Positions 1-64,000 of a stretch of DNA of 64,000 nucleotides are shown here, one piece after another. The stretch lies in contig JBDNYM010000006.1 of assembly GCA_047722305.1 (NCBI GenBank), positions 213-64,212 of the forward strand. The letters run 5' to 3'. The DNA comes from Pseudoclavibacter sp. (lineage in GTDB: Bacteria > Actinomycetota > Actinomycetes > Actinomycetales > Microbacteriaceae). Made by a program: the position numbers and the translations under genes. Numbering within the stretch: the stretch's first letter is position 1; each line of letters begins with the position of its first letter. The notes beneath the pieces were generated by a model. The model was given only the letters and a program-made list of their open reading frames with translations. It was not told where the DNA came from and searched no databases.

Positions 1-245
1 GGGGTGATGCGGTCGGTCACCCCCGCGCCGGCGGCTTCGCGGACCTCGACGCGGATGGGGCGGGTGCGGTCGTTGCTGGCCTGGTCGATGATCTGCGGGA
101 ACGACTCGCGCCGCCACGGCGGCGCCCACTGAGGCGGCGTCAAGGGTGCGCCGTCGAGGGTGGCAGTCAGAATGCCGTCCTCGTGCACTGTGAGAACGAC
201 GGTCGGAATGTTGACGGGCGGCTGGTCGGGTTCGCTTCGCTTCAT
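1..245 (-). CDS. Hypothetical protein, N-terminal part only; the gene runs off the left edge.
   Basis: ATG at 245. My translation, MKRSEPDQPPVNIPTVVLTVHEDGILTATLDG..., stays open to base 1. The start is preceded by GCGCACCTGCCGGGC-ATG, the same leader seen at 14532 and 25722. It is absent from the ORF track because there is no stop in the window. Confidence 0.55.
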   Translation of the reverse strand, partial: MKRSEPDQPPVNIPTVVLTVHEDGILTATLDGAPLTPPQWAPPWRRESFPQIIDQASNDRTRPIRVEVREAAGAGVTDRIT

Positions 246-359
246 GCCCGGCAGGTGCGCCCACCGAATCGTGTCTCTAGACCCGCATCTAGCTGAGCCG
301 GTTCTCGGCCCTTCTGGCCCGCTGGGCCCGTGGAAGTCTCAACGACAACCCAGATCGAG

Positions 360-382
360 ATTCGTGACGAAAGTTCACGAAT
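360..382. promoter_or_regulatory. Inverted repeat ATTCGTGA-N7-TCACGAAT upstream of integrase 1.
   Basis: Perfect 8-bp arms read directly from the sequence, about 60 nt upstream of the ATG at 440. Confidence 0.3.
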
Positions 383-439
383 CCCGAAGGTTTCAGCGTA
401 TTCTCGAAGCATGATCGCGATTACTGAAGACGCGAGACG

Positions 440-1519
440 ATGAAGCTCGCCGCGGTTCGGAGCATCGGGACTGCCCGCGGGTGGCAGACCGAGGCCGACG
501 CCGCGGATTTCGAGCAAGAAATCATCGACCAGTTCGCGCTCGCGATGGCCGCTGCCGGGCTCAGCGATGGATACATCTCGCAGTGCCGTTCGGCGGTGTT
601 CGAGTTCCGCCACCACTTCGGGTTACCGCTCTGGCAGGCGAAGCCAGCCGATGCGGATGCCTACCTCGCGGGTCTGCGCCGGGCGGGACTCGCCGCCTCG
701 ACGCGGGCGAATCGGGCTGGTGCAATCGCGCAGTTCTACGACTTCACGATCGCCCGCTTCCAGGCCGACATCAATGCGCTGACAGACTTCGTGATCGAAC
801 AGCCCGTCGACGAGTTCAACCGGCAGTCAGGGTCGTCGCTGGGTAAGATCCGGGTTCCGCCATCTGACGTAGAAGTCGAAAAGCTGTTCACCTCCTGGGG
901 TGCCTCGTTGGAGAGCGAGCGTCGCTACTTGCCGGCGGCCCGGAACTACTTCGCCGCGTCACTGTGGCGCCGTGTCGGGATCCGCATCACCGAGAGCACG
1001 ATGCTCGACTTGCGTGACTGGCGCCCGGACCTCGGTTCGCTGGGAAAGTTGCACGTCCGCTTCGGGAAAGGATCGCGGGGGCGCGGTTCCAAGCAGCGCC
1101 TCGTGCCAGCGATCAACGGGACTGATCGCCTGATCGATTGGTGGCTGGGTGACGTGCGGCATCGATTCGGCGATGACTGGGAGAACCCGGATGCCCCGAT
1201 GATTCCGTCCGAGCGGTTCGATTCCGAACTCGCGCGGTGCTGCCGCGCGAGCGACGATGTCCTGCGCCGCGGCCTTCGGCAGGCAACAATCCGTTTCCTT
1301 CCAGCTTGGGACGGCCGGATGACCCCGCACGTGCTCCGTCACTACTGCGCGTCGTCGCTGTATCTCGCGGGCATGGATCTGAAGGCGTTGCAGGAACTTC
1401 TCGGGCACCAGTGGCTCTCGACCACAACGCAATATATCCACGTCTCGGATGGGCACGTCGAGGAGTCATGGATGAACGCGAACCGGAGACTTGAAGACCG
1501 ATTTGAGGAGATGGGCTGA
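440..1519 (+). CDS. Tyrosine recombinase / phage-type integrase.
   Basis: C-terminal HVLRHYCASSLYLAGMDLKALQELLGHQWLSTTTQYIH matches the HxxR ... GH ... Y catalytic region. There is also an N-terminal SAM-like core-binding region. Confidence 0.9.
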   Translation: MKLAAVRSIGTARGWQTEADAADFEQEIIDQFALAMAAAGLSDGYISQCRSAVFEFRHHFGLPLWQAKPADADAYLAGLRRAGLAASTRANRAGAIAQFYDFTIARFQADINALTDFVIEQPVDEFNRQSGSSLGKIRVPPSDVEVEKLFTSWGASLESERRYLPAARNYFAASLWRRVGIRITESTMLDLRDWRPDLGSLGKLHVRFGKGSRGRGSKQRLVPAINGTDRLIDWWLGDVRHRFGDDWENPDAPMIPSERFDSELARCCRASDDVLRRGLRQATIRFLPAWDGRMTPHVLRHYCASSLYLAGMDLKALQELLGHQWLSTTTQYIHVSDGHVEESWMNANRRLEDRFEEMG

Positions 1520-1523
1520 CGCG

Positions 1524-1850
1524 ATGAAATGGAACCTCCGAGTGCAGGCCGCTGAACGCGGGATCTGGAAGTCCGCCGAGCTGCGACGGATGCTCGCGGA
1601 CGCGGGACTCGAGATCAGTCTGGGGAAGATGTCGGCCCTCTGGACCGGTACCCCGACCACGATCCGGTTGGACGATCTCGATGTCTTCTGCCACGTTCTC
1701 GGCTGCCAACCCACCGACCTCCTCGTGCCCGAACCTGACAAAGTCGCTGCGCGGAAACAGCAGCCCACCGATAAGGGCGCGGTGAACGACGCACCGGGCG
1801 TGGTGAAGCCTCGTTTCGGGCCGAACGACCGGCCAGCGCCACCGGTATGA
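1524..1850 (+). CDS. XRE (Cro/C1-type) helix-turn-helix protein.
   Basis: MKWNLRVQAAERGIWKSAELRRMLADAGLEISLGKMSALWTG...LDDLDVFCHVLGCQPTDLL. The ATG at 1524 is 5 nt after the integrase stop, and its own stop overlaps the next start (ATGA). Confidence 0.8.
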   Translation: MKWNLRVQAAERGIWKSAELRRMLADAGLEISLGKMSALWTGTPTTIRLDDLDVFCHVLGCQPTDLLVPEPDKVAARKQQPTDKGAVNDAPGVVKPRFGPNDRPAPPV

Positions 1851-3595
1851 GTCCCGCCCGCGGCCGGGGCGGGCCGCTCAGCCCGCCCTTGGCCTGCACC
1901 GCGTGCGGGGTCAATCCGGCCGCGTGGCTCACGCCCCGAGTCGACTACTGCTACGACTGCCTCCCTGGCGGCCCATTCACGCCACCGCCCTGCCGGAAGT
2001 GCGGGTCAGCGAGCTACTACAGCCAGGGGCTCTGCGCGCACTGCCATCCCGGCAGCCCGGGTTTCGTCGGCTCCTGCCGAGACTGCCTCGCCTACGGCGT
2101 CTATCGGCAGCACAACTGGCGTTGCTGGAAGTGCCGATGGTGGTTCCAGCACTACCCCCAAGGTGAATGCTCATCCTGTCACCGCACGGTCACGATCGGC
2201 GAGCAGGACTACTGCCGGCTCTGCCTGGAGACCGCCCGCTACCACCAACAGCCCGGCGAACCACTCGATCTCGGCGCTGCACAGAAGTGGGGACAGCAGT
2301 TGTTCTTCGCATCGATGAACGACCCTCGCCGGCCTGCCGCGCTCCGCACGCGGCCAGCGATGGGCGTGGCGGAGGCGCTACTCCTCATCAACGCGCCGCC
2401 ACCGCCCGAGAGCACCCAGCAGGTCCTCTTCCACGTCGACCCTGACCCCGAGCTGCTGCGGCAGCGAGCGAACGAGCTTGCCCGCCGCGACATCACCTCC
2501 CGAACCGAGCACTTCCTCACCGCCCGCGCCAGCGAGTACGCCTGGAGCAAACGGCAAACGAATCAGGTTCGGCGCACCCTCAAGGTCCTGCAACTCGTGT
2601 TCCCCGAAGCCAACCTCCAGTTCCGAGCGTCCGACATCCTCGCGCTACGCAGCTACAACGACCACAACGTCCGCTCCACGATCGAAATCCTCGAAGACGC
2701 CGGCCTCCTCATCGATGACCGCGTACCCACCTTCGACCGGCTCTTCGCGCGCAAGACGGTGGATATCCCCGACCCGATGCGCACCCAACTCGAACTCTGG
2801 CGCACCACCATGGTGAACGGGTCACCGACGCCACCGCGCAGGCAACCCCGCGAAGCATCAACAGTCAAGGCCCAGATGTACGGCATCCTCCCGGCCGTGA
2901 CGACTTGGGTCGAGAACGGGCACACGAGCTTCGCCGAGATCAGCACCGATGACATTCTCGCCGTGCTGCCCGACGAGCCATCGCCACGGCACCTCATGCT
3001 GCTCGGCCTACGCACCCTGTTCAGCATCCTGCACGGGCAGAAGCAGATCTTCCACGACCCCACGAAGCGAATCCCGCTGCGACCGGCGAAGCGCAACGCA
3101 CCGCTCCCGATGCACCCGAACGCGATCCGCGACGCCCTCACGAGTCCCGACCCGGCAGTCGCGTTCGCCGTCTCCCTCGTCGCGTTCCATGCGCTCACGA
3201 CCCGGCAAGTCCAGCATCTGCTCCTGACCGACGTCGCCGACGGGCGCCTCACCATGCCCGACGGCCGCATCATCCCGCTCGCGAAACCCGTGCTCGTGCG
3301 CCTGACGGCGTGGCTCGACCACCGCACCCGAAGATGGCCCGAGACGCAGAATCCGTATCTGCTGGTCACCCAGCAGACCGGACCCAGGCTCACCCCGCCC
3401 GGCCGCAACTTCCCCTGGAAGAAGGCCGGAATCTCCGCCCAGGCGCTCCGTACCGACCGCATCCTCTATGAGGTTGAGCAGACCGGCGGAGACGTCCGTC
3501 GGGTCTGCGACCTATTCGGCATCACCATCGACACCGCCCTCCACTACGCCCGCACCGTCACAGACCCGGCCAACACCAAGGTCGACAGCGTGTAG
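1847..3595 (+). CDS. Large Cys-rich (multi CxxC Zn-ribbon) protein with a degenerate tyrosine-recombinase-like C-terminal domain.
   Basis: The N-terminal 130 aa carry at least 8 CxxC pairs. The C-terminus ([15 protein letters not shown] ... [10 protein letters not shown] ... [12 protein letters not shown]) resembles the R...xxLR...Y layout. Confidence 0.7.
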
Positions 3596-3672
3596 CCGCC
3601 GCTGAAGGTGAACCTTCGGCAAACACCGGCCCAGGTGCAGCCCATCGACTTGCCGACTGCTTTGATAGGCGT

Positions 3673-3684
3673 CAATATAGATGC
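3673..3684 (+). promoter_or_regulatory. -10-like box (GTCAATAT) placed for a leaderless trxB transcript.
   Basis: CAATAT lies at 3673-3678 and 6 nt separate it from the ATG at 3685. There is no Shine-Dalgarno. The same GTCAATAT box is seen at 11631. Confidence 0.4.
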
Positions 3685-4659
3685 ATGTCTATTCAAGAGG
3701 TCGAGTTGGTCATCGTCGGGTCTGGTCCCGCGGGGTACACCGCGGCGGTCTATGCCGCCCGTGCGGGTCTCGCTCCGGTCGTGATCGCGGGCTCGGTGAC
3801 CGCGGGCGGTGCGCTGATGACGACGACCGAGGTGGAGAACTTCCCGGGCTTCGTCGACGGCGTGCAGGGGCCAGAGCTGATGGAGTCGATGCGGGCACAG
3901 GCGGAGCGGTTCGGCGCCGAGATCGTCACCGACGACGCGACCCGACTTGATCTGGACGGCGACGTGAAGATCATCGAGACCGGCGCCGGGGTGACGTACC
4001 GGGCGCGGGCGGTGATCCTGACGATGGGTTCCGCGTACCGCAAGCTCGGCCTTCCCGAGGAGGAGCGTCTGTCCGGGCACGGAGTGTCCTGGTGCGCGAC
4101 CTGCGACGGCTTCTTCTTCCGCGAGCAGGAGATCGTCGTGGTCGGCGGCGGGGACTCCGCGATGGAGGAGGCCCTGTTCCTCACCCGGTTCGCATCGAAA
4201 GTGACCGTGGTGCACCGCCGGGACGAGTTCCGGGCGTCGAGGATCATGGCACAGCGCGTGCTGGACGATCCGAAGATCGAGGTCGCCTGGAACAGCGAGG
4301 TCGCCGCGATCCTCGGCGACGAGCAGGTCACCGGGCTCACGTTGCGCGACACGATCACCGGGGCTGAGCGAACGCTCGACGCGACGGGGGTGTTCGTCGC
4401 GATCGGGCACGACCCGCGCTCCGAGCTCGTGACCGGGCAGGCCGACACCGATGCGGACGGGTACGTGCGGGTCGCGCACCCGTCGACGCGGACAAACCTG
4501 GCTGGGGTGTTCGCAGCCGGGGACCTCGTCGACCACACATACCGGCAGGCGATCACCGCCGCAGGCACCGGTTGCGCGGCCGCGCAGGACGCCCAGCACT
4601 ACCTGTCGAACCTCGCACCCGCCGCCGTTTCCGCACTGGTTCTGGAGGTCTCCGCATGA
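3685..4659 (+). CDS. trxB: Thioredoxin reductase (ars-linked, arsT-like).
   Basis: [20 protein letters not shown] motif, redox-active CATCDG, and [17 protein letters not shown] motif. Confidence 0.93.
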
Positions 4660-4982
4660 GCACCGTCACCCCTGTCACCGATGCCACCTTCCAGGCGGAG
4701 GTGCTCGAGTCCGAGCTACCCGTCGTGGTCGACATCTGGGCGACCTGGTGCGGCCCGTGCAGGGCGATCGCCCCGATCCTGGACCAGCTCGCCAGCGAGT
4801 ACGCGGGCCGGGTAAAGTTCGTGAAGGTCGACGCCGACCAGAACCCCGAGACTGTGACCGCGGCCGGCGTGACCTCGATCCCGACCCTCGGCTTCTACCG
4901 GAACGGGGAACGGGTAGACGTGCTGATCGGCGCGCACCCGAAACCCGTCTACACCGCGAAGATCGAGGAACTGCTCGCATGA
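4656..4982 (+). CDS. trxA: Thioredoxin (ars-linked, arsX-like).
   Basis: WCGPC active site in [44 protein letters not shown] overlap with trxB. Confidence 0.93.
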
Positions 4983-6067
4983 CCGACACCCTGACCCGCA
5001 CCGCCCCGAAACGGCTCTCCACACTCGACAAGTGGCTGCCGCTCTGGATCGGCCTCGCCATGGTCGCAGGCCTCCTGCTCGGCCGTTTCGTGCCCGCACT
5101 CTCAGACGCGCTCTCTGCGATGGAGGTCGGCGGGATCTCGATCCCGATCGGCCTGGGCCTGCTGGTGATGATGTACCCGGTGCTCGCGAAGGTCCGCTAC
5201 GACAAGGTCGCCGCCGTCACGGGTGACAAGAAGCTCCTCGTCTCCTCGCTCGTGCTGAACTGGCTGGTAGGACCTGCGGTGATGTTCGCGCTCGCGTGGA
5301 TCTTCCTGCCGGATCTGCCCGAGTACCGGACCGGGCTGATCATCGTGGGGCTGGCCCGATGCATCGCGATGGTCGTGATCTGGAACGATCTCGCGTGCGG
5401 CGACCGGGAGGCGACCGCGGTGCTGGTCGCGATCAACTCCGTGTTCCAGGTTGTCATGTTCTCGGTGCTGGGCTGGTTCTACCTGACCGTACTGCCGGAC
5501 TGGCTCGGCTTGGACGTGCAGGGGCTGGAGATCTCGGTCTGGCAGATTGCCTTGAACGTGCTCGTGTTCCTCGGGATCCCGCTCGTCGCGGGCTTCGCGT
5601 CCCGGTTCATCGGCGAGAAGCGCAAGGGGCGCGACTGGTACGAGGAGAAGTTCCTCCCGAAGATCGGACCGTGGGCGCTCTACGGGCTGCTGTTCACGAT
5701 CGTGCTGCTGTTCGCCCTGCAGGGCAAGCAGGTCACGTCGCATCCGCTCGACGTCGCCAGGATCGCGCTGCCGCTGCTGGTCTACTTCGCGCTGATGTGG
5801 TTCGCCGGCATCCTACTCGGCAAGACCCTCAGCCTGGGCTACGCGCGGTCCACGACGCTCGCATTCACCGCAGCGGGCAACAACTTCGAGCTCGCCATCG
5901 CGGTCGCGATCGGCACCTTCGGCGCGGCATCCGGCCAGGCCTTGGCCGGGGTCGTCGGCCCGCTCATCGAGGTCCCCGTGCTCGTGGGCCTGGTCTACGT
6001 CTCGCTCTGGGCCGCGAAGGCCTGGTTCCACACCGACCCCTACACCACCGAATCGAGGACGTCATGA
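4979..6067 (+). CDS. acr3: ACR3-family arsenite efflux permease.
   Basis: [24 protein letters not shown]... is multi-TM, with the R-C-I-A-M-V motif region (GLARCIAMVVIWN). The ATG at 4979 overlaps the trxA stop. The upstream 176 aa of ORF 4451-6067 are read-through, not coding. Confidence 0.9.
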   Translation: MTDTLTRTAPKRLSTLDKWLPLWIGLAMVAGLLLGRFVPALSDALSAMEVGGISIPIGLGLLVMMYPVLAKVRYDKVAAVTGDKKLLVSSLVLNWLVGPAVMFALAWIFLPDLPEYRTGLIIVGLARCIAMVVIWNDLACGDREATAVLVAINSVFQVVMFSVLGWFYLTVLPDWLGLDVQGLEISVWQIALNVLVFLGIPLVAGFASRFIGEKRKGRDWYEEKFLPKIGPWALYGLLFTIVLLFALQGKQVTSHPLDVARIALPLLVYFALMWFAGILLGKTLSLGYARSTTLAFTAAGNNFELAIAVAIGTFGAASGQALAGVVGPLIEVPVLVGLVYVSLWAAKAWFHTDPYTTESRTS

Positions 6068-7068
6068 CCGATACCGCCGTCATCGCCGACGCCGACGCGT
6101 GCGCGCCGTCCACGGGGCACGCTATCGGGACCGAGGCCGCGACGACCGTGGCCGGGGCGCTGAAGGCGCTCGCTGACCCGCTGCGGCTGCGGATGCTCTC
6201 GGCGATCGCGACCGACCCGCGCGGCGAGTCCTGCGTGTGCGATCTCGCGGACCTCGCCGAGGTGTCCCAGCCGACCGTTTCGCACCACCTGAAGGTGCTG
6301 AAGGAGACCGGGATGCTTCTGTCCGAGCGGCGCGGCACATGGGTGTATTACCGCGTCGCCCCGGGCAAGCAGCGCGCCGTCGCGGCCCTCCTCGACGCGT
6401 TCGCTCCGGCCGCGGCCGCAGCGGACGAGCCCGAAGACACCGCAGCCCGGGCCGAGGCCTTGCAGCAGATGGACGCACGGGTGACCCGTCTCGCGGAGGA
6501 GCTCGCGGACGAGCTGACCGGGCTGAATCGGGACCTCGTGATCGCGATCGTGCGCGAGTCCTACGCCGGGCTGGTGCGTTCGGCGAAGCTGACGGGGCAC
6601 ATGATCCCGCTGACCGAGCGGTTCGCCCGGCAGCGCCTGGCCGATCTGACCCGTGATCGGTCGTCCGGGGTGCCGCAGGTGCTGTTCGTCTGCGTGCAGA
6701 ACGCGGGCCGCTCGCAGCTCGCAGCCGCGATCGTCAACCAGCTCGCCGATGGCCGGGTTATCGCCCGCTCTGCCGGCTCCACTCCTGCGTCGGACGTGCA
6801 CCCGCACGTGCGCTCGCTGCTCACCGAGATCGAGGGCGAGCAGGAGGCCGAGACGGCGTTCCCGAAGCCCCTCACCGACGACGCCGTGCGCGCGGCCGAC
6901 GTGGTGGTCACGATGGGCTGCGGCGACGTCTGCCCGATCATCCCCGGCGTCCGCTACGAAGACTGGGCCGTCGGAGACCCAGCGCTGGCATCGCCCGAGG
7001 GCGTCGCCGCGATCCGCGACGACATCGAGGGCCGCGTCCGCGGCCTCCTCGCCACCCTCACCGACTGA
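6064..7068 (+). CDS. ArsR metalloregulator fused to an LMW-PTP-type arsenate reductase (ArsRC fusion).
   Basis: The N-terminal part has ESCVCDLADLAEVSQPTVSHHLKVLKETGML (ArsR HTH with a CVC site). The C-terminal part has VLFVCVQNAGRSQLAA ... GCGDVCP (LMW-PTP ArsC). Confidence 0.88.
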   Translation: MTDTAVIADADACAPSTGHAIGTEAATTVAGALKALADPLRLRMLSAIATDPRGESCVCDLADLAEVSQPTVSHHLKVLKETGMLLSERRGTWVYYRVAPGKQRAVAALLDAFAPAAAAADEPEDTAARAEALQQMDARVTRLAEELADELTGLNRDLVIAIVRESYAGLVRSAKLTGHMIPLTERFARQRLADLTRDRSSGVPQVLFVCVQNAGRSQLAAAIVNQLADGRVIARSAGSTPASDVHPHVRSLLTEIEGEQEAETAFPKPLTDDAVRAADVVVTMGCGDVCPIIPGVRYEDWAVGDPALASPEGVAAIRDDIEGRVRGLLATLTD

Positions 7069-7083
7069 AAGAAGCGAACAACC

Positions 7084-7488
7084 ATGACCGACCAGAAGCC
7101 TTCCGTCCTCTTCGTCTGCGTCCACAACGCCGGCCGTTCCCAGATGGCCGCCGGCTATCTCCGCGAGTTGGCGGGCGACCGCGTCGAGGTCCGCTCCGCC
7201 GGGTCCATGCCCGCCGACCAGATCAACCCGGTCGCCGTCGAGGCGATGCGCGAGGAGGGCATCGACATCACCGCCGAACAGCCCAAGGTGCTCACCACCG
7301 AGGCCGTGCAGGCCTCCGACGTGGTGATCACGATGGGTTGCGGCGACGCTTGCCCGTTCTTCCCGGGCAAGCGGTACGAGGACTGGAAGCTCGACGACCC
7401 GGCGGGGCAGGGCATCGATGCGGTGCGCCCGATTCGCGACGACATCAAGGCCCGCGTCGAGACCCTCCTCGCCGAACTGCTCGTCTGA
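7084..7488 (+). CDS. arsC: Arsenate reductase, LMW-PTP / thioredoxin-coupled type.
   Basis: VLFVCVHNAGRSQMAAGYL P-loop (CX5R) and the downstream GCGDACP cysteines. Confidence 0.92.
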   Translation: MTDQKPSVLFVCVHNAGRSQMAAGYLRELAGDRVEVRSAGSMPADQINPVAVEAMREEGIDITAEQPKVLTTEAVQASDVVITMGCGDACPFFPGKRYEDWKLDDPAGQGIDAVRPIRDDIKARVETLLAELLV

Positions 7489-7503
7489 GGAGCTGCGAGC
7501 AGC

Positions 7504-7535
7504 GGAGGGGCAGAGGCCAATGGCCCTACCCCTCC
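7504..7535. terminator. Imperfect GC-rich hairpin between convergent operons.
   Basis: GGAGGGG...GGCCAATGGCC...CCCCTCC followed by GGTGTGTTT. It lies between the arsC stop (7488) and the stop of the minus-strand gene at 7624. Confidence 0.45.
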
Positions 7536-7623
7536 GGTGTGTTTCCGGGTCCGCGAACTTTACGGCGAACACCGTTGTGCCGTGAGGTGTGACCCAGTGA
7601 TCGCGTCACCGGTCGTTCTCGCT

Positions 7624-7932
7624 CTACCGGGATGCGCCTCGCATCGCTGCTTCGATCTGCTCCTGCGTGGGCGCTCCGGCGTACCCGCTTTCCGTCGCGT
7701 AGACCCGGCACGCCAGCGAGCGAACCGGGGCCGTCGGGAACAGGTCGACGTCGTCGAGGAGGATCGTGGGCGAGCCTCCGAACTGGGTGCTCGCCGCCTC
7801 GGCCTCGGTTCGGATCGTCACCAGCTCGACAGGAACGGCCCCGAGCCCGAGAGCATCCAGCGCCGCGCGTGCGTTGGCTTCGGCGATTGCCGTGTTCGGG
7901 CAGTCGACGATGTGCAGCAGTTCGACCTTCAT
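7624..7932 (-). CDS. Small thioredoxin-fold protein, last gene of the cmtR operon.
   Basis: 102 aa with MKVELLHIVDCPNT... at the N-terminus, a glutaredoxin/thioredoxin-like beta-alpha start with a DCP motif. 4-nt overlap with the ATPase stop. Confidence 0.65.
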   Translation of the reverse strand: MKVELLHIVDCPNTAIAEANARAALDALGLGAVPVELVTIRTEAEAASTQFGGSPTILLDDVDLFPTAPVRSLACRVYATESGYAGAPTQEQIEAAMRGASR

Positions 7933-9845
7933 GCGGTCGGCTCCTTCCGAGTCCGGGCGGCGCGCAGTCCGTTGAGGATGACGACGACCTCGGCGATCTC
8001 GTGCACCAGGACCACGGCGGCGAGGCCCAGGACGCCGAACAGGGCCAGCGGGAGCAGCGCGGTGATGATCAGCAGCGACAGGATGATGTTCTGGTTGATG
8101 ATGTGCCGCCCCCGACGGGCGTGGTCGAACGCGCGCGGGAGAAGCCGCAGGTCGTGACCGGTGAAGGCCACGTCGGCCGACTCGATCGCGGCGTCGGAGC
8201 CCGTCGCGCCCATCGCGATACCGATGTCCGCGGCGGCCAGCGCAGGGGCGTCGTTGATGCCGTCGCCGATCATCGCGACCGGCCCCTTCGCACCGAACTC
8301 TGCGATCGCGGCGGCCTTGTCTTCGGGGCGCAGCTCGGCGCGGACGTCATCGATCCCTGCTTGCGCAGCGAGGGCGCGGGCGGTGCGGGCGTTGTCGCCG
8401 GTGAGCATGGTCACCCCGATGCCCTGGGTCGCGAGGGTGCGCACGACCTCGGGGACCTCCGGTCGCAGCTCGTCGCGGACGCCGATCGCGGCGACCGGGA
8501 CGCCGTCGCGGTGGACGATCACGACCGTCATGCCTTGCTCCTCCAGCCCCGCGACCCGGTCGCCGAGCGTCCCGGCGTGCAGCCAGCGGGGACTGCCGAC
8601 CGTGATCCGCGCGCCGTCGAGCTCGCCATCGATGCCGTGACCGGCCTGCTCGGTCACGCCCTCCGCCGCAGGGGCATCCGGCACAGCGGCGGTGATCGCG
8701 GCCGCGAGCGGGTGGGTGCTGTGCTGCTCCAACGCGGCCGCCCACGCCAGCGCCTCCGCCTCGCTCACACCGTCTACGGTGAGGACGGCGGCGACGGCGG
8801 GCTCGTTGCGGGTGAGGGTGCCGGTCTTGTCGACGGCGACGTGACGGATCACGCCGAACCGCTCGAACGCGGCACCCGACTTGATGATCACGCCGAACTT
8901 GCTCGCCGAGCCGATCGCGGCCACCACAGTCAGCGGGACCGAGATCGCCAACGCGCACGGCGACGCCGCCACCAGCACCACGAGAGCGCGGGTGATCCAC
9001 AGCTCCGGGTCGCCGAACAGCGACCCGATGATCGCGACCAGGGCGGCGAGGATCAGCACGCCCGGGACGAGGGGGCGGGCGATGCGGTCGGCGAGACGGG
9101 CGCGGTCGCCCTTCTCGGCCTGAGCCTTCTCCACCAGGTCGACGATCGTGGTCAGCGAGTTGTCGGTGCCGGCCGCGGTCGTCTCGACCTCCAGCGCCCC
9201 AGCGGTGTTGATCGCACCCGCAGACACCGCGTCGCCGGGTTCGACCTCGACCGGGATCGATTCCCCGGTGATCGCGGAGGTGTCCAGGCTGGAGCGCCCC
9301 GTGCGGACGATGCCGTCGGTCGCGATCCGCTCACCCGGCCGCACCAGCATCAGCTGGCCGACGGCGAGGTCCTTCGCGGCGACTTCGACCGATGCTCCGT
9401 CGCGGCGGATGGTCGCGGTCTCGGGGACGAGCTTGAGCAGTGCCCGGAGCCCGCCGCGGGCGCGGTCCATGGCTTTGTCTTCCAGTGCCTCGGCGATCGA
9501 GTACAGGAACGCCAGGGCGGCGGCCTCCTCGACGTACCCGAGGATCACTGCGCCGACGGCGCTGATCGTCATCAGCAGGCCGATGCCGAGCTTGCCCTTG
9601 AACAGCTTCCGGATCGCGCCGGGGGTGAACGTCGACGCACCCAGCAGCAGACCGATCCAGAACGCCACCAGTGCCGGGATCTCCATCCCGGACCACTCCA
9701 GGGCCAGGCCGGTGAGGAACGCGATGCCGGAGAAGACCGGGACCATGATCCCGCGGTCCCGCCACCAGGGGCGTTCCGCCGCCTCAGCCTCTTCGCTGAT
9801 GGTGGTCTCGGGCTCGTCGTGCTCGCAGCCGCACGCCGCGCTCAC
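7929..9845 (-). CDS. Heavy-metal P1B-type ATPase with an SPC transmembrane motif and no HMA domain (Cd/Co/Zn-type).
   Basis: DKTGTLT, GDGINDAPAL, TGES, and LVAASPCALAISVP in the TM segment. 638 aa. Confidence 0.92.
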   Translation of the reverse strand: MSAACGCEHDEPETTISEEAEAAERPWWRDRGIMVPVFSGIAFLTGLALEWSGMEIPALVAFWIGLLLGASTFTPGAIRKLFKGKLGIGLLMTISAVGAVILGYVEEAAALAFLYSIAEALEDKAMDRARGGLRALLKLVPETATIRRDGASVEVAAKDLAVGQLMLVRPGERIATDGIVRTGRSSLDTSAITGESIPVEVEPGDAVSAGAINTAGALEVETTAAGTDNSLTTIVDLVEKAQAEKGDRARLADRIARPLVPGVLILAALVAIIGSLFGDPELWITRALVVLVAASPCALAISVPLTVVAAIGSASKFGVIIKSGAAFERFGVIRHVAVDKTGTLTRNEPAVAAVLTVDGVSEAEALAWAAALEQHSTHPLAAAITAAVPDAPAAEGVTEQAGHGIDGELDGARITVGSPRWLHAGTLGDRVAGLEEQGMTVVIVHRDGVPVAAIGVRDELRPEVPEVVRTLATQGIGVTMLTGDNARTARALAAQAGIDDVRAELRPEDKAAAIAEFGAKGPVAMIGDGINDAPALAAADIGIAMGATGSDAAIESADVAFTGHDLRLLPRAFDHARRGRHIINQNIILSLLIITALLPLALFGVLGLAAVVLVHEIAEVVVILNGLRAARTRKEPTA

Positions 9846-10201
9846 TCACCCGCTCCCATCCCGCAGCAGCCCGGCACCGTGCACGAAGAGTCCACGCAGG
9901 GCGCGTGCTCGTCGACCGCGAGCGTTACGTCCACCAACGCGGTCAGTGCCGCCGCCAGGTGCGGGTCCGCGATCTCGTACCGCGTCTGCCGCCCTTCGGG
10001 CTCCGCGACCACGATCCCGCAGTCGCGCAAGCAGGTCAGGTGGTTCGACACGTTTGAACGCGTCAGCTCCAGCTCGCGCGAGAGCACGGCGGGGTAGCTC
10101 GGGCCGCCGAGCAGGGTCATCAGGATGCGGGAGCGCGTCGGGTCCGCCATCGCCCGGCCGAGCCGGTTCATGACGTCGAGGCGTGAAGCAATGGTCAGCA
10201 T
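9842..10201 (-). CDS. cmtR: ArsR/SmtB-family Cd/Pb sensor, CmtR-like.
   Basis: LGRAMADPTRSRILMTLL...LTRSNVSNHLTCLRDCGIVVAEPEGRQTRYEI has the CxxxC of CmtR in the alphaR helix, plus a Cys-rich tail (CVDSSCTVPGCCG). The ATG at 10201 was chosen over the ORF-track start at 10429. Confidence 0.85.
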   Translation of the reverse strand: MLTIASRLDVMNRLGRAMADPTRSRILMTLLGGPSYPAVLSRELELTRSNVSNHLTCLRDCGIVVAEPEGRQTRYEIADPHLAAALTALVDVTLAVDEHAPCVDSSCTVPGCCGMGAGE

Positions 10202-10213
10202 GCACTGATCATA
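10202..10213 (-). promoter_or_regulatory. -10 box TATGAT placed for a leaderless cmtR transcript.
   Basis: The minus strand reads ...CTTTACGTCAGTCGTTGCTGTATGATCAGTGC-ATG. There are 6 nt between the hexamer and the ATG, and no SD. Confidence 0.45.
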
Positions 10214-10250
10214 CAGCAACGACTGACGTAAAGTGTGTGGGCGGCGAGTC

Positions 10251-11570
10251 CTACGACACTGGTCCCACACCGAGCTGGATGAGCTGCGGGACAGGCGCGC
10301 AGCACGATCCCGCACTGGCGGACTCGTCCGGCGCGTCGAAGAGTCCCGAGCCGCCACACACGCCGGTATCGGGCAGCACGAGGTCCACCCGCTCCGCGGC
10401 CTCGCGGTCGCCGGCGATCGCGGCGACAACGCTGCGAACCTGCTCGAACCCGGTCAGAGCCAGGAACGTCGGTGCACGCCCGTACGACTTCGCGCCCACG
10501 ATGTAGAACCCCGGCTCCGGGTGCTCCAGGTCGGCGGCCCCGGTCGCGCGGATCGAGCCGCAGGAGTGCAGGTTCGGGTCCACCTCGACCGCGATCTTCA
10601 CCGGCGCCTGCAGCCGCACGTCGAGGTCGAGACGGATCTCGGACAGGAATGACAGGTCAGGGCGGAACCCGGTCGAAACGAACACCCGGGACGCCGGATC
10701 AAGCCGGCGTCCATCTTCCGCGACGAGAACCGCCTGCCCCTTCTCGAGAATGACCTGGTCGGTGCGGAACCCGGTGACGAGGTCCACGAGCCCGTCTTCG
10801 ACTGCCTTCTTGGCTCGCTGGCCCAGCGCCCCACGCTCGGGGAGTTCGTCTGCGGTCCCGCCGCCGAAGGTGTTGCCGACCGTGCCGCGGCGTAGCACCC
10901 AGCTGATCCGCGTCCCGGGCTCTCGCTTCGCCACCCGTGACAGGATCCCGATCGTCGTCGCGGCGGAGTGCCCGTTGCCGACCACGACCACATGCTGTCC
11001 GGCGAGACCTGTGGCGTCCTCGATCGTGGGCATCCGGTGCTCGACGAGCCCCGCCTCGGCGGCGGCTCGTTCCCCGAGTGCGGGGAGACCGTCGGCACCG
11101 ACCGGACTCGGGGTGCGCCAGGTGCCCGATGCGTCGATCACGGCGCGTGCTTCGATCCGCACCTCCGTGCCATCGGCGCGGCGGACGTGCACGACGAACG
11201 GCTGTCCGGCCCGCCCGGCATCGACCGAGAGATCCCGGCCCTTTCGCCCGACCCCGACGACCCGCGCCCCGTACTGGATGCGATCACCGAGCGTCTCCGC
11301 GAGCGGCGCGAGATACCCCTCGATCCACTGCGCCCCGGTCGGGTACCCCTGGGCCGGCGCCACCCATCCGGCGGGCTCCAGCAAACGACGCGACGCCGCA
11401 TCGGTGAGCTCCGTCCACGGTGAGAACAGACGCACATGCCCCCACTCGGCCACCGCCGCAGCCGGCCCAGCACCGGCTTCCAGAACCAGCGGGTTCAGGC
11501 CGCGCTCGAGCAGGTGCGCGGCCGCCGCGAGTCCCTGCGGGCCCGCACCGATGACGACGACGGAATCCAT
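10251..11570 (-). CDS. FAD/NAD(P)-binding oxidoreductase (ArsO-like flavoprotein?) with a Cys-rich C-terminus.
   Basis: MDSVVVIGAGPQGLAAAAHLLERG dinucleotide fold, a second VVVVGNGHSA fold, and the C-terminus VCGGSG...SCCAP. It is divergent from arsR. Confidence 0.75.
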   Translation of the reverse strand: MDSVVVIGAGPQGLAAAAHLLERGLNPLVLEAGAGPAAAVAEWGHVRLFSPWTELTDAASRRLLEPAGWVAPAQGYPTGAQWIEGYLAPLAETLGDRIQYGARVVGVGRKGRDLSVDAGRAGQPFVVHVRRADGTEVRIEARAVIDASGTWRTPSPVGADGLPALGERAAAEAGLVEHRMPTIEDATGLAGQHVVVVGNGHSAATTIGILSRVAKREPGTRISWVLRRGTVGNTFGGGTADELPERGALGQRAKKAVEDGLVDLVTGFRTDQVILEKGQAVLVAEDGRRLDPASRVFVSTGFRPDLSFLSEIRLDLDVRLQAPVKIAVEVDPNLHSCGSIRATGAADLEHPEPGFYIVGAKSYGRAPTFLALTGFEQVRSVVAAIAGDREAAERVDLVLPDTGVCGGSGLFDAPDESASAGSCCAPVPQLIQLGVGPVS

Positions 11571-11613
11571 ACCAACCTCCACACATTGATGTTCTTCGAT
11601 ATGAAGAGCCTGC

Positions 11614-11638
11614 TCGATGCATCGACATCTGTCAATAT
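11614..11638. promoter_or_regulatory. Perfect 12-bp palindrome TCGATGCATCGA plus a GTCAATAT box in the divergent oxidoreductase/arsR promoter region.
   Basis: Read directly from the sequence: palindrome at 11614-11625, GTCAATAT at 11631-11638. This is a candidate ArsR operator overlapping the promoter. Confidence 0.4.
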
Positions 11639-12010
11639 GTGGGGCAGAATGGGGGCATGGCTGCTCTTCCCGTGACGATCGACGCGACACCTGCGGAGGC
11701 GGCGTGCTGCGCCCCTGCGGCCGACGCGGTGGTCGATGACGCGACCGCGCATCAGCTCGCGAAGGTGTTCAAGGCGCTCGGAGACCCGAACCGGGTCAAA
11801 CTGTTCTCCTTGATCACCGCGAGCGCGAGCGGAGAGATGTGCGTGTGCGATCTCACCGACCCCGTCGGGTTGTCGCAGCCGACCGTGTCGCATCACATGA
11901 AGCTCCTTGTTGAGGCTGGGCTCGTCACCCGCGAGCAGCGCGGCAAGTGGGCGTACTACCAGCCCACGACCGGCACCCTCGCCGACGCAGCACGGGCGTT
12001 CACAGCCTGA
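11639..12010 (+). CDS. arsR: ArsR-family transcriptional repressor.
   Basis: FKALGDPNRVKLFSLI...EMCVCDLTDPVGLSQPTVSHHMKLLVEAGLV. The likely true start is the ATG at 11657 (MAALPV...). Confidence 0.88.
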   Translation: MGQNGGMAALPVTIDATPAEAACCAPAADAVVDDATAHQLAKVFKALGDPNRVKLFSLITASASGEMCVCDLTDPVGLSQPTVSHHMKLLVEAGLVTREQRGKWAYYQPTTGTLADAARAFTA

Positions 12011-12618
12011 TGGAGCCGCTCCGGTTCCGGTCGATGAGAGAGTCCGACTGGGCCGAGGTCGAGAGCATCTACCGGGCCGGGATCGCCACCGGGCACGCCA
12101 CCTTCGAAACCACCCCACCCGCGACCTGGGCCGCGTTCACTGCGGGCAAGCGCCCAGAGCTCAGCCTTGTCGCCGTCGACTCCACCGGCCGAGTCCTCGG
12201 ATGGGCCGCCGCGTCTCCCGTGTCGATACGAGCCGTATACGCGGGCGTTGTCGAGCACTCGATCTACATCCACCCCGACGCGGCAGGTCACGGAGTCGGG
12301 CGTCGCCTTCTCGCAGCGTTCTTGGATCTCACCGACCAGCGCGGGATCTGGACTGTGCAGTCATCGATCTTCCCGGAGAACACCGCGAGCCTGCGCCTGC
12401 ACGAGCGGGCAGGGTTCCGCGCTGTCGGACGACGAGAGCGCATCGCCCGCATGACCTACGGGCCGCACGCCGGCCAATGGCGCGACACGATCCTCGTCGA
12501 ACGCCGCACCGCTGGAGAACGAAGTGAGGGTGCATCTTCCGCGAACATGCACCCTCACACCCAGTCCAGCGCCCCGTCGAACCGCATCTTCACGCCGAAT
12601 CGTCTTCAGGAATCCTGA
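12010..12618 (+). CDS. GNAT N-acetyltransferase of the phosphinothricin-acetyltransferase type (ArsN1-like).
   Basis: MEPLRFRSMRESDWAEVESIYRAGIATGHATFE...HPDAAGHGVGRRLL...NTASLRLHERAGFRAVG. The TGATG junction with arsR implies translational coupling. Confidence 0.75.
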   Translation: MEPLRFRSMRESDWAEVESIYRAGIATGHATFETTPPATWAAFTAGKRPELSLVAVDSTGRVLGWAAASPVSIRAVYAGVVEHSIYIHPDAAGHGVGRRLLAAFLDLTDQRGIWTVQSSIFPENTASLRLHERAGFRAVGRRERIARMTYGPHAGQWRDTILVERRTAGERSEGASSANMHPHTQSSAPSNRIFTPNRLQES

Positions 12619-12631
12619 ACCTGCGGGTTTC

Positions 12632-14110
12632 CTAGATCATCCGGGTCGTGGTGTCGAACAAGGCCAACTCGTCAGTATGCATCTGATGCTGCACGACGAA
12701 GGAACGCTCTTTGATGCGCCACAAGCCTTGCCCGGTGCCGAGGCCGGGCAGGAGGTGCTGTTCGGTGCCGGTCAGGCCGAGGGTCTTGGCGGTCAGGGAG
12801 AGCTGGTCGGACTCTTGCCGGTAGATCACGCGGGTCTCGGCGTTGGCGAGCAGGCTGTTCGCCAGGGAGCGCATGGCCGAGCCTTGATCGCCCACGTTGT
12901 CGAGGTCGCTCAGCTTGTGGAAGACGAGCATGTTGGCCAGTCCGTAGTGGCGGGCGAGCCGCCATTGCGCGTCCATGCGGCGCAGCAGGGCGGGGTGGGC
13001 CATGAGTCGCCAGGCTTCGTCGTAGATCATCCAGCGTTTCCCGCCATTGGGGTCCATCAGCGCGGCTTCCATCCACGCGCTTGCGCAGGTCATCAACACG
13101 CTCAGCAGGGCGGCGTTCTCCGCGACCCGGCTGAGGTCGAGACTCACCATCGGCAACGACGGATCGAATCGCACCGTGGAGGGTCCGTCGAACAGGCCGG
13201 CGAGGTCGCCGCCGACGAGCCGGCGCAGCGCGTGCGCGACGAGTCGGCCGTCTTCGGCCAGCCGCCCATCTTCTTCGGCGGATGGGGTGAGGAGGCGGTC
13301 CACGACCATCGGCAGGATCGGCACCTCCGCGTCCCGCACTGCCGCGGTCAGTGCGGTGTCGATGGCGGTGTGCTCCAACGGTGACAGGTCGCGGCCGAGC
13401 ACGGTTTCCGCGAGAGCGCCCAGCAGCTCACGACGCCGCGACGCCAACGTGGACGCCCATTCCCGGTCCGACAGGCCCGAGGGGCGGTGGCCTTCATCGA
13501 GCGGGTTGAGCCGGGTGCGGAGTCCGTGGCCGAGGACGATGGCCTTCCCGCCGACTGCTTCGGCGACGGCGGTGTGCTCGCCCTTGGGGTCGCACGCGAT
13601 GTAGACGCGGCGACCGAATGGCAACGATCGCGTGTAGAGCGACTTCGCCAGGCTCGACTTTCCCGAGCCCACGATGCCGGCGAGGATCATGTTCGGCGCG
13701 GTGATGATGCCGCGCCGGTACAACTCCCACGGGTCATACACGAAGCTCCCACCGGAGTACATGTCCTGCCCGACGAACACCCCTTGGCTGCCGAGGCCAC
13801 CTTCGGCGAGGAACGGATACTGCGCCGACAGCACCGCGCTGGTGTCTTGATGGCGCGGGAGCCGGAACCGGCCCGGCGTCCGCAGCATCGCCGCTCCGGG
13901 TTCGCCGGCCTTCGGCAGATAGGTCGTTGCCCGCCGTTCCGCCCGCTCTGCCTCCGCTTTGGCTTTGGCGGCTTCGGTCTCGGCACGGCGTTGCTCGGCG
14001 ACGAGCCGGGCGGCGGCCTGCCGGCGTTGCTTGCGGTACTTGCGCCGCTCCGACGCCGGGGCGACGAGCACCGAGGTGTGCAGCTTCTCCCGCTCGCTCA
14101 CAGCGACCAC
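12632..14110 (-). CDS. Conjugative T4SS ATPase, VirB4 C-terminal-domain-like.
   Basis: Walker A GIVGSGKSS and Walker B MIYDEAWRLM (a DEAW box is typical of VirB4/TraE). No TM segments. It lies in an operon with T4SS membrane components. Confidence 0.75.
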   Translation of the reverse strand: MVAVSEREKLHTSVLVAPASERRKYRKQRRQAAARLVAEQRRAETEAAKAKAEAERAERRATTYLPKAGEPGAAMLRTPGRFRLPRHQDTSAVLSAQYPFLAEGGLGSQGVFVGQDMYSGGSFVYDPWELYRRGIITAPNMILAGIVGSGKSSLAKSLYTRSLPFGRRVYIACDPKGEHTAVAEAVGGKAIVLGHGLRTRLNPLDEGHRPSGLSDREWASTLASRRRELLGALAETVLGRDLSPLEHTAIDTALTAAVRDAEVPILPMVVDRLLTPSAEEDGRLAEDGRLVAHALRRLVGGDLAGLFDGPSTVRFDPSLPMVSLDLSRVAENAALLSVLMTCASAWMEAALMDPNGGKRWMIYDEAWRLMAHPALLRRMDAQWRLARHYGLANMLVFHKLSDLDNVGDQGSAMRSLANSLLANAETRVIYRQESDQLSLTAKTLGLTGTEQHLLPGLGTGQGLWRIKERSFVVQHQMHTDELALFDTTTRMI

Positions 14111-14532
14111 CCCCGCGACCGAGCCGCCGCAGAGTCACCGGCGGGCCGGTCGAACCACGACGGCTCCGGTCGTGGCGGTGGCGTCTCGTCCAGGAGGGCG
14201 AGCGCGTCGGCGTTCTGCCGGGCGGCCTCGGCCACCCATGCGGGGAACATGCTCGCGTGTTCGGCGCTGTGGCCGGGGTTGTCGATGGCGTGCTGCCGGG
14301 ACTCACCCGCGGCACTGAGGTATCCGGCGAGGTCGCGCAGCGCCCGCCCGGGCGCGACGGGGGCACCGGCTCCGGTGAACAGGTCGCGGCCTTCGAGGCT
14401 CCGCCCGGTCTCGGTGTCTTCGATGCGGTAGCCGGACCGCTGGTGCTCGCCGACCGGGGTAGCGGGCCAGACGGTCAGGGTGAGCGTGCCGGCCTGCCGG
14501 GAGGTGCGCGGCGTGGGGTCTGTGGTGTTCAT
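14098..14532 (-). CDS. Hypothetical protein of the conjugation backbone.
   Basis: MNTTDPTPRTSRQAGTLTLTVWPATPVGEH.... ATG at 14532 with a GTGCACCTGCCCGGC leader. Overlaps the downstream ATPase start. Confidence 0.55.
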   Translation of the reverse strand: MNTTDPTPRTSRQAGTLTLTVWPATPVGEHQRSGYRIEDTETGRSLEGRDLFTGAGAPVAPGRALRDLAGYLSAAGESRQHAIDNPGHSAEHASMFPAWVAEAARQNADALALLDETPPPRPEPSWFDRPAGDSAAARSRGWSL

Positions 14533-14566
14533 GCCGGGCAGGTGCACCCCCGCCCCCGGCAGGGGT

Positions 14567-15376
14567 TCAGAGCGAGAGCCGGCCGCTCTGCTTGATCGTC
14601 GTGATCGAGGCCGGCTCGAACCACGACTCCTGCGCCTGCCGCGGCGCGACCGTCGGCTTCGGGGCGTTTGGGGACGAGTACGACACAAGCAGTTCCGGCT
14701 CGCCCTGCACCGTCGCGGATGCCTCGGCCTCCTCGGGTTCGGGGGTGGTGGTGTGGCGGCGGAGCAGGGAGACGTAGCCGAGCTGGGCGTTGACGACCAG
14801 GGCGTAGTCGCCTGAGCGCATCACTCGATCGTTGGTCCCTTCTCCGGGCTCGTCGTAGACGTGCCCGTTCTCCATCGCCGCGTCGGTGGTCTCGTCGCCG
14901 TAGTCCCACTGGGCGAGGTAGTCCACCGCGTCGACGTGCCCCAGCTCTCCGAGGATGCGCAGCGGCGGTTCGGCCTCATCGCCCTGCAAGAACACCACGC
15001 TGATCCACCGCTCGATCTCGGCGGCGGGTTGAGGGTGCCAGACGATCTTGCCGGACTGGACGAACGCGGCGCTGAGCTGGTCGTGCGCCTGATCCAGCAG
15101 CACCGCGGCCTGATGGAACCCATCGGCCGCACCGAGCGCCGCGACGGCCCCGGCCATCCGGTCGCCGTCATCGGTGCTCACGCCGTCTTGGTGGCGCAGG
15201 TGGACGCCGGCGAGCTGGTCGAGCACTTGCCCCAAGCACCGGATACCGGCAACGACCTCGCCGATGACACGATAAGTGTCGGCGGGCTCCTCCCAGCTCC
15301 TTGTCGCGTGGGCCAGACCGCGCAACGCTTCGTAGGCTTCGGCGGCGTCGGTGACGGGGTTCTCGTAGGTGGGCAT
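14567..15376 (-). CDS. Hypothetical protein of the conjugation backbone.
   Basis: 269-aa ORF with a GAAGGAGG RBS 6 nt upstream of the ATG at 15376. Acidic, with no recognisable motif. Confidence 0.6.
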   Translation of the reverse strand: MPTYENPVTDAAEAYEALRGLAHATRSWEEPADTYRVIGEVVAGIRCLGQVLDQLAGVHLRHQDGVSTDDGDRMAGAVAALGAADGFHQAAVLLDQAHDQLSAAFVQSGKIVWHPQPAAEIERWISVVFLQGDEAEPPLRILGELGHVDAVDYLAQWDYGDETTDAAMENGHVYDEPGEGTNDRVMRSGDYALVVNAQLGYVSLLRRHTTTPEPEEAEASATVQGEPELLVSYSSPNAPKPTVAPRQAQESWFEPASITTIKQSGRLSL

Positions 15377-15443
15377 GGCGGGCCTCCTTCAACAAGGGTT
15401 CAGACGCCCGATAGGTGCACGACCTGGCCGATAGCGTTGGAGC

Positions 15444-15968
15444 ATGAACACCGAGGCAGTCGCACTTCTGATATCCGCTATCTCTCTTGCGCTTGCTGGT
15501 GTGTCACTCGGATGGCAGATCGCTCAGTGGCTTCTTTCTGCCGGTCGCCCAAAGGCCACGCTGATGCATGGCATGCTCCAAGGCGGCAATGCGCTGGTCG
15601 GTCCCGTCACGAAGACGGGCAAGCCGTTCGGTCTTGAAGGGCTCGTCAAGCAGGGCTTCGGAGGGCAAGAGGTCATCGGCGTTCAGGTCACGAACCACGG
15701 ACGGGCAGCCGTGACCATCGAGAGCGTGTCACTTTGCCCCCGCGGAGGAACGATGAGGTTCGTGCCCGTGGACCAACGGATCGGTCCCGACCTTCCCTAC
15801 TTGCTTGAGCCGGGAACGAACCAGGGCTGGTATGTACCCATTGACGTCGGGATACTTCTTGCTCAGACCTCACGCGAGGCGGCGCGGGAGAGTGTCACCG
15901 GCGTGTATATGGTTGCGAAGCTCGCAACGGGTCGGGAGGTCTCGACCCCGACGACTCTCCGTATGTGA
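15444..15968 (+). CDS. Hypothetical N-terminally membrane-anchored protein, opposite strand, lower GC.
   Basis: MNTEAVALLISAISLALAGVSLGWQIAQWLL TM helix followed by a soluble beta-rich-looking domain. Convergent with the 16023 gene. Confidence 0.6.
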   Translation: MNTEAVALLISAISLALAGVSLGWQIAQWLLSAGRPKATLMHGMLQGGNALVGPVTKTGKPFGLEGLVKQGFGGQEVIGVQVTNHGRAAVTIESVSLCPRGGTMRFVPVDQRIGPDLPYLLEPGTNQGWYVPIDVGILLAQTSREAARESVTGVYMVAKLATGREVSTPTTLRM

Positions 15969-16022
15969 CGCGCATTTTCGAGATGCCCGTGTGGTCTCTG
16001 GCTTTGGGCCAATGGTTTCCAG

Positions 16023-17492
16023 CTACACGGTGCGGCACAGCGGTAGTGCCGCGGCGGTGAATGCGGCGGCTTGCTGGCCGACGAGGCGGCGGGTTTCGCA
16101 GGAGCTTTGGATGGCGGCTTGGGTGATCGCGGCGACGGCGGCTTCGAGGTCGTCGATGCTCGGTGCCGACACCGAGATGAGGCCGGTCACGCGCAAGACG
16201 CCGTGCCCGGCGGTGAGGTCGGCTTCCTGTTGCAGCACGTCTTGGAACTCCGCTGATTGGGAGGCGTCCTCGATCTGCCCGAGCCGGGCACGCTGGGCCG
16301 CGTCGCTGATGTATTCGACCTTCTTGCGGCGGATGTCACGGGCTGCCTGGTCCGAGCGCATCGGCGTGTAGATCAGCGACACGGACCGCTGGATGCCGGT
16401 GGAGAGCAGGATCGGCGCGGCGAAACCCGGATAGACCAGACTCCTCGGCCACTCGGACACCCAGAGCACGGCATGGTGGGCGGAGTCGGTGCGCAGGTTG
16501 CCCCAGGTCTCGGTGACCGCGACCGGGCCGGCGGTGGCGAGGTCGCGGCCGATCCGCCCGTGCCGCTCCAACGCAGACGCGACCGCCGGGTCGTAGGCGG
16601 AGCGGAGGATGACGGCGATCTGGCCGGCGTCGAGCCAGCCGGAGGGGGCGAGGTCGGCCGACCGCAACGCCGATGTGAGCGTGGACATCTCCTGCCGCAG
16701 CACTCCGGCGGCGCCCTTGATGCCGCCGCCGGCGGTCCTGATCTGCCGGGCCGCAGCCTTCATGTCCAGGGACAGGCTGATCGTGGTGGCGTGCCGTTCC
16801 CCGGCGGGGCCGGCGCGCTCGATCAGTTCGGCGTAGGTGTCGGCGGCCCAGGAACCGTCCGGGGTGCCGTGCGCGGTCCACCACTCCGCCAACCCCGTAC
16901 CCGAGTCCGGCAGGGTGCGTTCGAGGACTTGCAGCGTCGCGATCCTCCCCGAGCGGCACACCGTCGCCAGCGCCCGACCCCAAGTGGTCACGCGGCGTTC
17001 CTGCTCGCCCGGGTCCAACAAGACGAACGCCGGATGGGCCACTTCGCACACGACTGTGAGGGTGGCGGCGTGGGGGTCGTGGATCATGCACGCCCCGGTC
17101 TCCGGGTCGATGAACTCGCGCAGCCTCGCCATGTCGCCGGGCAGGGCGAGGGTGCCGGCGGGGCGTGGCTTGACGATGCGGCGGCGGTAGAGCAGTTGCC
17201 CGCCTGTGACGCGCCACAGCCACCAGAAGGTGACCGGCAGCCACTCCACGATTGGGCGCCCGCCGACAGGTATCCAGGTGAGTGCGGCGCAGAGCACCCA
17301 GACGGGGGCGGTGTAGGCGAGCAGCATCCCGCCGCCGGCGTAGAACGCGCCGATCAGGGTGAGGCCGCCGATGCCGAGGGTGACGAGCTGCGCGACCGAC
17401 AACCCCAACAAGACGCCCCGGCGGGTGAGGCGGCTGAACTTCACCGGCACCAACTCGCCCGGCGCGGCGGTCTCTTTCGCATGACTGGCCAT
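16023..17492 (-). CDS. T4SS membrane protein, SCO6880-family-like (VirB4 N-terminal / VirB3-like part).
   Basis: Two N-terminal TM helices (GVLLGLSVAQLVTLGIGGLTLIGAFYAGGGMLLAYTAPVWVLCAAL), then a soluble domain without a Walker A. It sits directly downstream of the VirB6-like gene. Confidence 0.65.
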   Translation of the reverse strand: MASHAKETAAPGELVPVKFSRLTRRGVLLGLSVAQLVTLGIGGLTLIGAFYAGGGMLLAYTAPVWVLCAALTWIPVGGRPIVEWLPVTFWWLWRVTGGQLLYRRRIVKPRPAGTLALPGDMARLREFIDPETGACMIHDPHAATLTVVCEVAHPAFVLLDPGEQERRVTTWGRALATVCRSGRIATLQVLERTLPDSGTGLAEWWTAHGTPDGSWAADTYAELIERAGPAGERHATTISLSLDMKAAARQIRTAGGGIKGAAGVLRQEMSTLTSALRSADLAPSGWLDAGQIAVILRSAYDPAVASALERHGRIGRDLATAGPVAVTETWGNLRTDSAHHAVLWVSEWPRSLVYPGFAAPILLSTGIQRSVSLIYTPMRSDQAARDIRRKKVEYISDAAQRARLGQIEDASQSAEFQDVLQQEADLTAGHGVLRVTGLISVSAPSIDDLEAAVAAITQAAIQSSCETRRLVGQQAAAFTAAALPLCRTV

Positions 17493-17495
17493 CGG

Positions 17496-18869
17496 TCACT
17501 CCTTCGTCGGCTTGGGCGCGGGCGGGGTCGGGGTGGCCGGGCGTGGGCTCGGTGGCGCGGTCGGCGCAGACGTCGAGTGCGGTGGCGGCGCGCTGGCCTG
17601 CCCGGCACCGGCAGCGGCCGTCTCGGCCTCACCCGCCAACGCCGTCCCGGCCTTCGGCCCCGCCGTCGCGGCACCCTTCACCACCTGCGCACCGACCACG
17701 ACCGCAGCCGCCGGACCCGCAGCAGCAGCCCCCGCACCCGCTCCCGCCCCTGCTCCGGCACTGGCACCAGCACCGGCACTCCCGCTCGCACCAGCTCCCG
17801 CGCCGGCAGCACCTGCACCGCCGCTTCCAGCGGTCGAGGTGGGCTTCGGCGGCGCACCCGCACCGCCTCCCGAACCTCCGCCGCCGTCGCCGCTGGTCTG
17901 GCCGTCGAGTACCTTCTTCGGCCCGTCACCGGACGGCTTCGACGGCACCGGGATGGGACGGTTCAGTGCCCGCTTGGCGTCATCCTCCGCACCGGCCTGC
18001 CCGTAGTAGTCGGTGCCGACGAACGCGAGGAACCGATACGTCAGATACGGGGCGAACCCCGCCAACGCCATGAGCACGATCCCTGACAGCGGATCGGACA
18101 CCGAGGCCAGGTCGACGTCGATCGGTGCGGCGACCTGCGTGATCGCGACGAGGAAGATCACGACCAGCACGAGCTTGGACAAGATCAGGGCGCTGACGAA
18201 CATGGCCCACTTGCCGACCCAGCCGCGTGCCGCATCCCACGACGAGCCGGAGAACGCCAGCGGAGCCAGGGCGACCGCGACCAGCAGTAGCGACTTGCGG
18301 ATCAGCAGCGACAGCCACACGATCGCCGCCGAGGCGATCGCCAGGCCGGCCAGGAAGATCATGATGATCGCCCCGACACCGGGCGCGGCGATGGACAGCC
18401 CGGACAGCGCCAGGACGAGGGCGGCGATCTTGTCGCCCATCGTCTCGGTGGTCTCGCCTGCGGCCTGGATAATGCCGACGCAGAGCTGGTCGGTGATTTC
18501 CAGCAGCAACGCGGTCAAGGTGATGACCACGAAGGAACCGAGCACGGATTTCCCCAACCCGAGCGCGGCCCGGGTGAGGGCGGTGGGGTCGCGGCGGATC
18601 ATGCCGGTGATGAGCTGCAAGCAGAAGAACAGCAGCATCACGAACACGGCGATGCCGAACACGAGGTTGAACACCGACACGAATCCGGGCCGCTGCACGT
18701 CCACGAGCGTGGTGGTGTCGAAGACCGTCCAGACGGCCTCGAACAGCCACCCGGCCGCGCCGCCCATCGCGCTGGCCAACCAGTCGAACGGGGCCGACAC
18801 CAGCGTGGCGGCGGCTTCGCCGGCCACGTCGCAGACGGTGGAAATCACCGGGACATCGCAAATGCCCAT
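17496..18869 (-). CDS. VirB6/TrbL-like polytopic membrane protein with a Gly/Ala/Pro low-complexity tail.
   Basis: At least 6 predicted TM helices by eye. The C-terminal 130 aa are G/A/P/S repeats. Confidence 0.7.
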   Translation of the reverse strand: MGICDVPVISTVCDVAGEAAATLVSAPFDWLASAMGGAAGWLFEAVWTVFDTTTLVDVQRPGFVSVFNLVFGIAVFVMLLFFCLQLITGMIRRDPTALTRAALGLGKSVLGSFVVITLTALLLEITDQLCVGIIQAAGETTETMGDKIAALVLALSGLSIAAPGVGAIIMIFLAGLAIASAAIVWLSLLIRKSLLLVAVALAPLAFSGSSWDAARGWVGKWAMFVSALILSKLVLVVIFLVAITQVAAPIDVDLASVSDPLSGIVLMALAGFAPYLTYRFLAFVGTDYYGQAGAEDDAKRALNRPIPVPSKPSGDGPKKVLDGQTSGDGGGGSGGGAGAPPKPTSTAGSGGAGAAGAGAGASGSAGAGASAGAGAGAGAGAAAAGPAAAVVVGAQVVKGAATAGPKAGTALAGEAETAAAGAGQASAPPPHSTSAPTAPPSPRPATPTPPAPKPTKE

Positions 18870-18899
18870 GACAAGACCTGCCTTCCTTGCGGACTGCGC

Positions 18900-19169
18900 T
18901 CAGACGGCTTGGCCGACGCCCCAGAAGAAGTTGATGAGCGCGACGCTCGCGCCGCAGATGATCGCCGCGCCGCAGGAGACGAGGACGCCGATCTTTCCCC
19001 TCCCCGCCAAGTGCGGGTTGGAGCTGTTCGCGCCGTAGGCCCACACGATCGCCGAGACGATCAGGGCGAGGACGGCCAGGATCAGGCCCACCGTCATCAC
19101 GGCACCGACGATGGTGCGGAGCTGTTCGATACCGGGAAGGCCGGTGCCATTGGGGTTGATGTCGATCAC
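18900..19169 (-). CDS. Small two-TM protein, pilin-like (VirB2/TrbC-like).
   Basis: GTG at 19169 with GGAGAA 6 nt upstream. 89 aa: VIDINPNGTGLPGIEQLRTIVGAVMTVGLILAVLALIVSAIVWAYG.... The ORF-track start at 19232 was rejected. Confidence 0.6.
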   Translation of the reverse strand: MIDINPNGTGLPGIEQLRTIVGAVMTVGLILAVLALIVSAIVWAYGANSSNPHLAGRGKIGVLVSCGAAIICGASVALINFFWGVGQAV

Positions 19170-19290
19170 GACGGTTCTCCATTCACGCTGAGGGTTGCTT
19201 CTGTCCACAGGTGCACCCCGTCCGCCCGGCATCGTCTTCGTGTTGACATGCGAAAGGCCCGCCCCGGAGGGCGGGCCAGGCGGTGGAGGG

Positions 19291-19560
19291 TCAGAGTCGT
19301 TGGCCGAGTGCGATGAGCCAGTTCATCCATGCCACCCCGCCGCCGGCGAGCACGGCGGCTCCGAGGGCGACGAGCACTCCGACCCTTCCCTTGGCGGCGG
19401 CGGAGTAGTTGCCGTGTGCGGCGGCGACGGCCCAGCAGATCGCGGAGACGATCAGCATGAGCACGGCGATGATGAGCACGAACATGAACAGCGCACCGAC
19501 GACCTGTTTCAGATCACCGATCCCTGCCAGGCCGTCGAAGTCCGGGAACACGTCCATCAC
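19291..19560 (-). CDS. Small two-TM protein, paralogue of 18900-19169.
   Basis: Also 89 aa with the same layout (DFDGLAGIGDLKQVVGALFMFVLIIAVLMLIVSAICWAVAAAHG...). Confidence 0.6.
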   Translation of the reverse strand: MMDVFPDFDGLAGIGDLKQVVGALFMFVLIIAVLMLIVSAICWAVAAAHGNYSAAAKGRVGVLVALGAAVLAGGGVAWMNWLIALGQRL

Positions 19561-19654
19561 GCACCAACCGGGGATCGCAAGTATTCGAAGCGTTCGAGAT
19601 CCATGCTGGCGAGGTGCGCAGGCAGGACCGCCGCCGTCGGGCTAGCGTTGAAGT

Positions 19655-20101
19655 GTGGACGCATGGACTGACGAGCCGGGTGTGGTGGTGTTGCCCGACG
19701 GGCGACGCATCCGCGGCGTCGGCGTGCGCCGGCCGCGCGGCGATGTGCCTGCCCCCGATTTCGCGGTCTATCTACTTGGCCGTGACCCGGCGCCTGGTCC
19801 TTGGCCTCATCGCTGGGTGCGGTGGCGAGACTTCCGGCTGCCGGACTCGACCGCCGACGCGACGACGGCGCTGCGTGAGGCGTGGGAACGTGCCGGTGAG
19901 GAGCGAGTCGAGATCGGGTGTGGCGGCGGCATCGGGCGGACCGGGACGGCTTTGGCGCTGCTGGCAACGATGAGCGGTGTCGCGCAAGAAGACGCGGTGG
20001 CGTGGGTCCGTTCCCACTATCACCGGCGAGCTGTCGAGACGGGCAGGCAACGACGCTGGGTAGAGCAGACCGCGACCTTGCTTCAGACGGAGCGGGAGTG
20101 A
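19655..20101 (+). CDS. Cys-based protein phosphatase-like protein (CX5R).
   Basis: VEIGCGGGIGRTGTALALL fits the C-x5-R-(S/T) P-loop of PTP/DSP enzymes. 148 aa. Confidence 0.55.
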   Translation: MDAWTDEPGVVVLPDGRRIRGVGVRRPRGDVPAPDFAVYLLGRDPAPGPWPHRWVRWRDFRLPDSTADATTALREAWERAGEERVEIGCGGGIGRTGTALALLATMSGVAQEDAVAWVRSHYHRRAVETGRQRRWVEQTATLLQTERE

Positions 20102-20110
20102 CCTTGGTCG

Positions 20111-21768
20111 TCAGCGCGGGGTGGCGGCGTAGGTGTTCCAGGCTGAGCCGGTGAGTTCGGCCCAGCGGGTCGCGGTGGTGATGTGGATGCCGATGAGCGA
20201 GGCGAACACGGCGGGCGGGGTCGTTGAGGCCAGGTGCAGCAGCGCGGTGCTCCGGCTGGCGCGGGTGAAGATGCCGAGCTGGTTCATTCGCCGCATGAGT
20301 GAAGCGGGATGAAGGTGGGTGCCCGCGTTCTTGCCGGTGAACAGCCACCGGGCATCAGCCAGGATGCTCGCAGTGCCGAACGGCTTGACGACCGGTAGCG
20401 CGGTGACCAGCCCGTCCAGAGGCGGGATCAGCAGCACCGGCTCGGGCCCGAGGGCCAGGTAGGTGCCGGTGTCGCGGACCTTGATGTCGTTGGTGGTGAG
20501 GGCGGCGATCTTCGCGATGAGTTGGGCGTAGAGCAGGATCAGGCAGGCGGCGGCGCGATCCTCAATGCTGGCGCTGTCGGGGTAGTGCAGGAGTTGACGG
20601 GCGAGCGCAAGCTGGTCCTCGGGGTCGATGTCGTGGCGAGGGTCTTTCTGGCGGGTGGGCTCGGGCAGTCGGTGAGGTGTCCGCCGCGAGAGAGCCAGCG
20701 CAGGAAAGCCAAGCGGCGGCTCCGGTCGGTGCTGAGCCAGGCACCTACCTGGTCCTGCGGGCAGTCATCGAGAGTGTGGCCGTGGACGACGATGTGGTCG
20801 AGGAAGGCGTGAGCAGTCTGGATCTCGCTGCGGCAGCGTGCGGCGACATGAGCGGTGAGATGTCCGTGGCGGTTGGTCTTGGCGCGGCCGACGACGTGCC
20901 AGCGGGCGTAGCGGGACAGCACGCCGCGTAGCTCGGGGTCGGTGATGTCGGCGCCGGCTTCGGCGGCGTGGCGGTGTAGCCGGGCGGCGTTCTCGTCCCG
21001 GGGCGGCAACGCGCCGGAGGCGACGAGCATCGCGCGCAGGTAGGTCACCGAGAACACTTGCGGGCGGGCATCGAGAGCGTCATGTGACAGGTCGAGTCGG
21101 CCTTGAGCGATGTCGGTGAGCAGGTGCAGGCTCGGCAAGTCGTGCCAGTTGTTCAGCAGCGAGCGGGGTTGGCGTAGCTCGGTCAGTGCATCGCGGACGG
21201 GTTTCAGCTCGGGTCGGATCGTGCTGTCCGGGCCGGTGAGCGCGGCGTCGATCTGCTGGGTGGCTTGGCAGGCGAAGCAACGGGGCCGGCCGTGGTTGGT
21301 GGTTCGTCGGCCGAGTGACCGCTGGCCGCAGATGGAGCAGTCGATGACCGGCGCTTGGTAGCAGGTCGGGCAGACGTCCGGGCTCGTGGCGGTCGCTTTC
21401 AACGCGACTCGCTTGAGCCGGCCGCAGACGCCGCAGGGCCGACGCGGGTGCCGGTAGCAGCGAACGCAGAGATTCCGCGATCCATCGGACTTACCGCCAG
21501 CTCGGGTGGCGAGTGGGCCGATAGTTCCGCATCCATCGCAAGCATCCTCGCTGGCGCGGTTTCGGGCGTAGCAGGTGGTGCAGATAGCGCCGCCGTCGCT
21601 GGTGCGGGCGTTGACTCGCCGCTGCCTGCCGCAGCCGGTGCAGGTCTCCTGGGGTGAGCGGCGGGCGCGGCAAGCCCGACACTCGCCCCGGTTGAGTGCG
21701 TGGTTCCAGCGCAGGTTCCTCATCCGTCCGCAGCGGAAACACTCACCGTGGACGATCGTGCTCGCCAT
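20111..21768 (-). pseudogene. Zn-ribbon / recombinase-like large protein, homologue of 1847-3595, disrupted by a 1-nt frameshift near 20640-20660.
   Basis: The N-terminal 409 aa are in ORF 20539-22173, starting from MASTIVHGECFRCGRM at 21768. My translation shows the homologous continuation ...RHDIDPEDQLALARQLLHYPDSASIEDRAAACLILLYAQLIAKIAALTTNDIKV... in another frame, joining ORF 20111-20437. Confidence 0.7.
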
Positions 21769-21776
21769 GCAGCCGG

Positions 21777-22124
21777 TCAGTCCCCAGCAGGCTTGATGAC
21801 TGCGCGAGTTGGACGGTTCCGGCTGGGCTTGGACGGCGTGCTGGTGCCGGTGGTGCCGGTCTTGCGTCCGCGCCGCGAGCTGGTGGCGACGTAGGGCTCG
21901 ATCAGGTCGTTGGGGGTGACGTCGAAGATGTCGCAGAGCGCGGCGAGCAGCCGCATGTTCAACCGCTCCGGCTCGCCGACCACGATCCGGTAGACCTGGG
22001 TCGAGGTCATCACCACGCCCCGGTCGGCCAGCAGCGGCACCAGTTCGGTGGTGGCGAACATGGCGTGCTCGTTCATGATCTTGCGCAGGTGCCAGTGGTA
22101 GGCGACGGTCTTGCTCATCGGCAT
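21777..22124 (-). CDS. XRE-family helix-turn-helix protein.
   Basis: MPMSKTVAYHWHLRKIMNEHAMFATTELVPLLADRGVVMTSTQVYRIVVGEPERLNMRLLAALCDIFDVTPNDLI. The start at 22124 overlaps the integrase stop. Confidence 0.8.
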   Translation of the reverse strand: MPMSKTVAYHWHLRKIMNEHAMFATTELVPLLADRGVVMTSTQVYRIVVGEPERLNMRLLAALCDIFDVTPNDLIEPYVATSSRRGRKTGTTGTSTPSKPSRNRPTRAVIKPAGD

Positions 22125-23281
22125 GATCCTTCCTCGGTTGCGGTCGGTGGGGTGAACGCGGCGTCCAGGGCACGGCGCAGGGTGCGGTTGCGGTAGTCGC
22201 CGGAGACGCCGGTGTAGAGGGCTGTGGTCGATCCCCACCGGTGCCCGACCTGCTGCTGCACGAACAGCGGGTCGAAGCCGTCCTCGATCAGATGGGTCAC
22301 ATAGGAGTGCCGCAGGCAGTGCGGGTGCAGCGCCGGGTCGAAGCCGAGGTCGTCGCGGTACTCGGCGAACCGCATCCTGATGTAGCTGCCCGTGATCCTG
22401 GATTGTCGTTCGGTCGGCCACAGCATCCCGGCGCCTGCCGTGTCGAACAGCGGCAGCACGTCGGTGACGTATTCCTCGATCACTGGGCGGGTCCAGTCGA
22501 ACACCGCCAGCACCGCCCGCCGACGGGGCGGGGAGCCTTTGCTGGCCTTGCCCCAGCGGACGTTGCAGACCCCGTACCGGCCGAACTCGGTCGCGGTCGG
22601 GTTGCGGGTGAAGTCATGCACGTCGAGCATCCCGACCTCGCGGCGGCGCAGCCCGAAGGCGTAGATCATCTTGAACAGGGTCGCGTCGCGGAACACCGAC
22701 TTCCAGCCCTTCTTCCCGCGCGTGCGAGCATGGTCGACGCGATCGTCGGCGTAGTCGAAGAACGTCTGTACCTCGTCCCGCGACAGCGGCCGGACCGCCG
22801 GGCGTGCCTCGTGATCGCTGGTGTGGATCGCGGTGTTCCACTCATGGCAGACCTGCACCGGATACGTCCCGAACAGGTCCTCGCATCGCTCGATCCAGCC
22901 GTAGCGGCGGTCGGTCAGGTAGTCGCAGAACAACGCGACCGCGTTCTGATACGAGCGGATCGTGCCGTGCGAGCACGGCTTGTCGCCAGAGACCAGCTCG
23001 GTCGTCCACTCCTCGACGTCGGCGGGCGACCACTCCCACGGCAAGCTCCCGCAGAACCCCGCGAACCGGCGCACCTGCGACAAGCGCGCCCCGATCGTCT
23101 TCGCGTTCAGCATCCGCGAGGACTGCTGCGCCGACCAGCCCGTGAGCATGTCATCGAAGACCTGCTCCGCCGGACGCAACAACGCCACGTTGCCCGCCCG
23201 CAACGCCGTCACCGATCCGGGCCAGTTCCCGTCCTCGAAGTCCACCCCAACAGTCTTACATCTAATGTATGAAAAGTACAT
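22115..23281 (-). CDS. Tyrosine recombinase / integrase.
   Basis: HPHCLRHSYVTHLIEDGFDPLFVQQQVGHRWGSTTALYTGV (HxLRH ... GH ... Y). The true start may be the GVDFEDG codon near 23245, because the first 12 codons lie in AT-rich repeats. Confidence 0.9.
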   Translation of the reverse strand: MYFSYIRCKTVGVDFEDGNWPGSVTALRAGNVALLRPAEQVFDDMLTGWSAQQSSRMLNAKTIGARLSQVRRFAGFCGSLPWEWSPADVEEWTTELVSGDKPCSHGTIRSYQNAVALFCDYLTDRRYGWIERCEDLFGTYPVQVCHEWNTAIHTSDHEARPAVRPLSRDEVQTFFDYADDRVDHARTRGKKGWKSVFRDATLFKMIYAFGLRRREVGMLDVHDFTRNPTATEFGRYGVCNVRWGKASKGSPPRRRAVLAVFDWTRPVIEEYVTDVLPLFDTAGAGMLWPTERQSRITGSYIRMRFAEYRDDLGFDPALHPHCLRHSYVTHLIEDGFDPLFVQQQVGHRWGSTTALYTGVSGDYRNRTLRRALDAAFTPPTATEEGSCR

Positions 23282-23412
23282 CTAACGTAAGACTTGGTGC
23301 GTTTCCCCTGGTCAAGAGCCGGGTTCAAGACTCAGATCAGTGACCCCTGGTACCCTTGCCTGACCAGCGAATACGCACGATTCCAGCCGTCGCGGATTAC
23401 ATCTAACGTAAT
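23255..23412 (-). repeat. Three direct copies of an AT-rich 12-14-mer, (T)TACGTTAGATGTA or ACATTAGATGTA on the minus strand, at the integrase-proximal end of element 2.
   Basis: Plus-strand copies are cttacatctaatgta (about 23255-23269), gtacatctaacgtaa (about 23277-23291) and ttacatctaacgtaa (about 23398-23412). The sequence is strikingly AT-rich for this replicon. Confidence 0.6.
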
Positions 23413-23417
23413 AATTG

Positions 23418-25028
23418 CTAGTTTGCTTTCACGGTGACGTGCAGGTGGTCGTAGTGGCCGCCGGTGACGTTGCCGGGGTCGTGCATTCCGCCGCCGTTGT
23501 AGGGCCGCCACCCCTGATCGTCGCGGGCGAGGGACCAGATTTTGCCTTGCCAGATCAGGTATTCGATCCCGAGCACTTCGGCGTTGTCCTTCATCCAGTT
23601 GGTGACCTTCCAGCCGGCCTCCAACTGGCCCGGTGTCGGATAGTGGCCGATGGCGTTGCCGAAGGTGATGTCGCACGCCCGCCCGAGCGGGTGCTCCGAC
23701 TTCGTGCCGGGGCGCGGTGAGTAACAGCCCCACCCGGTGTCGGGGAACGCAGCCTTGGTCTGGGCCATGAGGTGCGCGAGCCGCGCGGTGATCTTCCCTG
23801 AGCTGGTGGGGTCGTCCACCATCTGATCCGGGTCACCCGTCAACGGTGTGGGCGCGCCAGCCGTACCGGACTGGCAACCCGCGGCTGGACCGGTGGCTGC
23901 TTCGGGGAGGTTCGCGGCGCCGTGGTCGTTGAGCCACTTGGCGGGGTCGATGGCTTCGGCGTTGGTGCCGCCGAGGCGGACCTCGAAGTGCAAGTGGTTG
24001 CCGGTGGACATGCCGGAGGTGCCGACGTCGCCGATGTGCTGCCCGGCGGCCACGCGGTCGCCGACGTGGACGAGGATGCCGGCCTGCCACATATGCGCGT
24101 ACGCGGTCGCGACGGTCTTCCCGTCTATGGTGTGCTCGACGACGATAAGACCGCCATAGCCACCGCTGAACTCGGCGACCGTCACGGTGCCGTCCGCGGC
24201 GGCGAGGATCGGGGTGCCGGCCGGAGCGGCCAGGTCCAGGCCTGTGTGGAAGGAGTGCTCGCCGGTGATCGGGTGGATGCGCGGCCCGAACCCGTCGGTC
24301 TTGACCCACGTCCCTTCCGGCAGCGGGAACACCACGCGCGACGACTCGGCCACGCCGACGACGGGGCCGCCGCGCCCGCCGGCGCGGGTGAGGGCGTCGA
24401 GGATCGCATCAGCCACGGGCGCGTAGTTGCGGTACCTGTCGGGAAACGCGCTGACCTCGACCGACTGTGCAGCTTCGCCGGGGTCCATCTGTTCCCAGCC
24501 GGGAATGTCCAGAAGTCCGCGCGGGCTCGGGTAGTTGGGGCCGGCCGGGCCGCCGAAAAACGCGGCGGCTTGGTAGTTCGGGTCCATCAGCTCGGCGACG
24601 GTGCCCCACCCTGATTGGGGGCGCATCTGGAACAGGCCGAGGGAGTCGTGGTCGCCGCCGTTGCCGTCGTTGGGGTAGTTCGCGGACTCGGGGTAGGTAC
24701 CGGTGTTGCTGAGCATCCGCAGCGTGGACTCGGTGAGCGCCGCCATCAGCGCGACCTTCACCCCGGGCCGGCCCACGCCGTCGATCCGGCCGCCGACCGT
24801 GATGATCGTCGCGGCGTGGGTGAGCTGTCGCTTGTTCAGGGTGAAGGTGTAGCCGTCCGCGGTGGTCACTTGGAGGCTGTCGGGGACGTTGCCGACCGAG
24901 AGCGCCCCGCCGGTGGTGGTGCAGGCGGCGATGGCGGCGGGGTTCATCAGTACCCCGATCGCCAGCAGCAGCATCGCCGGGCCGAAGAACAGCGCGGCGA
25001 GCGCGAGGACAGCGAACTTCTTGAACAC
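23418..25028 (-). CDS. Three-domain cell-wall hydrolase: SLT-like, M23 peptidase and LAS (M15/VanY-like) domains.
   Basis: DSLGLFQMRPQSGWG (transglycosylase-like), HTGLDLAAP...GNHLHFEV (M23), and SEHPLGRACD...GGHYDHLHV (Hx6D...HxH). GTG start at 25028 (MFKKFAVLALAALFF signal/TM) after GAGGACGG. Confidence 0.8.
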   Translation of the reverse strand: MFKKFAVLALAALFFGPAMLLLAIGVLMNPAAIAACTTTGGALSVGNVPDSLQVTTADGYTFTLNKRQLTHAATIITVGGRIDGVGRPGVKVALMAALTESTLRMLSNTGTYPESANYPNDGNGGDHDSLGLFQMRPQSGWGTVAELMDPNYQAAAFFGGPAGPNYPSPRGLLDIPGWEQMDPGEAAQSVEVSAFPDRYRNYAPVADAILDALTRAGGRGGPVVGVAESSRVVFPLPEGTWVKTDGFGPRIHPITGEHSFHTGLDLAAPAGTPILAAADGTVTVAEFSGGYGGLIVVEHTIDGKTVATAYAHMWQAGILVHVGDRVAAGQHIGDVGTSGMSTGNHLHFEVRLGGTNAEAIDPAKWLNDHGAANLPEAATGPAAGCQSGTAGAPTPLTGDPDQMVDDPTSSGKITARLAHLMAQTKAAFPDTGWGCYSPRPGTKSEHPLGRACDITFGNAIGHYPTPGQLEAGWKVTNWMKDNAEVLGIEYLIWQGKIWSLARDDQGWRPYNGGGMHDPGNVTGGHYDHLHVTVKAN

Positions 25029-25041
25029 GAGACGCCCGTCC

Positions 25042-25722
25042 TCATCGCAGCGGGTTGTCGAGCTGGGACAGCCGCAACAGGTGACAGGTCGGATAGGTCG
25101 GGGCGCAGACGATGAACACGGTGAACGACACCGCGTGCTCGCTCGTGACGGGTTCGCCGTTCCAGAGGCCGTCGCGGTGCCGGGTGCCCTCGATCGTGTA
25201 CGCGGTCGTGCCGGGTGCGATCTGGCCGGGTTGTGCCTGCGCCACGGCGTCATCCCATGCTTCCGGGATCACCGCGCGGTCGATGGTGAGGTGTTGGCGG
25301 GTCTCGTGCTTGCGCAGCTCGATCCACGCCTCCCGCGTCGGCAGATAGCTCGCGAGGTCGGAGGCGAGGCCGGCTTGTTCGGTGCCGGACGGGTCACCAA
25401 CATCGAGCACCGCGGCCGTGTAGTCCAGAGGCATGAGGCCGCTGGTGGTGTCCCACGCGAAGATCGCCTCCGCGACGTTGCGAGCGAACGTCTCCGGGTC
25501 CGCCGAGCGCGGCACGACCGGCAGCCGCGGCGAGGACGGTCCCGGCGTCGTCGGTCTGTGAGACGGCGACGGTGCGGGTTCCGGTGCCGGGTTGTTGGTG
25601 GTGCGGGGGCCGAGGATGAGGCCGTAGATGCCGACCCCGACGAGGATCAGCAGCACCAGGCCGGCGGCGATGAGCGCGATCAGACGGCCACGCGGAAACG
25701 ACGGAGAGGGAGAAGTCTTCAT
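25042..25722 (-). CDS. Hypothetical membrane-anchored protein of the backbone.
   Basis: MKTSPSPSFPRGRLIALIAAGLVLLILVGVGIYGLIL TM helix followed by a Pro-rich linker. GTGCACCTGACGGGC leader before the ATG at 25722. Confidence 0.6.
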   Translation of the reverse strand: MKTSPSPSFPRGRLIALIAAGLVLLILVGVGIYGLILGPRTTNNPAPEPAPSPSHRPTTPGPSSPRLPVVPRSADPETFARNVAEAIFAWDTTSGLMPLDYTAAVLDVGDPSGTEQAGLASDLASYLPTREAWIELRKHETRQHLTIDRAVIPEAWDDAVAQAQPGQIAPGTTAYTIEGTRHRDGLWNGEPVTSEHAVSFTVFIVCAPTYPTCHLLRLSQLDNPLR

Positions 25723-25773
25723 GCCCGTCAGGTGCACCCCGACCGCCAGCCGGGAACAGCCGAGGATCGTGAA

Positions 25774-26763
25774 TCAGAGTGCGCGCAGGCGTGGGGTCGC
25801 GGGTTCTTGTTCGCGGGCGGCGTGGAGGTCGGTGGCGAACTGGCGGGTGCCTTCGGCGGTCGCGTAGAACGCTTCGGCCTGCTCATCGGTGAGCTGGGCG
25901 GCGAGCTCGTCCAGGTCGTAGTGCAGCCACCACGAGTCGAGTTCGGTCCAGGTCAGCACGAACGCCCGCACCGCATACCGGGCGTCCGGCACCACGGGCG
26001 CGGCGGGCTGGGGCTTCTTCGCCTTCTTCTTGCCCTTCTTCGTCTCGGCGTCCACGCGAGCCAGTGCCTGTTCGGCCAGGTCGTGCAGGTGCGCGTCGTC
26101 GGCGGCTTGGTGGATGTCGCGGATGCGCTGATACACCGGATCGACCGGCCCGCCGGCCTCGATCTGCACCAACCCCGCCTGAGCCTCGGCGCGCAGCGGT
26201 TCGGGTACGTCGGGGTTGGTGGCGAGGTGTTGCAGGTAGCCGATCTTGTCCATCGTCTTGTAGGAGGGTGCGCCGGGGATCATCGCGGCGGCCTGCTCGC
26301 GGACCTTGCCCGGCGGGGTCAACGGGGGTGGAAAGTTTCCACCCCCGTTCCACCGCGGCTGATTCTCGGCCGAGAACTGCGTCGCAGCGTCCCGCCGGGC
26401 GGCGTCTTCGGCCATGAGTTCCTTGATTTCGCGGTAGAGGCCGGCGGCTTCTAGCGGGGAGAGGGTCTTGTGGAGCTGGTTGTCGTCCTGCTCGGCCAGC
26501 AGGTGTCCCAACCTGTCCGAGATGGATGAGCGCACCCAGACGTTGACGGTGCGCCAGCCGAGCTGTCGGATCGCCGCGAGCCGGCGCACCCCGCACACCA
26601 GCAGCCCGTCAGGGGTGATGGTGATGGGTTGCAGCAGCCCGTCCCGCTCGATCGACGCCGCGAGCGCGTCGAGGTCACCGAGGTCTCGGCGGTGGCGGCG
26701 GCCGACCTGGATCGACTCGACGGTCCGGTCGAGTTCGATGTGCCCCATCGCGACGGTCATCAC
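25774..26763 (-). CDS. ParB-like nuclease-domain protein.
   Basis: DLGDLDALAASIERDGLLQPITITPDGLLVCGVRRLAAIRQLGW (ParB N-terminal box with GxRR). Confidence 0.8.
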   Translation of the reverse strand: MMTVAMGHIELDRTVESIQVGRRHRRDLGDLDALAASIERDGLLQPITITPDGLLVCGVRRLAAIRQLGWRTVNVWVRSSISDRLGHLLAEQDDNQLHKTLSPLEAAGLYREIKELMAEDAARRDAATQFSAENQPRWNGGGNFPPPLTPPGKVREQAAAMIPGAPSYKTMDKIGYLQHLATNPDVPEPLRAEAQAGLVQIEAGGPVDPVYQRIRDIHQAADDAHLHDLAEQALARVDAETKKGKKKAKKPQPAAPVVPDARYAVRAFVLTWTELDSWWLHYDLDELAAQLTDEQAEAFYATAEGTRQFATDLHAAREQEPATPRLRAL

Positions 26764-27623
26764 GCACCCCTACGTCGGGTGTGGGGTGCGGCGTGGCTGA
26801 TGGTCGCCACGAGCCCGTCATCGCCCAGCAGCACGGGCAGGCCCTCGCCGATCAGCAGCCGCAGCAAGATGCCGCGTCCTTCACCGGTCGCCCCATAGCC
26901 GGGAGTGGTACGGCCCAGCAGCACCCGCAACAGCACCGTCCACGACGCGGCGGGAACATCGAGCAGGGCGCGGGCGTGCCGGTCGCGGCGCAGCGCCTCA
27001 TAGGCGCCGGTGCGTGACCCGATCCGGGCGAGGGCTTCGCAGACGTGCTCGATCGCCGGGCGGGCGGTGCCCTCGGGCCAGCCCAGCAGCATGAACAACA
27101 AGATCGCGTCCTCCACCGCGCCGGTCACCGACGCCGGCTCACCCACATCCGCATCCACCTCGTCGTCGTGGTGGTGAGGGTCGGTGACGTGGAACGCCGG
27201 GTGGTAGTCCGACAGGGTGTTCTCGCGTTCGGAGAGCCGTTCGGGGTCGTGGAAGCAGGAGATGTGCGGACGCCGCGCTTGATGCACCGAGCACAGCAGC
27301 CCTTGGCCGCGCTCTTCGGCGATGCAAGTGATCCGCACCGCATGCGTGACCACGCCCCAGGGGTCGTCGGCCTCACGGGCGGCGCGGGTACGCATCACGT
27401 CGAACGCCGCCGACGCGGCCTCCCACGGGTCCAGGCCGTGCTTGCGCGCCAACGGCGTGTACTTGTCCGCGGCGTAGGTCATCAGCTCGGCGGCTACCGG
27501 GTCGTGCTCCCACGCTCCGGGGCCGGCGTCGTGGAGCCGGTGCAGCAGGGCGCGCAGGCCCTCACCGCTGGTGTAGTCCTCACCCGCAGGATCGGTCGCC
27601 GTCGTCGTGGTGGTTGTGGTCAT
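26760..27623 (-). CDS. Hypothetical protein.
   Basis: ATG at 27623 (MTTTTTTTATDPAGEDY...) preceded by AGGAGGTG. Its stop overlaps the ParB-like start. Confidence 0.55.
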   Translation of the reverse strand: MTTTTTTTATDPAGEDYTSGEGLRALLHRLHDAGPGAWEHDPVAAELMTYAADKYTPLARKHGLDPWEAASAAFDVMRTRAAREADDPWGVVTHAVRITCIAEERGQGLLCSVHQARRPHISCFHDPERLSERENTLSDYHPAFHVTDPHHHDDEVDADVGEPASVTGAVEDAILLFMLLGWPEGTARPAIEHVCEALARIGSRTGAYEALRRDRHARALLDVPAASWTVLLRVLLGRTTPGYGATGEGRGILLRLLIGEGLPVLLGDDGLVATISHAAPHTRRRGA

Positions 27624-27715
27624 GGTCGAGGCACCTCCTGGCAGGCAGGTGCGCCGGTCGCTCCTGGCGACCGTCACCCCGCCGTGCTGGGTGTCCATGA
27701 CTCATCACCACCCCG

Positions 27716-28123
27716 CTACCTCATCCCGACCCCGGACCGTGCCGGACCCTCGACGTGCTGGCCGCGACGACCAAACGCCGACAACGGCGGCAACCGCCTC
27801 GCCCGCTCCGACACCGACCGCGCCCCCGCCGCCAGCGACGAGCGGAAACGGCGGCCCTGCTCGCTGTTGAACTCGATCCCACGCCCCGCCAGAGTCCCGC
27901 CGGAACGCACGATCAGATCGGTCGGGCGCACCCACTCCACGCCCCGGCCGCGCACCTGATCCATGCGCTCCCGCACCGCATCGCGGCGGGCCGCCTGCTG
28001 CTTGACCGCATCCGGCGTCCCCGCCCCCTCGACCGCCTCGGCGGCTCCGGGGTCGGGCTTCTTGGCCTGATCGGGTTCGATGCGGCGGGGTGGTTGCTCG
28101 CGCATCAGGTCGTCGGTGCTCAT
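27716..28123 (-). CDS. Hypothetical protein.
   Basis: 135-aa ORF whose ATG overlaps the upstream stop (ATGA at 28120-28123). Confidence 0.5.
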   Translation of the reverse strand: MSTDDLMREQPPRRIEPDQAKKPDPGAAEAVEGAGTPDAVKQQAARRDAVRERMDQVRGRGVEWVRPTDLIVRSGGTLAGRGIEFNSEQGRRFRSSLAAGARSVSERARRLPPLSAFGRRGQHVEGPARSGVGMR

Positions 28124-28815
28124 GGTGTCGCTCCCTCCAAGACAGCCCGTGGTTGCTCGGGCTCATCGGGGTGGTGCGCGCCGGCGAACCAGCGGCCCAC
28201 CGTCGAGGGATGCACATCCAGCGTCCGGGCGATCTTCTTGTTCGACCACCCCGACTCCCGCAGCTCGGCCGCTCGTGCCCGACGATCCGGCACGTCGGTA
28301 GGAACGAGGCGCGCCAGCTCGGGGATTGGCGACGCCACGGAAGGCAGTTCGTTCGGCGCGACTTCGAGCGCGACCGGCTCACGAACTTCGGCGGCTTCGG
28401 CAGCGGGTTGGGTGGTGGTGCGGATGAGGACGACGGTCAGATGGGTCGAGGCGAGCAGCACCACGGGCGGGACGGCCGCGACCGCCGCCGCCAGCCCCGC
28501 GGGTACGTCGGCGTCCGCGGCGACGATCGCGTGCAGCGCGTTCGCGGTCACCGACACCGCGGCACCACCGATCAGCAGCGTCCACGGATACCAAGCCGCA
28601 CCTTCGCCCGCGAGCGCGACCACCGCGACCGTAGAGACGACGATCACGCCATCGACGATCAACGGCCACGCCCACGCCTGCCCGTCCCCGATACCGGCCC
28701 GGCGGGCCAGATCAGCCAGGGCAGTGAAGGACAGCCAGAACGCGCCAGCCGCGATGAACACCGTCCCAACGACCGACGTGATGACCGCCCACCTCCGGCC
28801 CCGCCACCCATTCAC
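28120..28815 (-). CDS. DUF2637-like membrane protein with a C-terminal HTH.
   Basis: Four TM helices (WAVITSVVGTVFIAAGAFWLSF ... AWPLIVDGVIVVSTVAVVAL ...). The C-terminus RESGWSNKKIARTLDVHPSTVGRWF is an HTH. Confidence 0.7.
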   Translation of the reverse strand: MNGWRGRRWAVITSVVGTVFIAAGAFWLSFTALADLARRAGIGDGQAWAWPLIVDGVIVVSTVAVVALAGEGAAWYPWTLLIGGAAVSVTANALHAIVAADADVPAGLAAAVAAVPPVVLLASTHLTVVLIRTTTQPAAEAAEVREPVALEVAPNELPSVASPIPELARLVPTDVPDRRARAAELRESGWSNKKIARTLDVHPSTVGRWFAGAHHPDEPEQPRAVLEGATP

Positions 28816-29747
28816 GACAACCCCCGCGACGCGGACTCTGGCGCTGCCCGATCACAGCGAGCAAACCCATCGGCAGGCAAGCCAGGCGCGTCAGCGGGCT
28901 CGCGCTGGCGGGCACCAGCGCCGACGCTTCGGTAGGCGCTGTGGACGGTGCGGGTGATTTCCCGCTCACCGAAGTCCGACTGCGCCGCGCTCACCATCGC
29001 ATCCACCGCATCGGAGACGGGCACGCCGCCTTCGGCAAGACGGCACGAGGCCCAGAACAGTTTCAGATTCCGGTCGGTCGCCTGCCGACCCAGCCACGCC
29101 GCCAACCGATCCGCATCCGCCCCATCACGATCCCGAGCAGGTACGACGGGATGGGTGGGCTTGGGGCGCGGGTCGAGGAAGTCACGCAGCCGGTCCGAGT
29201 CCACGGGCAACGGCTGCCCGAGGTATTCGCCGCCCCCGACCTTGTACCGGCTGGCAATGCCGTCGATGATGCGGATCGAAGGCGGGGCGATGATGTAGCC
29301 GCCGTCACCACGGAAGTCGATCCCCGCGCTCCCGGCCTGCCAGGACCGCTGCTCCACCCCCGGGAGGGCCGGAAAGTAGGCGTGCTGACCGCCAGTTGGA
29401 GTGCTCACCAGCAGACCCCACCCCTTGACCAGACCCGCGTCGCCGGCACGGACGAACGCCTGCAGGCCATCGACCGGGCCATGCACGTCGACGTCGACCA
29501 CGACCAGGCCCGACGCGGCACCGGTCGGGATGCCGATGTTCGCCCACGGATGCAGGCGCCACCACGACCGCACCTGCCGTCGATCCGTCGTGGCATCCAT
29601 GTGGCCGTGGCGAGTGATCGGTGTCTTGCCGCCCGGCACGCACGGGAACACGGGCACGCCGCCCTCAGCGAGCAGCATCGCGGCATGACTTAGCCGCCAG
29701 CCACGCCCCGCCTTGGCGAGCACGTCCAGCGCCTCCAGGCCAGCCAT
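28812..29747 (-). CDS. Bifunctional primase-polymerase (Prim-Pol) domain protein.
   Basis: GGVPVFPCVPGGKTPITRHG ... GLVVVDVDVH ... GGQHAYF ... GIDFRGDGGYIIAPPS, the typical bifunctional DNA primase/polymerase N-terminal motifs. The ATG at 29747 shares 1 nt with the upstream stop. Confidence 0.8.
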   Translation of the reverse strand: MAGLEALDVLAKAGRGWRLSHAAMLLAEGGVPVFPCVPGGKTPITRHGHMDATTDRRQVRSWWRLHPWANIGIPTGAASGLVVVDVDVHGPVDGLQAFVRAGDAGLVKGWGLLVSTPTGGQHAYFPALPGVEQRSWQAGSAGIDFRGDGGYIIAPPSIRIIDGIASRYKVGGGEYLGQPLPVDSDRLRDFLDPRPKPTHPVVPARDRDGADADRLAAWLGRQATDRNLKLFWASCRLAEGGVPVSDAVDAMVSAAQSDFGEREITRTVHSAYRSVGAGARQREPADAPGLPADGFARCDRAAPESASRGLS

Positions 29748-30820
29748 CACAGCCCCCGTCCCGCCAGCGCCGGCGCGCTCGCTGGCTGGCGCTCGGGCAA
29801 CGGCGCCGCCGACCGAGACGACGCCTCCGAAACGGGAGCGTCGCGGGTGAGGCCGGGTGGGGTGCCGTTGGAGACTTGAAAGGTGTCGAGCTGGTCGAGG
29901 ATGCCCAACGCGGTCTTGCGCACCCGCTCCCCAGTGGCCTTGATGACCTCCGCCGGTTCGGTGTCCTTCACCGACGACGCCCACCCCGCCACATACGGGA
30001 TCGTGTAGCCGCTGGTGTCCAGGCCGTGCGCGGCACCGATCATCAACGCGACCGACTCGGCCTCCACCTCGGAGATGCCACGGTGCTGACGAGCTTCCTC
30101 ATCCTTCGGGTCGTGCATCAGCACATGCGCCAGCTCATGCACCAACGTGGCGACCTGATTGACCTCCGTCACATCGGTGCGCACCGACACCTGCCGCGTC
30201 GCGTAGTCCGTCAGTCCATCCGCGCCGCCGATCTGCCCGGCATCCGCTACCCGCACCACCTCGAACCCCAACGCCTCGACCTGCGCCGCCAGGCCGTCCC
30301 ACAACCCCACCGGGGCTTCGCCGTCCAGCAACTTTGGTGCGGGAGCCTCCGGGATCGGATCACCCTCGGTCTGCGTCACATCCCACACGTAGGCGGGCCG
30401 AGCGCCCACCATCCGGGTACGCACCGTCTCGTTGACCTTGTGCTTCTCCCGTGGCCCCAACCGGCGCCACGACGACGGATCAGCCGGGTTCGATGAGGCG
30501 AACCGGCCGGTCACCGGGGCGAAGATCATGTAGCCCTGCTGGCCCTTCTGCACCTGACGGCCGAGCTGCTGCCACTGCCGATACCCAGCCACATGCGACG
30601 GCACCGGGTTCGGCACCCGGCCGGCCTCGAACGCAGCCTCGTGCTGGACCCAGATCAGCAGCGTGTTGTTGAACGAGCGCGACCGGAACCGAGCCGCGAA
30701 CTCCAACGCCCGCGCCCAGTCCTCACCGGACACCAGCATCTCCACCGCGCCAGTCAGCCGCTCATGCAGCTCATCGAGCTTCGCGTCCCGCGCAGCCCGC
30801 GCTTCCTCCGTCACAGCCAT
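29747..30820 (-). CDS. ardC: ArdC-like antirestriction protein (ssDNA-binding N-domain plus HExxH metalloprotease domain).
   Basis: FAARFRSRSFNNTLLIWVQ ... GYRQWQQLGRQVQKGQQGYMIFAP (DUF1738-like) and ATLVHELAHVLMH. ATG at 30820. Confidence 0.7.
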   Translation of the reverse strand: MAVTEEARAARDAKLDELHERLTGAVEMLVSGEDWARALEFAARFRSRSFNNTLLIWVQHEAAFEAGRVPNPVPSHVAGYRQWQQLGRQVQKGQQGYMIFAPVTGRFASSNPADPSSWRRLGPREKHKVNETVRTRMVGARPAYVWDVTQTEGDPIPEAPAPKLLDGEAPVGLWDGLAAQVEALGFEVVRVADAGQIGGADGLTDYATRQVSVRTDVTEVNQVATLVHELAHVLMHDPKDEEARQHRGISEVEAESVALMIGAAHGLDTSGYTIPYVAGWASSVKDTEPAEVIKATGERVRKTALGILDQLDTFQVSNGTPPGLTRDAPVSEASSRSAAPLPERQPASAPALAGRGL

Positions 30821-31032
30821 CGTTGACCTCCCTTCGCCAAGACCGCCGAAGGGCGGCCGTGCGACTGTGAGGTACGCCGGGAAGATCAAGGAGACGAGAC
30901 GAGCCAGGGGACGACCGAGACTGTCAGGTCGCATGAGGAACCCAACGAGTCCCTACCGGACTACACGCCCAGACCCGCCCACAGAGGAGAGGGCAGCCGA
31001 TCCGGCGGTTATCACTCGGAATCGTGCGCGCT

Positions 31033-31974
31033 TCACCCGGAAGCGTCGGCTGCGCGGCGCTGGCTCATCGCCCGGTACCGGCGGGGAGTCATCCCCACGC
31101 TACGGCGGAACTGACGGGCCGCGAAATCAGGATCACCCCATCCCACCTCACGAGCAATCACCGCGATCGGCGCGTCCGTCGTGCGCAGAAGACCCGCCAT
31201 CCGCTCCGTCCGCAACATCGTCAAATACGCAATCGGCGACTTCCCGAACGCATCGACAAAGATGCGCCCCACCTGCGACTTCGACACATGCAACTCGTTC
31301 GCCAAGTCAGTCACCGACCAGTGACGTACGGGGTCGGCGCGCAGCAGCTCCGCGCCCCGGCGCGCTTCCTGCCGTAGCGGAGCGAAGCGGCGGTGTCGCG
31401 GCTGAGTCGGCCATCCCGTCGCCCGTTGCGTCGGGGAGATACGGACTGGAGAGGTTCTGATGAATGGCGCGATGACGTGACTGATCGAGAACCAGAGCGC
31501 CTGCATCCGATAGAAGTTCTCCACGGGCCGGGCCTCAATGCTCAAGGCAACCAGCTCGTCCAGCCACGGCATCAGCAACCCCGTTCGGTCCTCACCGAGA
31601 TGGAGAATCTGCGCCGGTTCTGTGTAAATGGTCGCCGCGAAGTCTTGGGCGTCGAGCCGATCGTGCAAAATGCCGACATGCTGCCAGAACACCTGGTCGA
31701 TCACGTAGTCGGTGTCGGCGTAGATCGTGGTCACGGTGATGTGGCCTTCGGGCTCGCTTCCGCAGAGCGTGTTCGCGCCGAGCAAGATCACATCGCCGAT
31801 GGTAACTGGCTGCTGTCCGAACTCGCTGAACAAGATTGCGGAGCCGTCACGGACCACGATCACCTTCACGCAGTCATACGCCACCGGCCCCACCGGCCGA
31901 TGAATGGTGCGGGTTCGAGCCAACAAGGGCGCGTAGGGCGTCATGCCTGGCCCTGGTGTTGATCCGTTCACCAT
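31033..31974 (-). CDS. AraC-family transcriptional regulator.
   Basis: C-terminal WSVTDLANELHVSKSQVGRIFVDAFGKSPIAYLTMLRTERMAGLL...IAREVGWGDPDFAARQFRRSVGMTPRRYR (two HTH units). The start may be the second Met. Confidence 0.88.
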   Translation of the reverse strand: MVNGSTPGPGMTPYAPLLARTRTIHRPVGPVAYDCVKVIVVRDGSAILFSEFGQQPVTIGDVILLGANTLCGSEPEGHITVTTIYADTDYVIDQVFWQHVGILHDRLDAQDFAATIYTEPAQILHLGEDRTGLLMPWLDELVALSIEARPVENFYRMQALWFSISHVIAPFIRTSPVRISPTQRATGWPTQPRHRRFAPLRQEARRGAELLRADPVRHWSVTDLANELHVSKSQVGRIFVDAFGKSPIAYLTMLRTERMAGLLRTTDAPIAVIAREVGWGDPDFAARQFRRSVGMTPRRYRAMSQRRAADASG

Positions 31975-32048
31975 GACCGTGCCATCGCGCGTTCAATATC
32001 AACCAGTGGAGACTGTCGCCCGTGCCGACGATTCGTATGACCCGCGCG

Positions 32049-33593
32049 TCAGGTCTGGTAGCCGATGACGGTCATCATGCCGGTTTCGGCGTGGTAGATG
32101 TTGTGGCAGTGTGCGGCCCATTGGCCGGGATTGTCGGCGTCGAAGTCGATGGTCAGGGTCTGCTTTGGCAGGATGATCGAGGTGTCCTTGCGCGGCCCAC
32201 CGTCTGAGTGCTGGTAGGTGTGGCCGTGTAGGTGGAAGGGATGCCACATCTCGGTCTCGTTGACCAGACGGAGGCGCACTCGCTCACCGGCCCGGACCGC
32301 CTGCGCGTCGCGCAGCGGCTGGGTCGGGTCGAACCGCTGGCCGTTGATGCCCCAGTCGTAGTCGGCCATCGAGCCGGTGAGCGTCAGGGTGATCTCCCGG
32401 TCGGCAGCCTTGGCGTCGAGAGCCACGCCGGTAGTAGCGGTGAGGATCGCGGCGGTGCCGACCTGATCGCTGTCCAACTCAGTGACCTTGACATCCGATG
32501 CTGGTGCTCCGCCGCCGCCGGTGCGCACTACGGCGAAGGCGCGTTCGCGTTTGCCTTCGGCCTGTGCCACGAGTGGGAACGCGCCGTCGCCGAGGGTGAC
32601 GAGGAGGTCGTAGCGTTCGCCCATGCCGAGCAGAACACTGTCCACTTCAACAGGTTCGACGGGGAATCCGTCAGTGTGGGTCACGGTGAGGCGGTGCCCG
32701 CCGATCGCGAATCGGAAGGCGGTGTCACCGCCGGCGTTGATGAGTCGTATCCGTACTCTGCTGCCGGGTGTGCCGGTGAACTGGGCCGGGTCGGCGGTAG
32801 GTTTTCCGTTGATGAGGTAGTGCGGGTAGTAGACGTCTCCGGCATCGCCGCCGAGCAGGTCGGAGCTGGCGCCCATGAGGGTGTTGGCCATCCGCATGAG
32901 CATGCCGTCCATCCCGCCCATGTCGCCCATCCCGCGTGACAGCTCGGCGAGGACCTGCTCGGGGGTGGCTGTGACGCCATCGAGCCAGTCGTCCAGGACG
33001 ATGACCCACTCGTCGTCGTAGGTCAGGGACTCGTTCGGGTCCTCGATGATGAGCGCTCCGTACAGTCCGCTGTCGAGCTGCGCGCCGACGTGGGGGTGGA
33101 ACCAGTAGGTGCCCGGATCGGGCGTGATGAACTCGTAGTCGAACGTGCCGCCGGCAGCGATGGGTTGCTGGGTGAGCGGCGGCACGCCGTCCATGTCGTT
33201 GCGCAGTGCGAGCCCGTGCCAGTGCACGGAGGTCTCGACCGGGAGCTGGTTGCGGACGGTCGCTTTGAGGGTGTCACCGGCTCCGAGGCGGATGACCGGG
33301 GCGGGTACGGCACCGTAGGCGAAAGTTTGCGCCGTGGTGCCTGCGAGGTCCAGGCTGGCCGATGCGGCTGTGAGCGTGACTGCGGTGATCTTTCCGGTGC
33401 CGCCGCGTTGCCGTTCGCGGTCTCGCACGGCGGCGCTGTCCGGGTTCACCCAGGTGGCGGACGAGGTGCAGCCGGCGAGAGCGAGAGTCGCCGCCGCACC
33501 CACGCCGAGGCCGAGGAACGCGCGCCTGCTCCACAGCCGCTCTACGCCGAGGCCGGAATCACGACGGATCGGGAGCCGGCTGGCCGGGCTCAT
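32049..33593 (-). CDS. Multicopper oxidase, Tat-exported lipoprotein.
   Basis: [21 protein letters not shown] Tat/lipobox. Copper sites HWHG, WFHPH, and [13 protein letters not shown]. Confidence 0.92.
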
Positions 33594-36109
33594 CGGATTT
33601 GCCCGTTCGGGGAAGGCTCAACCGGCCCGGCCGGCTCGCTCGTGGCGGTGCTGCCTGGTGCGGGTGCCTGGTCGGGCAGGCGGAGTCGTTTGAGGAGCAG
33701 GGCGTTGATCGCGACGATGACGCTGGAGCCGGACATGCTGATGGCCGCGATTTCGGGGGTGAGCATGATCCCGAACGCCGGGTAGAACACACCGGCGGCG
33801 ATGGGCAGCGCGATGGTGTTGTAGCCGATGGCCCAGCCGAGGTTCTGCCGCATCTTGCGCAGGGTGCCTTTCCCGATCCGCAGCGCGATAGGGACGTCGA
33901 GCGGGTCGGAGCGCATGAGAACGACGTCGGCGGTTTCGATCGCGACGTCGGTGCCGGCGCCGATCGCGATGCCGAGGTCAGCCTGTGCGAGAGCGGGTGC
34001 GTCGTTGACGCCATCGCCGACCATCGCGACCTTCTTTCCGGCTGCCTGGAGCTTGGCGATCTTGGCGGACTTGTCTTCGGGCAGCACGTCGGCGATCACG
34101 GTGTCGATGCCCAGCAGGGAGGCGATCCGTTGCGCGGTGGGCTGGTTGTCGCCGGTGAGCATGACGGCCTCGATACCGGCGTCGTGGAGGGCGTCGATCG
34201 CGGCTTTGGCGGTCTCGCGGGGTGCGTCGGCCAGTGCGATCACGCCGCCGATGGTGCCGTCGACGGCGAACATGATCGCGGTGCGCCCGTCTGCCGCGAG
34301 CGACTGTTGAGCGGTATCGACGGGGCTGGTGTCGATGCCCTCGGCTGCCATGAGCCTGGTGTTGCCGAGAACGACCCGGTGCCCGTCGACGGTGGCGGTC
34401 GCGCCCTGCCCGGTGATGTTGCGGAACGCGGTCGCGGTGCGGCGTGGGATGTCGCGGGCGTCGGCGTAGGCGACGATCGCTTTCGCCAGTGGGTGCTCCG
34501 ATTCTCGTTCCGCGGCCACGACGAAGGACAGCAGATCCAGGTCGTTGGTGCCGACCGCGAGGTAGTCGGTGACTTCGGGCTCGCCCTTGGTGAGGGTGCC
34601 GGTCTTGTCGAGCACCACGGTGTCGATCCGGGCGGCGGTCTCGATGCCGGTGGCGTTCTTGAACAGCACGCCGCGTTTGGCGCCCAGGCCGGTGCCGACC
34701 ATGATCGCGGTCGGGGTGGCGAGCCCGAGCGCGTCGGGGCAGGTGATGACGACCACGGTGATCGCGAACAGAATCGCCATCGGCACATCCGCTCCGGCGA
34801 GGAGCCAGACCAGGAACGTGAGTGTGCCGCCGATCAGGGCGACCAGCACGAGCCAGAACGCGGCCCGGTCCGCGAGCCGCTGACCGGGAGCCTTGGAGTT
34901 CTGTGCCTCCTGCACCAGTTTCACGATCTGCGCCAGCGCGGTATCGGCGCCGACCTTCGTCGCCTTCACTCGGAGGCTGCCGACGGTGTTCACGGTCGCG
35001 CCGATCACAGCCGAGCCGGGGGACTTCTCGACCGGCATCGACTCGCCGGTGACCATCGACTCGTCGACCTCCGACGTGCCGTCCACGACCTCCCCGTCGG
35101 TCGGGACTTTCGCGCCGGGCCGCACCAGCAGCAGATCGCCGGGAACGACCTCGGCGGTGGGGATTTCGATCTCGTTGCCGTCGCGGATCACGACTGCGCG
35201 TGCCGGGGCGAGTTCCAGCAGCCGGCGGATGGCGTCGTTCGCGCCGCCGCGGGCGCGCATCTCGACCCAGTGGCCGAGAAGTACGAAGGTGGCGAGCACG
35301 CTGGCGGCTTCGTAGAACACTTCCCCGCCGCCGGTCAGGGTGATGGCGAGGCTGTAGAGCCAGCCCGCGCCGACACCGACCGCGACCAGCACCATCATGT
35401 CCAGCGTCTTCGCGCGCAGCGCCCGGTAGGCGCCGTCGAAGAAGATCCAGGCCGCGTAGAAGATCACCGGCAGCGACAAGATCAGGGAGAACACGTCATC
35501 GCGGAGCCCGAACGGTGCCGGGACGGTGAACCCGATGACCTCCCGGCCGATCGGAGACCACAAGGTGATCGGGATGGACAGGATCAGCGCGACCAGGAAA
35601 CGGTTGCGCATGTCACGGATCATCGCGTCCATCGACATGCCGCCGTGGTGGCCGCCGTGCCCCATCACATCCTGCGCGGTCGCCGGTGCCGAGTCGCCAT
35701 GCGCGTGAGCCGGCTCCGGCGAGGCCAGCGCCATGTCGTGGCCGGCGTGGGCGGAGTGATCGTGCCCCGTGTCGCCGGTTGCTCCGTGGTGGTGATGTTG
35801 CGGCGCGCTGTCGTGGTGGGAGGGAGGGGCCGTCGAGCGCGAGGCGTGCGGCTCGTCGCTGGGGTGGCAGATGTGCTGCGGCACGGACTGTCCGGCACAA
35901 TGGAATCCGCACTCGGTGACCCAGGCGCGGAGCTGCTGGACAGATGTCAGCTCGGGGTCGTAGGTGACATTCGCGGTCTGCGCGACCGGGTTCACCTCGA
36001 CGGTGACCACTCCGGGCAGTCGCCCCAGGGTCTTCTCGGCGAGTTGTGAAGAGGAGGCCCAGTGCAGACCGGCCACCTCTAGGACGACGGTGTTCATCTT
36101 CTTGTTCAT
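33590..36109 (-). CDS. Copper-type P1B ATPase with a His/Met-rich N-terminus, a degenerate HMA domain and a CPD transmembrane motif.
   Basis: [21 protein letters not shown]; [14 protein letters not shown] (codons TGC CCC GAC); N-terminal [28 protein letters not shown]; an HMA-like fold lacking CxxC (AGLHWASS). Confidence 0.9.
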
Positions 36110-36141
36110 GGCGTTTCCTATGACTGTTGTTCAGCCCAGCC

Positions 36142-37008
36142 CTACAGGGCGGGCAGGATGGTGGTGGCCTGGTCGCCGTCGAGGGCGACGATGCCGCGGT
36201 CGTCCACGAGATGGACGACACCTGACGGGGCAAGACCGAGGGCTGCGACGGTCCCCTGCGCGGTACCGATCGGTGTCCACGCCGCCTGGCCGCTGCGCCG
36301 CCAGAGCTGCCCATCGGTATCGACACGGACCAGTTCGTTTCCGGCCGCATCGAGCAGATACAGCGTGGGTGCATCAGCAACCAGTCCGAAGGCGGCAGCG
36401 TTGTCGTCGCTGGCGAACAGCCCGCTTTGGGTGGCCGCATAGATCACGCCGTCTGCGGTGACCGCAAGATCAGCGGCGGTTATCTCGCTGCCAGCCATCC
36501 AGGTGCTGCCGGAGTCGCCGCTGATCTGTACCACGGGACTGCTCGACCCGATCCCGTACACCTGCCCATCGGGACCGGCGGTCAGGACGTGGAAGTCCTC
36601 CTCGCCCGTGAACGCGACCGGCTCCCAGCTCTGCCCGCCGTCCTCGCTGCGGATGATGCCGAGATTCGGTGACCCCAACTCCGAAGGCGTGTCCATGCCG
36701 GGATGCCCGGAAGCGATCAGCACGCCGTCCGTGACGGTCAGGCCCATCACGTCGAAGTCGTAGCCACCCAACGGACCTTCCACAGAGCCTTCGGCATCGA
36801 CCCGGTACAGGCCCATATGGGTAGCGACCAGGATCGTGGCACCGGCCTCGGGCACCACCGCATGGATGTGCCCGAACTCGACCGGAGTCTGCGCCGCCGG
36901 AGACGGCGTGGAGAAGGTGCCACAACCAGCAAGCACAGTGACAGCAGCTACGGCGGCAGCGAGCGCGACGAGCGCGCGGCGAGGTGAGGAACGAAGACGA
37001 GAGAACAT
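36142..37008 (-). CDS. Lipoprotein with beta-propeller (BNR/sialidase-like) repeats, copper-cluster associated.
   Basis: MFSRLRSSPRRALVALAAAVAAVTVLAGC lipobox and repeated S-x-D-x-G-x-(S/T)-W motifs (SEDGGQSW, SGDSGSTW). ATG at 37008. Confidence 0.7.
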   Translation of the reverse strand: MFSRLRSSPRRALVALAAAVAAVTVLAGCGTFSTPSPAAQTPVEFGHIHAVVPEAGATILVATHMGLYRVDAEGSVEGPLGGYDFDVMGLTVTDGVLIASGHPGMDTPSELGSPNLGIIRSEDGGQSWEPVAFTGEEDFHVLTAGPDGQVYGIGSSSPVVQISGDSGSTWMAGSEITAADLAVTADGVIYAATQSGLFASDDNAAAFGLVADAPTLYLLDAAGNELVRVDTDGQLWRRSGQAAWTPIGTAQGTVAALGLAPSGVVHLVDDRGIVALDGDQATTILPAL

Positions 37009-37171
37009 CAAAAGGGGGCCTTCCGGGAGAGCAGGACGACGACAGACACGGCCGATGGGTAGGCGAAGGGAGCCGGCCGCGAAGCGCACCGGTGTCAAGA
37101 GCAGCGGCAGGACGGTGGGGAGCCCGCACCACGGGTGGTCGGGCTCCCACGCCCGCTCCTGTCGAGGACGG

Positions 37172-37792
37172 CTAGAGGCTGTCCAGAATCTCTTGCATCG
37201 TGGTGACCTCGGCCTTCTGGCCGTCGATGACCTGCTGCGCCAGTTCCAGCACATCCGGGTTCTGCCCGTTGGACAGCTCCATCTCGGCCATCATGATCGC
37301 GCCGTTGTGGTGCTCGATCATTCCTTGCAGGAACAGTCGGGTCGCCTCGACGCCGGTCGCAGACTCCAACGCGGTCATGTCCTCCTCGGACATCATGCCG
37401 CCGCCGTGGTCCATGCCGTCCATGCCGCCCATGGACGGGTCGGGTGAGGGCAGACCCCACTCCTGCAGCCAGCCCTGCATGGTCTCGATCTCGGGCCCCT
37501 GGGCGTCCTTGATCTGCTGAGCCAGCGTCACCACCCGCTCATCGATCCCGTCTTTGCCGAGGATCAGATCAGCCATCTCGATGGCCTGCTGATGGTGCGG
37601 GATCATCATCGCCACAAACATCTCGTCCGCTCCGTTGAAGTCCGCGCTGGACTCCGACGAGGAGGGGCTGGAACTTGACGAGCCATGATCCATCCCGGGC
37701 ATCCCGCCGGGGTCGTTATTCTGCCCGCAACCGGCGAGCACCAGAGTCGTAATGAGCGCGCTCGAAGCCAGCGCAAGCATGCGCATACGCAT
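37172..37792 (-). CDS. DUF305-family lipoprotein.
   Basis: Lipobox LVLAGC and duplicated MIPHHQQAIEMA / MIEHHNGAIMMA motifs. Confidence 0.85.
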   Translation of the reverse strand: MRMRMLALASSALITTLVLAGCGQNNDPGGMPGMDHGSSSSSPSSSESSADFNGADEMFVAMMIPHHQQAIEMADLILGKDGIDERVVTLAQQIKDAQGPEIETMQGWLQEWGLPSPDPSMGGMDGMDHGGGMMSEEDMTALESATGVEATRLFLQGMIEHHNGAIMMAEMELSNGQNPDVLELAQQVIDGQKAEVTTMQEILDSL

Positions 37793-37909
37793 GATGAAGT
37801 TGTCCTTTCGTCAGTCGAATGAAGAGTCGCGGTCCATCCACACCCCGGTCGGGGCATGACAGACAGGCATCACCCGAACCCGATGGTCCGTGGGACGCCA
37901 CAGCGCAAC

Positions 37910-38446
37910 TCAGGTACGACTGATCGAAAGAACGATGAGAGAAGGCGGACGCGCGCGTGGCAGCACCGCGCCCAGCAGCGGCAACGCGCGAACAGCAAGC
38001 AGCCGCGTCAGCCACCCGCGGCCCAGTAGCCTGGGAGCGAGCAGGAGGACCAAGCCGATTAGGAGCGCGATCACGCACCCCAGCATCAGCATCGAATGGC
38101 TCGGTGCCGGTTCCCCGCACCCATCACAGTGCGTCTCACCGGCTGCGGCGGCATCGCTCGTGTTGGAGCCGGCCATCTGATCCGCTAAAGGGGCCGACAT
38201 GGCCTCGTCCGGACCCGCCTTGGCAGCGATGTGTTCGGTCTCGATCGTCAGGGTCGGGGAGGTATGCCCCATCGGGCCGGACATGCTCAGAACGTGCATC
38301 GCGAACAGCCCAGCGATCACCATCATCAGCAGGCCGAACACGAGCAGGCCAGGACGACAAGGCGACCCGCCGGTCATCACCGAGCGAAGAGCACCCATCG
38401 CCGTCCTCCTTTCGACCTCCGAGTCCATAAGCCTCACGGTTTGCAT
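37910..38446 (-). CDS. Small membrane protein of the copper cluster (DUF6153-like).
   Basis: LLVFGLLMMVIAGLFAMHVL TM helix, a central CDGC, and a second TM helix. The start is uncertain (38446 or 38398). Confidence 0.55.
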   Translation of the reverse strand: MQTVRLMDSEVERRTAMGALRSVMTGGSPCRPGLLVFGLLMMVIAGLFAMHVLSMSGPMGHTSPTLTIETEHIAAKAGPDEAMSAPLADQMAGSNTSDAAAAGETHCDGCGEPAPSHSMLMLGCVIALLIGLVLLLAPRLLGRGWLTRLLAVRALPLLGAVLPRARPPSLIVLSISRT

Positions 38447-38519
38447 GATCGTTGCTCACTACGGTAAAGCATCGCGCCACGAAGCCACCTGAGCGCCCGT
38501 GGCGGCGATGCTCAACCGG

Positions 38520-38765
38520 TCAGGCGGCGTGCGCGTATCGCGCGGGGTCGGCGTCCCACAGCGGGCCGCATCCGGCGCAGCAGAACCAGTACCGCTTGCC
38601 CTCGTAATCCCGGTACAGGCCCTGCTGCTCAGCCTGCGCCGGGTCCACCAGATTGTTCGGCATCACCGGACACCGCACCAAGTTCTCCGCGTCCGGTGCC
38701 GGGTGATGGTGATGAGGGTGAGACTGCGCCTCGTGCCCATCGTGATGATGATCGTGACTCGACAT
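38520..38765 (-). CDS. YHS/TRASH-domain metal-binding protein with a His-rich N-terminus.
   Basis: MSSHDHHHDGHEAQSHPHHHHP... then CPV...YEGKRYWFCCAGCGPLWDADPARY. ATG at 38765. Confidence 0.8.
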   Translation of the reverse strand: MSSHDHHHDGHEAQSHPHHHHPAPDAENLVRCPVMPNNLVDPAQAEQQGLYRDYEGKRYWFCCAGCGPLWDADPARYAHAA

Positions 38766-38847
38766 GCTCCACGTCCTCTCTAACGATGTTCCGCTGCCGT
38801 GATTCTGCGCCGACGTCGTAGCTGACGTTGCGCGACTACCTCCAACA

Positions 38848-38864
38848 ATACCCCATAGGGGTAT
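38848..38864. promoter_or_regulatory. CsoR-type operator palindrome ATACCCCATAGGGGTAT.
   Basis: Perfect 7-bp arms (ATACCCC / GGGGTAT) about 85 nt upstream of the YHS gene. It matches the GC-tract palindromes known for CsoR-family copper repressors. Confidence 0.55.
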
Positions 38865-39000
38865 ACTGACATCGACTGCACCCCCATCCCATCGATTGAT
38901 CCGATGCCGACACGCACATCGTCGAGCAATGCTGCTCAAAGGCCCGCTCCGATGCAGCCATGTCGCGGCTGGGCCGGTGCTCATCGCCCGCCGTCGTTCA

Positions 39001-40101
39001 TCAAGTCATCGACAGCGCCAGGGCAGCCGAGGCTTGAAGCGGAACGACCCCGTTGCCGAGGGCGGTGATCTGCTGGTTCTGCGTCAGTCCGTGGTCGGGG
39101 TCAGTGACCCATCTGGCCGGGAGCCCCATGATCCATTCCACGAACTCGGGTGCTGGTCGTGGCCCTTCGCCTTCGTTCAGGAGGTTCAAGAGTGCGGGGG
39201 CTGGTGCTTCCCGTCCGGTGATGTGTTCCCATCGGGCGATGGCTCCGGCGTAGCGTCCCCAGCGGTGAAGATGCCGTCGATCAGGTGCCACAGCGTCTCC
39301 GGCTCGGCTTGCTTGCTCGGCGAGCCATCCGGTCCGTGAAGCGCAAAGTCGATGAGCTGATGGCTCAACGTGATAGTGCCCCGCCGAGCCCGAACTTGAT
39401 CGACCGTCTCCCCTCCGCGCTTGGCATCCGTCGCTACCGGTGTCCGGAAGAATGCGGTGGGCGAGGATGAAGACTCGGAAGCGGGGATGTGGTGCGCCGA
39501 TGGCGGAAGCGGGTAGCCCGATCCATCGTGCATCCATCCCGAGGTCGGCCAGGTCTCCGAGAACGGCGCCGGCCGCCCGGAGAGGTCGAGCTGCGTTGTC
39601 TCCCAAACCCCACGGGTCGAGTTCCAGGTTGCGAAGGGTTGCAGGATTGGGGGTTGCATCGTCGGGGTCGCGGTGCTCATCGTCGTCTCCTTCCAGGGGT
39701 GTGCGGACGGCCATCGTGGAGAGCAGGCCGCGCACGTTCTCGATGACAACCAGCTCGGGTTGTAGCGCGTCGATCGCTCCGGCCATGTGTGCCCAGAGGC
39801 CGGATCGTGTGCCGGGCGCGAGGCCGGCACGTCGGCCGGCGACCGATACGTCTTGACAGGGGAATCCACCACAGAGCACATCGACGGGTTCGACGTCGCG
39901 CCAGTCGATGGTGGTGATGTCGCCGAGGTTCGGGGCGTCAGGCCAGTGGTGGGAGAAGATGCGGGCGACGTGCTTGTTGATTTCGGAGAACCAGATCGTC
40001 TCCGCCCCGAGGGCGTGTTCGATAGCGAGGTCGAGCCCGCCGTACCCAGAGAAGAGCGATCCGACTCTGAGTGGGCGGTCGTGCTGAGTGGGGTCGTGCA
40101 T
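39001..40101 (-). CDS. DNA (cytosine-5)-methyltransferase, orphan.
   Basis: Motif I LFSGYGGLDLA, motif IV GGFPCQDVS, motif VI ENVRGL, and C-terminal motif X GNGVVP. No adjacent endonuclease gene. Confidence 0.92.
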   Translation of the reverse strand: MHDPTQHDRPLRVGSLFSGYGGLDLAIEHALGAETIWFSEINKHVARIFSHHWPDAPNLGDITTIDWRDVEPVDVLCGGFPCQDVSVAGRRAGLAPGTRSGLWAHMAGAIDALQPELVVIENVRGLLSTMAVRTPLEGDDDEHRDPDDATPNPATLRNLELDPWGLGDNAARPLRAAGAVLGDLADLGMDARWIGLPASAIGAPHPRFRVFILAHRILPDTGSDGCQARRGDGRSSSGSAGHYHVEPSAHRLCASRTGWLAEQASRAGDAVAPDRRHLHRWGRYAGAIARWEHITGREAPAPALLNLLNEGEGPRPAPEFVEWIMGLPARWVTDPDHGLTQNQQITALGNGVVPLQASAALALSMT

Positions 40102-40404
40102 GAGGGCTCCGGCCGATGGGTGATCCCCGACCGGACTCTGTAAGGGAAGTCGTCGCCGGGCTGGTCATCCGGCAGGTGCACCACCGTCCCGAACTGCCAT
40201 CCGTCGATCAGCGGCACGCCGCGACGATCCCCGCCCCGCGCACCTTCGAGAACCGCGACGTTGGCTCCGCGCCAACTCGCTCCCCGCCGGAGTCGCCCGG
40301 CCCCACCTGAGCCACCACACGTCTTTCTGTAGAGGCGCGAGCGGGCATTATCGCGGCCGAGTGCGGCGGCTTCCGGCTCACCTTGCGGGCACGGAAGGGA
40401 GGCC
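40102..40404. promoter_or_regulatory. Divergent intergenic region, candidate oriT / relaxase promoter.
   Basis: This is positional inference only: it lies immediately upstream of the MOBF relaxase. It contains one copy of the CAGGTGCACC motif at 40173-40182. Confidence 0.3.
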
Positions 40405-43400
40405 GTGGTGACGGTTTCGATGCGCGTGATGACGGCGGGCGATGGTTACAAGTACCTGCTCCGCTCGGTCGCGGCCGGGGATGGTGACCGTTCCCTCTCG
40501 ACGCCGTTGACGCGCTACTACGCCGAAGCGGGAAACCCGCCCGGGTTCTGGATCGGCCAGGGCCTCGCCGCCCTCGGGCACGGCGAACTGACCCCCGGCT
40601 CGGAAGTGTCGGAAGCGCAACTCGAGCTGCTGATCGGGTCGGGTCGTGATCCGATCACCGGCGACCCACTCGGCAAGGCGTACCCGACGTTCGCGCCTCT
40701 GGCCGAGCGGATCGAACGCCGCATCAACACCCTCGACGCAGAACTGGGGCCAGCCGCGCGGGCGGTCGAGACGGCACGGATCGAGGCCGAGGAAACCGAG
40801 CGCGGAACCCGGCGCGCGGTGGCCGGGTTCGACTTCACCTTCTCAGTCCCCAAGAGTGTGTCGGCGCTATGGGCGGTCGCCGATGCCGGCACTCAGGCGT
40901 TGATCGCGGACGCGCATCATGCGGCGGTTGCAGAGCTGGTTGCGTTCCTCGAACGCGAGGTTGCAGTCACCCGCACCGGAGCGGACGGCCCCGAGGGCAC
41001 GGTTGCGCACGTCGATGTCCTCGGTGTCGCTGCAACCGCGTTCGACCACTACGACTCCCGGGCGGGCGATCCGCAGTTGCACACTCATGTCGTCATCAGC
41101 AACAAGGTCAAGACCGCCCAAGACGGCAAGTGGCGCGCCCTCGCCGGGCGTCCGATGCACGCCGCGGTCGTCGCGGTCTCCGAGCTCTACAACGCCGCCC
41201 TGGCCGACCAGCTCACCCGCACCCTCGGCATCGACTGGGAGAGCCGCGACCGGGGACGGGACCGCAACCCCGCCTGGGAACTCGTCGGCGTCACCGAAGA
41301 ACTGATCGGTGAGTTCTCCACCCGGTCACATCACATCGAGGCCGAGAAAGACCGCCTCATCGTCGAGTACGTCGCAACGCACGGCAGGCAGCCCTCCGCC
41401 CGGGTCGTGTTGAAGCTCCGCGCCCAAGCCACCCTTGCCACGAGGCCCGAGAAGCACATCCACTCGCTCGCAGACCTCACCCGCCAATGGCGGGAACGCG
41501 CCGGCCGGGTGCTCGGGCAGGACCCGACCGGCTGGGCACGCACCCTCACCCACCAGGCAGCGGACGCACCGGCTCGGGTGTTGCGGGCCGACGACGTGCC
41601 CCTGGATGTCGTGCGCGAGGTCGGCCTGTCGGTGATGGCGGTCGTGAGTGAGAAGCGGTCGACGTGGACGCGCTGGAACCTGCACGCCGAAGCATCCCGG
41701 CAGTTGATGGGCTGGCGGTTCGCCTCGATGCTGGATCGGGAGGCGATCACCGGGCTCGTGGTCGATGCCGCCGAGCAAGCCTCGCTCCGCCTGACTCCGC
41801 CCGAACTCGCCTCCAGCCCGGTGCAGTTCCGCCGAGCCGATGGCACCTCACGGTTCCGGCCATACGCTTCTGTGCTGTTCTCGTCCGAAGCTCTGCTCGC
41901 CGCCGAAGACCGGCTCCTTGCCCGCGCCGACTCTCTCGCTGGGCCGGTGGTGTCGTTGGAGACGGTCGAGCAGATCACCAGCCGCCCCGACCCAAGGGGC
42001 CGGATGCTCGGCGAGGATCAAGCCGCAGCCCTGGCCGCGATCGCCGTCTCCGGCCGCACCCTCGACGTGCTGGTCGGCCCCGCCGGCGCAGGCAAGACCA
42101 CCGCCATGAACGCGCTCCGCCGCGCATGGGAGAAGGAGCATGGCAGCGGCTCGGTCGTCGGCCTCGCACCATCCGCCGTCGCCGCCCAGGTGCTGGCGGA
42201 CGATCTGGGGATCACGACCGAGAACACGGCGAAGTGGTGGCAGAACCACCTCATGCGCGGCACCACGTTCGAGGTGGGCCAGCTCGTCATCATCGACGAG
42301 GCATCCCTGGCCGGCACCGCCTCCCTCGACCGCATCACCGCCGAAGCCGAACAAGCCGGCGCGAAGACGCTGCTGGTCGGTGACTGGGGGCAACTCCAAT
42401 CGGTCGACGCCGGCGGTGCGTTCTCGATGCTCGTCCACGCCCGCGACGACACCCCCGAGCTACTCGACATCCACCGCTTCACCCACGAGTGGGAGAAGAC
42501 CACCTCCCTCCAACTCCGCCACGGCCGTCCCGAGGCGATCGACACCCTCGCAGGCCACGACCGCATCATCGGCGGCGAACAAGAAGCCATGATCGACGCC
42601 GCCTATGGCGCATGGCGACAAGACCTCGCCACCGGGCGAGCGTCGATCCTCGTCGCCGAAACCCACGAAACCGTCACCGCCCTCAACGCCCGAGCGCGGG
42701 CGGACCGGATCATCGACGGCACCGTGCACGGCACCCGTGAAGTCGGCCTGCATGACGGAACGGCCGTGTCCGAGGGCGATCTGGTCATCACCCGTCACAA
42801 CGACCGCCGCCTACGCAACGGCCGATCCTGGGTCCGCAACGGCGACAGCTGGACCGTCACCGGCGTTCACGCGGACGGGTCGGTCAGCATCCGCCCGGTC
42901 GGCCGCCGGCTCCGTGGCGGAATCGTCCTGCCCGCCGACTACGTGGCCGAACACCTCGACCTCGGCTACGCCATCACCGCCCATAGAGCCCAGGGAGTGA
43001 CGACCGACACGGCGCACGTCATCGCGACCGCGACCACGACGCGGGAGAACTTCTACGTCGCCATGACCCGCGGCGCGGCCGGGAACTATACCTACGTTGT
43101 CCTCGATCGGCCCGACGACAGCCACGGGGTGCCGCACCCCAGCGACAACCCTGACGCCACCGCCCGGTCGGTGCTCTACGGCGTGATCCAGCACATCGGC
43201 GCCGAACTGTCCGCGCACGAGGCGATCACCGCCGAGCAGGAACGGTGGAGCAACATCGGCCAGCTCGCCGCCGAGTACGAAACCATCGCCCAAGCCGCCC
43301 AACACGACCGCTGGGGCACCCTCCTTGCCGCCGCCGGACTCGCGAGTGCGCAGGTCGATGCCGTGCTCGACTCTGACGCCTACCCGGCCCTGTCGGCCGA

Positions 43401-43968
43401 GCTTCGGCATGCCGAAGCCAACCACCACGACCTCGACACCCTGCTGCCGCGTCTCATAGCCGCGCGGGGGCTGGGCGATGCGGACGACATCGCTTCGGTG
43501 ATCCACGCCCGCGTCGCCCGCGCCACCGCCCGGCCAGCCGGATCCGGCCGTACCCGCAAACCGCCTCGGTTCATCGCCGGCCTCATCCCGTACGCGGACG
43601 GGTCGATGGCCGACGATATGCGCCAAGCCCTGGACGAACGCCACGAGCTGATCGAAGCCCGCGCCGACTCCGTACTCACGGGCGCGCTCACCGACAAGGC
43701 ACTGTGGACAACCCAACTCGGCCCGGTACCGAAGGACACGAAGCAGCGGACGGCCTGGCGACGTGCCGCCGTCATCGTCGCCGCGTACCGGGACCGCTAC
43801 CAGATCACCGACGACCGAACCCCGCTCGGCCCCGCACCCCAGAGCACCCGGCAGAAGATCGACCGCGCCCGGGCCGAAGCCGCGCTCAGGGAAGTCAATG
43901 CCGGTACGTCCGCACCCGAGGCCGGGCGCCCGGTGACGCAGGCCGTGACTCGCGGTCCTCGTCTCTGA
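40405..43968 (+). CDS. MOBF-family relaxase-helicase (TrwC/TraA-like).
   Basis: N-terminal MRVMTAGDGYKYLLRSVA... with YYAE...PGFW and HxDxxxxHxH-type HTHVVISN. Central GPAGAGKTT Walker A with LVIIDEASL, and a RecD-like C-terminus (AITAHRAQGVT). Confidence 0.9.
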   Translation: MVTVSMRVMTAGDGYKYLLRSVAAGDGDRSLSTPLTRYYAEAGNPPGFWIGQGLAALGHGELTPGSEVSEAQLELLIGSGRDPITGDPLGKAYPTFAPLAERIERRINTLDAELGPAARAVETARIEAEETERGTRRAVAGFDFTFSVPKSVSALWAVADAGTQALIADAHHAAVAELVAFLEREVAVTRTGADGPEGTVAHVDVLGVAATAFDHYDSRAGDPQLHTHVVISNKVKTAQDGKWRALAGRPMHAAVVAVSELYNAALADQLTRTLGIDWESRDRGRDRNPAWELVGVTEELIGEFSTRSHHIEAEKDRLIVEYVATHGRQPSARVVLKLRAQATLATRPEKHIHSLADLTRQWRERAGRVLGQDPTGWARTLTHQAADAPARVLRADDVPLDVVREVGLSVMAVVSEKRSTWTRWNLHAEASRQLMGWRFASMLDREAITGLVVDAAEQASLRLTPPELASSPVQFRRADGTSRFRPYASVLFSSEALLAAEDRLLARADSLAGPVVSLETVEQITSRPDPRGRMLGEDQAAALAAIAVSGRTLDVLVGPAGAGKTTAMNALRRAWEKEHGSGSVVGLAPSAVAAQVLADDLGITTENTAKWWQNHLMRGTTFEVGQLVIIDEASLAGTASLDRITAEAEQAGAKTLLVGDWGQLQSVDAGGAFSMLVHARDDTPELLDIHRFTHEWEKTTSLQLRHGRPEAIDTLAGHDRIIGGEQEAMIDAAYGAWRQDLATGRASILVAETHETVTALNARARADRIIDGTVHGTREVGLHDGTAVSEGDLVITRHNDRRLRNGRSWVRNGDSWTVTGVHADGSVSIRPVGRRLRGGIVLPADYVAEHLDLGYAITAHRAQGVTTDTAHVIATATTTRENFYVAMTRGAAGNYTYVVLDRPDDSHGVPHPSDNPDATARSVLYGVIQHIGAELSAHEAITAEQERWSNIGQLAAEYETIAQAAQHDRWGTLLAAAGLASAQVDAVLDSDAYPALSAELRHAEANHHDLDTLLPRLIAARGLGDADDIASVIHARVARATARPAGSGRTRKPPRFIAGLIPYADGSMADDMRQALDERHELIEARADSVLTGALTDKALWTTQLGPVPKDTKQRTAWRRAAVIVAAYRDRYQITDDRTPLGPAPQSTRQKIDRARAEAALREVNAGTSAPEAGRPVTQAVTRGPRL

Positions 43969-43980
43969 GCGCTGTCGGTC

Positions 43981-45165
43981 GTGTCTGCGATCCTTGACGT
44001 AGAGCATTCGGTCGATGAGAGACGAGGTGGGAAGGTGGCGCAGTCGGAGCAAGCGCGCGAGATCGCGCGACGCCTCGGCGTGGTCAGTCATCCCACCCTC
44101 GACCAACTGGCCGAAGCTGTAGCGCTCTTTGCTCCGTTGGGTTGGGCCATGTGCGGACGCTGGCATATGGAAGGCACCTTGCGCGTCCTCCGACAAGCCG
44201 GGAACGGTGCCACGGACGACGAGCTGGACGAAGCGATCACCGAGGTGTGGAACAACGAGAACGCGACCTTGCTGAAACACGCCGCCGCGCCGATGCGCCG
44301 ATGGTCGAACTCTCACTACCCGTTCAAGCAACTTGTCTGGGATCGCGTCAGTCTCATCGAGAAGGCCATCGAGCATCACTTCGCAGGCGCCTACGAGGCA
44401 TCGACCCCGATCATCCTGGCTCAGATCGACGGCATGAGTCGGGACCTCACCGGCCAGTCCTTCTTCTCCAAAGGAAGCAACGACCCATACCTGGACGACG
44501 AGACGATCGCCGGCATGGAAACCAACCTCCCGGTGGTACGCGCCCTCTTCTCCGAAGACGTAAGGCCAACCGGCGACTACGGCAAGGTCTCTCGACACGA
44601 CGTGCTCCACGGCCGCGACCTCGGCTACGCGACCCGGGTGAACTCCACCAAGACCATCGTCCTCGTCGCCGCCCTTGCCGAATACCTCCCCAAGATCGCC
44701 GACGACGCTGGCGCCCAGCGCCGACGACAACACGAGGACGAAGTTGCCGGCTCCACTGAACTCGATGAACTCGGGCGCCTTGTGGACGACCGCCATGTAC
44801 CCGAACTGCTGAACTTCGCCTACGACTTCGACACCGAATACCTCAACGCCGTTCTGCTGAACCCGGCCCCGTTCAACGCGCGGCGGCAACTGGCTGCGGT
44901 CGCCCGCAAGCACGGCCTTGACCCGGAAGCGTTCACGCTTGACGAGGATCAGGCCGGTTGGCGCTGGTACTACACGATTCCAGCCGGCCAGACCCTCGGC
45001 TATGCAGCACGTCCAAGCACCAGCAGCGAGCGGCGCCATCCCGACGTGTGGCGATGGGACGACCCCACCACGCCACACACGTTCCCGTGGAACGACTCAA
45101 CGGGTTGGCGCTACGACGATGACTTCCCACGATCCCCGAACTGGGAACCCAAACTCGTCATGTAG
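43981..45165 (+). CDS. Hypothetical protein with an Rx4H (HEPN-like) motif.
   Basis: 394-aa ORF. The only recognisable element is GKVSRHDVLHGRDLGY in a helical context. The start codon is uncertain. Confidence 0.5.
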   Translation: MSAILDVEHSVDERRGGKVAQSEQAREIARRLGVVSHPTLDQLAEAVALFAPLGWAMCGRWHMEGTLRVLRQAGNGATDDELDEAITEVWNNENATLLKHAAAPMRRWSNSHYPFKQLVWDRVSLIEKAIEHHFAGAYEASTPIILAQIDGMSRDLTGQSFFSKGSNDPYLDDETIAGMETNLPVVRALFSEDVRPTGDYGKVSRHDVLHGRDLGYATRVNSTKTIVLVAALAEYLPKIADDAGAQRRRQHEDEVAGSTELDELGRLVDDRHVPELLNFAYDFDTEYLNAVLLNPAPFNARRQLAAVARKHGLDPEAFTLDEDQAGWRWYYTIPAGQTLGYAARPSTSSERRHPDVWRWDDPTTPHTFPWNDSTGWRYDDDFPRSPNWEPKLVM

Positions 45166-45179
45166 CTATCGTCAGCTCG

Positions 45180-46187
45180 CTAGATCGAGCGCCCAGACCC
45201 GCCCGGCGCAGAGCGATAGCCGCCGAACTCGTGTCCAGCAGCGGATCGCGTCAGGTTCTTGCCGGTTGGCTCAGCGCCGTCGAGCAGCGCGATGACATCG
45301 CTGGCCCGAGTGACGACGGACGCGGCCCCTTGCTTGATGAGTTCGTTCGGGCCGTTGCTGACGGCACTGGTCACGGGGCCAGGCACCGCTCCGACACCCC
45401 GGCCGAGGCCAAGCGCGTTGAACACAGTCGTGAGCGACCCCGACCGTACGCCTGCCTCCGGGATCACGACACCACCGGAGAGTGCCGCCATCAGCCGGTA
45501 TCGCGCGATGAACCTGTCCCGGCTGGGCACAGCACCTGCCGGGAGTTCACTCACGAGCAGGCCGGTGTCACCGATCCGATCCAGCAGGTCGGTGTGCGCG
45601 GCCGGATAGCGGCGATCCAAGCCAGTTGCCAACACGACGATCGTCTGACCGGCGGCGGCGAGCACGCTCCGGTGCGCCGCACTGTCGATGCCGTAAGCGC
45701 CTCCGGCGATGACCACCCGTTCCTCATCGGCCAGCCCCGTCGCAAGTTCGTTGGTGACGTGTTCGCCGTAGTGGGTAGACGCGCGAGCGCCCGTGATCGT
45801 GACCCGATCGCTCAGCGCCGTCGCCAAGAACGACGATGCGCCCTGCGTCCACAGCACATACGGGGCGCGGTCGCCCAGCTCGTCCAGTCCGGCGGGCCAC
45901 TCCCGATCCGCCGGGATCAGCGTGCCGAACCCGTGCTGCTCAGCCTCGGCCACGCGCTCCATCAGGTCGGGCACGATCCGTGCTCGCAGGCGCTCGCGCC
46001 ACAACAGAACGTCGGCACGGCCCAGCCCCGTCACGTCATGATCGGACTCGACCAGGCTCAGCGTCGCCACGCCTCCGTGGCGACCCAGGATGTATCCGGT
46101 CGTCAGATCGTCCGGCTCAGCGATCATCGACAGCACGATTCGCGCCATCCGTTCGCCCCGCACCTGCTCCGCCAACGCGCCAGCCAT
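45180..46187 (-). CDS. dprA: DprA/Smf DNA-processing protein.
   Basis: Rossmann-like core VVIAGGAYGIDSAAHRSVLAAAGQTIVVLATGLDRRYPAAHTDLLDRIGDTGLLVSELPAG. Confidence 0.85.
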   Translation of the reverse strand: MAGALAEQVRGERMARIVLSMIAEPDDLTTGYILGRHGGVATLSLVESDHDVTGLGRADVLLWRERLRARIVPDLMERVAEAEQHGFGTLIPADREWPAGLDELGDRAPYVLWTQGASSFLATALSDRVTITGARASTHYGEHVTNELATGLADEERVVIAGGAYGIDSAAHRSVLAAAGQTIVVLATGLDRRYPAAHTDLLDRIGDTGLLVSELPAGAVPSRDRFIARYRLMAALSGGVVIPEAGVRSGSLTTVFNALGLGRGVGAVPGPVTSAVSNGPNELIKQGAASVVTRASDVIALLDGAEPTGKNLTRSAAGHEFGGYRSAPGGSGRSI

Positions 46188-46320
46188 GATCGGTGTCCTT
46201 CCACTCCAAGGTCACCGACGAGGTGCGCCATCGTCTGCCACCACCAACGTGGAGCAGCCCGCGACCCGCTGGGCGGCGATCGCCTCGGTGAAGGCCGTTG
46301 TCTCATAGGATTGGGGCCAT

Positions 46321-47460
46321 GTGACACTCGAACGAGGAGGTACCTGCGTGTCCGTCGCCGCCCAGCCGAGCGCGAAGAGCAGCGCTCCTCAGCTCGACGA
46401 CATGCCTGTCCCGGTGACCTCGGTGGCACCCGCGCCTTCTCTTCCTGGTTCGCCCGTGCCTCCCGCCCATCGCATCTACTTCTACTCGCCCGATGAATGG
46501 GAAGTCTTCATCGCAGAATGGGCTACCGGCCTCGCCGTCTCGTACCGGCAGATCAAGCGGCTCGGTGGACCTAGCGATCGTGGTGTAGATGTGGCCGCGT
46601 TCAAGACTGAGCGAGGGCTTGAAGACTCGTGGGACTGCTTTCAGGCGAAGCACTACGCGGACTCACTCAATCTGTCGGACGCGATCCCGGAGATGCTGAA
46701 GCTTTTCCGAGGGGTCGTGGACGCCTACTACGTGCTCCCGGACCAGTATGTTTTTGTCGCTCCTCGTGGCTGTGGCAGTTCCCTCAACCGTCTTCTGAGC
46801 AAGCCGACCGAGTTGCGGAAGAAGTTCCTCGAAGTGGTCGATTCCCGTGGTGCAGCAACCAAGGGGCTCGATGAGGTGACGTTGCAGTCAATCCGTGATC
46901 TTGCAGCAGCCTCAGACTTCTCGATTTTTCGATCCCTTGAACTCAACGAGATGCTGGATGTCCACCGCACAACTCCGTACTACGCAGCTCGGTTTGGTAC
47001 GGCATTGCCCGCGAGACCTCCGGTTGGTCAGACGCCAACCGCCCCGGCCCCTGTCGAGGCGGTCTATGTCAAGAAGCTCGTTGACGTCTACAACGAGCAA
47101 GACCCCGTGGCCTGTTCGGATACTGAGTCAGTCACCACCCACGCGAAGTACGGCGCGCATCTTCAGCGCCAGCGGGAGGCCTTTTACTCGGCGGAGGCGC
47201 TACGTCTCTATGCCAGGGACTCGGTGCCGGACGGCACGTTTGAGTTACTGCAAGGCGATGTCTACACGGGCGTCATTGACACAGCGGAAGCGGACCATGC
47301 CAGTGGTCTACATCGACTCCGCGCGGTCCTCTCGCAATCAGGCCAGCTGGACCTCGGTGCCCATGCCCTTATCTCCGTGTCGAGAATCGAGGATCGCCAA
47401 GGCATCTGCCATCAACTTGCCAATGCGGACCGACTGACCTGGGTGGCGAACGATGAGTAG
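46321..47460 (+). CDS. Candidate ABC-3C effector: Mrr-like restriction-endonuclease-fold N-domain plus a helical C-domain.
   Basis: GGPSDRGVDVAAFKTERGLEDSWDCFQAKHY fits the D...D...QxK nuclease core. The likely start is the GTG at 46348, after GAGGAGG. Lower GC than the flanks. Confidence 0.6.
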   Translation: MTLERGGTCVSVAAQPSAKSSAPQLDDMPVPVTSVAPAPSLPGSPVPPAHRIYFYSPDEWEVFIAEWATGLAVSYRQIKRLGGPSDRGVDVAAFKTERGLEDSWDCFQAKHYADSLNLSDAIPEMLKLFRGVVDAYYVLPDQYVFVAPRGCGSSLNRLLSKPTELRKKFLEVVDSRGAATKGLDEVTLQSIRDLAAASDFSIFRSLELNEMLDVHRTTPYYAARFGTALPARPPVGQTPTAPAPVEAVYVKKLVDVYNEQDPVACSDTESVTTHAKYGAHLQRQREAFYSAEALRLYARDSVPDGTFELLQGDVYTGVIDTAEADHASGLHRLRAVLSQSGQLDLGAHALISVSRIEDRQGICHQLANADRLTWVANDE

Positions 47461-47932
47461 CCCTCTCAACAGCCCCCTCGAAGTGGGATTGCGTGTCCTC
47501 ATGATCCTTGTCGAGGCTTTTCCAGCACATCTAGACATCAACCGCCTGGTGCTGCTCGATCACGGGCTCCTACACAGCGCGGACCTTGATGGTCCAGAGA
47601 GCTTGCACCCGCCGATTCCTGTCCGAGTGGGCGAACTCGGAGTCAAAAGACAGCACATCGAAGATGGCCTCCAAGTCATGATCCGTGCCGGCCTCGCAGA
47701 GATGTCTGCCGAGGACAGCGGCATCGAGTTTTGGGCCAGCGAGAGCACCGAAGGCTTCCTAGGGCTACTTGAGAGCGACTATGCGCGCGCCCTGCATGAT
47801 CGTGCGCAGTGGGTCGTCGGGGAACTTGGGGCCGTTGACGATAGCCGTCTGCGAGAGCGCATGCGAGAGGTTTCGTCACACTGGTCCGAGGAGTTCGAGG
47901 TTGTGCTGGCGGAGAGCGGAGGCGACTTCTGA
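47453..47932 (+). CDS. Candidate ABC-3C middle component (small helical protein).
   Basis: 159 aa. It has an 8-nt overlap with the upstream gene and a 1-nt overlap with the downstream ATPase. No catalytic motif. Confidence 0.55.
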   Translation: MSSPLNSPLEVGLRVLMILVEAFPAHLDINRLVLLDHGLLHSADLDGPESLHPPIPVRVGELGVKRQHIEDGLQVMIRAGLAEMSAEDSGIEFWASESTEGFLGLLESDYARALHDRAQWVVGELGAVDDSRLRERMREVSSHWSEEFEVVLAESGGDF

Positions 47933-49806
47933 TGGGACGACTGACGCTTTCTCACCTGACCTTCACCGGTACGAATGTTGCTGCGGCGTCGGTTGACTTC
48001 AGCCCACATGTGACAGTGATTCACGGCCCGTCGGACACCGGCAAGTCCGTCATCGTTGACGCGATCGACTTCGTGCTCGGCGCAAAGGAACTCAAGGAGA
48101 TACCGGAGCGAAACGGCTACAGTCGAGTCCTGTTGGGAATCCAGCTTCCTAGTGGCGACCGCATCACGCTCGCGCGGGCGGTGGATGGCGGCGGAGTCGC
48201 CCTTTATCGAAGCGATGTCCGTGTTGAACCGTCGAGTCCTCCCGACGAGACCCTCGCCGCGAAGCACAGCTCGGCAACCACCGCGAACGTCTCCCGTTTC
48301 CTTCTTGAGCAAGTCGGTCTCGATGAGCAGCAGGTGCGTAAGAACTCACGAAACGACACCAACATGCTCAGCTTCCGCGATCTGACGCGACTGTGCCTCA
48401 TCGGTGAGACCGAGATGCAGGCGGAGATAGCGCCTGGACTCAGCGGGAACCCAGTCAACAAGACCAAGGAAGTCTCGGTTCTGAAGCTCCTCCTCACCGG
48501 GGAAGACGACTCGGCGCTGGTCGCCGTGGCATCACCACAGGAGCAGAAGCGTCTGCGTGGTGCTCGGCAAGAGGTTGTCGAGAGGATGCTCGGGCAACTT
48601 GAAGCACAGCTCCAAGACGTCGCAGAGCCAGCCGAACTCATGGCGCAACTGGGCAAACTGAACCGAACAATCGATGAGCACAGCGCGACAATCGGAGGCC
48701 TCGCGGAGAAGCGAGGGCAGCTTCTCGCGGAACGCAGCCGACTGCAAGAGATCGAGAGAACCGAGCGCGTCGAGTACTCAGACGCAGCAGCGCTCCGCCA
48801 GCGATTCAACCTCTTGCTGAAGCAGTATGAGAGTGACCTCGCACGGCTCGAAATGATCGCCGAAGCGGGGAACCTTCTCGGGTACTTCCGACGCGGCACG
48901 TGCGTCTTCTGCGGTGCGGAACCGGATAGCCAGCACCTCAACATGAGCTGCGAAGGCGACATCACAAGTTTTGGCATGTCCGTCGAGTCCGAGACCCGCA
49001 AGACTCAAGGTCTTCACGAAGACCTGCTTGTGACCATCGACAGCCTCAACGCTCGATCGGAGAGCCTGAAAGTCTCGATCAGAGCAGCGCATCGTGAGTC
49101 AATCAGCCTTCAGAAGAAGATCGACAAGCTCGACGGCGAGATGAGCCCGCACCAAGGCGACCTTCGCGACCTCCTTACGAAGCGCAGTGAGGTCGAGAAG
49201 CACCTCGGACTCTATGAACAAGTGAAGTCTCTCGAAGCCATGATCCGCAAGATCATTGACGAGACCGACGTGGAAGTGGCGACTGCAGTCGCGGGCCTGA
49301 GCCTCACCGCAGTGCGCGAGTTCTCGACCGAGATTTCCAAGCGCCTCACGGAGTGGGACTATCCAGACGCAGATTCCGTTCGTTACGACCGGAATGAACT
49401 AGACATCATCGCCGGAGATCAACAACGATCGGCGCACGGCAAGGGTGTCCGAGCGATTCTCCACGCTGCTTTCACGCTCTCTCTTGCGCAATACTGCTTC
49501 AACCGAGAGTTGCCGCACCCCGGCTTCGTCGTTCTCGACTCTCCACTCGTCACGTACCGTCCGCCAGATCAATCCACAGACACTGATGAAGAGCCCCCCG
49601 AAGGCGTCGTTCGTGCCTTCTACCGTGACATCCAGGAGAACTTCGACGGTCAAATCATCATCATGGAAAACACTGACCCACTCGAACCGCTTGGATCGAA
49701 CGCACTCGATGTACCGTTCACGAAGCGCGTTGATGTCGGGCGGTATGGGTTCTTGCCCGCCGTGGCCACTGAGACCCAGCCCGACGCTCTCCCGCTAGAT
49801 GAGTAG
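47932..49806 (+). CDS. SMC/ABC-type coiled-coil ATPase (candidate ABC-3C ATPase).
   Basis: N-terminal Walker A VIHGPSDTGKSV, a long heptad-like middle with a central CVFCG...C cluster, and C-terminal Walker B GFVVLDSPLVTY. Confidence 0.75.
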   Translation: MGRLTLSHLTFTGTNVAAASVDFSPHVTVIHGPSDTGKSVIVDAIDFVLGAKELKEIPERNGYSRVLLGIQLPSGDRITLARAVDGGGVALYRSDVRVEPSSPPDETLAAKHSSATTANVSRFLLEQVGLDEQQVRKNSRNDTNMLSFRDLTRLCLIGETEMQAEIAPGLSGNPVNKTKEVSVLKLLLTGEDDSALVAVASPQEQKRLRGARQEVVERMLGQLEAQLQDVAEPAELMAQLGKLNRTIDEHSATIGGLAEKRGQLLAERSRLQEIERTERVEYSDAAALRQRFNLLLKQYESDLARLEMIAEAGNLLGYFRRGTCVFCGAEPDSQHLNMSCEGDITSFGMSVESETRKTQGLHEDLLVTIDSLNARSESLKVSIRAAHRESISLQKKIDKLDGEMSPHQGDLRDLLTKRSEVEKHLGLYEQVKSLEAMIRKIIDETDVEVATAVAGLSLTAVREFSTEISKRLTEWDYPDADSVRYDRNELDIIAGDQQRSAHGKGVRAILHAAFTLSLAQYCFNRELPHPGFVVLDSPLVTYRPPDQSTDTDEEPPEGVVRAFYRDIQENFDGQIIIMENTDPLEPLGSNALDVPFTKRVDVGRYGFLPAVATETQPDALPLDE

Positions 49807-50003
49807 GCCCGCAGCCTGCCCAAGCTGATCGGATCGGCTCGTCCAAGGCTCAGAAGCGAACGGTTCCTTCCCCGAAGCGCCGAGCGTACACTGAACGGTG
49901 AGGCGGCTTTCTCCTTCACAGTGGGCCGTTCGCGGCAGGCCTTCGGGCCACTCTTCAACGCACCGTCTCGCAGAGACACCCCTGCGTAGAAGAGGAGCAT
50001 CCG

Positions 50004-50366
50004 ATGATCCGCCTACTGATGATCGCCAGCATCCATATCCGCGACTTCATGCGTCGCTACATGCCGAGCAACATCCTGCTCGACCTCATCCGCACCCGCC
50101 GCGGCCTCAAGTGGGGCGTCCCAGCCATGCTGCTGGCGATCCCGTACTTCGGCGTCGCCTACTGGTGCACCACGATCATCGGCAACGGCGGCCCCGGCTG
50201 GCTCAACCTCGTCGTCCTGATCTGCGTGTGGAGCGGCTTGAAGATGCTGTGGATCGGCCCCGTCAGCCTGATCCACCTACTCCGAGCCAGGACCAGCGAA
50301 CGCCGTGCCCGCCGCGACCACATCCGCCGCAACCACGACGAGCCCGTGCAGACCGGAGTCATGTGA
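50004..50366 (+). CDS. Small membrane protein.
   Basis: AGAGGAG RBS and two or three TM helices (WGVPAMLLAIPYFGVAYWCTTII, WLNLVVLICVWSGLKMLWIGPV). Confidence 0.55.
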   Translation: MIRLLMIASIHIRDFMRRYMPSNILLDLIRTRRGLKWGVPAMLLAIPYFGVAYWCTTIIGNGGPGWLNLVVLICVWSGLKMLWIGPVSLIHLLRARTSERRARRDHIRRNHDEPVQTGVM

Positions 50367-50578
50367 TGGGACGGTACGTGAAGAAGACCACGCGGCGCCG
50401 CCGGGAGGATCGGAACCTCACCGTCCGAGCTGAGCACCGCGACCCGCCAGATGTGGACAAGCTCTGCCAACTGCTCATCAGGTTCACGCTGCAAGACATG
50501 GGGGAATCACGAGCCCAGCAGCGCCGCGAAGAGATTGCCGGGACTCGCAAGGTTCAGTCCGGCGCCAAGGGCGCGTAG
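50366..50578 (+). CDS. Small basic protein (70 aa).
   Basis: The ATG overlaps the upstream stop (TGATG). MGRYVKKTTRRRREDRNLTVRAEHRDPPDVDKLCQLLIRF.... It is the in-frame C-terminal part of ORF 49898-50578. Confidence 0.4.
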   Translation: MGRYVKKTTRRRREDRNLTVRAEHRDPPDVDKLCQLLIRFTLQDMGESRAQQRREEIAGTRKVQSGAKGA

Positions 50579-50605
50579 GCGCGAGTGGTCGGGAGCCACC
50601 GACTC

Positions 50606-51076
50606 CTACTTCCGAGTTGGCTGGCGACCGGATGGCCGGATCGTGTCACCACAGGCAACGATGCCCGCACGGGCGCCGTCCTTGCTGATCCCGAGCTGGG
50701 CGGCGACCTGCGGCAAGGTCAGCCCTTCCTCGTACAGCCGCGCCGCCTCGCGACGGATGCGCTCGGGAAGACCCGGCCGCCTCACCGGCACGCCCGCCCG
50801 GCGCACCAGCTCGCTGACCGTTCCACGATGCACCCCGAAGGTGGCGGCCAGCTCCCGCACCGGCACGCCCTCAGCGTAGGAGTCGAGCAGGGCCGCACGA
50901 TTCGAGGCATTCAAACGAGTTTGAGACTGACGCGATTTTTCGACCACCGGACCCCTGACGTCGGCCCGCCGAGTAGGCTGGGGACGTGCTCCACGACGCC
51001 GGGATGCCTTGTGGACACGGGAAATCAGAGTCGTGAGTGGCCTCCTGGGGTTTGAGAAGCACCTACGGAGGACCAC
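50606..51076 (-). CDS. Protein with two resolvase-type HTH units, paralogue of 55957-56424.
   Basis: YAEGVPVRELAATFGVHRGTVSELVRRAGV and YEEGLTLPQVAAQLGISKDGARAGI. No serine-recombinase catalytic domain. The true start is uncertain (GTG near VVEKSRQSQ is possible). Confidence 0.65.
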   Translation of the reverse strand: MVLRRCFSNPRRPLTTLISRVHKASRRRGARPQPTRRADVRGPVVEKSRQSQTRLNASNRAALLDSYAEGVPVRELAATFGVHRGTVSELVRRAGVPVRRPGLPERIRREAARLYEEGLTLPQVAAQLGISKDGARAGIVACGDTIRPSGRQPTRK

Positions 51077-51093
51077 CTATGAAGTAGCTCGAA

Positions 51094-51114
51094 ACCCCCG
51101 GGAATCCCGGGGGT
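51094..51114. terminator. Perfect hairpin ACCCCCGGGA-A-TCCCGGGGGT.
   Basis: 10-bp arms read directly from the sequence. On the minus strand it is followed by TTTCG. It lies about 165 nt downstream of the 956-aa gene stop. Confidence 0.45.
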
Positions 51115-51278
51115 CTTCGCGTTTCGGCGGCTGATGAGCGTCACCGGTCATCAGCGAGAGCCGCTCGGGAGCTGTGGCCAAGTTGTGGGCAGGCGTCGAT
51201 CTCTCCGCCCGCTGCCGCTGCAGAGCGACTCCCTCATCTACCTCTCCGTCGCTGCCGAGAGCGAACGGCGGCCCAACA

Positions 51279-54149
51279 CTACTCATCGACGTCATCCACG
51301 CTGACTTTGCCGTCGAGCACGGCCTGAACTTGATCTTCGAGGGCGAGATTCCCCTGCGCCCCGAGTTCGTTCATGTATGCCTCGGCTTGGCCTTTCAGGT
51401 CGCCATCTGACGACAGCATGGCGTTCGCGATGACGACAGGAATCGCGTGCCGGCTCAGGTCGAACGCGACCCGTCCGCCTTCGCTGCGCCCGCCTAGAAG
51501 AAGCTTTAGCACCGCGAGCGCAGCGGCAGGGTCTGTGGTTGATGCCTGCGCCAGCTCCTTCCCGATCATGTACCGCTCGGTAGCGATGGTGGGATCGAGT
51601 TCGAGTGCATCTCTCAGCCGGGGAAGCCACCACTCCGAGGTGAACGAGCTACTCTTCGCCAGCCAGTAGATGCCCTCGAGCTCTTTGCTGTCTCCGGGAT
51701 TCTCGCGAACGTGGTCAATGCGGTCGTCCCAGAGAGCCGCGAAGCGATCGCGAATTGACTCTTCCACCGAAGAGGCATGGAAGAAGGACCATGCAACCTT
51801 CCCAAGAGCGTCACCGCGAACCTCAGGACTGGCCTCGGAAAAGAAGGCCTCGAAAACGTGGTCTTCCGCGTCGATGTGCCCATACACGAACGCGTCTATG
51901 ACCCACTCGCCGATGCGCGGCAGTGGGTCGGACTCCCCTTTCCAACCGGCAGCGAGGGAGTCGCCGATGTCGATGGCCGAGAGCATTGCCGGAGTCAGGA
52001 GCTCATACATCAGTCGGTTGTAGCGGTGTGTCGCCATCGCTGTCGTGAGGACGATCTGCTGCTCGATCGAAATGCCTTCGCGAGTACCCACCAGCTCGTC
52101 CAGGTGGGCGTTGATCCAGGCAGGGGCAGAACTCAGAAGTCGACCAAGACCTTCGCCAAGAGCGGCCCGGCCGGCGCCATGTTGATCGACGCGCGCCGCC
52201 TCGGCCTCGATCGCCTTGAGTGCGTCGTCTCGCCACGGCGCGTCCTCCGAACCGGTCGCGGCGACGATGAGCGCCCGGACCCGGCTTGGCCACTGCCAAT
52301 TGAGCGACATGCTAAGTGGATCCCACCCTGAACCTTCGTGCCGGTAGGTATCGTAGTTGACCCAGGCGTCTTCGTCATCCGAGCGATAAATTAGGAGCCG
52401 TGCGAACCGTTCCTCGTACTCGGCAGGCACGACCACCTTGCCACGCTTCTTGAGTAGCTCCTCGAGCAACCCGATGGCGGCGTCCTTGGCACCGCCGTAG
52501 TCCTTGTCGTCGTCGAAGTCACTGCCTTCAACCGGGTACGGGGAAGCAAGCGGGTGGTCAAGCACGTGCTCCACCAACTCTGCAACCTGCGGCCACTCGA
52601 GTTCAAGATCTGCTTTGGTGGCTGCTTCCCATCCCTGCAGGATCGCGCGCAGGTAAGTCGGGCGGAGCTGGCTGCCCAATTGGTGGACTCCTCCGAGCGC
52701 AAGTGGGTTAGTCGTCAAGAGAGCCGAAAGCGCTCTACCTTGGCCTTCATGCGAAGGCTCGGGGCCCCATCCGTCGCCCTTGTCGTGCCAGCTCGCAAGG
52801 TGGACGACGAGTTCCGCAGGCGCCATTGCCACCATTGCATCCTGGCCGGTATGAGGGTTGGGACCGGTCCAGCTTGTAATTCGCCCCATGGGCTTCAGGG
52901 GATCGTCGATTGCGCCGAGTGCTTCATCAAGCTTCGCGAGGTCTTTGCCTAGCTCAGCGGGCAGGGCTTCGGGTCCGATCGCAGAGAGCCAGCTATGCCG
53001 GTATCGCTGTGCCCTCGCTTGAATGCTCTCCTCCCACTCCGGATCAGTGAGACCTTCGGGACGCGGAAGTCTCTCACGCATCCAGTTGAGATCGACCTCA
53101 AATGCCTTCGCGAGGAATGGCGCTATGACCGATGTCGCAGAAGCGTCTGCCCGAGCAACAGCCCTCGCCAGCTGCGCGTACTCAACGCGAAGATGCTCCT
53201 CGTCCGATTGCGGGTCGCCAAGTAGATCCCGCGCCACGAGCACCAGGGCGCCCGTGTCTACTCCCCGGTCGAGGGCCTGACGAAGAGCCTCGGCGATAAC
53301 GAAGATGGCGATCTTCCTCAACAGCTTCACACCGTCACGTAGCAGAACAGCGACCGTGTCAGCCGGCTCCCTGAGTGCCGCCTGGATCGCAACATCTCGA
53401 ACCGCATCAATGAGCGCGTCCTCCGGCCGATCCGAATGGTCATCGCGCGAGTCAATCGACGACCGATCCCTGGCGCTGAAGTCGTACTTGTCTGAAGTAT
53501 GCCCGGACGACTTGACGTATGCCGTCAGCCAACCAACGAGTGCCTTGAGCGCGTTGTCGCCTAGCGCGGGAACCATTCGCGGCAGTTCCGCTTCGTACCA
53601 GTACTCCTCAAGGAGAAGCTCCGGCTTTCGAATCGACCTGGTCTCGTCGCCCGGTCGAGGTTCGAACAGAGCGTTCGCGAGCCAACGACCGAGGCGAGTT
53701 TGACCATCTTCGAGCAACTTGATCGCAACGGAGACAAGGGAACGAGGGTCAGTTCTCCAGCCGAATCCCGACTGCACCCAGGCCTTGATGAGCGGTTCGA
53801 GTCGAGCGCTTGATTCGGCCGGAATCTGAGATCCGATCTCAAACACGGCGCGACGAACCCAGGCGTTGTTGCTCTCCTTTAACTGGAGCAGCACGTCGAC
53901 TACCTCGTCGGGCGCTTGTGGCGCTATCCGAGTTAGGTAGGCAATCTCGGGCCAGTACGTGTCGCGGATGTATCCGTCGCCGGTGGGTTCCGGCTCCGGT
54001 GGGTTCGTGAAGGCCCCCGCCTCCAGGAGGGGACGCACCCAAAGAGGATTCTCGAGACCCTCGTAGAACACTCGTCGAAGCTGGAACGTCGGAATCTTGA
54101 GCAAGGCGGCGCGCACCTGCTCTGCCGTTGGAGCACGGAAGCTAGGCAT
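51279..54149 (-). CDS. Large (956 aa) all-helical, repeat-like protein of unknown function.
   Basis: Uninterrupted ORF with no Walker, nuclease, protease or TM motifs that I can see. Leu/Ala/Glu-rich and HEAT/ARM-like by eye. 8-nt overlap with the upstream gene. Lower GC. Confidence 0.7.
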   Translation of the reverse strand: MPSFRAPTAEQVRAALLKIPTFQLRRVFYEGLENPLWVRPLLEAGAFTNPPEPEPTGDGYIRDTYWPEIAYLTRIAPQAPDEVVDVLLQLKESNNAWVRRAVFEIGSQIPAESSARLEPLIKAWVQSGFGWRTDPRSLVSVAIKLLEDGQTRLGRWLANALFEPRPGDETRSIRKPELLLEEYWYEAELPRMVPALGDNALKALVGWLTAYVKSSGHTSDKYDFSARDRSSIDSRDDHSDRPEDALIDAVRDVAIQAALREPADTVAVLLRDGVKLLRKIAIFVIAEALRQALDRGVDTGALVLVARDLLGDPQSDEEHLRVEYAQLARAVARADASATSVIAPFLAKAFEVDLNWMRERLPRPEGLTDPEWEESIQARAQRYRHSWLSAIGPEALPAELGKDLAKLDEALGAIDDPLKPMGRITSWTGPNPHTGQDAMVAMAPAELVVHLASWHDKGDGWGPEPSHEGQGRALSALLTTNPLALGGVHQLGSQLRPTYLRAILQGWEAATKADLELEWPQVAELVEHVLDHPLASPYPVEGSDFDDDKDYGGAKDAAIGLLEELLKKRGKVVVPAEYEERFARLLIYRSDDEDAWVNYDTYRHEGSGWDPLSMSLNWQWPSRVRALIVAATGSEDAPWRDDALKAIEAEAARVDQHGAGRAALGEGLGRLLSSAPAWINAHLDELVGTREGISIEQQIVLTTAMATHRYNRLMYELLTPAMLSAIDIGDSLAAGWKGESDPLPRIGEWVIDAFVYGHIDAEDHVFEAFFSEASPEVRGDALGKVAWSFFHASSVEESIRDRFAALWDDRIDHVRENPGDSKELEGIYWLAKSSSFTSEWWLPRLRDALELDPTIATERYMIGKELAQASTTDPAAALAVLKLLLGGRSEGGRVAFDLSRHAIPVVIANAMLSSDGDLKGQAEAYMNELGAQGNLALEDQVQAVLDGKVSVDDVDE

Positions 54150-54810
54150 CTGTCCCCTCCTCTGTTGCGTTTATCTCCGCAAGCAGGTCGTCGATGGAGT
54201 GCCGCGTGGCGAAAAAGGCGGTGACGACGCCGTCTAGCAATGCTTCGAATACACCGATGTGCTCTCTGAGTTCGTCGTCGGTCGGCAAGTCAGCGTCCGC
54301 AACATCGCGCTCGTGGAGGTGCGCCCACTTCACGAAGTAGTCACGTGACTCGATCCAACGAGACACGGCCACGTGGCTCGCATTGGCATCGTCCGTGATC
54401 AGCGCAGCGACATCGTCCCTTACCCGCCGCCTCTCGTGGATGGCGGCCTTGAACAGTTTGTCTATTGCCGTGGCCACTTCTTGAGGCACTGGGATGGAAT
54501 CGCCCTCTCGGTAAAGGTCGAGCTCTGGGAATCTCGCGAGAAGCTCCGGGAGCGCTTTCACCTGTTGGCCAGAGGACGGCTTGAACCGAGGGGCAGTCGG
54601 GCGGCCAAGTGCGCCAAGTACCCGATTCATTACCTCTCGCATGCAGTGCGCGATGAGCGCCACTCGCGTGCGAGGATCAAAGACTTCCAAGTCACCACTC
54701 AATAGCGCCAAGGCCGTTCGATAGGAGTTCGCAAGCTCCGTTCGCTTGTCCTGCAACGCGGCCAGAATCCGTTGCTGCCTCTCGTTCATGAATGCGTCCG
54801 ACCCGGCCAT
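54142..54810 (-). CDS. Hypothetical helical protein (222 aa), partner of the 956-aa protein.
   Basis: The ATG at 54810 is 6 nt after the stop of the 46-aa ORF. MAGSDAFMNERQQRILAALQDKRTELANSY...; contains RVALIAHCMREVMNRVLG. Confidence 0.65.
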   Translation of the reverse strand: MAGSDAFMNERQQRILAALQDKRTELANSYRTALALLSGDLEVFDPRTRVALIAHCMREVMNRVLGALGRPTAPRFKPSSGQQVKALPELLARFPELDLYREGDSIPVPQEVATAIDKLFKAAIHERRRVRDDVAALITDDANASHVAVSRWIESRDYFVKWAHLHERDVADADLPTDDELREHIGVFEALLDGVVTAFFATRHSIDDLLAEINATEEGTDA

Positions 54811-54816
54811 TGCGAT

Positions 54817-54957
54817 CTACTCGTTGACCGCGCCGCTTGCGAAAAGTTCGGCCTGCTCGAGTACGAGTTCGACGGCCTTCTCTTCCGCGTCGGTCGGGTA
54901 GTCGTTCTTCGCGAGGAGACGCCGCACCTTCGATCGCATTGCGGCGGGTCGTGCCAT
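54817..54957 (-). CDS. 46-aa ORF resembling the extreme C-terminus of type I restriction HsdR subunits.
   Basis: My translation: MARPAAMRSKVRRLLAKNDYPTDAEEKAVELVLEQAELFASGAVNE. GGAGGAG lies 8 nt upstream of the ATG, and an in-frame stop lies 20 codons upstream. It is below the ORF-track size cutoff. Confidence 0.45.
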   Translation of the reverse strand: MARPAAMRSKVRRLLAKNDYPTDAEEKAVELVLEQAELFASGAVNE

Positions 54958-55275
54958 ACCTGGGTCTCCTCCACACGAGATGGTTACGTCTACTTGTCCA
55001 CAAGGATCCCACTCAGGCTAGCGGCGTTGTCCGACATGACCACGGCTCAACTGCGGCGAACAGATTACGAGAACGAACTCGAATCGGGCTCTGCGCACTC
55101 TGGGTGGGGGTGGGTGAGTAGCTCGGGCGTGGCGTGACGGGGTGAGGCGGGTCCAGGTCTGGAGGATCGGTAGCGACCAAGCAACCTGTCCGTCCGGAGA
55201 CCTCGACCCGTGCCCAATGTTACGTGCTGCGCTGACGCGTGACCATGTTCTGCTGTCTACTGCGATCGCTGTGAA

Positions 55276-55890
55276 CTGCTCCTCGGACTCGATGAGCTCC
55301 GGGTGACCGGGATAGAGCATCGCGGCGATGGTGTGCTCGTGGTCGATGCGGAGTCGCCGCCGAGTCCGGTCGGCTGCCCGGGGTGCGGGGTGGTCGCGGA
55401 GTCTGCGGGGCGGAAAGCATTGGTCCTGACGGACGCGCCGATGGGCGGGCGCCCGGTGGCGGGTCCGGTGGCGCAAACGTCGCTGGCGGTGTCGCCAGGA
55501 CGGGTGCGGGGTGCGCTCATTCACGGAGCAGAACCCGGCCGTCGCCGCGGCGAACTTGACCGCCCGGGCTGTGACATCGGCGGTGGGACGATGCGCCGCG
55601 AGAACGCGCCGGTGCGCGGGATCGCCCGACAGTTACGTGTCGCCTGACGCACCGTCTGGAGCCACGTCGAAGCGGCCGCACCCTGAAGCAGTGGCGTGAC
55701 GCGTTCCTGGCCTACTGGACGACGGACCGCTCATCCAACGGCGGCACCGAGGCCGTGAACGGACTGATCGAACTCGCCCGCCGCGTCGCCCGCGGCTTCA
55801 CCAACTACGACAACTACCAACTCCGCATGCTCCTCATAGCCGGCGACCTCCACCCTGCCACCCCACCTAAAATACGCAGAGACCCTAATC
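55276..55890 (+). mobile_element. ISL3-family transposase remnant (frameshifted, internally deleted).
   Basis: The N-terminal fragment is LDELRVTGIEHRGDGVLVVDAESPPSPVGCPGCG...LTDAPMGGRPV. The C-terminal fragment is WRDAFLAYWTTDRSSNGGTEAVNGLIELARRVARGFTNYDNYQLRMLLIAG. An IR-like AAAATACGCAGAGACC lies near 55869-55884. Confidence 0.65.
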
Positions 55891-55956
55891 CGAGGCAGAA
55901 CAGCCGGCATTGATACTCAACGATGTGCAAGTCCGCTCCACATCCCCGCGAAACGT

Positions 55957-56424
55957 CTAGCGACGAGGACGGCGACCCTTCGGGCGAATCTGCCCGCCGT
56001 GATCGAGCACCGCTTGGCGCAGCGCCTCGTCGCTGATTCCCACTTGCCGAGCGACCTGCACAAGTATCATCCCGCTCTCGTAGAGGGATGACACTTGTGC
56101 TCCTTCGTCTGCAACCAAGCGCGCTGCTCGAACGGCGACGCCCGTGCGACGAACGAGCGCCGGGATCGTGCCACGATGCACCCCGTACTTCACACTGATC
56201 GCCTTGACAGGCACCCCGGCTTCGTAGTCAGCGACCAGCTCAGCCCGCTTCGACGGGCGCAGTCTTGTTTGAGACTGAACCCGGTTTTTTACTACCTGAC
56301 CTCGCGTATCGTGTCTCTCAGACGCCCGCGACCGAGGATGTCGACCCTCGGAGTCCGTGAGAACACGACGAATCAAGGTTTTCAGCCCAGGACGAGTGTT
56401 TGAGAATCGCCTGGGAAGGACCAC
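55957..56424 (-). CDS. Protein with two resolvase-type HTH units, paralogue of 50606-51076.
   Basis: MVLPRRFSNTRPG... versus MVLRRCFSNPRRP...; YEAGVPVKAISVKYGVHRGTIPALVRRTGV; YESGMILVQVARQVGISDEALRQAV. Confidence 0.65.
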   Translation of the reverse strand: MVLPRRFSNTRPGLKTLIRRVLTDSEGRHPRSRASERHDTRGQVVKNRVQSQTRLRPSKRAELVADYEAGVPVKAISVKYGVHRGTIPALVRRTGVAVRAARLVADEGAQVSSLYESGMILVQVARQVGISDEALRQAVLDHGGQIRPKGRRPRR

Positions 56425-56542
56425 CAGCGGCCTGGGAATCGGACCGGATGCAGGACAGCCGTCTCGAATCGCGTGAGCTGCAGAGTGCGGGGCGCCGGCG
56501 GGCGACGGGATGCCCTGAGTCCGGCGGCGAATGCTGCTGCGG

Positions 56543-57760
56543 TCAGTCGTCCCAGGCGGGCACCTGCGTGGACCCCGCCGGGCGCGCGGCCTGGCGGGCC
56601 AGGAGGTCCGCCCGCGACTCCGGGTCGATTGCGGCGGTGGCCGCGGCCCACGCGAGTCCCTTCGCGCCGACGATCAGGGTCCCATCCCCGTCGAGGGAGG
56701 CGGCCGCGGCGGCGAATGCGGCGGTGTGGGGCGGCGCGGTGGTGGTGCGCACGGCGATCATGGGGTGGATCGCGGGCACCACCTGAGAGACGTTCCCCAT
56801 GTCGGTGGATCCGCCGCCGACGCCGGTCACGGGCTCGAGTGTGCGGCCGAGCTCCACCAGAGCGTCGTCCCAGGGCTTCGCGAGCAGCGGCTCCTGGATG
56901 ACGCAGGCGTAGCGCGGCTCCATCCGGGCGCGCTCCCAGGTGCAGCCGGTGGCGATCGCGCTGCCCTCGAAGCAGTTCATGACCCGGGCCTTGACGTCGG
57001 CGAGCTCGTCCATGTCGAATGAGCGGATCTCGACCTCGATGATGGCGCGCTCGGGGATGACGTTGGTCACGGTGCCGCCCTCGGTGAGGATGGCCGCGAC
57101 CCGGGTCGTGCTGTACAGGTGCTGGCGCAGCAGGCCGATCGCGGTGAGGGACAGCGTGGCGGCGGACAGGGCGCTGATGCCGGCTTCGGGGGCGGCGGCC
57201 GCGTGCGCTCCCTGGCCGGTGAACGTGATCCGGTACCGGTCGACGGCCTGGCAGGAGAAGTCGGCCGCCCGGGCGTCGGCGGCCGGCCCGCCGTGAACCA
57301 TGAGGGAGACCGTGGCGTCTTCCCACGCGCCGGCCTCGAGCATGATGGCCTTGCCGCCGCCGTGCTCCTCGGCGGGGGTGCCGAGCAGCTTGACGCGGAT
57401 GCCCGCCCGGTCCGCGATCTCGGCCAGGCCGAGGGCGGCCCCCAGACCGGCGGTCGCGATGATGTTGTGCCCGCATCCATGGCCGATGACCGGCAGGGCG
57501 TCGTACTCGGCGCACACCGCGACGACGAAGTCGCCGCTGCCGTAGGTCGCCTCGATCGCCGTGTCGAGGCCGTACGCGCCGACCTTCGTATCGAATCCGG
57601 CGTCGCGCAGGGCGTCGGCGACGCGGGCGGCGGCACGGTGCTCCTGGAACGAGAGCTCCGGGTCGTCGTGGATCGCGTGGCTCAGGGCGACGAGGCGAGG
57701 GGCTTCGGCGTCGATGCGGCGCGCGATGAGAGCCTTCGCGCCCTCCAATGCAATGGTCAT
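56543..57760 (-). CDS. M20-family amidohydrolase/peptidase.
   Basis: CAEYDALPVIGHGCGHNIIA, GTPAEEHGGGK, and the C-terminal GGSTDMGNVS. ATG at 57760 (MTIALEGAK...). Confidence 0.85.
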   Translation of the reverse strand: MTIALEGAKALIARRIDAEAPRLVALSHAIHDDPELSFQEHRAAARVADALRDAGFDTKVGAYGLDTAIEATYGSGDFVVAVCAEYDALPVIGHGCGHNIIATAGLGAALGLAEIADRAGIRVKLLGTPAEEHGGGKAIMLEAGAWEDATVSLMVHGGPAADARAADFSCQAVDRYRITFTGQGAHAAAAPEAGISALSAATLSLTAIGLLRQHLYSTTRVAAILTEGGTVTNVIPERAIIEVEIRSFDMDELADVKARVMNCFEGSAIATGCTWERARMEPRYACVIQEPLLAKPWDDALVELGRTLEPVTGVGGGSTDMGNVSQVVPAIHPMIAVRTTTAPPHTAAFAAAAASLDGDGTLIVGAKGLAWAAATAAIDPESRADLLARQAARPAGSTQVPAWDD

Positions 57761-57861
57761 GCGGGTTCCTCTCTCACGGTCGATTCGGGACGGATGTCCT
57801 GGGTTGTGCGAAGGATGGCGGGCCCCTGCCGGCGGCCGGCCGCCTCGGCAGCGGCTGTCGC

Positions 57862-58257
57862 TCAGGAGCGCTTGGAGCCTTTGCTCTGGCTCAGGTAGCG
57901 CTTGAACACCGCGCCCATGAGGATCCACCCGCCCAGTGCGGTGACGATCCAGACCACCAGCGGGGCGAGCACCCACCCGAGACCGGTGATGCTCAGCCCG
58001 TCCGAGATGAGGGTCGCGACCCAGAGGGCGAGGAGGGTGGAGATCAGCCCGATGCCGCCCAGGACGGCGGGGGCGTGTTTCCGGGCCAGGTTGAAGACGA
58101 AGGGCGTCAGCACGCTCTGGGCGAGGGCGAAGACGACCACGGCGACGATGAACCCGGACACCTGCAGGGTGACCTGCGGCAGCACCCAGGCGGCGATCAG
58201 CAGCGCCACGGCCGACGTGATCAGGTTCGTCGCGATACTCAGGAAGAAGCGGGCCAC
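57862..58257 (-). CDS. Four-TM small membrane protein (phage-holin-4-like family).
   Basis: GTG at 58257 after AAAGGAA. MARFFLSIATNLITSAVALLIAAWVLPQV.... Confidence 0.6.
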   Translation of the reverse strand: MARFFLSIATNLITSAVALLIAAWVLPQVTLQVSGFIVAVVVFALAQSVLTPFVFNLARKHAPAVLGGIGLISTLLALWVATLISDGLSITGLGWVLAPLVVWIVTALGGWILMGAVFKRYLSQSKGSKRS

Positions 58258-58551
58258 GGCGGTTCCTTTCGAATGCCGACCGGTCGAGCCCCAGCTGGGC
58301 GGTGCCCGGCTGAGGCTCGTGGTCGTCGTTCCACGGCGACCCCGCACCTGTGCAGACCAGCGCTGCCCGGCGAGCAGGGTCAATGCCACCCTACTGCCAG
58401 GCCGGGGCGCCCTTCCGAGGCGATCCAGGAGCCGACGTCGCCGAACTCAGGACATTCGTCTCGAGACGCCCGAACTTAGGACGCGGGGGCCCAGATTCGG
58501 ACCCGATGTCCTGAATCCGGTCCGGTCGGGTCGGGGCGGCCGCTCGTCTCC

Positions 58552-60309
58552 CTACGGCCGCAGGAACCGCCCCGCGGCTGCATCCTCGGCCGCGATATCG
58601 CGCATCTGGTAGTGCACCTTCTTGCCGGTGGCGTTGTAGGGGACCTCGTCGGCGGCGATGAACCGGTAGAGCCGCGGGCGCTTGTAGCGGGCCAGCAGCG
58701 GATTCGAGGCGGCGTAGGCGTCGAGCAGCTGAGCCGCGGTGCGGTCGTCGGCCGGCAGCGCGTCGGTGCCGTCGCGCACGATGTACACGGCGACGAGCTG
58801 GCCCCAGCGGTCGTCCGGAACCGCGACGACGATGGCGTCGGCGACCCCGTCCAGATCGGAGAAGATGCCTTCGACCTGCACCGGATAGACGTTCTCGCCG
58901 CCGGAGATGATCATGTCGTCCTTGCGGCCGACGATGGTGACGATCTCGTTCTCGTCCCAGGTGGCGAGGTCGCCCGGGTAGAACCAGCCGTCGTGGAACT
59001 TCTCGCTCTCGGCCTTCTCGTTGCCGAGGTAGGAGTAGCCGCTCTTGACGGTGCGGGTGGCGAACTCGCCGACGGTGGTGCCGTCCTTGGGCACCTGGTC
59101 GGCGGGGTCGGCCAGGTGGTCGTCGTACACCGACACCACGGCGACGTCGTCGTCGGTCGAGGCGCGACCGGCCGCACCGGCGCCCTCGGGGAGGTCCTCC
59201 GGGCGCAGGAACGTGTTCCAGAAGCTCTCGCTGGTGCCGTAGCCGTTGAAGATGCGCGGGGTGAGGGTCGCCTGGAAGCGCAGGGCAGCGGTCCGGTCCA
59301 ACGGCGAGCCCATGGTGACGATGCCGTGCAGGCTGGAGAGGTCGCGCGGGTGGGCCTCCTGGGCGTCGGCGAGCTCGAACAGCGTGGCCGGGGCCCCGAT
59401 CAGATAGGTCAGCCGGCGCTGCTCGACCAGGTCGAGCACGGTGTCGGCGTCGAAGTGGCGCAGGGTGACGGACTCGGCCCCCACGTAGAACACCGGATTG
59501 GGGCCGCCTGAGTACAGGCCGCCGCGGTGGAACAGGGGCGTCATGTTGAGCGTGCTGTCGTAGGGGCTCAGCGGGAAGTGCATGATCACGTCGTGGGCGG
59601 AGAACACGTCCACCAGCGACGGCAGGCCGATGGCCTTCGGCATCCCGGTGGTCCCGGAGGTGTAGATGCGGGTCGCCTCGTCGAAGGTGCTCACCGGCGG
59701 GAGCCCGGCGCTGTTGCGCTCCAGCTCGGCGGCGGTGATCGGTTCGGCGGCCAGCAGCTCGTCGAAGCCCACGGACTCGGGTACCCGGGGGCCGTCGCCC
59801 ACGGCGACCAGCAGCAGGGGCTGGTGCTTCGCGATGGCGAGGGCCTCGGTGATCTCCTCGGTGCGCTGGGTGTCGTAGACGAGCACCGTGGGGCGGGAGT
59901 CGTCGATGATGTAGGCCACCTCGCCGGGCGCCAGGCGGAAGTTGCTGGGTGCGAAGATGTCGCGCAGCCGGTGCGCAGTGGGATACAGGATGGCGAACTC
60001 GGGGCCGTTGAACAGCTCGACCATGATGAGCTCGTCGGCCCGGACGCCGTGCCGGAACAGGCCTCCGGCGACGCGACGGGTGGCGTCGCCCAGCTGCCGA
60101 TACGTCCAGGAGCGCCCGGTGGCGGGCTCGGAGAGGGCGGGGCGATCGGCGAAGCGGTGGACGTTGCGGTCGAACCCGGCGAGGTAGGTGAAGTCGTGCT
60201 CGAGCACGGCCCGGAACCGGGTCGAGTCGTAGCGTCCGCGCTGGGAGTACTGCGCGGGGGCGAGGTCGGCGGTCGGCTGGGGCTCAGCAGCTGGTGTTTG
60301 CGTCGTCAC
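58552..60309 (-). CDS. AMP-dependent acyl-CoA synthetase/ligase.
   Basis: YTSGTTGMPKA AMP-binding motif, GYGTSE, YPGDLA, and the C-terminal GKK. Confidence 0.9.
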   Translation of the reverse strand: MTTQTPAAEPQPTADLAPAQYSQRGRYDSTRFRAVLEHDFTYLAGFDRNVHRFADRPALSEPATGRSWTYRQLGDATRRVAGGLFRHGVRADELIMVELFNGPEFAILYPTAHRLRDIFAPSNFRLAPGEVAYIIDDSRPTVLVYDTQRTEEITEALAIAKHQPLLLVAVGDGPRVPESVGFDELLAAEPITAAELERNSAGLPPVSTFDEATRIYTSGTTGMPKAIGLPSLVDVFSAHDVIMHFPLSPYDSTLNMTPLFHRGGLYSGGPNPVFYVGAESVTLRHFDADTVLDLVEQRRLTYLIGAPATLFELADAQEAHPRDLSSLHGIVTMGSPLDRTAALRFQATLTPRIFNGYGTSESFWNTFLRPEDLPEGAGAAGRASTDDDVAVVSVYDDHLADPADQVPKDGTTVGEFATRTVKSGYSYLGNEKAESEKFHDGWFYPGDLATWDENEIVTIVGRKDDMIISGGENVYPVQVEGIFSDLDGVADAIVVAVPDDRWGQLVAVYIVRDGTDALPADDRTAAQLLDAYAASNPLLARYKRPRLYRFIAADEVPYNATGKKVHYQMRDIAAEDAAAGRFLRP

Positions 60310-60385
60310 TGGTGTCCTTTCGATCAGGATGTTGTTGACACAAGCAGCGGTCTACCACCGGGGCTGAGGGCCCTGGCACTGCGAT

Positions 60386-61090
60386 CTACGCCAACTGCTG
60401 GCCCGCAGATTCATCGATGCGCACACACATCGCGTGCCGTCCGTCGGTGACCTGCCGCCCGGCCAGGTACTCGGAGTGCGAGAAGAAGTCGGGGTCGCGG
60501 TCGGTCTCGATGCCGCTGGGGACGATGTGGGCGGCATCCAGCCCGGCGGTGGCGAGCTGCTCGGCGACGACGTCGGGGAAGGCGCGGTCACCGCGGTCGT
60601 GGATCGGGTAGGCGTCTCCGCTGGGGGAGGGGCCGAGCCAGGCGTGCAGGTTCCGCGCCTCGACGCCGAACTCGTGCTCCAGGTACTCGACGGAGTGCCG
60701 GCCGCCGTCCTGCACCACGCTGTGGCGGCCGAGGTGCGTGAGCATGAGCACCTCCGTGACCGGGTCCCACAGCACGGTGCCCATGCAGTCGGCCAGGGGG
60801 AGGAACAGCCACAGCCCGGGGATGCGGGTGGCCAGCCCGTCGGCGACCACAACCGGCCGGGTGATGCCGGCCCCGCCGTCCGCGGCGGTGACGGTCTGAT
60901 AGCGGCAGTAGTCGCTGCGGTCATAGGAGACGTGCACGCGTGCGGTGCGATCGGGTGCTGCGCCGATGGCGAGCAGGAACGGTGCCCGCCCGGCCGGGGC
61001 CCCTGGGTGCTGATCGGCGCTCTTCATGGTGCCGTCCTTGGCCTCGGAGACCCAGAGCGAGAGACGGGGGGAGAACTCGATGCGGCGCAT
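60386..61090 (-). CDS. YfiH/PgeF-like (DUF152, Cu-oxidase_4) family protein.
   Basis: LPLADCMGTVLWDP...LMLTHLGRHS resembles the ADC...H(A)GW core. 234 aa. Confidence 0.55.
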   Translation of the reverse strand: MRRIEFSPRLSLWVSEAKDGTMKSADQHPGAPAGRAPFLLAIGAAPDRTARVHVSYDRSDYCRYQTVTAADGGAGITRPVVVADGLATRIPGLWLFLPLADCMGTVLWDPVTEVLMLTHLGRHSVVQDGGRHSVEYLEHEFGVEARNLHAWLGPSPSGDAYPIHDRGDRAFPDVVAEQLATAGLDAAHIVPSGIETDRDPDFFSHSEYLAGRQVTDGRHAMCVRIDESAGQQLA

Positions 61091-61178
61091 GGGCCCATGC
61101 TAGAGCCCGGCCTCCACAGGAGCGGCAGGTACGGTGGTCTTCGGAAACTGGCGATACACCGGGACGAAGAGGAGCAAC

Positions 61179-62153
61179 GTGAAATTCAGGAAGACGCGCG
61201 CGGCTGCGGCGGCGCTGGCAGTGGCAGCGGTGCTCGCGGGAGGGGCGCTCAGCGGCTGCTCATCCTCCTCGACGGCGACGGTATCCGGTTGCAGCACCCC
61301 TCCCGCCGGGGACTCTTCGACCTCGATCAAGGTGTCGGGCGCCTTCGGCAAGGCCGTGAAGATCGACCACGTCGGCCACGCACCCACCTCGGTGTTCCAG
61401 CGCACCGTGGTGAAGGCGGGGACCGGGCCGGCCGTGAAGAAGAACGCGGCGGCCACCATCCACTTCGCCTTCTTCGACAAGAGCGGGACCGCGCTCGAAC
61501 AGAGCGATCAGTCGTTCTCGCAGGGCGTCTCCATCGCGTCCGGCCAGGCCGAGTCGAAACTGTGGAATTCCATCGCCTGCACCAAGACCGGCAGCCGGCT
61601 GGTGCTGACGGGTCCGATGAGCGACTTCGTGCCCTCCTCATCCCTGCCGACCGCGATCACGGCCAACGACAAGGTGATCTGGGTGGTCGACGTCGCGCCG
61701 ACGGCGTCGGTGTCGCCGGCGCCGAGCGCCGCGGCATCCGACCTGCCGTCCGTGACCGATCAGAACGGCGTCCCCACCATCGGCGACCTGTCGGGGGACC
61801 AGCCCACTGAGACCAGGGCCGCCGTCCTGAAAGCCGGCTCCGGATCGAAGGTGAAGGCCGACTCCACCATCAGCGTGCGCTACGTCGGCAAGCAGTGGAG
61901 CAACAACACCGTGTTCGACTCCACCTGGAAGGACGGCGAGGCGTCACCTTCGCCGGTGTCGTTCCAGATGTCGCAGGTCATCACCGGCTTCCAGCGCGGG
62001 TTGGTCGGCCAGCGCGAGGGCTCCCGGGTGCTGATCGTGATGTCGGCCGACGATGCCTACGGGGCGCCGAGCTCCGACGGCGCCACCACGACCTCGGGCG
62101 GGGCGCCGGCGGGCGCTCTGGTATTCGTGGTCGACATCATCGGCGTGTCATGA
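61179..62153 (+). CDS. FKBP-type peptidyl-prolyl isomerase lipoprotein.
   Basis: VKFRKTRAAAAALAVAAVLAGGALSGC lipobox. C-terminal VRYVGKQWSNNTVFDSTW...VITGFQRGLVGQREGSRVLIV. Confidence 0.8.
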   Translation: MKFRKTRAAAAALAVAAVLAGGALSGCSSSSTATVSGCSTPPAGDSSTSIKVSGAFGKAVKIDHVGHAPTSVFQRTVVKAGTGPAVKKNAAATIHFAFFDKSGTALEQSDQSFSQGVSIASGQAESKLWNSIACTKTGSRLVLTGPMSDFVPSSSLPTAITANDKVIWVVDVAPTASVSPAPSAAASDLPSVTDQNGVPTIGDLSGDQPTETRAAVLKAGSGSKVKADSTISVRYVGKQWSNNTVFDSTWKDGEASPSPVSFQMSQVITGFQRGLVGQREGSRVLIVMSADDAYGAPSSDGATTTSGGAPAGALVFVVDIIGVS

Positions 62154-62992
62154 GCGATCCCGGCGGGGTCAGGCTCGGTGACCTGATCGCCGCCGCCGAC
62201 GAGCTCTGGCCGCCGGTCCTGGCCGAGCCCTGGGACAATCCCGGCCTGGCCGTCGGCGACCCGCAGGCGCCGGTGCGGCGCGTGCTCGTGACCGTGGATG
62301 CGGTGCCGGCGGTGCTGGATGAGGCGGAGGCGCTCGGTTGCGAGGCGATCGTGAGCCACCATCCGACGCTGTTCGCATCCCCGCGGACCCTGCGCGCCGA
62401 TACCTGGCCTGGGGCGCTGCTCGCGCGGGCGGCCGGAGCGGGGGTGGCGCTCTTCTCCGCGCACACCAACGCGGATGCTGCCCCGGGCGGCGTCAATGAC
62501 GCGCTGGCGGACGCCCTGGGGATGTCCGTCCGGCGGGAGCCGATCGAGCCGGGCGCGCTGCCCGGCAGCGGGATCGGCCGGGTCGGCGAACTCACCGGGC
62601 CCCTGCCGCTGCGGGCGTTCGCCGCCCGCGTGGCCGAGCGGTTGCCGGACACCGCCGGCGGCGTGCTCGTCCAGGGGCGTCCCGAAGCCACGATCACGAC
62701 GGTGGCGATCTGCAGCGGCTCCGGTGCCGACTTCCTGGAGCATCCGGCCGTGCAGGCCGCCGACTGCTATGTGACCGCCGACCTCAAGCACCATCAGGCG
62801 CTGGATGTGGCCAGCGCTCGCGCGGCGGGGCTGCGGCGTCCCGCGCTGGTCGGCATGTCGCACTGGGCGGGGGAGTCGCTGTGGGTGCGGGGCGCGGTGG
62901 CGGCGCTCACGGCGGCCCTGCCGGTGCAGGCGGTCGCGAGTCGGGTGCCGACGGACCCGTGGACGTTCCGCGTCGCCGGACAAAGCGAGTAG
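62150..62992 (+). CDS. NIF3-family (GTP cyclohydrolase I type 2-like) metal-binding protein.
   Basis: WDNPGLAVGDP...VTVDAVPAVLDEAEALGCEAIVSHHPTLF...SAHTNADAA. The ATG at 62150 overlaps the FKBP stop. Confidence 0.85.
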   Translation: MSDPGGVRLGDLIAAADELWPPVLAEPWDNPGLAVGDPQAPVRRVLVTVDAVPAVLDEAEALGCEAIVSHHPTLFASPRTLRADTWPGALLARAAGAGVALFSAHTNADAAPGGVNDALADALGMSVRREPIEPGALPGSGIGRVGELTGPLPLRAFAARVAERLPDTAGGVLVQGRPEATITTVAICSGSGADFLEHPAVQAADCYVTADLKHHQALDVASARAAGLRRPALVGMSHWAGESLWVRGAVAALTAALPVQAVASRVPTDPWTFRVAGQSE

Positions 62993-62997
62993 ACTTC

Positions 62998-63374
62998 CGG
63001 CCCGGACGGGTCGTCCAGACGGTCGCGTCGCCTTCGGGCGCCGAGGAACGTCCGGGCTCCATAGGGCACGATGGTGGGTAACGCCCACCCGGAGCAATCC
63101 GAGAGAGAGTGCAACAGAGAGTAGACCGCCCGCGGTCGTGCTGATCACGACTGCGGGTAAGGGTGAAACGGCGGTGTAAGAGACCACCAGCGATCCGGGT
63201 GACCGGGTCGGCTCGGTAAACCTCATCGGGAGCAAGGCCAAGCAGAAGGTTGAGCTGCCCGCTCAAGACCTTCGGGTAGGCCGCTAGAGGGTGTCGGCAA
63301 CGGCGCCCCGAGAGAGATGACCGTCTCGCCGCTTGCGGCGAACAGAACCCGGCGTACCGGGCGGCCCGTCCATA
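62998..63374 (+). ncRNA. rnpB: RNase P RNA, bacterial type A.
   Basis: GAGGAACGTCCGGGCTCCATAGGGCA, GTGCAACAGAGAG, GGGTAAGGGTGAAACGG, GTAAGAG, GGAGCAAGGCCAAG and ACAGAACCCGGCGTACCGG are all in the canonical order. The ends were set by the P1 pairing CCGGACGGG/CCCGTCC and are accurate to about +/-10 nt. Confidence 0.93.
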
Positions 63375-63469
63375 CTTGCTTCTTCGTCGTTGTCCCGGCC
63401 CTGGCCATGGCAGCACCAGGGGTGCCCGCGACAGCCGGCAGGGATGCCCTGGGACGCAGCGTCCCGGGC

Positions 63470-64000
63470 TCAGTGCGCCCGGGTCGGATTGCCGGCCGCT
63501 GTGGTGGTGGGAGAGTCTGCCGCGAACGCCGCGGCCCCGAGGATCCCCGCCGTGTTCAGGTACATCGCGGGGACGATCTTCGCGTGCAGGTCCAGCAGCG
63601 GCAGAAAGTCTTCGTGCTGGCGCGAGATGCCGCCTCCCACCACGATGAGGTCGGGCCAGAACAGCGCCTCGACGTGGCTGTAGAACTGCTGCAGCCGCTT
63701 GGCCCACACCCGCATGGTGAGGTGCTCGCGTTCCCGCGCCGAGTTGGCTGCGTAGGTCTCGATGTTGGGATGCTTGCCGATGTCGAGGTGCCCGAGTTCG
63801 GTGTTGGGGACGAGCTTGCCGTCGACGATGATGGCGCTGCCGATGCCCGTGCCGAGCGTGGTCAGCAGTACGCAGCCGGGAACCCCGCGGGCGGCCCCGA
63901 ACATGATCTCGGCGTAGCCGGCGGCGTCCGCGTCGTTGAGCACCTGGACGGGGGTTCCCAGGGCGTCCGAGAACCGCTGCTGCGCATCCAGGCCGATCCA
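63470..64000 (-). CDS. ppgK: ROK-family polyphosphate glucokinase, C-terminal part; the N-terminus lies beyond the right edge.
   Basis: VLNDADAAGYAE...LTTLGTGIGSAIIVDGKLVPNTELGHL...LIVVGGGIS. The frame is open to base 64000. Confidence 0.8.
   Translation of the reverse strand, partial: WIGLDAQQRFSDALGTPVQVLNDADAAGYAEIMFGAARGVPGCVLLTTLGTGIGSAIIVDGKLVPNTELGHLDIGKHPNIETYAANSAREREHLTMRVWAKRLQQFYSHVEALFWPDLIVVGGGISRQHEDFLPLLDLHAKIVPAMYLNTAGILGAAAFAADSPTTTAAGNPTRAH

Follow-up and report, generated by a model that had tools for sequence, protein, structure and literature searches.

Oriented motif copies along the element backbone

The window, that is, the whole 64,000-nt stretch analysed, is occupied from about 1 to 56 kb by a T4SS-type integrative conjugative element, whose intergenic gaps hold nine copies of GYGCACCT(G/C/A), all in the same orientation on the minus strand. 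Six are exact matches to the 10-mer described in the first-pass annotation, which had placed them correctly: CAGGTGCACC at 14539, 19208, 25729, and 40173, and CAGGTGCGCC at 252 and 27646. The two copies it had called weak (15412–15420 and 19611–19619) are real, as related elements carry the motif at those positions, and a ninth, at 46220–46228 before dprA, had been missed. Features described below are on the minus strand unless stated, and the number given with each 9-mer is its PWM score.

Several sites place the predicted transcription start directly on a start codon. The motif at 252..260 (GCGCACCTG, 24.2) does so on the A of the ATG at 245, which opens a leaderless gene (MKRSEPDQ...) continuing beyond the end of the contig; orthologous sites occur in 7 loci. 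At 14539..14547 (GTGCACCTG, 26.2) the predicted start is the A of the ATG at 14532, beginning a leaderless 144-aa gene followed by a T4CP/VirB4-like ATPase (12632–14110), and at 25729..25737 (GTGCACCTG, 26.2; site in 68 loci) it is the A of the ATG at 25722, beginning a leaderless 226-aa membrane protein followed by an M23 peptidase (23418–25028). Behind the motif at 19611..19619 (GCGCACCTC, 16.8), with its predicted start on the A of the ATG at 19604, lies a conserved leaderless micro-ORF (19557–19604, MDLERFEYLRSPVGA) overlapping the start of DUF6112.

Elsewhere a leader intervenes. From the motif at 15412..15420 (GTGCACCTA, 17.5; site in 27 loci) transcription is predicted to begin at G 15405, ahead of a leader, the Shine–Dalgarno sequence (SD) AAGGAGG and the ATG at 15376 of a 269-aa gene; the divergent cargo gene has a canonical leaderless promoter (15432..15446, plus strand, TAGCGT-TGGAGC-ATG), which provides an internal yardstick for the geometry. 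The motif at 19208..19216 (GTGCACCTG, 14.2; site in 58 loci), with a predicted start at G 19201, precedes the SD GGAGAA and the GTG at 19169 of an operon of 89-aa pilin-like, 457-aa SCO6881-family, and 489-aa genes; after DUF6112 and 35 nt upstream of 19216 sits an intrinsic-terminator-like hairpin (19251..19277, GGCCCGCCC-TCCG-GGGCGGGCC-TTTCG, dG −22 kcal/mol). At 27646..27654 (GCGCACCTG, 18.6; site in 60 loci) the predicted start, A 27639, is the first base of the SD AGGAGG of p287 (26760..27623, 287 aa, ATG at 27623), the first gene of a motif-headed operon that continues with a ParB-like gene, and a hairpin at 27656..27672 (GGTCGCC-AGG-AGCGACC) abuts this putative promoter. The copy at 40173..40181 (GTGCACCTG, 20.9), with a predicted start at G 40166, is where the annotation had put it; the ATG at 40168, 4 nt after it, is not conserved in relatives, and the real start is the C5-methyltransferase ATG at 40101, reached through a leader of about 65 nt. 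The motif at 46220..46228 (GCGCACCTC, 13.1; predicted start G 46213) is followed by the SD GGAAGGA and the dprA ATG at 46187. Several sites lie in gaps of 34–51 nt between co-oriented genes, where read-through is possible and a role in RNA may apply.

Element specificity and conservation

The exact 10-mer occurs 7 times in the window against 0.74 expected, a number reached by none of 100 shuffles. The seventh match, absent from the annotation's list, lies on the opposite strand within an integrase ORF (23068–23077) and looks like chance. Of the 58 exact copies in the 2.2-Mb host genome, those outside the element are in coding DNA in 48 of 51 cases, while 6 of the 7 in the window are intergenic (Poisson P about 1e-4 on the count alone). 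One-mismatch variants of the whole 10-mer show no enrichment (25 vs. 19.9), since the information resides in the 9-mer GYGCACCTS and its context. The four best PWM matches of the host genome all fall inside the element, and almost all of the remainder are in coding DNA; by these measures the motif is restricted to a single mobile-element family and does not occur in host promoters.

Alignment of homologous elements, also suggested in the annotation, reveals the motif at orthologous positions in more than 80 of them from many actinobacterial orders (the family was met in Propionibacteriales, Micrococcales, Actinomycetales, Streptomyces, Pseudonocardia, and Dietzia), with the flanking intergenic DNA unalignable. 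Upstream of the 226-aa gene, motif and N6-ATG persist in about 20 of the 27 elements whose M23 identity is 60–93%, and the remainder of the spacer cannot be aligned; at 53–61% M23 identity the motif is still there, including upstream of the ArdC operon. It was found in 80 of 80 related loci, although many of these are close relatives, so that counts overstate independent events and the orthologous site classes, at least 12 across the 80 loci, are the safer unit. On the backbone strand, 223 kb of intergenic DNA has 211 copies and 1.22 Mb of coding DNA has 147; only 16 intergenic copies are on the other strand. An unbiased count gave GCGCACCT as the top intergenic 8-mer, in 74 segments forward and 5 reverse.

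Sequence analysis establishes the motif itself, its conservation, its orientation, its spacing, and its restriction to the element. The observation made in the first-pass annotation is real, and stronger than was put there. Its idea of a cis-regulatory signal uniting the backbone transcription units in one regulon was right.

Start geometry and the reading of the motif

Spacing is equally regular. Over the 89 non-redundant sites used for base-composition statistics, a purine stands 7 nt after CACCTG in 92% and is preceded by a pyrimidine in 83%, a pyrimidine–purine step fixed 6–7 nt after CACCTG that recurs in 12/12 site classes and 9/9 window sites. In about half of the site classes its purine is the A of an SD-less start codon, and non-leaderless sites have a purine at the expected distance in 46 of 48 cases. 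The start codon follows the motif by 4–6 nt without an SD at 41 sites, about half of which (spacer-4 GTG) were reassigned to the leadered class, and at 48 sites an SD and a start codon lie further downstream; CACCTG-N6-start codon is found at 17 non-redundant sites and N5 at 5. The shared SD-less leader noted earlier at 245, 14532, and 25722 is confirmed and is of this kind (GYGCACCTG-N6-ATG-AA), while at five of the nine window sites the start lies 17–65 nt further downstream, behind an ordinary SD. The annotation had also described the core GGTGCACC as a perfect 8-bp palindrome. This palindrome is not what is conserved: position 2 is C in 62% of the 89 sites, which breaks it, and since the conserved core is asymmetric, the palindrome is incidental.

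The host genome itself provides the ruler. In its leaderless genes, TANNNT-spacer-start peaks at a spacer of 6 (85 cases), then 7 (25), with 1–12 cases at other spacers, and the divergent cargo gene in the window likewise has TAGCGT-N6-ATG, so that CACCTG would sit at −12 to −7 of a promoter, 6–7 nt from the predicted transcription start. The consensus there is not TANNNT. A−11 is kept, but C (rarely T) stands at −12, G, C, or A but never T at −7, and −10 to −8 are an invariant CCT, an invariance that is partly by construction as the PWM core was seeded by a regular expression. Just 3 of the 89 sites have a TANNNT within 60 nt upstream and a single one has it within 50 nt downstream, and no sigma-70-type match was found between 12 and 31.5 kb of the window. 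At two site classes terminator hairpins lie directly upstream and show compensatory stem changes: relatives have 11–16-bp stems of differing sequence downstream of DUF6112, and the hairpin abutting the p287 promoter is kept through three unrelated stem sequences.

These features bear unequally on what the motif could be. That an element protein (DUF2637-HTH, ParB-like, or p287) binds it as an operator or L5-like "stoperator," repressing or activating while other promoters are used, we regard as unlikely, if worth keeping in view. Many copies do precede backbone operons, and the backbone includes conserved HTH and ParB-like proteins. There are precedents both in mycobacteriophage L5, whose repressor sites are asymmetric, depend on orientation, and are scattered over intergenic regions, and in KorA/KorB of RK2, a global conjugative-plasmid regulon with operators over −10 regions. 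The present sites resemble stoperators in being asymmetric, of one orientation to transcription, and in short intergenic gaps; a CI-like repressor is not among the proteins conserved in the backbone. Some factor must in any case bind the motif, which makes binding compatible with a promoter. The palindromic operator for an HTH, XRE, or ParB protein that the annotation favored nevertheless fits poorly with asymmetric, co-oriented sites at fixed spacing: neither conserved dyad symmetry nor orientation independence is seen, no canonical −10 or −35 lies nearby to be overlapped or flanked, and the XRE gene is part of a distinct inserted element present in only 9 of 80 related loci. A pure operator would also leave the 6-nt start-codon spacing, the pyrimidine–purine step, and the division into sites with and without SD unexplained, and copies stand downstream of terminator hairpins, a position that calls for a new promoter. 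Action in RNA, as a 5′-UTR or intercistronic translation-initiation element or as an endonucleolytic cut generating leaderless mRNAs, seems improbable to us. It would suit the copies in 34–51-nt gaps between co-oriented genes (14539, 25729) and the fixed distance to AUG in SD-less genes, and a loose parallel exists in the start-associated sequences of Cluster K mycobacteriophages. Against it stand the five leadered window sites with their ordinary SD, and the position of sites 252 and 15412 after divergently transcribed genes and of 19208 and 27646 after terminator-like hairpins, as no upstream transcript is expected to carry these four; neither an Rfam match nor a conserved pairing partner in the flanks was found. 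A Cluster K start-associated sequence proper was rejected on the same five sites, each having a separate SD.

Two further readings have very little in their favor. GTGCAC is the ApaLI site and CACCTGC the AarI site, and the motif might be a recognition or methylation site linked to the orphan C5 methyltransferase, as the annotation had offered for its alternative, or to a restriction system. The T variants contain the GTGCAC palindrome, and the enzyme is the first gene after the 40173 copy. A homologue of the enzyme, however, occurs in 2 of the 80 related loci and the motif in all; 62% of non-redundant sites read GCGCAC rather than GTGCAC, only 43% continue with C to CACCTGC, and strict orientation and ties to gene starts are not expected of a modification site, so we give this idea almost no weight. 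A sigma-54-type promoter (−24 GG/−12 GC) must be rated just as low. With the predicted +1, the invariant GC falls at −13/−12, and GG at −25/−24 in 71–75% of non-redundant sites gives the canonical GG-N10-GC spacing; but only about half of the site classes have the GG, sigma-54 promoters do not include the ACCTG that is strongly conserved here at −11 to −7, the Sigma54 DNA-binding domain (PF04552) has no match in the host genome or among the element proteins, and the element encodes no enhancer-binding AAA+ activator. As far as sequence can tell, the sigma-54 reading is largely refuted.

On balance, we consider it probable that GYGCACCT(G/C/A) forms the core of promoters of a dedicated class in this actinobacterial T4SS-type element family. 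Standing before nearly every backbone operon, the motif would replace the −10 region on the backbone-gene strand, with G-Y-G at −15 to −13 and CACCTG at −12 to −7, in a promoter class without a −35 hexamer. Transcription would begin at the purine that follows the motif by 7 nt: when this is the A (or G) of the start codon, the mRNA would be leaderless and need no SD, and elsewhere a short leader with an SD would follow the predicted start. As the motif lacks T−12 and T−7 and fixes three positions that SigA leaves free, it is probably read by something besides SigA alone. We infer both promoter function and the nature of this reader, which would most simply be an element-encoded specificity factor acting on host core RNA polymerase. 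The conjugation, replication, and partition operons would then all turn on together.

A candidate factor and comparison with known systems

No recognizable sigma or RNA-polymerase domain was found among the element proteins, and p287 can be put forward as the specificity factor only weakly. It is a conserved protein of two helical domains joined by a disordered linker, in a family of 345 clusters at 50% identity with no Pfam domain. Searches against Pfam, NCBIfam, and PDB sequences returned no matches, hhalign against sigma factors (ECF, SigA) gave probabilities below 1%, and in Foldseek the best local matches were sigma factors with non-significant E-values above 0.8; thus neither a Sigma70_r2/r4 profile nor a significant fold match places p287 in the sigma-70 family. 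If p287 is the factor, the same promoter before its own operon would create positive feedback. An orthogonal, self-contained transcription system, with a new promoter-specificity protein (the p287 family being the best candidate), −10-only GYGCACCTG promoters, and a positive-feedback switch for the backbone, is a doubtful proposition.

T4SS-type integrative conjugative elements are widespread in Actinobacteria and carry metal-resistance and anti-phage cargo, and the survey of 2011 in which these elements were defined makes no mention of promoters. One private promoter word per backbone operon would predict transcription units and leaderless starts, and would point to one master factor. If the promoter reading is true, a −10-position element has been fully re-specified (CACCTG for TANNNT) with the leaderless geometry kept; if the orthogonal system is also true, it would offer a ready-made promoter/factor pair for high-GC Gram-positive hosts, and a positive-feedback switch that activates all of the conjugation backbone across hosts of many actinobacterial orders.

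Actinobacterial leaderless promoters, mapped in Mycobacterium and Corynebacterium, have a −10 TANNNT, no conserved −35, and a transcription start at the start codon. The present sites share with them one element at −12 to −7, 6 nt from a start codon that would be +1, and the lack of −35 and SD, a geometry found in the host genome itself; they differ in the hexamer, CACCTG instead of TANNNT (C/T−12, A−11, invariant C−10 C−9 T−8, G−7), in its extension by G-Y-G at −15 to −13, and in being limited to one mobile-element family rather than used by host promoters. Another parallel is offered by the late promoters of phage T4 (TATAAATA), which are −10-only and read by gp55: in such phage and plasmid alternative sigma systems, too, an 8–9-bp element around −10 defines a mobile-element promoter class with no −35, and a gene set is switched on together, although here the sequence is unrelated, the setting is a high-GC Gram-positive conjugative element, and no sigma-like gene is recognizable. 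ECF sigma factors resemble the candidate p287 in having their own operon under the same promoter and in being built of two helical domains with a flexible linker between them, but their promoters combine a conserved −35 (AAC) with a CGT-type −10, both missing here, and profile comparisons do not relate p287 to ECF or SigA. Asymmetric, co-oriented repeats of about 13 bp in the short intergenic gaps of an actinobacterial mobile genome are also known as L5 stoperators and Cluster K start-associated sequences; the former, however, keep no constant distance from transcription starts or start codons, and the latter include the SD and always lie 3–8 bp from the start codon, whereas the present motif lies 6 nt from SD-less starts or 17–65 nt upstream of SD-containing ones. 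Finally, global regulons are known from other conjugative elements, such as KorA/KorB of IncP RK2, the SetCD boxes of SXT/R391, and the AcaCD boxes of IncC, in which a short repeat before most transfer and maintenance operons answers to one element-encoded regulator. Those repeats are operators or activator boxes beside ordinary sigma-70 promoters, whereas the present repeat would itself occupy the −10 position, at sites that have no ordinary promoter.

Motif copies in the element and in the host genome

In Pfam scans, the stretch from the contig end to about 56 kb is an actinobacterial T4SS-type integrative conjugative element with a tyrosine integrase, a coupling-protein/VirB4-like ATPase, DUF6112 and related small membrane proteins, a SCO6881-family membrane protein, an M23 peptidase, a ParB-like protein, a DUF2637-HTH protein, a Prim-Pol, an ArdC-M78 protein, a C5 methyltransferase, DprA, a TrwC relaxase on the plus strand, and arsenic, cadmium and copper cargo. 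A small inserted element (21777–23412; integrase at 22115–23281, an HTH_26 gene and a 544-aa Cys-rich ORF region) separates the M23 operon of the backbone from the DUF6112 operon and is found in only 9–11 of 80 related loci. The low-GC cargo region also holds a 956-aa ORF without a Pfam match (51279–54149, minus strand), which adjoins a Lamassu system.

The exact 10-mer CAGGTGCRCC, which reads GG-GYGCACCTG on the minus strand, occurs seven times in the window, where dinucleotide shuffles predict 0.74. The first-pass annotation had placed six plus-strand copies upstream of minus-strand transcription units; all six coordinates are correct and all six copies are intergenic, and a seventh (23068–23077), on the opposite strand, lies within an integrase ORF. 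The shared leader without a Shine-Dalgarno sequence that it described at 245, 14532, and 25722 is likewise real: ATG-AA comes exactly 6 nt past the motif. Across the host assembly (2.2 Mb, 95 contigs, 69.6% GC) there are 58 exact copies, and 48 of the 51 non-element copies are in coding DNA. With a position weight matrix built from 89 non-redundant intergenic sites, the top four scores in the whole host genome are window sites, and nearly all the remaining matches fall within coding DNA; in the window itself nine minus-strand sites score at least 13, and nothing on the plus strand scores above 10.3. Chance is excluded as the origin of this pattern. As the best scores are confined to the element, the motif does not belong to the promoters of a host sigma regulon. 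The host genome contains just four sigma-70-family genes; its ECF factor is SigH/SigR-like, with its nearest relatives in Microbacteriaceae. Another host contig (C37) has a second, distant conjugative element, which is without the motif.

Conservation and anatomy of the motif

With the M23 protein as query, relatives were found in about 30 of the 401 same-order genomes, and a set of 80 related loci, each with 10-kb flanks, was drawn from many orders of Actinomycetota. Culturable carriers of such an element include Microbacterium sp. HA-8, Nostocoides jenkinsii Ben 74, Tersicoccus phoenicis, Granulicoccus phenolivorans DSM 17626 and Haematomicrobium sanguinis DSM 21259. Across the 80 loci, the backbone strand has 211 occurrences of G[CT]GCACCTG and the other strand 27. 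By gene calls from our own crude GC3-based caller, the density of the gene-strand 9-mer is 8 times higher in intergenic DNA than in coding DNA, an enrichment that the first-pass annotation had proposed to test, and within intergenic DNA the 9-mer is 13-fold commoner on the gene strand than on the other. An unbiased count over 499 non-redundant intergenic segments returns GCGCACCT as the top 8-mer (74 forward, 5 reverse). The expected conservation in related elements is also found: in the spacer ahead of the 226-aa gene's orthologue, G-Y-GCACCT-G, 6 nt and ATG form the sole alignable stretch, and in two distant loci the motif lies further upstream and is followed by a Shine-Dalgarno sequence. 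Blastx of the downstream DNA defines at least 12 orthologous site classes, which take in practically all backbone operons; because many of the loci are closely related, these classes are the proper count of independent observations. The ArdC-PrimPol operon is a further motif-bearing operon in more distant elements, and the most distant ones keep only CACCTG, at fewer sites. In many relatives an internal copy, GCGCACCTC, is present in the 3′ end of the DUF2637-HTH gene, where it would drive the next gene (a p135 homologue); its counterpart in the window, GCGCACCAC (28170–28185, minus strand), is degenerate.

A scan of the 401 genomes for GYGCACCTG-N5-Y-ATG gave no information on the motif, as the 18-mer GCGCACCTGCCCGGCATG is also the coding sequence of AHLPGM, part of the conserved peptide GAGGAAHLPGM, which we take to be from purE. 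The recurrent match, GCGCACCTGCC(C/G)GGCATG, an 18-mer identical to two predicted promoters of the window, falls on this peptide in all four places examined and is a trap for pattern searches in many genomes (e.g., L136–L139).

The unit conserved across the 89 sites reads G, Y (C 62%, T 29%), G, C, A, C, C, T, and then G (75%) or C/A. Orthologous variants have T for C at the fourth position (GYGTACCTG), and ACCT is practically invariant. The palindrome GGTGCACC, singled out as the core in the first-pass annotation, is present in only a minority of the sites and is therefore incidental. Only about half of the site classes have GG 10 nt ahead of the GC, and no conserved −35-like element occurs in the 89 sites. 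Downstream, 92% of the sites have a purine at the seventh position past CACCTG, and 83% have a pyrimidine just before that position. The sites divide by what follows: in 41 of the 89 a start codon lies 4–6 nt past the motif with no Shine-Dalgarno sequence, and in the other 48 a Shine-Dalgarno sequence and start codon come further on, with the purine still in place in 46. Of the 41, the 19 GTG sites with a spacer of 4 are better counted with the leadered ones, since they too have a Shine-Dalgarno sequence and a start further downstream.

A putative −10 element in leaderless geometry

In actinobacterial leaderless promoters, as known from Mycobacterium transcription start maps, TANNNT stands 6–7 nt before the start codon. 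At the start codons of long, high-GC3 ORFs in the host, the TANNNT-to-start spacer peaks at 6 (85 cases) and 7 (25), with 1–12 elsewhere, and a divergent cargo gene in the element has TAGCGT-N6-ATG (15432–15446). CACCTG-N6-ATG has the same geometry, which would place CACCTG at −12 to −7 and the transcription start at the purine; promoter function and start sites are inferred here from sequence. Only 3 of the 89 sites have TANNNT itself in the 60 nt that precede them, and a sigma-70 consensus scan of 12–31.5 kb gave no match; the scanner is too AT-oriented for a 69% GC genome.

A leaderless micro-ORF of 15 codons, MDLERFEYLRSPVGA (19557–19604, minus strand), begins at the predicted +1 of the site at 19611–19619; its stop overlaps the DUF6112 start (GTGATG), and the same ORF (MDFERFEYLR...) is conserved in several related elements. 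Two cargo genes against the backbone direction each have a canonical TAGCGT −10 hexamer: 19655–20101 (plus strand; 148 aa, with the CX5R phosphatase signature CGGGIGRTG) and 15444–15968 (plus strand; 174 aa, one N-terminal TM helix, no family match). The relaxase gene is without a good motif copy and instead has a −10-like hexamer, CATTAT (40346–40351, plus strand), 47 nt before its Shine-Dalgarno sequence and GTG; it seems to be outside the motif regulon. A poor motif-like word without the pyrimidine–purine step, GCGCACCTT, is also found upstream of it (40239–40247, plus strand).

Two site classes have hairpins ahead of the motif, so that upstream transcripts are expected to end where it begins. 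In the T4SS-operon class, strong hairpins of 11–16 bp with T-rich tails lie 20–40 nt upstream (19251–19277 in the window, ΔG −22 kcal/mol), and their stem sequences differ between elements. At the site preceding the gene for p287, a conserved 287-aa protein, a hairpin (27656–27672, minus strand) abuts the motif and is kept through three unrelated stem sequences, G-U pairs included; it could be a terminator lacking a U-tract or a structure-specific regulatory site. Its versions at the orthologous sites (L031–L110) are fully compensatory: CTCG..CGAG, CCCGCAG..CTGCGGG, and CGGTCGCC..GGCGACCG. There is no general hairpin enrichment upstream of the sites (22 of 89 versus 32% in controls). Sites 252 and 15412 cannot be fed by read-through, as the preceding genes are divergently oriented.

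A factor binding the motif belongs to an operator and to a promoter alike, but a pure operator or stoperator, which we consider improbable, leaves the spacing and the pyrimidine–purine step unexplained, together with the Shine-Dalgarno dichotomy and the absence of any other promoter. Action at the RNA level is unlikely for sites that follow terminators or divergent genes, and there is no match to an Rfam family. Methylation, proposed in the first-pass annotation through the orphan C5 methyltransferase, is not supported: the enzyme is present in only 2 of the 80 loci, and neither GTGCAC nor CACCTGC is conserved in the 89 sites. A sigma-54 promoter was rejected, since no rpoN was found in the host genome and the GG is not universal.

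A candidate reader and comparison with known elements

If the motif is an element-specific −10, a specificity factor would be expected to read it. No sigma, RNA-polymerase or WhiB domain is found in the element proteins. The gene for p287 (26760–27623, minus strand), first after the site at 27646–27654, is a conserved backbone gene, present in 43 of 46 full-flank loci, distant elements included, and even in these its own predicted promoter bears the motif. The family comprises 345 clusters at 50% identity across Actinomycetota, with all named members called “hypothetical protein” and no match in Pfam, NCBIfam or PDB. An AlphaFold (AF2) model from 13 sequences was of low quality and gave no Foldseek match; the confident model from a 46-sequence alignment (pLDDT 87) has two helical domains and a disordered linker, again with nothing significant in Foldseek. 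Its best local matches in PDB and a viral library, all non-significant, are sigma factors: sigma-S (probability 0.38, rmsd 4.3 Å over 91 columns), a phage sigma factor (probability 0.60), SigI1, sigma-32, and others. Profile comparison by hhalign with the host ECF factor and SigA was negative; the homologue search with the ECF factor returned only near-identical SigH-type proteins, unfit for a diverse profile. No usable covariation signal emerged between motif variants and the divergence of p287. Given the non-significant Foldseek matches and the negative profile comparison, we treat p287 only as a candidate reader, and a doubtful one.

String searches of the literature for the motif turned up nothing but unrelated primers and eukaryotic E-boxes, and concept searches found no description of it. 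T4SS-type integrative conjugative elements of Actinobacteria are known from a paper that makes no mention of promoters (PMC3218068). A mobile element that has a promoter class, and presumably a specificity factor, of its own is of a known kind; new are the motif sequence and, as predicted here, a re-specified −10 in leaderless geometry with no recognisable sigma factor.

Follow-up and report, generated by a model that had tools for sequence, protein, structure and literature searches.

The window, a 64,000-nucleotide stretch of a Pseudoclavibacter sp. contig (JBDNYM010000006.1), harbors two gene triplets, each encoding a tyrosine recombinase (int), an XRE protein (xre) and a large protein with CxxC pairs (large). 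They lie at 440-3595 on the plus strand and, inverted, at 23281-20111 on the minus strand, within a minus-strand T4SS-type transfer operon. We consider it likely that each triplet serves as the recombination module of a site-specific integrative element, that is, a tyrosine-recombinase transposon of an actinobacterial class with an int-xre-large core, cargo after large, and subfamilies that home to gene ends. The two triplets had been described in an earlier note made from the letters alone, and open reading frames together with PF00589 and HTH_26 matches confirmed them at these coordinates. Its placement of both precisely between backbone genes was likewise correct: the first element is flanked by an ATPase gene that stops at 12632 and by the next gene start, at 245, and the second by DUF6112 genes (18900-19557) and an M23/lytic hydrolase gene that stops at 23418. 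Start and stop codons overlap or nearly abut in both copies, as the note had said: the xre1 stop overlaps the large1 start, the int2 stop abuts the xre2 start, and 9 bp separate xre2 from large2. Comparison with related loci supports the view that both triplets are insertions into the transfer operon at precise gene ends.

The features of element 1, a member of what we call family 1, are as follows.

About 269..12634, plus strand: element 1 as a whole, int-XRE-large module and ~9 kb of cargo (boundary uncertainty ~4 bp on the left, ~10 bp on the right)
272..287, plus strand: left terminal motif TGTCTCTAG and arm ACCCGCA, from end comparison of family-1 elements
360..382, plus strand: inverted half-sites upstream of int1, ATTCGTGAC (360-368) and TTCACGAAT (374-382), a candidate operator or arm-type site
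440..1519, plus strand: int1, tyrosine recombinase, 359 aa (Pfam PF00589, E 2e-15)
1524..1850, plus strand: xre1, Cro/C1-type HTH protein, 108 aa (HTH_26, E 6e-15)
1847..3595, plus strand: large1, 582 aa, eight CxxC pairs followed by core-binding-like and catalytic-like tyrosine-recombinase domains (AF2 model, Foldseek)
3609..3619, plus strand: internal copy of the right-end arm (TGAACCTTCGG), 14 bp past the large1 stop (pattern search)
3685..12618, no single strand: cargo (annotation of 84-96%-identical relatives, GNAT Pfam match, trxB ORF)
12603..12634, plus strand: right end, with palindrome TTCAGGAATCCTGAA, arm TGAACCTGCGGGT, then TTCCTA including the ATPase stop codon (12632-12634), from family-1 right-end comparison
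12635..14110, minus strand: backbone VirB4/TraC-like conjugative ATPase, whose 3' end is the target of element 1 (TrwB_AAD_bind/AAA_10 matches; tblastn to plasmid 'conjugal transfer protein TraC'/ATP-binding proteins)

All three core genes of element 1 are intact. The active site of int1 is complete (R182, K210, H297, R300, H323 and Y332), and these residues are invariant in an alignment of nine integrases of int-xre-large elements. The xre1 start at 1524 was taken from the gene call in a 96%-identical relative (L002), the longest ORF starting at 1491. The cargo consists of ~9 kb of arsenic and heavy-metal resistance genes: trxB, trxA, an ACR3 arsenite pump, an ArsR-phosphatase fusion, ArsC and a small ORF, followed by a P-type metal ATPase (7929-9845, minus strand), ArsR, a pyridine-nucleotide disulfide oxidoreductase and a GNAT acetyltransferase ending at 12618.

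Two Leucobacter loci (L034 and L035) align with the window at ~91% from 272 to 13026 and have a left flank unrelated to that of the window. Loci L028 and L030 carry a related element (96.7% identity over 7.3 kb), and because they share its sequence but differ in their left flanks, we place the left end just outside TGTCTC. Most family-1 elements that were read bear an (A/T)TCTCTA(G) motif at this end, with the variant TGTCTCAAC in L028 and L032; a palindrome related to the half-sites upstream of int1, GTTCACGA(A/T)TCGTGAA, lies near both ends of L032. The left arm ACCCGCA is the inverted complement of the right-end TGCGGGT. On the right, the arm GTGAACTT(G/A)CGGGG is conserved beside the ATPase gene in many family-1 loci and is followed by 6-9 variable nucleotides and then by backbone CAT(G/C)CG..GGTGTCGAA. 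The right end of element 1 abuts conserved C-terminal ATPase codons, where the backbone encodes FDT(T/D)xRM. In-silico removal of 269-12634 yields an ATPase ORF ending in a TGA that overlaps the ATG downstream, and the ATPase-to-next-gene junction is uninterrupted in Leifsonia, Streptomyces and Arthrobacter FB24 plasmid 1 (loci L005, L006 and FB24 plasmid 1). Counting against a mobile element, family 1 has short inverted arms of 7-8 bp, which would stand 18-22 bp apart in a hypothetical circle junction, more than the canonical 6-8 bp overlap region.

Element 1 might instead comprise only the 3.3-kb triplet, with the 9-kb metal-resistance block being a separate insertion or backbone DNA. Cargo-less 3.5-kb elements are indeed common, and the arm 14 bp past large1 resembles a right end; the pattern TGAACCTNCGG occurs in two places only, 3609-3619 and the true right end (expected 0.13, for a pattern chosen post hoc). 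We regard this narrower reading as unlikely. The outer right end at 12616-12634 has the family arm directly against the C-terminal ATPase codons, as in cargo-less copies; triplet and cargo stay together as a syntenic block in relatives from Microbacterium, Leucobacter and metagenomes; and where other members carry different cargo, it fills the corresponding slot with the same arm as its border. The triplet-only and whole-element readings can be reconciled if tandem integration at the right end brought in the cargo, the inner arm being a scar.

Element 2, of family 2, has the following features.

About 19574..23428, minus strand: element 2 as a whole, 3.86 kb, absent from plasmid NZ_CP072877.1
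19574..19585, minus strand: int-distal terminal arm (AATACTTGCGAT in element-strand reading), inverted relative to the left arm
19655..20101, plus strand: cargo, a protein-tyrosine-phosphatase-like ORF, 148 aa (PTP-SAK and Y_phosphatase matches)
20111..21768, minus strand: large2 pseudogene, ten CxxC pairs and a C-terminal recombinase-like region (ORF frames, alignments)
21777..22121, minus strand: xre2, Cro/C1-type HTH protein, ~114 aa (HTH_26, E 4e-10)
22115..23281, minus strand: int2, tyrosine recombinase, 388 aa (PF00589, E 2e-15)
23257..23428, minus strand: int-proximal end, with terminal AAGCAAA, the CTAGCAATTATT arm and three TTAC(G/A)TTAGATGTA 14-mers (junction alignments, motif count)

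In the closest plasmid relative, Microbacterium plasmid NZ_CP072877.1, window positions 16025-19565 and 23431-31933 are contiguous (L001 24765/24773), the hydrolase/DUF6112 junction is intact and the stop/start overlap is kept. This empty site, together with the unoccupied ATPase junctions found for element 1, came from the comparison with insertion-free relatives that the earlier note had proposed, and upholds its claim that the triplets interrupt the conjugation operon. Family 2 occupies the same hydrolase site with differing cargo in L004, L012-L014 and L016; element 2 is 94% identical to the element in L012, and a homologue of the phosphatase-like ORF fills the same slot in L012-L014. The last codons of the hydrolase gene (K-A-N-stop) are supplied by the int-proximal end of element 2. 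The 14-mers at this end (23398-23411, 23277-23290 and 23257-23270) number three where 0.02 would be expected. When the right end of L016 is joined to its left end, the result is AATAATTGCTAG-AAGCAAA-CTAGCAACTATT, a 12-7-12 layout.

The large2 gene, previously taken for an intact ORF, is broken: one frame stops at 20539, the C-terminal part lies in another frame (20764-20111), and alignment to two intact homologues locates a 7-bp deletion at ~20670/20671. Intact homologues have 554 aa, one of them (P0121) being 90% identical. Because large2 is frameshifted, element 2 would now be defective. The int gene is frameshifted in L012-L015, and element 2 and these relatives look like decaying copies.

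The eight CxxC pairs of large1 occupy residues 17-126, ahead of the tyrosine-recombinase-like domains. The AF2 model of large1 (mean pLDDT 71.7) retrieved only tyrosine recombinases as its top Foldseek matches in the PDB (XerA, E 4e-7), which supports a predicted recombinase fold for the family-1 protein. The recombinase fold suggested earlier for the large protein is thus supported for family 1 and is putative for large2, whose modeled C-terminus has low confidence and whose best match is Cre at E 0.21. Large1 matched no Pfam or NCBIfam family, PF00589 was matched by neither large1 nor large2, and neither large family gave a significant profile match to the integrases. The 16 cysteines, R474, R535 and Y567 of large1 are conserved in 78-80 of 80 relatives. 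Tyr is invariant in family 1, where Arg-I and both His are missing (the Arg-I position, aligned by eye, is T, M or S), and the family-2 alignment shows Trp in place of the nucleophile Tyr. Judged from these alignments, the active site of the large protein is incomplete, in agreement with the degenerate catalytic residues that had been suspected. That the two triplets are divergent homologues was borne out by identity for int1 and int2 (28%, E 3e-15) and for xre1 and xre2 (27%, E 2e-10), whereas large1 and large2 were not significantly similar by BLASTP (E 0.13). The link between the large families is drawn solely from an hhalign profile-profile match (probability 65%, E 6e-5, 281 C-terminal columns) and a protein of plasmid pA8H1 that bridges them (E 3e-45 with family 2, E 8e-6 with large1).

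Family-1 relatives number 221 in species-representative genomes. An ATPase gene lies downstream of large on the opposite strand in 42 of 80 family-1 loci, namely those with an ATPase match of at least ~370 codons; the distance between the two genes is 81-196 bp in 21 loci, which have no cargo, and 0.7-8.8 kb in the 21 with cargo. Recombination genes at one end with cargo downstream, as the earlier note had described, is a layout kept across dozens of relatives.

Such regularity would also be expected of modules resident in this class of conjugative elements and inherited with the backbone, serving either as a fixed recombinase docking site that captures cargo or as a regulatory or resolution system. 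In all loci with sufficient flank, family 1 is strictly tied to one backbone position, following the ATPase gene and preceding the coupling-protein region; the cargo is always in the same slot, and the arm copy directly after large1 fits cargo addition at a fixed site. We nevertheless find inheritance with the backbone quite improbable. Identity between large proteins is uncorrelated with that between adjacent ATPases (Spearman 0.07, 726 pairs), whereas it correlates with that between integrases (0.77). In one metagenome-assembled genome, a 3,503-bp unit is 100% identical at two loci (L069 and L070) whose adjoining ATPases are 45% identical, and conversely L047 and L088 have 97%-identical ATPases and large proteins just 48% identical. 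With the 3,503-bp unit taken out, L068, L069 and L070 each regain an ATGA stop/start overlap. The module is missing from many backbones, ATPase homologues being found in 666 plasmid records and large1 homologues in 124; plasmid 1 of strain FB24 is empty while its plasmids 2 and 3 are occupied. The left flank of one element is not conjugative but holds a methyltransferase gene, and one family-1 member lies in a tad pilus operon. Because element and ATPase similarity are uncorrelated and identical copies stand beside 45%-identical ATPases, these comparisons indicate that family-1 elements are mobile.

The closest described systems come from the Antarctic Arthrobacter plasmids pA2H2, pA8H1 and pA40H2: the XER modules, reported in silico as putative integrative elements with passenger genes (Romaniuk et al. 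2018, PMC6305408). They share three co-oriented core genes (tyrosine recombinase, XRE regulator and a long second 'recombinase'), 4-14 passenger genes after the core, and insertion between two genes of an operon (PMC6305408). The bridging protein above is the large protein of pA8H1 (828 aa), which is homologous to family 2, only weakly to large1, and ends, like family 2, in ...RW rather than ...Y. XER modules differ in targeting the umuD/umuC junction instead of conjugation genes and in a longer large protein with more zinc ribbons; their short in-silico description covers neither ends, target logic nor fold (PMC6305408). The SE (IntA-Tfp-IntB-Srap), which are strand-biased circularizing integrative elements, and the GInts (GinA-D) also have a recombination module at one end, cargo downstream, translationally coupled genes, non-identical junction bases and a large (>550 aa) tyrosine-recombinase-fold protein without the RHRY residues (Tfp/GinC). 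Compared by description, however, they encode Srap/GinD together with two or three catalytic recombinases, have neither an XRE gene nor a zinc-ribbon array, and are reported only from Gamma/Betaproteobacteria (PMC10214605, PMC5385486). With classical Int/Xis elements (ICE, IME, prophages) the window elements share a single catalytic tyrosine integrase and 3'-end insertion with displaced codons and stop replaced. Unlike these, they lack a Xis-type gene, have an obligatory large recombinase-fold partner, and target operons of other mobile elements rather than tRNA or housekeeping genes.

Membership in the Tn554 family, with a TnpA-like int, a TnpB-like large and XRE in place of TnpC, is very improbable: protein sizes are similar (~360 aa, ~580 aa and a small third protein), and Tn554 and its actinobacterial relatives are likewise tyrosine-recombinase transposons with one ~360-400-aa and one long recombinase, site-specific insertion, no target duplication and asymmetric ends (Van Houdt et al. 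2012, PMC3414803), but both their proteins are canonical recombinases, their gene order is different, with tnpC after tnpB, and the large proteins lack PF00589, Arg-I, both His and, in family 2, Tyr. The Tn554-related pair on FB24 plasmid 1 consists of two bona fide PF00589 recombinases with no XRE gene between them, has no detectable similarity to large1, large2 or the XER-module large protein, and shares just box-II similarity with the integrases (E 1e-6 at best), so that the likeness to Tn554 raised earlier stands as an analogy only.

For site-specific integrative elements with an int-xre-large core, we propose that insertion is directed, in each subfamily, to a single short conserved sequence at the end of a gene within a conjugative-element operon. 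The target would be the stop-codon region of the VirB4-like ATPase gene for family 1 and the 3' end of the M23/lytic hydrolase gene, just ahead of the DUF6112 gene, for family 2; for a third subfamily, the published XER modules, it would be the umuD/umuC junction. Int may be the sole fully competent recombinase, performing cleavage and strand exchange. The large protein, using its zinc ribbons and core-binding-like domain, may bind the target, the element ends or both, and act in the synaptic complex as a partner that is only partly catalytic or not catalytic at all. XRE may repress or time expression of the operon, and possibly bend DNA, acting through palindromes near the int promoter and the element ends. 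The 6-9 bp adjoining the target vary from copy to copy, and no identical repeat is shared by attL and attR, so strand exchange probably tolerates heterology, as it does in Tn916, CTnDOT, Tn554 or SE elements.

In summary, the two elements of the window match the int-xre-large type noted as XER modules in 2018 and add further members to it. Elements of this type are widespread in Actinobacteria, yet almost unstudied.

The region is of high GC content (65-73%), and real genes were picked out in it with a GC3 filter. The minus strand of the window carries a Gram-positive T4SS-type transfer operon and, within its span, two triplets on opposite strands, each consisting of a tyrosine recombinase gene (int), an XRE gene and a gene for a long zinc-ribbon recombinase-like protein (large).

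Transfer operon, triplets and right arm of element 1 (window positions)
Start at 245, minus strand, running past the window edge: small gene of the transfer operon
440-1519, plus strand: int1 of triplet 1
1524-1850, plus strand: xre1 of triplet 1
1847-3595, plus strand: large1 of triplet 1
12616-12628, plus strand: right arm of element 1, TGAACCTGCGGGT, a match to the family-1 arm
12632-14110, minus strand: VirB4/TraC-like ATPase of the transfer operon
Minus strand, no coordinates given: membrane-protein genes of the transfer operon
18900-19232 and 19291-19557, minus strand: two DUF6112 genes of the transfer operon
21768-20111, minus strand: large2 of triplet 2
22121-21777, minus strand: xre2 of triplet 2
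23281-22115, minus strand: int2 of triplet 2
23418-25253, minus strand: M23/lytic hydrolase of the transfer operon
25774-26763, minus strand: ParB-like gene of the transfer operon

Rightward in the window lie a TrwC relaxase, an ArdC-like gene, DprA and copper-resistance genes; the DNA carrying both elements is therefore a conjugative plasmid or an ICE. Its nearest relatives belong to the Microbacteriaceae (Leucobacter at about 91% nucleotide identity, a Microbacterium plasmid at 84%). A second metal block (32049-37810), with a multicopper oxidase, a copper P-type ATPase bearing an HMA domain and DUF305, is situated in the backbone outside both elements. GC content is lower at 46321-49806 (59-62% vs about 69%), where an ABC-three-component (ABC-3C) conflict system is encoded by a CTD6-domain protein, the middle component MC2 and an SMC/ABC-type ATPase, and beyond this block are large ORFs without a Pfam match (51279-54149, 956 aa).

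The paired inverted triplets described in the earlier note are present, far beyond chance. Both integrases match PF00589, with R, K, HxxR, H and Y invariant, and both small proteins match HTH_26. The claim that the two sets are divergent homologues holds directly for int1 and int2 and for xre1 and xre2, which are clearly homologous yet distant (27-28% identity). By contrast, large1 and large2 show no similarity by BLASTP and are joined only through hhalign (E 6e-5, 281 collinear C-terminal columns) and through the 828-aa large protein of plasmid pA8H1, which matches both families: it shares 28% identity over 579 columns (E 3e-45) with P0121, an intact relative 90% identical to repaired large2, and 23% identity over 287 columns (E 8e-6) with large1. 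The gene set of triplet 2 is as had been described, but its large gene is not intact, being divided between two frames by a 7-bp deletion at about 20670, a defect overlooked in the earlier note; intact homologues have 554 aa.

That triplet 2 lies in an insertion was borne out by an empty site. The Microbacterium plasmid NZ_CP072877.1 has the two flanks of window 19566-23430 joined directly, with the hydrolase stop and the DUF6112 start overlapping (CACATCACCGTCAGGGCCGGTTCGTGATGG). Deletion of element 2 (19574-23428) in silico gave, in our own reading, ...HVTV-TPVGA-stop overlapping the DUF6112 ATG, with the same phase in the related loci L012 and L016; the hydrolase now takes its final three codons and its stop from the element. 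Family 2 was found at the same hydrolase/DUF6112 junction in four further contexts, with 4.6 kb of oxidoreductase cargo in L004, the PTP-like gene of the window in L012-L014, and an unannotated 566 bp aligning to the PTP-like gene region in L016. The arms of element 2 are inverted (CTAGCAA(T/C)TATT left, AATA(C/A)TTGC... right), joining the right end of L016 to its left end creates a 12-7-12 site with the spacer AAGCAAA, and TTAC(G/A)TTAGATGTA occurs in three copies at the int-proximal end only. Given that the large frame is lost in element 2 itself and int in its relatives L012-L015, this lineage looks immobilised. In L012-L014 (about 4400-5300), an opposite-strand Hypoth_Ymh-domain gene lies between the two DUF6112 genes and is absent between those of the window.

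For element 1 (about 269-12634), the case for insertion made in the earlier note is upheld by distant backbones, on a Leifsonia plasmid, a Streptomyces plasmid and Arthrobacter FB24 plasmid 1, in which the small gene and the coupling protein come directly after the ATPase gene. Pseudonocardia pFRP1-2 and FB24 plasmid 2 carry a cargo-less family-1 triplet exactly between these genes, in the window orientation. Other copies include pTC1, with a short cargo in which a GNAT gene comes last, as in the window, a Pimelobacter plasmid with metal-resistance cargo, and pNOCA01, where the copy is inside a tad operon. Intact family-1 copies are carried by Leucobacter chromiireducens L-1, L. luti RF6 and FB24 plasmid 2. 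In 42 of 80 family-1 loci an ATPase gene was matched over at least about 370 codons, and in these it lies downstream on the opposite strand, separated from large by 81-196 bp in 21 loci and by 0.7-8.8 kb in the other 21. The DNA adjoining the family-1 right end is the coding sequence of the conserved ATPase C-terminus, FDT(T/D)xRM, preceded in order by the conserved element arm GTGAACTT(G/A)CGGGG and 6-9 variable bases. The ATPase stop (12632-12634) falls inside the right junction of element 1. The ATPase of the window now ends in ...RMI-stop, which matches the natural ...RMH-stop of an uninterrupted homologue. The left end was placed near 269-272 by two comparisons, and the family motif (A/T)TCTCTA(G) is present.

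These ends became apparent only on comparing many copies, as a generic repeat search of each element did not reveal them; the 9-mer TTCACGAAT shows no enrichment across the whole window, and it is considered relevant because related elements keep it at a conserved position. Reconstruction of the reading frame works for element 1 in one of three phases and is thus weak evidence by itself, and in the related cargo-bearing locus L032 it yielded no stop. The predicted circle junction of element 1 would be ...CCTGAACCTGCGGGTTTCCTA joined to TCGTGTCTCTAGACCCGCA..., and the predicted empty site ...CGGATGATC joined to TTCGGTGGGCGC.... The right arm recurs at 3609-3619, 14 bp beyond large1, and this inner copy suggests that cargo came to lie outside an earlier right end, perhaps through a tandem integration in which the incoming recombination genes were afterwards lost.

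Several features of the cargo and ends of element 1 were recorded in addition. Direct repeats of 123 and 59 nt (6862-7068 vs 7282-7488; 75-76% identity, spacing 420 bp) represent two paralogous coding regions for low-molecular-weight phosphatases of ArsC type. In Leucobacter relatives and the metagenome relative L002, lspA (signal peptidase II, about 570 bp) lies between a small ORF and the P-type ATPase, and it is missing from the window (7933-7943 vs 16087-16657 of the Leucobacter locus L034). Outside the left end, extra DNA with a DUF4145 gene is found in the Microbacterium plasmid (L001, 2528-3863) and, with more genes, in L002 (about 5700-8590), as against only about 25 bp in the window; a second hotspot may exist at this junction. 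L032 has a perfect 16-bp stem at 18465-18530 (GAACTCACGGGTCCAG ... CTGGACCCGTGAGTTC), just inside the right end, whose half-site CCGTGAGTT recurs at the left end and which could act as a terminator or as a palindrome bound by protein.

The position of family 1 is constant relative to the ATPase gene, as it would be if a resident module had been co-inherited with the backbone, an explanation that we consider improbable in view of five lines of evidence. Pairwise, the identity of large proteins is uncorrelated with that of the adjacent ATPases (Spearman 0.07), whereas large and int identities are correlated (0.77). One MAG holds two copies identical over exactly 3,503 bp, although the adjoining ATPases are 45% identical and the flanks otherwise dissimilar, and removal of this 3,503-bp unit restores ATGA stop/start overlaps at three independent sites. 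Conversely, ATPases that are 97% identical carry large proteins just 48% identical. In one occurrence of an element, moreover, the left flank is a methyltransferase gene. Collectively, these comparisons lead us to conclude that the elements are mobile and target-specific. Insertion is site-specific at gene ends and without target duplication, the ends are asymmetric with short inverted arms, and the core genes are tightly coupled with cargo distal to large. For the two-copy MAG CAWIII01, the predicted junction would be GAACCCGTCAGGGTT joined to AATCTCTATCC.

The large protein gave nothing significant in Pfam, NCBIfam or PDB sequence searches and did not match PF00589, although some members of the large families match double-zinc-ribbon Pfam families. 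The CxxC pairs number eight in family 1, where 78-80 of 80 sequences conserve them, and ten in family 2. An AF2 model of large1 is confident across residues ~220-570, and its 30 Foldseek matches at E<=1e-3 are exclusively tyrosine recombinases (XerA at E 4e-7, with lambda Int, IntI, XerD, XerH, Cre and Tn1549 Int among the partners), aligned over about 300 columns that cover both the core-binding and the catalytic domains. On this model, large1 is a member of the tyrosine-recombinase superfamily with a core-binding plus catalytic-domain fold. As neither large family gave a significant hhalign match to the element integrases, whether over the full length or with the C-terminal part alone, catalytic residues of large1 were mapped by a by-eye alignment to XerD motifs together with the fold match. 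In this alignment, the Arg-I column of family 1 is T, M or S and never R (Thr in large1), the HxxR equivalent is QxxR with Arg535 invariant, and the His-III position is Leu or Ile; Tyr567 is invariant. In family 2, a near-invariant Trp occupies the position of the nucleophile Tyr. The alignments of both families agree with the degenerate residues noticed earlier. The C-terminus of the family-2 AF2 model is of low confidence and Foldseek returned no significant match; a recombinase-like fold in this family finds support only in hhalign to family 1 and in weak PF00589 matches in 4 of 25 members. The large protein is thus a zinc-ribbon-bearing protein of recombinase fold with an incomplete active site, very probably non-catalytic in family 2 and possibly partly active in family 1.

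We infer a mechanism in which Int would catalyse strand exchange, while the large protein would recognise ends and target, occupying non-cleaving positions of the synapse, and XRE would control expression and perhaps directionality. Strand exchange would tolerate non-identical overlap sequences, since the bases separating arm and target differ between otherwise similar copies.

The elements belong to a kind already noticed and never characterised: the literature searched yielded one brief in-silico mention of the triad and no experiments. XER modules, which lie between umuD and umuC on Arthrobacter plasmids, were called possible novel integrative elements (PMC6305408), and they share with the window elements three co-oriented, closely packed genes (tyrosine recombinase, XRE and a long second recombinase-like gene), passenger genes that vary downstream of the core, and a position of the whole between two operon genes. 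We confirmed this layout and the homology of large in pA8H1, and a umuDC-targeting triad is also present in Brevibacterium pAP13. As the window elements lie instead at the ATPase 3' end and the hydrolase/DUF6112 junction, each subfamily appears to have a target of its own. In pA8H1, the XER insertion (16.6 kb) terminates beside umuC with an inverted second int and XRE pair lacking a large gene (L017, 16740-18238), an arrangement that points to the nesting or fusion of two elements at a single target.

Five groups of tyrosine-recombinase transposons are recognised (PMC10214605). SE and GInt, compared by description, encode a large recombinase-fold protein without a catalytic motif (Tfp/GinC), of which the large protein may be a functional analogue; large1 keeps an invariant Tyr. 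SE and GInt elements are proteobacterial and lack an XRE gene, and their four core genes include two or three for catalytic recombinases as well as Srap/GinD, as against three core genes, one canonical recombinase and an XRE gene in the actinobacterial elements described here. RIT elements have three tandem tyrosine recombinases and long inverted repeats, neither of which is found in the window elements. Tn554 resembles them in site-specific insertion, absence of target duplication and asymmetric ends; however, it has two catalytically competent recombinases (TnpA, TnpB) rather than a partner with an incomplete active site, and its small tnpC is downstream of tnpB, whereas the small gene here is mid-triplet and encodes HTH_26 (TnpC compared by description). 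The resemblance to Tn554 raised in the earlier note is an analogy, while the remainder of that interpretation is supported. The Tn554-related pair of FB24 plasmid 1 has nothing beyond a box-II motif in common with the integrases (E 1e-6 to 1e-3) and no meaningful similarity to the large proteins. We also considered whether the long and short recombinase transposons of Van Houdt (PMC3414803) are the same elements and rejected this, as FB24 plasmid 1 bears a true Tn554-like pair without XRE and without similarity to the large proteins. That pair (L119, 42683-46293) comprises canonical recombinases of 400 and 803 aa with overlapping genes, beside an IS256-family element, and the transfer ATPase site of the same plasmid is unoccupied.

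Taken jointly, and held tentatively with the balance tipped slightly against it, our reading is that int-XRE-large elements may form a sixth, mechanistically distinct group alongside ICE/IME, Tn554, SE, GInt and RIT, combining one active recombinase with a target-reading zinc-ribbon pseudo-recombinase. Their subfamilies would be hitchhikers of conjugative elements that home to the final codons of conserved transfer genes (VirB4-like ATPase, cell-wall hydrolase) without inactivating them, and would be the main cargo-loading platforms, for metal resistance and more, of actinobacterial plasmids and ICEs. The triad is common: a scan of species-representative genomes yielded 221 family-1 relatives, and each plasmid query 124-257 records. 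Known ends and targets permit automatic annotation of genes now labelled 'hypothetical protein' or 'XerC/XerD'. Of most interest are the way in which family 1 homes to the stop codon of the conjugative ATPase, where a stretch of about 20 bp coding for the conserved C-terminus is recognised even when the ATPases are only about 45% identical, and the pseudo-recombinase partner, which together offer a simple, testable system for site choice by a tyrosine recombinase and such a partner. The triad delivers arsenic, cadmium, mercury-type and other cargo straight into the operons by which conjugative plasmids and ICEs transfer themselves, so that cargo and vehicle travel together.

Follow-up and report, generated by a model that had tools for sequence, protein, structure and literature searches.

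Positions 46321-49806 of the window, by which we mean the whole 64,000-nucleotide stretch of Pseudoclavibacter sp. DNA analysed here (GCA_047722305.1 JBDNYM010000006.1:213-64212), hold three plus-strand open reading frames, running from 46321 to 47460 (GTG start, 379 aa), from 47453 to 47932 (ATG, 159 aa) and from 47932 to 49806 (ATG, 624 aa). ORF calling bears out the arrangement given in a preliminary description of this DNA, namely three genes with overlaps of 8 nt (47453-47460) and 1 nt (47932, within TGATG), and the motifs that it placed in the first and third proteins, LmuA and LmuB, are all found at the positions it gave. The features of the operon, in window coordinates, are the following.

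46334-46340, plus strand: Shine-Dalgarno-like GAGGAGG, read from the sequence, 7 nt upstream of the probable lmuA start GTG at 46348
46348-47460, plus strand: lmuA, effector, 370 aa (PADLOC LmuA, PDLC03852); the longest ORF, from GTG 46321, is 379 aa
46453-46992, plus strand: LmuA N-terminal effector domain, PD-(D/E)xK (restriction-endonuclease) fold of Mrr/Cap4 type (model, Foldseek)
46576-46650, plus strand: putative catalytic core GD77RGVD81...Q99-A-K101 in 370-aa numbering, +9 for the 379-aa ORF (invariance, model)
47056-47442, plus strand: LmuA C-terminal helical domain, CTD6 of ABC-3C (Pfam PF20282, 6e-40)
47453-47932, plus strand: lmuC, middle component of MC2 type, 159 aa (PF20288, PADLOC LmuC), overlapping lmuA by 8 nt
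47932-49806, plus strand: lmuB, short-type Rad50/SMC-like ABC ATPase, 624 aa (PADLOC LmuB, PDLC03863), overlapping lmuC by 1 nt (TGATG)
48025-48048, plus strand: Walker A GPSDTGKS, LmuB residues 32-39 (K38 kept in 137 of 140 representatives)
48901-48912, plus strand: CxxC zinc hook CVFC, LmuB residues 324-327, at the coiled-coil apex (aligns to the S. enterica LmuB CxxC)
49438-49446, plus strand: signature-like motif G503-K504-G505 in the C-terminal ATPase half (conservation; aligns to GSG of S. enterica LmuB)
49528-49545, plus strand: Walker B VVLDSP, LmuB residues 533-538, of the short-Lamassu type hhhhD[Q/S/T/E] (consensus from PMC12663957)

The range of 370-379 residues originally given for the first protein is correct, and its true start is likely GTG 46348 (370 aa), which we favour because GAGGAGG precedes it and most homologues are 370 residues long. 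The mean GC content of the operon is 59.8% as against 67.5% for the whole window, and the value of about 53% quoted earlier for one 60-nt line agrees with that of the line at 48301 (53.3%). In a comparison with a related locus of 93% identity (L001), the differing codons comprise 73 synonymous and 34 non-synonymous ones, while third codon positions hold 79 of the 112 base differences, and this predominance of synonymous changes indicates that the three genes are real and under purifying selection. Simple consensus scans for a promoter or terminator returned nothing usable, the sigma-70 consensus being unsuited to a high-GC actinobacterium.

The effector LmuA matches its PADLOC profile PDLC03852 at 3.5e-107, with residues 45-377 aligned to positions 8-335 of 336. 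The motifs SDRGVDVAAF and CFQAKHY, at residues 85-94 and 106-112 of the 379-aa ORF, had been read as the core of an Mrr-like nuclease; within them D77, D81, Q99 and K101 are invariant across 38 LmuA homologues, and from their agreement with the PD-(D/E)xK pattern these four are putative catalytic residues. The AlphaFold model of the full-length protein (pLDDT 85) has an N-domain core of the order alpha-beta-beta-beta-alpha-beta, in which D81 belongs to the second strand and QxK to the third. A Foldseek search of the PDB with this model retrieves first the solved Lamassu LmuA chains of V. cholerae and S. enterica (9nxx, 9ny1, 9uxl, 9hqx) and then Cap4. When the N-domain is modelled alone, 12 Cap4 nuclease chains come first with E<=5e-4 (E about 1e-4, probability 1.0), followed by LmuA, Avs3 and EndoMS/NucS; since the pLDDT of this model is only 68, as against 85 in the full-length run, we take this second search as supporting rather than decisive. 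The Foldseek TM-scores are low (0.27-0.43). The structure check proposed at the outset for the effector N-domain, in which LmuA and Cap4 structures lead, therefore supports a PD-(D/E)xK fold, and this part of the initial reading stands; its "Mrr-like" qualifier is weakly supported by sequence, the nearest solved folds being of Cap4 type. The Mrr_cat model (PF04471) scores 13.4 bits against LmuA, below its cutoff of 21 (E 0.087), and gives sub-threshold matches in 25 of the 38 homologues, the best at 7.7e-4. Searches of the PDB by sequence, with LmuA alone and with the 38-sequence profile, found nothing relevant.

The helical C-domain that had been noticed in the same protein is confirmed by the model, which is all-helical there with a pLDDT of about 90, and it is identified as CTD6: PF20282 scores 137 bits (cutoff 26.4) over residues 237-365 of the 370-aa protein, covering the full profile (1-130), and the domain is present in all 38 homologues. 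By analogy with the CTD7 structures (bioRxiv 10.1101/2025.03.14.643221), CTD6 is presumed to serve for docking and oligomerisation. The second protein, LmuC, matches Middle Component 2 (PF20288) at 9.2e-45 (152 bits, cutoff 26.9; profile positions 2-145 of 145) and the PADLOC LmuC model PDLC03871 at 2.1e-51, and a sequence search of the PDB with it returned nothing relevant.

LmuB aligns almost end to end with PDLC03863 (1.8e-171; residues 4-609 on profile positions 3-608 of 610), and its relatives fall into 752 representative clusters at E<=1e-30. Its best sequence match in the PDB is 9hqu_A, annotated as a DUF3732 domain-containing protein, whose CxxC is aligned with that of LmuB and whose sequence is the same as that of 9hqx, the S. 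enterica Lamassu LmuACB. Both nucleotide-binding motifs reported previously are in place, Walker A at residues 32-39 and Walker B near the C-terminus at residues 533-538, and in the latter D536 is kept in 140 and S537 in 123 of the 140 representatives. Between them G503, K504 and G505, conserved in 139, 129 and 139 representatives respectively, would constitute the ABC signature motif. The ATPase half-sites are separated by about 460 residues, which form two arms (about 181-320 and 346-480) around the CxxC; the description of this insert as a coiled coil holds, both arms being rich in helix formers, poor in proline and matched by coiled-coil, SbcC-like and LmuB profiles. The CxxC...C cluster said to lie at about nt 48901 starts exactly there and has its third cysteine at residue 340, but only the CxxC(G) is invariant across the family, C324, C327 and G328 being kept in 140, 140 and 137 of 140 representatives and C340 in only 40, with a histidine in 43. 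His335 and Cys340, which follow CVFC up to nt 48951, are lineage-specific. An intramolecular CCHC zinc knuckle (C324-x2-C327-x7-H335-x4-C340), in place of a shared hook of Rad50 type, was also considered; both the actinobacterial loci and the homologue on the E. coli plasmid retain this pattern, and we dropped the knuckle as a family feature because only CxxCG is invariant in the 140 diverse representatives.

Taken together, the three genes are an intact, ordinary copy of a known bacterial defence system, Lamassu (ABC-3C). ABC-3C, the assignment made from the sequence at the start, is the computational name of what is known experimentally as type II Lamassu (LmuA-LmuC-LmuB, also DdmABC), and it is upheld by curated Pfam and PADLOC models for effector, middle component and ATPase alike, with E values from 1e-40 to 1e-171 and full-length coverage; the Pfam and PADLOC searches that had been suggested were run, and each PADLOC match spans approximately its whole profile. 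The operon has the LmuB ATPase, the LmuA effector-CTD fusion, the small LmuC between them and the conserved A-C-B order of type II Lamassu/ABC-3C systems, and within the ABC-3C classes, which comprise LmuA C-terminal domains CTD1-12 and middle components MC1-8, its make-up is REase(Mrr/Cap4-like)-CTD6 LmuA, MC2 LmuC and one-hook LmuB. In short Lamassu (Haudiquet et al. 2025, PMC12663957) LmuB has about 600 residues, a Walker B of the form hhhhD[Q/S/T/E] and zero, one or two CxxC; with 624 residues, VVLDS and one CxxC, the present operon is assigned, by its sequence, to this short group. What is established here is how the genes are arranged, which domains they encode, that the catalytic motifs are intact, that selection is purifying and that the system is widely conserved. 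We consider it highly probable that the operon as a whole is an intact type II short-form Lamassu, working by the mechanism of the solved complexes, and that an actinobacterial conjugative element carries it as cargo.

The carrying element also bears copper-resistance genes. On actinobacterial conjugative elements a DprA-like gene is among the recurrent neighbours, together with a MOBF (TrwC) relaxase and a small membrane protein. A neighbouring pair of genes for proteins of 956 and 222 aa has no family assignment and may deserve more attention than the Lamassu operon itself. Gene order A-C-B and the 8-nt and 1-nt overlaps are kept in all 13 of the 15 related genome loci that hold the three genes, the remaining two being incomplete (L011 has part of lmuB only, and in L006 lmuA is cut at the contig end); the homologue on the E. 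coli IncF plasmid pT16RC-1 has its genes in this order too. A megablast search of the operon against 72,556 plasmids gave no match, relatives being found at the protein level only.

The operon could instead act on behalf of the conjugative element and not of the host, phage defence being secondary, either in anti-plasmid or inter-element competition, by eliminating rival plasmids, or as an addiction module, by killing cells that lose or disturb the element. A TrwC relaxase is the operon's neighbour here and in 6 of the 15 related loci, the small membrane ORF accompanies it in 10 of 15, homologous operons occur on 145 plasmids (74 of them conjugative), and 58 of the 152 places at which the operon is found in E. 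coli are on plasmids; moreover, DdmABC, the Lamassu of V. cholerae, removes plasmids in addition to phages. Yet no relaxase lies nearby in the other 9 loci, E. coli has chromosomal copies too, and defence systems commonly ride on mobile elements. Such a role, which we regard as unlikely while deserving some weight, would differ from defence in biological role and not in molecular mechanism, and the two can coexist.

For the mechanism of the present Lamassu operon we rely on the solved Cap4-CTD7-MC3 complexes, described in three independent structural studies, and by homology with these its stoichiometry, trigger, release, oligomerisation and phenotype can be outlined as follows. Two LmuB protomers, linked through the CxxC zinc hook, would bend back along their short coiled coils, such that the dimer, together with one LmuC, clamps the helical CTD6 of a single LmuA and keeps the nuclease monomeric and inactive (LmuA1-LmuB2-LmuC1). 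The LmuB heads and LmuC may then bind DNA ends or structured replication intermediates, such as palindromes, hairpins and phage or plasmid origins, and LmuA would be released in a manner coupled to the ATPase cycle, a step at which the published Lamassu studies disagree as to the role of ATP. Free LmuA is expected to oligomerise through its CTD, so that the N-domains pair into an active D...QxK nuclease site, which would cut DNA without sequence specificity and leave the invaded cell either to die or to lose the invader (abortive infection or plasmid loss). The solved Lamassu complexes contain CTD7-MC3 or, in type I, CTD12, and none contains CTD6/MC2. Since CTD6 and MC2 thus have neither a solved structure nor sequence similarity to the solved LmuA and LmuC, they may depart from the Cap4-CTD7-MC3 paradigm, holding or activating the nuclease with a different oligomer state or a different role of the hook; the placement beside TrwC could even mean that the operon belongs to the backbone of the element and is adapted to the DNA ends or single-strand intermediates that arise when a rival element transfers by conjugation, and is not a generic phage sensor. 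We think such a departure improbable.

Two further readings concern the identity of the genes themselves. LmuB is a relative of Rad50 and SbcC, it has weak matches to SMC, RecN and Rad50 models and to an SbcC-like PHROG, and Lamassu has been proposed to derive from SbcCD, so that one might take the ATPase for a DNA-repair protein of the Rad50/SbcC/RecN type with two unrelated genes upstream. The preliminary description had itself named grouping with RecF/RecN/SbcC as an outcome that would speak against its assignment, and such grouping is not found: the NCBIfam matches to Rad50, RecN and SMC are confined to about 40 residues at the P-loop (residues about 16-60) and reach 16-38 bits against cutoffs of 300-1000, as opposed to the full-length LmuB match, its partners are genuine Lamassu components, LmuA and LmuC, and a Mre11/SbcD phosphoesterase is not found in the operon or among the neighbouring genes, all of which makes this origin very improbable. 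We give next to no credence to Menshen (NsnABC), whose possible overlap had been raised, or to another ATPase-nuclease system (Gabija, Septu, PARIS, Wadjet), to which the presence of an ATPase and a nuclease in a three-gene set might point, for the PADLOC ATPase matches to GajA, PtuA, AriA and JetC are weak and confined to the P-loop (E 1e-4 to 1e-2), the first two genes match LmuA and LmuC models only in PADLOC, and none of the three proteins has a Pfam match to ParB, DUF262 or PIN, where Menshen is defined (PMC12065111) by NsnA with ParB-DUF262 and ParBDB domains and NsnC with an inactive-PIN (inPIN) and a nuclease domain.

The Lamassu operon is already known, in that its genes are all recognised by the standard defence-annotation tools PADLOC, Pfam and NCBI PGAP and public databases contain near-identical copies, and in itself it has little discovery value. 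What it documents is a REase-CTD6-MC2 Lamassu on an actinobacterial conjugative element with copper resistance, one more case in which a mobile element carries a defence system. The CTD6/MC2 subfamily occurs widely, as judged from the LmuB clusters, the plasmids and the E. coli genomes (148 of 5426) that hold it, and as it has no structure it is a reasonable target for extending the sequester-release-oligomerise model beyond Cap4-CTD7-MC3.

Among known systems, the Cap4-CTD7-MC3 operons of type II short Lamassu, DdmABC of V. cholerae and LmuACB of S. enterica (9nxx, 9ny1, 9ny5, 9uxl, 9hqu, 9hqx), share with the present one the order effector, middle component, Rad50-like ATPase. Their LmuB likewise has about 600 residues, short coiled coils, Walker A and a Walker B of the form hhhhD[S/T/Q/E]; our CxxC hook is aligned with the one in Salmonella LmuB, while V. 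cholerae LmuB has no zinc hook. Their LmuA, the best Foldseek match of ours, also joins a PD-(D/E)xK N-domain to a helical C-domain. The differences lie in CTD6 and MC2 as against CTD7 and MC3, in a nuclease core (D...QxK) with weak Mrr_cat similarity and, unlike theirs, no Cap4/DUF4297 sequence match, in LmuA and LmuC whose sequences show no detectable resemblance to the solved chains, and in the high-GC actinobacterial host.

A restriction-endonuclease effector is also the point of likeness to Lamassu-Mrr of E. coli O150:H5 SE15, a validated system with an Mrr effector that protects by abortive infection (Millman et al. 2022); in that study four Lamassu-like systems gave defence, and across them the SMC ATPase site, the effector site and lmuC all proved necessary. 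We sought the SE15 operon on the whole of pECSF1 and at the Nissle-type chromosomal site, and it is at neither. The operons on E. coli IncF plasmids and B2 chromosomes (such as pT16RC-1, E2348/69 and Nissle 1917) match the REase-CTD6/MC2/ATPase architecture, with proteins of 366, 161 and 608 aa that RefSeq names 'ABC-three component system protein / middle component 2 / AAA family ATPase'; their LmuA is 39% identical to ours over 89% of its length, and their LmuB has all the motifs of ours, including CxxCGA..QH...C.GD. They differ in belonging to another phylum, in their distant sequence and in being flanked by IS elements where a TrwC relaxase is found here.

Finally, Rad50-Mre11/SbcCD, of which SbcCD is the proposed Lamassu ancestor, shares with LmuB an ABC ATPase head interrupted by an antiparallel coiled coil that bears a CxxC zinc hook, and with Lamassu the recognition of DNA ends or palindromes. 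The coiled coil is much shorter here and has no Mre11/SbcD phosphoesterase as its partner, and whereas in Rad50-Mre11/SbcCD the nuclease is held at the recognised end, in Lamassu it is released to act in trans.

The three coupled plus-strand genes are correctly named, in experimental terms, as Lamassu and not Menshen; ABC-3C, type II Lamassu (LmuA-LmuC-LmuB) and DdmABC are used in the literature as synonyms for one family.

46321-47460, plus strand: lmuA, longest ORF, from a GTG, 379 aa
47453-47932, plus strand: lmuC, 159 aa
47932-49806, plus strand: lmuB, 624 aa

ORF calling returned exactly the coordinates of the preliminary description, with overlaps of 8 nt between lmuA and lmuC and of 1 nt between lmuC and lmuB. 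Translation of lmuA most likely starts at the GTG at 46348, since 7 nt before it stands a GAGGAGG box and the resulting 370 aa is the length of most of the 707 homologues detected; LmuA residue numbers below refer to this form. LmuA matches the Pfam C-terminal domain family CTD6 of ABC-3C (6e-40) and LmuC matches Middle Component 2, or MC2 (9e-45), both far over the curated cutoffs, while the PADLOC profiles for LmuA (3.5e-107), LmuC (2.1e-51) and LmuB (1.8e-171) are each covered almost end to end, so that the original ABC-3C reading proved right. Furthermore, the 624-aa length of LmuB, its Walker B of the form hhhhDS and its single CxxC fit the definition of 'short' Lamassu given by Haudiquet et al. 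(PMC12663957). The overlap with Menshen that had been suggested must be dropped: that is a different system, whose sensor is a ParB-DUF262 protein and whose effector is an inPIN-nuclease (PMC12065111), and neither domain was found in the operon proteins. A DNA-repair ATPase fares no better, because the NCBIfam SMC, RecN and Rad50 models match the third protein in its P-loop alone, scoring 16-38 bits where the cutoffs are 300-1000.

In LmuB the predicted Walker A (GPSDTGKS, residues 32-39) and Walker B (VVLDSP, residues 533-538) were both located by script, and among 140 representatives less than 50% identical to one another the Walker A lysine is kept in 137 and the Walker B aspartate in all. 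A signature-like GKG motif is likewise conserved (139, 129 and 139 of the 140 at its successive positions). The central CxxC...C cluster described earlier is present, as CVFC at residues 324-327 (from nt 48901) followed by Cys340, but only its first part is a family feature: both cysteines of the CxxCG are found in 140/140 representatives and the glycine in 137/140, whereas Cys340 is kept in just 40/140. Helix formers abound and proline is almost absent in the segments flanking the CxxC (residues 181-320 and 346-480), and these arms, lying between the two ATPase half-sites, are expected from their sequence to form an antiparallel coiled coil.

The motifs SDRGVDVAAF and CFQAKHY on which a nuclease effector had been proposed were recovered in LmuA by script. 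An AlphaFold model of the whole protein, built from 38 homologues (pLDDT 85), has an N-domain of alpha-beta-beta-beta-alpha-beta topology and then a C-domain made up of helices alone, the latter as anticipated, and in Foldseek searches against the PDB its top matches are the Lamassu LmuA chains of V. cholerae and S. enterica, with Cap4 next. A model of the N-domain alone is weaker (pLDDT 68). Its hits are twelve chains of Cap4 nucleases at E<=5e-4, followed by LmuA, Avs3 and EndoMS/NucS, and every one of these is a PD-(D/E)xK enzyme. Residues D77, D81, Q99 and K101 are invariant, at the positions predicted for the PD and (D/E)xK motifs. The fold proposed at the outset is in this way upheld, while the Mrr affiliation holds less well, the similarity to Pfam Mrr_cat being sub-threshold (25/38 homologues, best E 7.7e-4). 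We call the effector domain a predicted restriction-endonuclease-fold nuclease of Mrr/Cap4 type, which may or may not be Mrr proper, this similarity being consistent yet below threshold.

The operon has a GC content of 59.8% against 67.5% for the window (the line at 48301, noted before as about 53%, has 53.3%), and its GC3 of ~0.69, compared with 0.85 in the neighbouring relaxase gene, fits horizontal acquisition. Purifying selection acts on its genes: of the codons differing from a 93%-identical locus, 73 are synonymous and 34 non-synonymous. The 15 related loci retrieved, all from Actinomycetota, have an LmuB 75-97% identical to this one, and the A-C-B order is kept in all 13 that hold the three genes. 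More distant REase-CTD6/MC2/ATPase operons occur on 145 plasmids, 47 from E. coli and 74 predicted conjugative. Of the 5426 complete genomes of E. coli, 148 have one too, Nissle 1917 and E2348/69 among them. RefSeq labels the genes of these distant operons as ABC-three component system proteins; the operon is already recognised by standard annotation, and there is little new in it.

The genes around the operon include the following.

23418-25253: M23 peptidase
39001-40101, minus strand: C5 cytosine DNA methylase, beside the relaxase
40405-43968, plus strand: TrwC/MOBF relaxase-helicase, 1187 aa (TrwC 4.5e-94, AAA_30 4.9e-58)
50606-51076, minus strand: HTH protein, 156 aa
51279-54149, minus strand: 956-aa protein
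54142-54810, minus strand: 222-aa protein, 8-nt overlap with the 956-aa gene
55957-56424, minus strand: HTH protein, 155 aa

The relaxase, the methylase, a DprA-family protein, copper genes and the M23 peptidase, all in the window, identify the region as a conjugative element; a relaxase homologue adjoins Lamassu in 6/15 related loci. There is no sign of a restriction enzyme cognate to the methylase. The copper-resistance cargo comprises a multicopper oxidase (32049-33593, minus strand) and a heavy-metal P-type ATPase with an HMA domain (33590-36109, minus strand), the ends of the two genes overlapping. Divergent from lmuA is the DprA-family gene (45180-46187, minus strand), whose product matches TIGR00732 just below cutoff (2e-54), Pfam DNA_processg_A (1.4e-55) and also the PADLOC ShosA model of Shosta (5.9e-47); no adjoining ShosT-like partner was detected, and the gene again lies between relaxase and Lamassu in three related loci (L001, L004, L015). 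Between it and the relaxase gene, a 394-aa protein (43981-45165, plus strand) is without match in Pfam, NCBIfam and PADLOC, with just a weak match to a PHROG of unknown function (5.7e-07); L001 has a 97%-identical counterpart and the other loci none. Lamassu is accompanied in 10/15 loci by a 120-aa membrane ORF with hydrophobic stretches and without family match (50004-50366, plus strand), which lies either upstream, between relaxase and lmuA, or downstream, as in the window.

Downstream of Lamassu, in the same lower-GC stretch, the 956-aa/222-aa pair has no match in Pfam, NCBIfam or PHROG, just marginal ones to Dsr1 in PADLOC (3.8e-4) and Cse2 in the PDB (0.0018), and tblastn found no match for the 956-aa protein in 72,556 plasmids. 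The closest loci, L001 and L002, lack the pair here; it may represent a defence or accessory module not characterised so far. The flanking HTH proteins are paralogues, ~45% identical as judged from cross-hits, with homologues downstream of Lamassu in L001-L003, L007, L009 and L012, and their genes could mark the edges at which cargo modules recombined or were inserted.

Three structural studies, on Cap4-CTD7-MC3 and type I Lamassu, give the same outline of mechanism, disagreeing on the role of ATP: one LmuA is gripped via its C-terminal domain by two folded LmuB protomers and LmuC and, once freed, tetramerises through the C-terminal domains, so that a single active site is built from two nuclease domains; it cuts DNA non-specifically and leads to cell death. 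Among the Lamassu-like systems with other effectors tested by Millman et al., one from E. coli SE15 with an Mrr-family effector gave protection at low MOI and culture collapse at high MOI, typical of abortive infection, and in the four systems giving defence protection depended on lmuC as well as on the ATPase and effector sites. Extending the solved model to the present operon, we infer by analogy that an LmuB dimer with LmuC would hold one LmuA via its C-terminal domain, that its release would be followed by oligomerisation through these domains, and that the paired nuclease domains would cut DNA without specificity, killing the cell. Our Lamassu, which is intact, and probably functional too, differs from the solved Cap4-CTD7-MC3 complexes in that no PDB chain matches its LmuA or LmuC in sequence and in its pairing of CTD6 with MC2.
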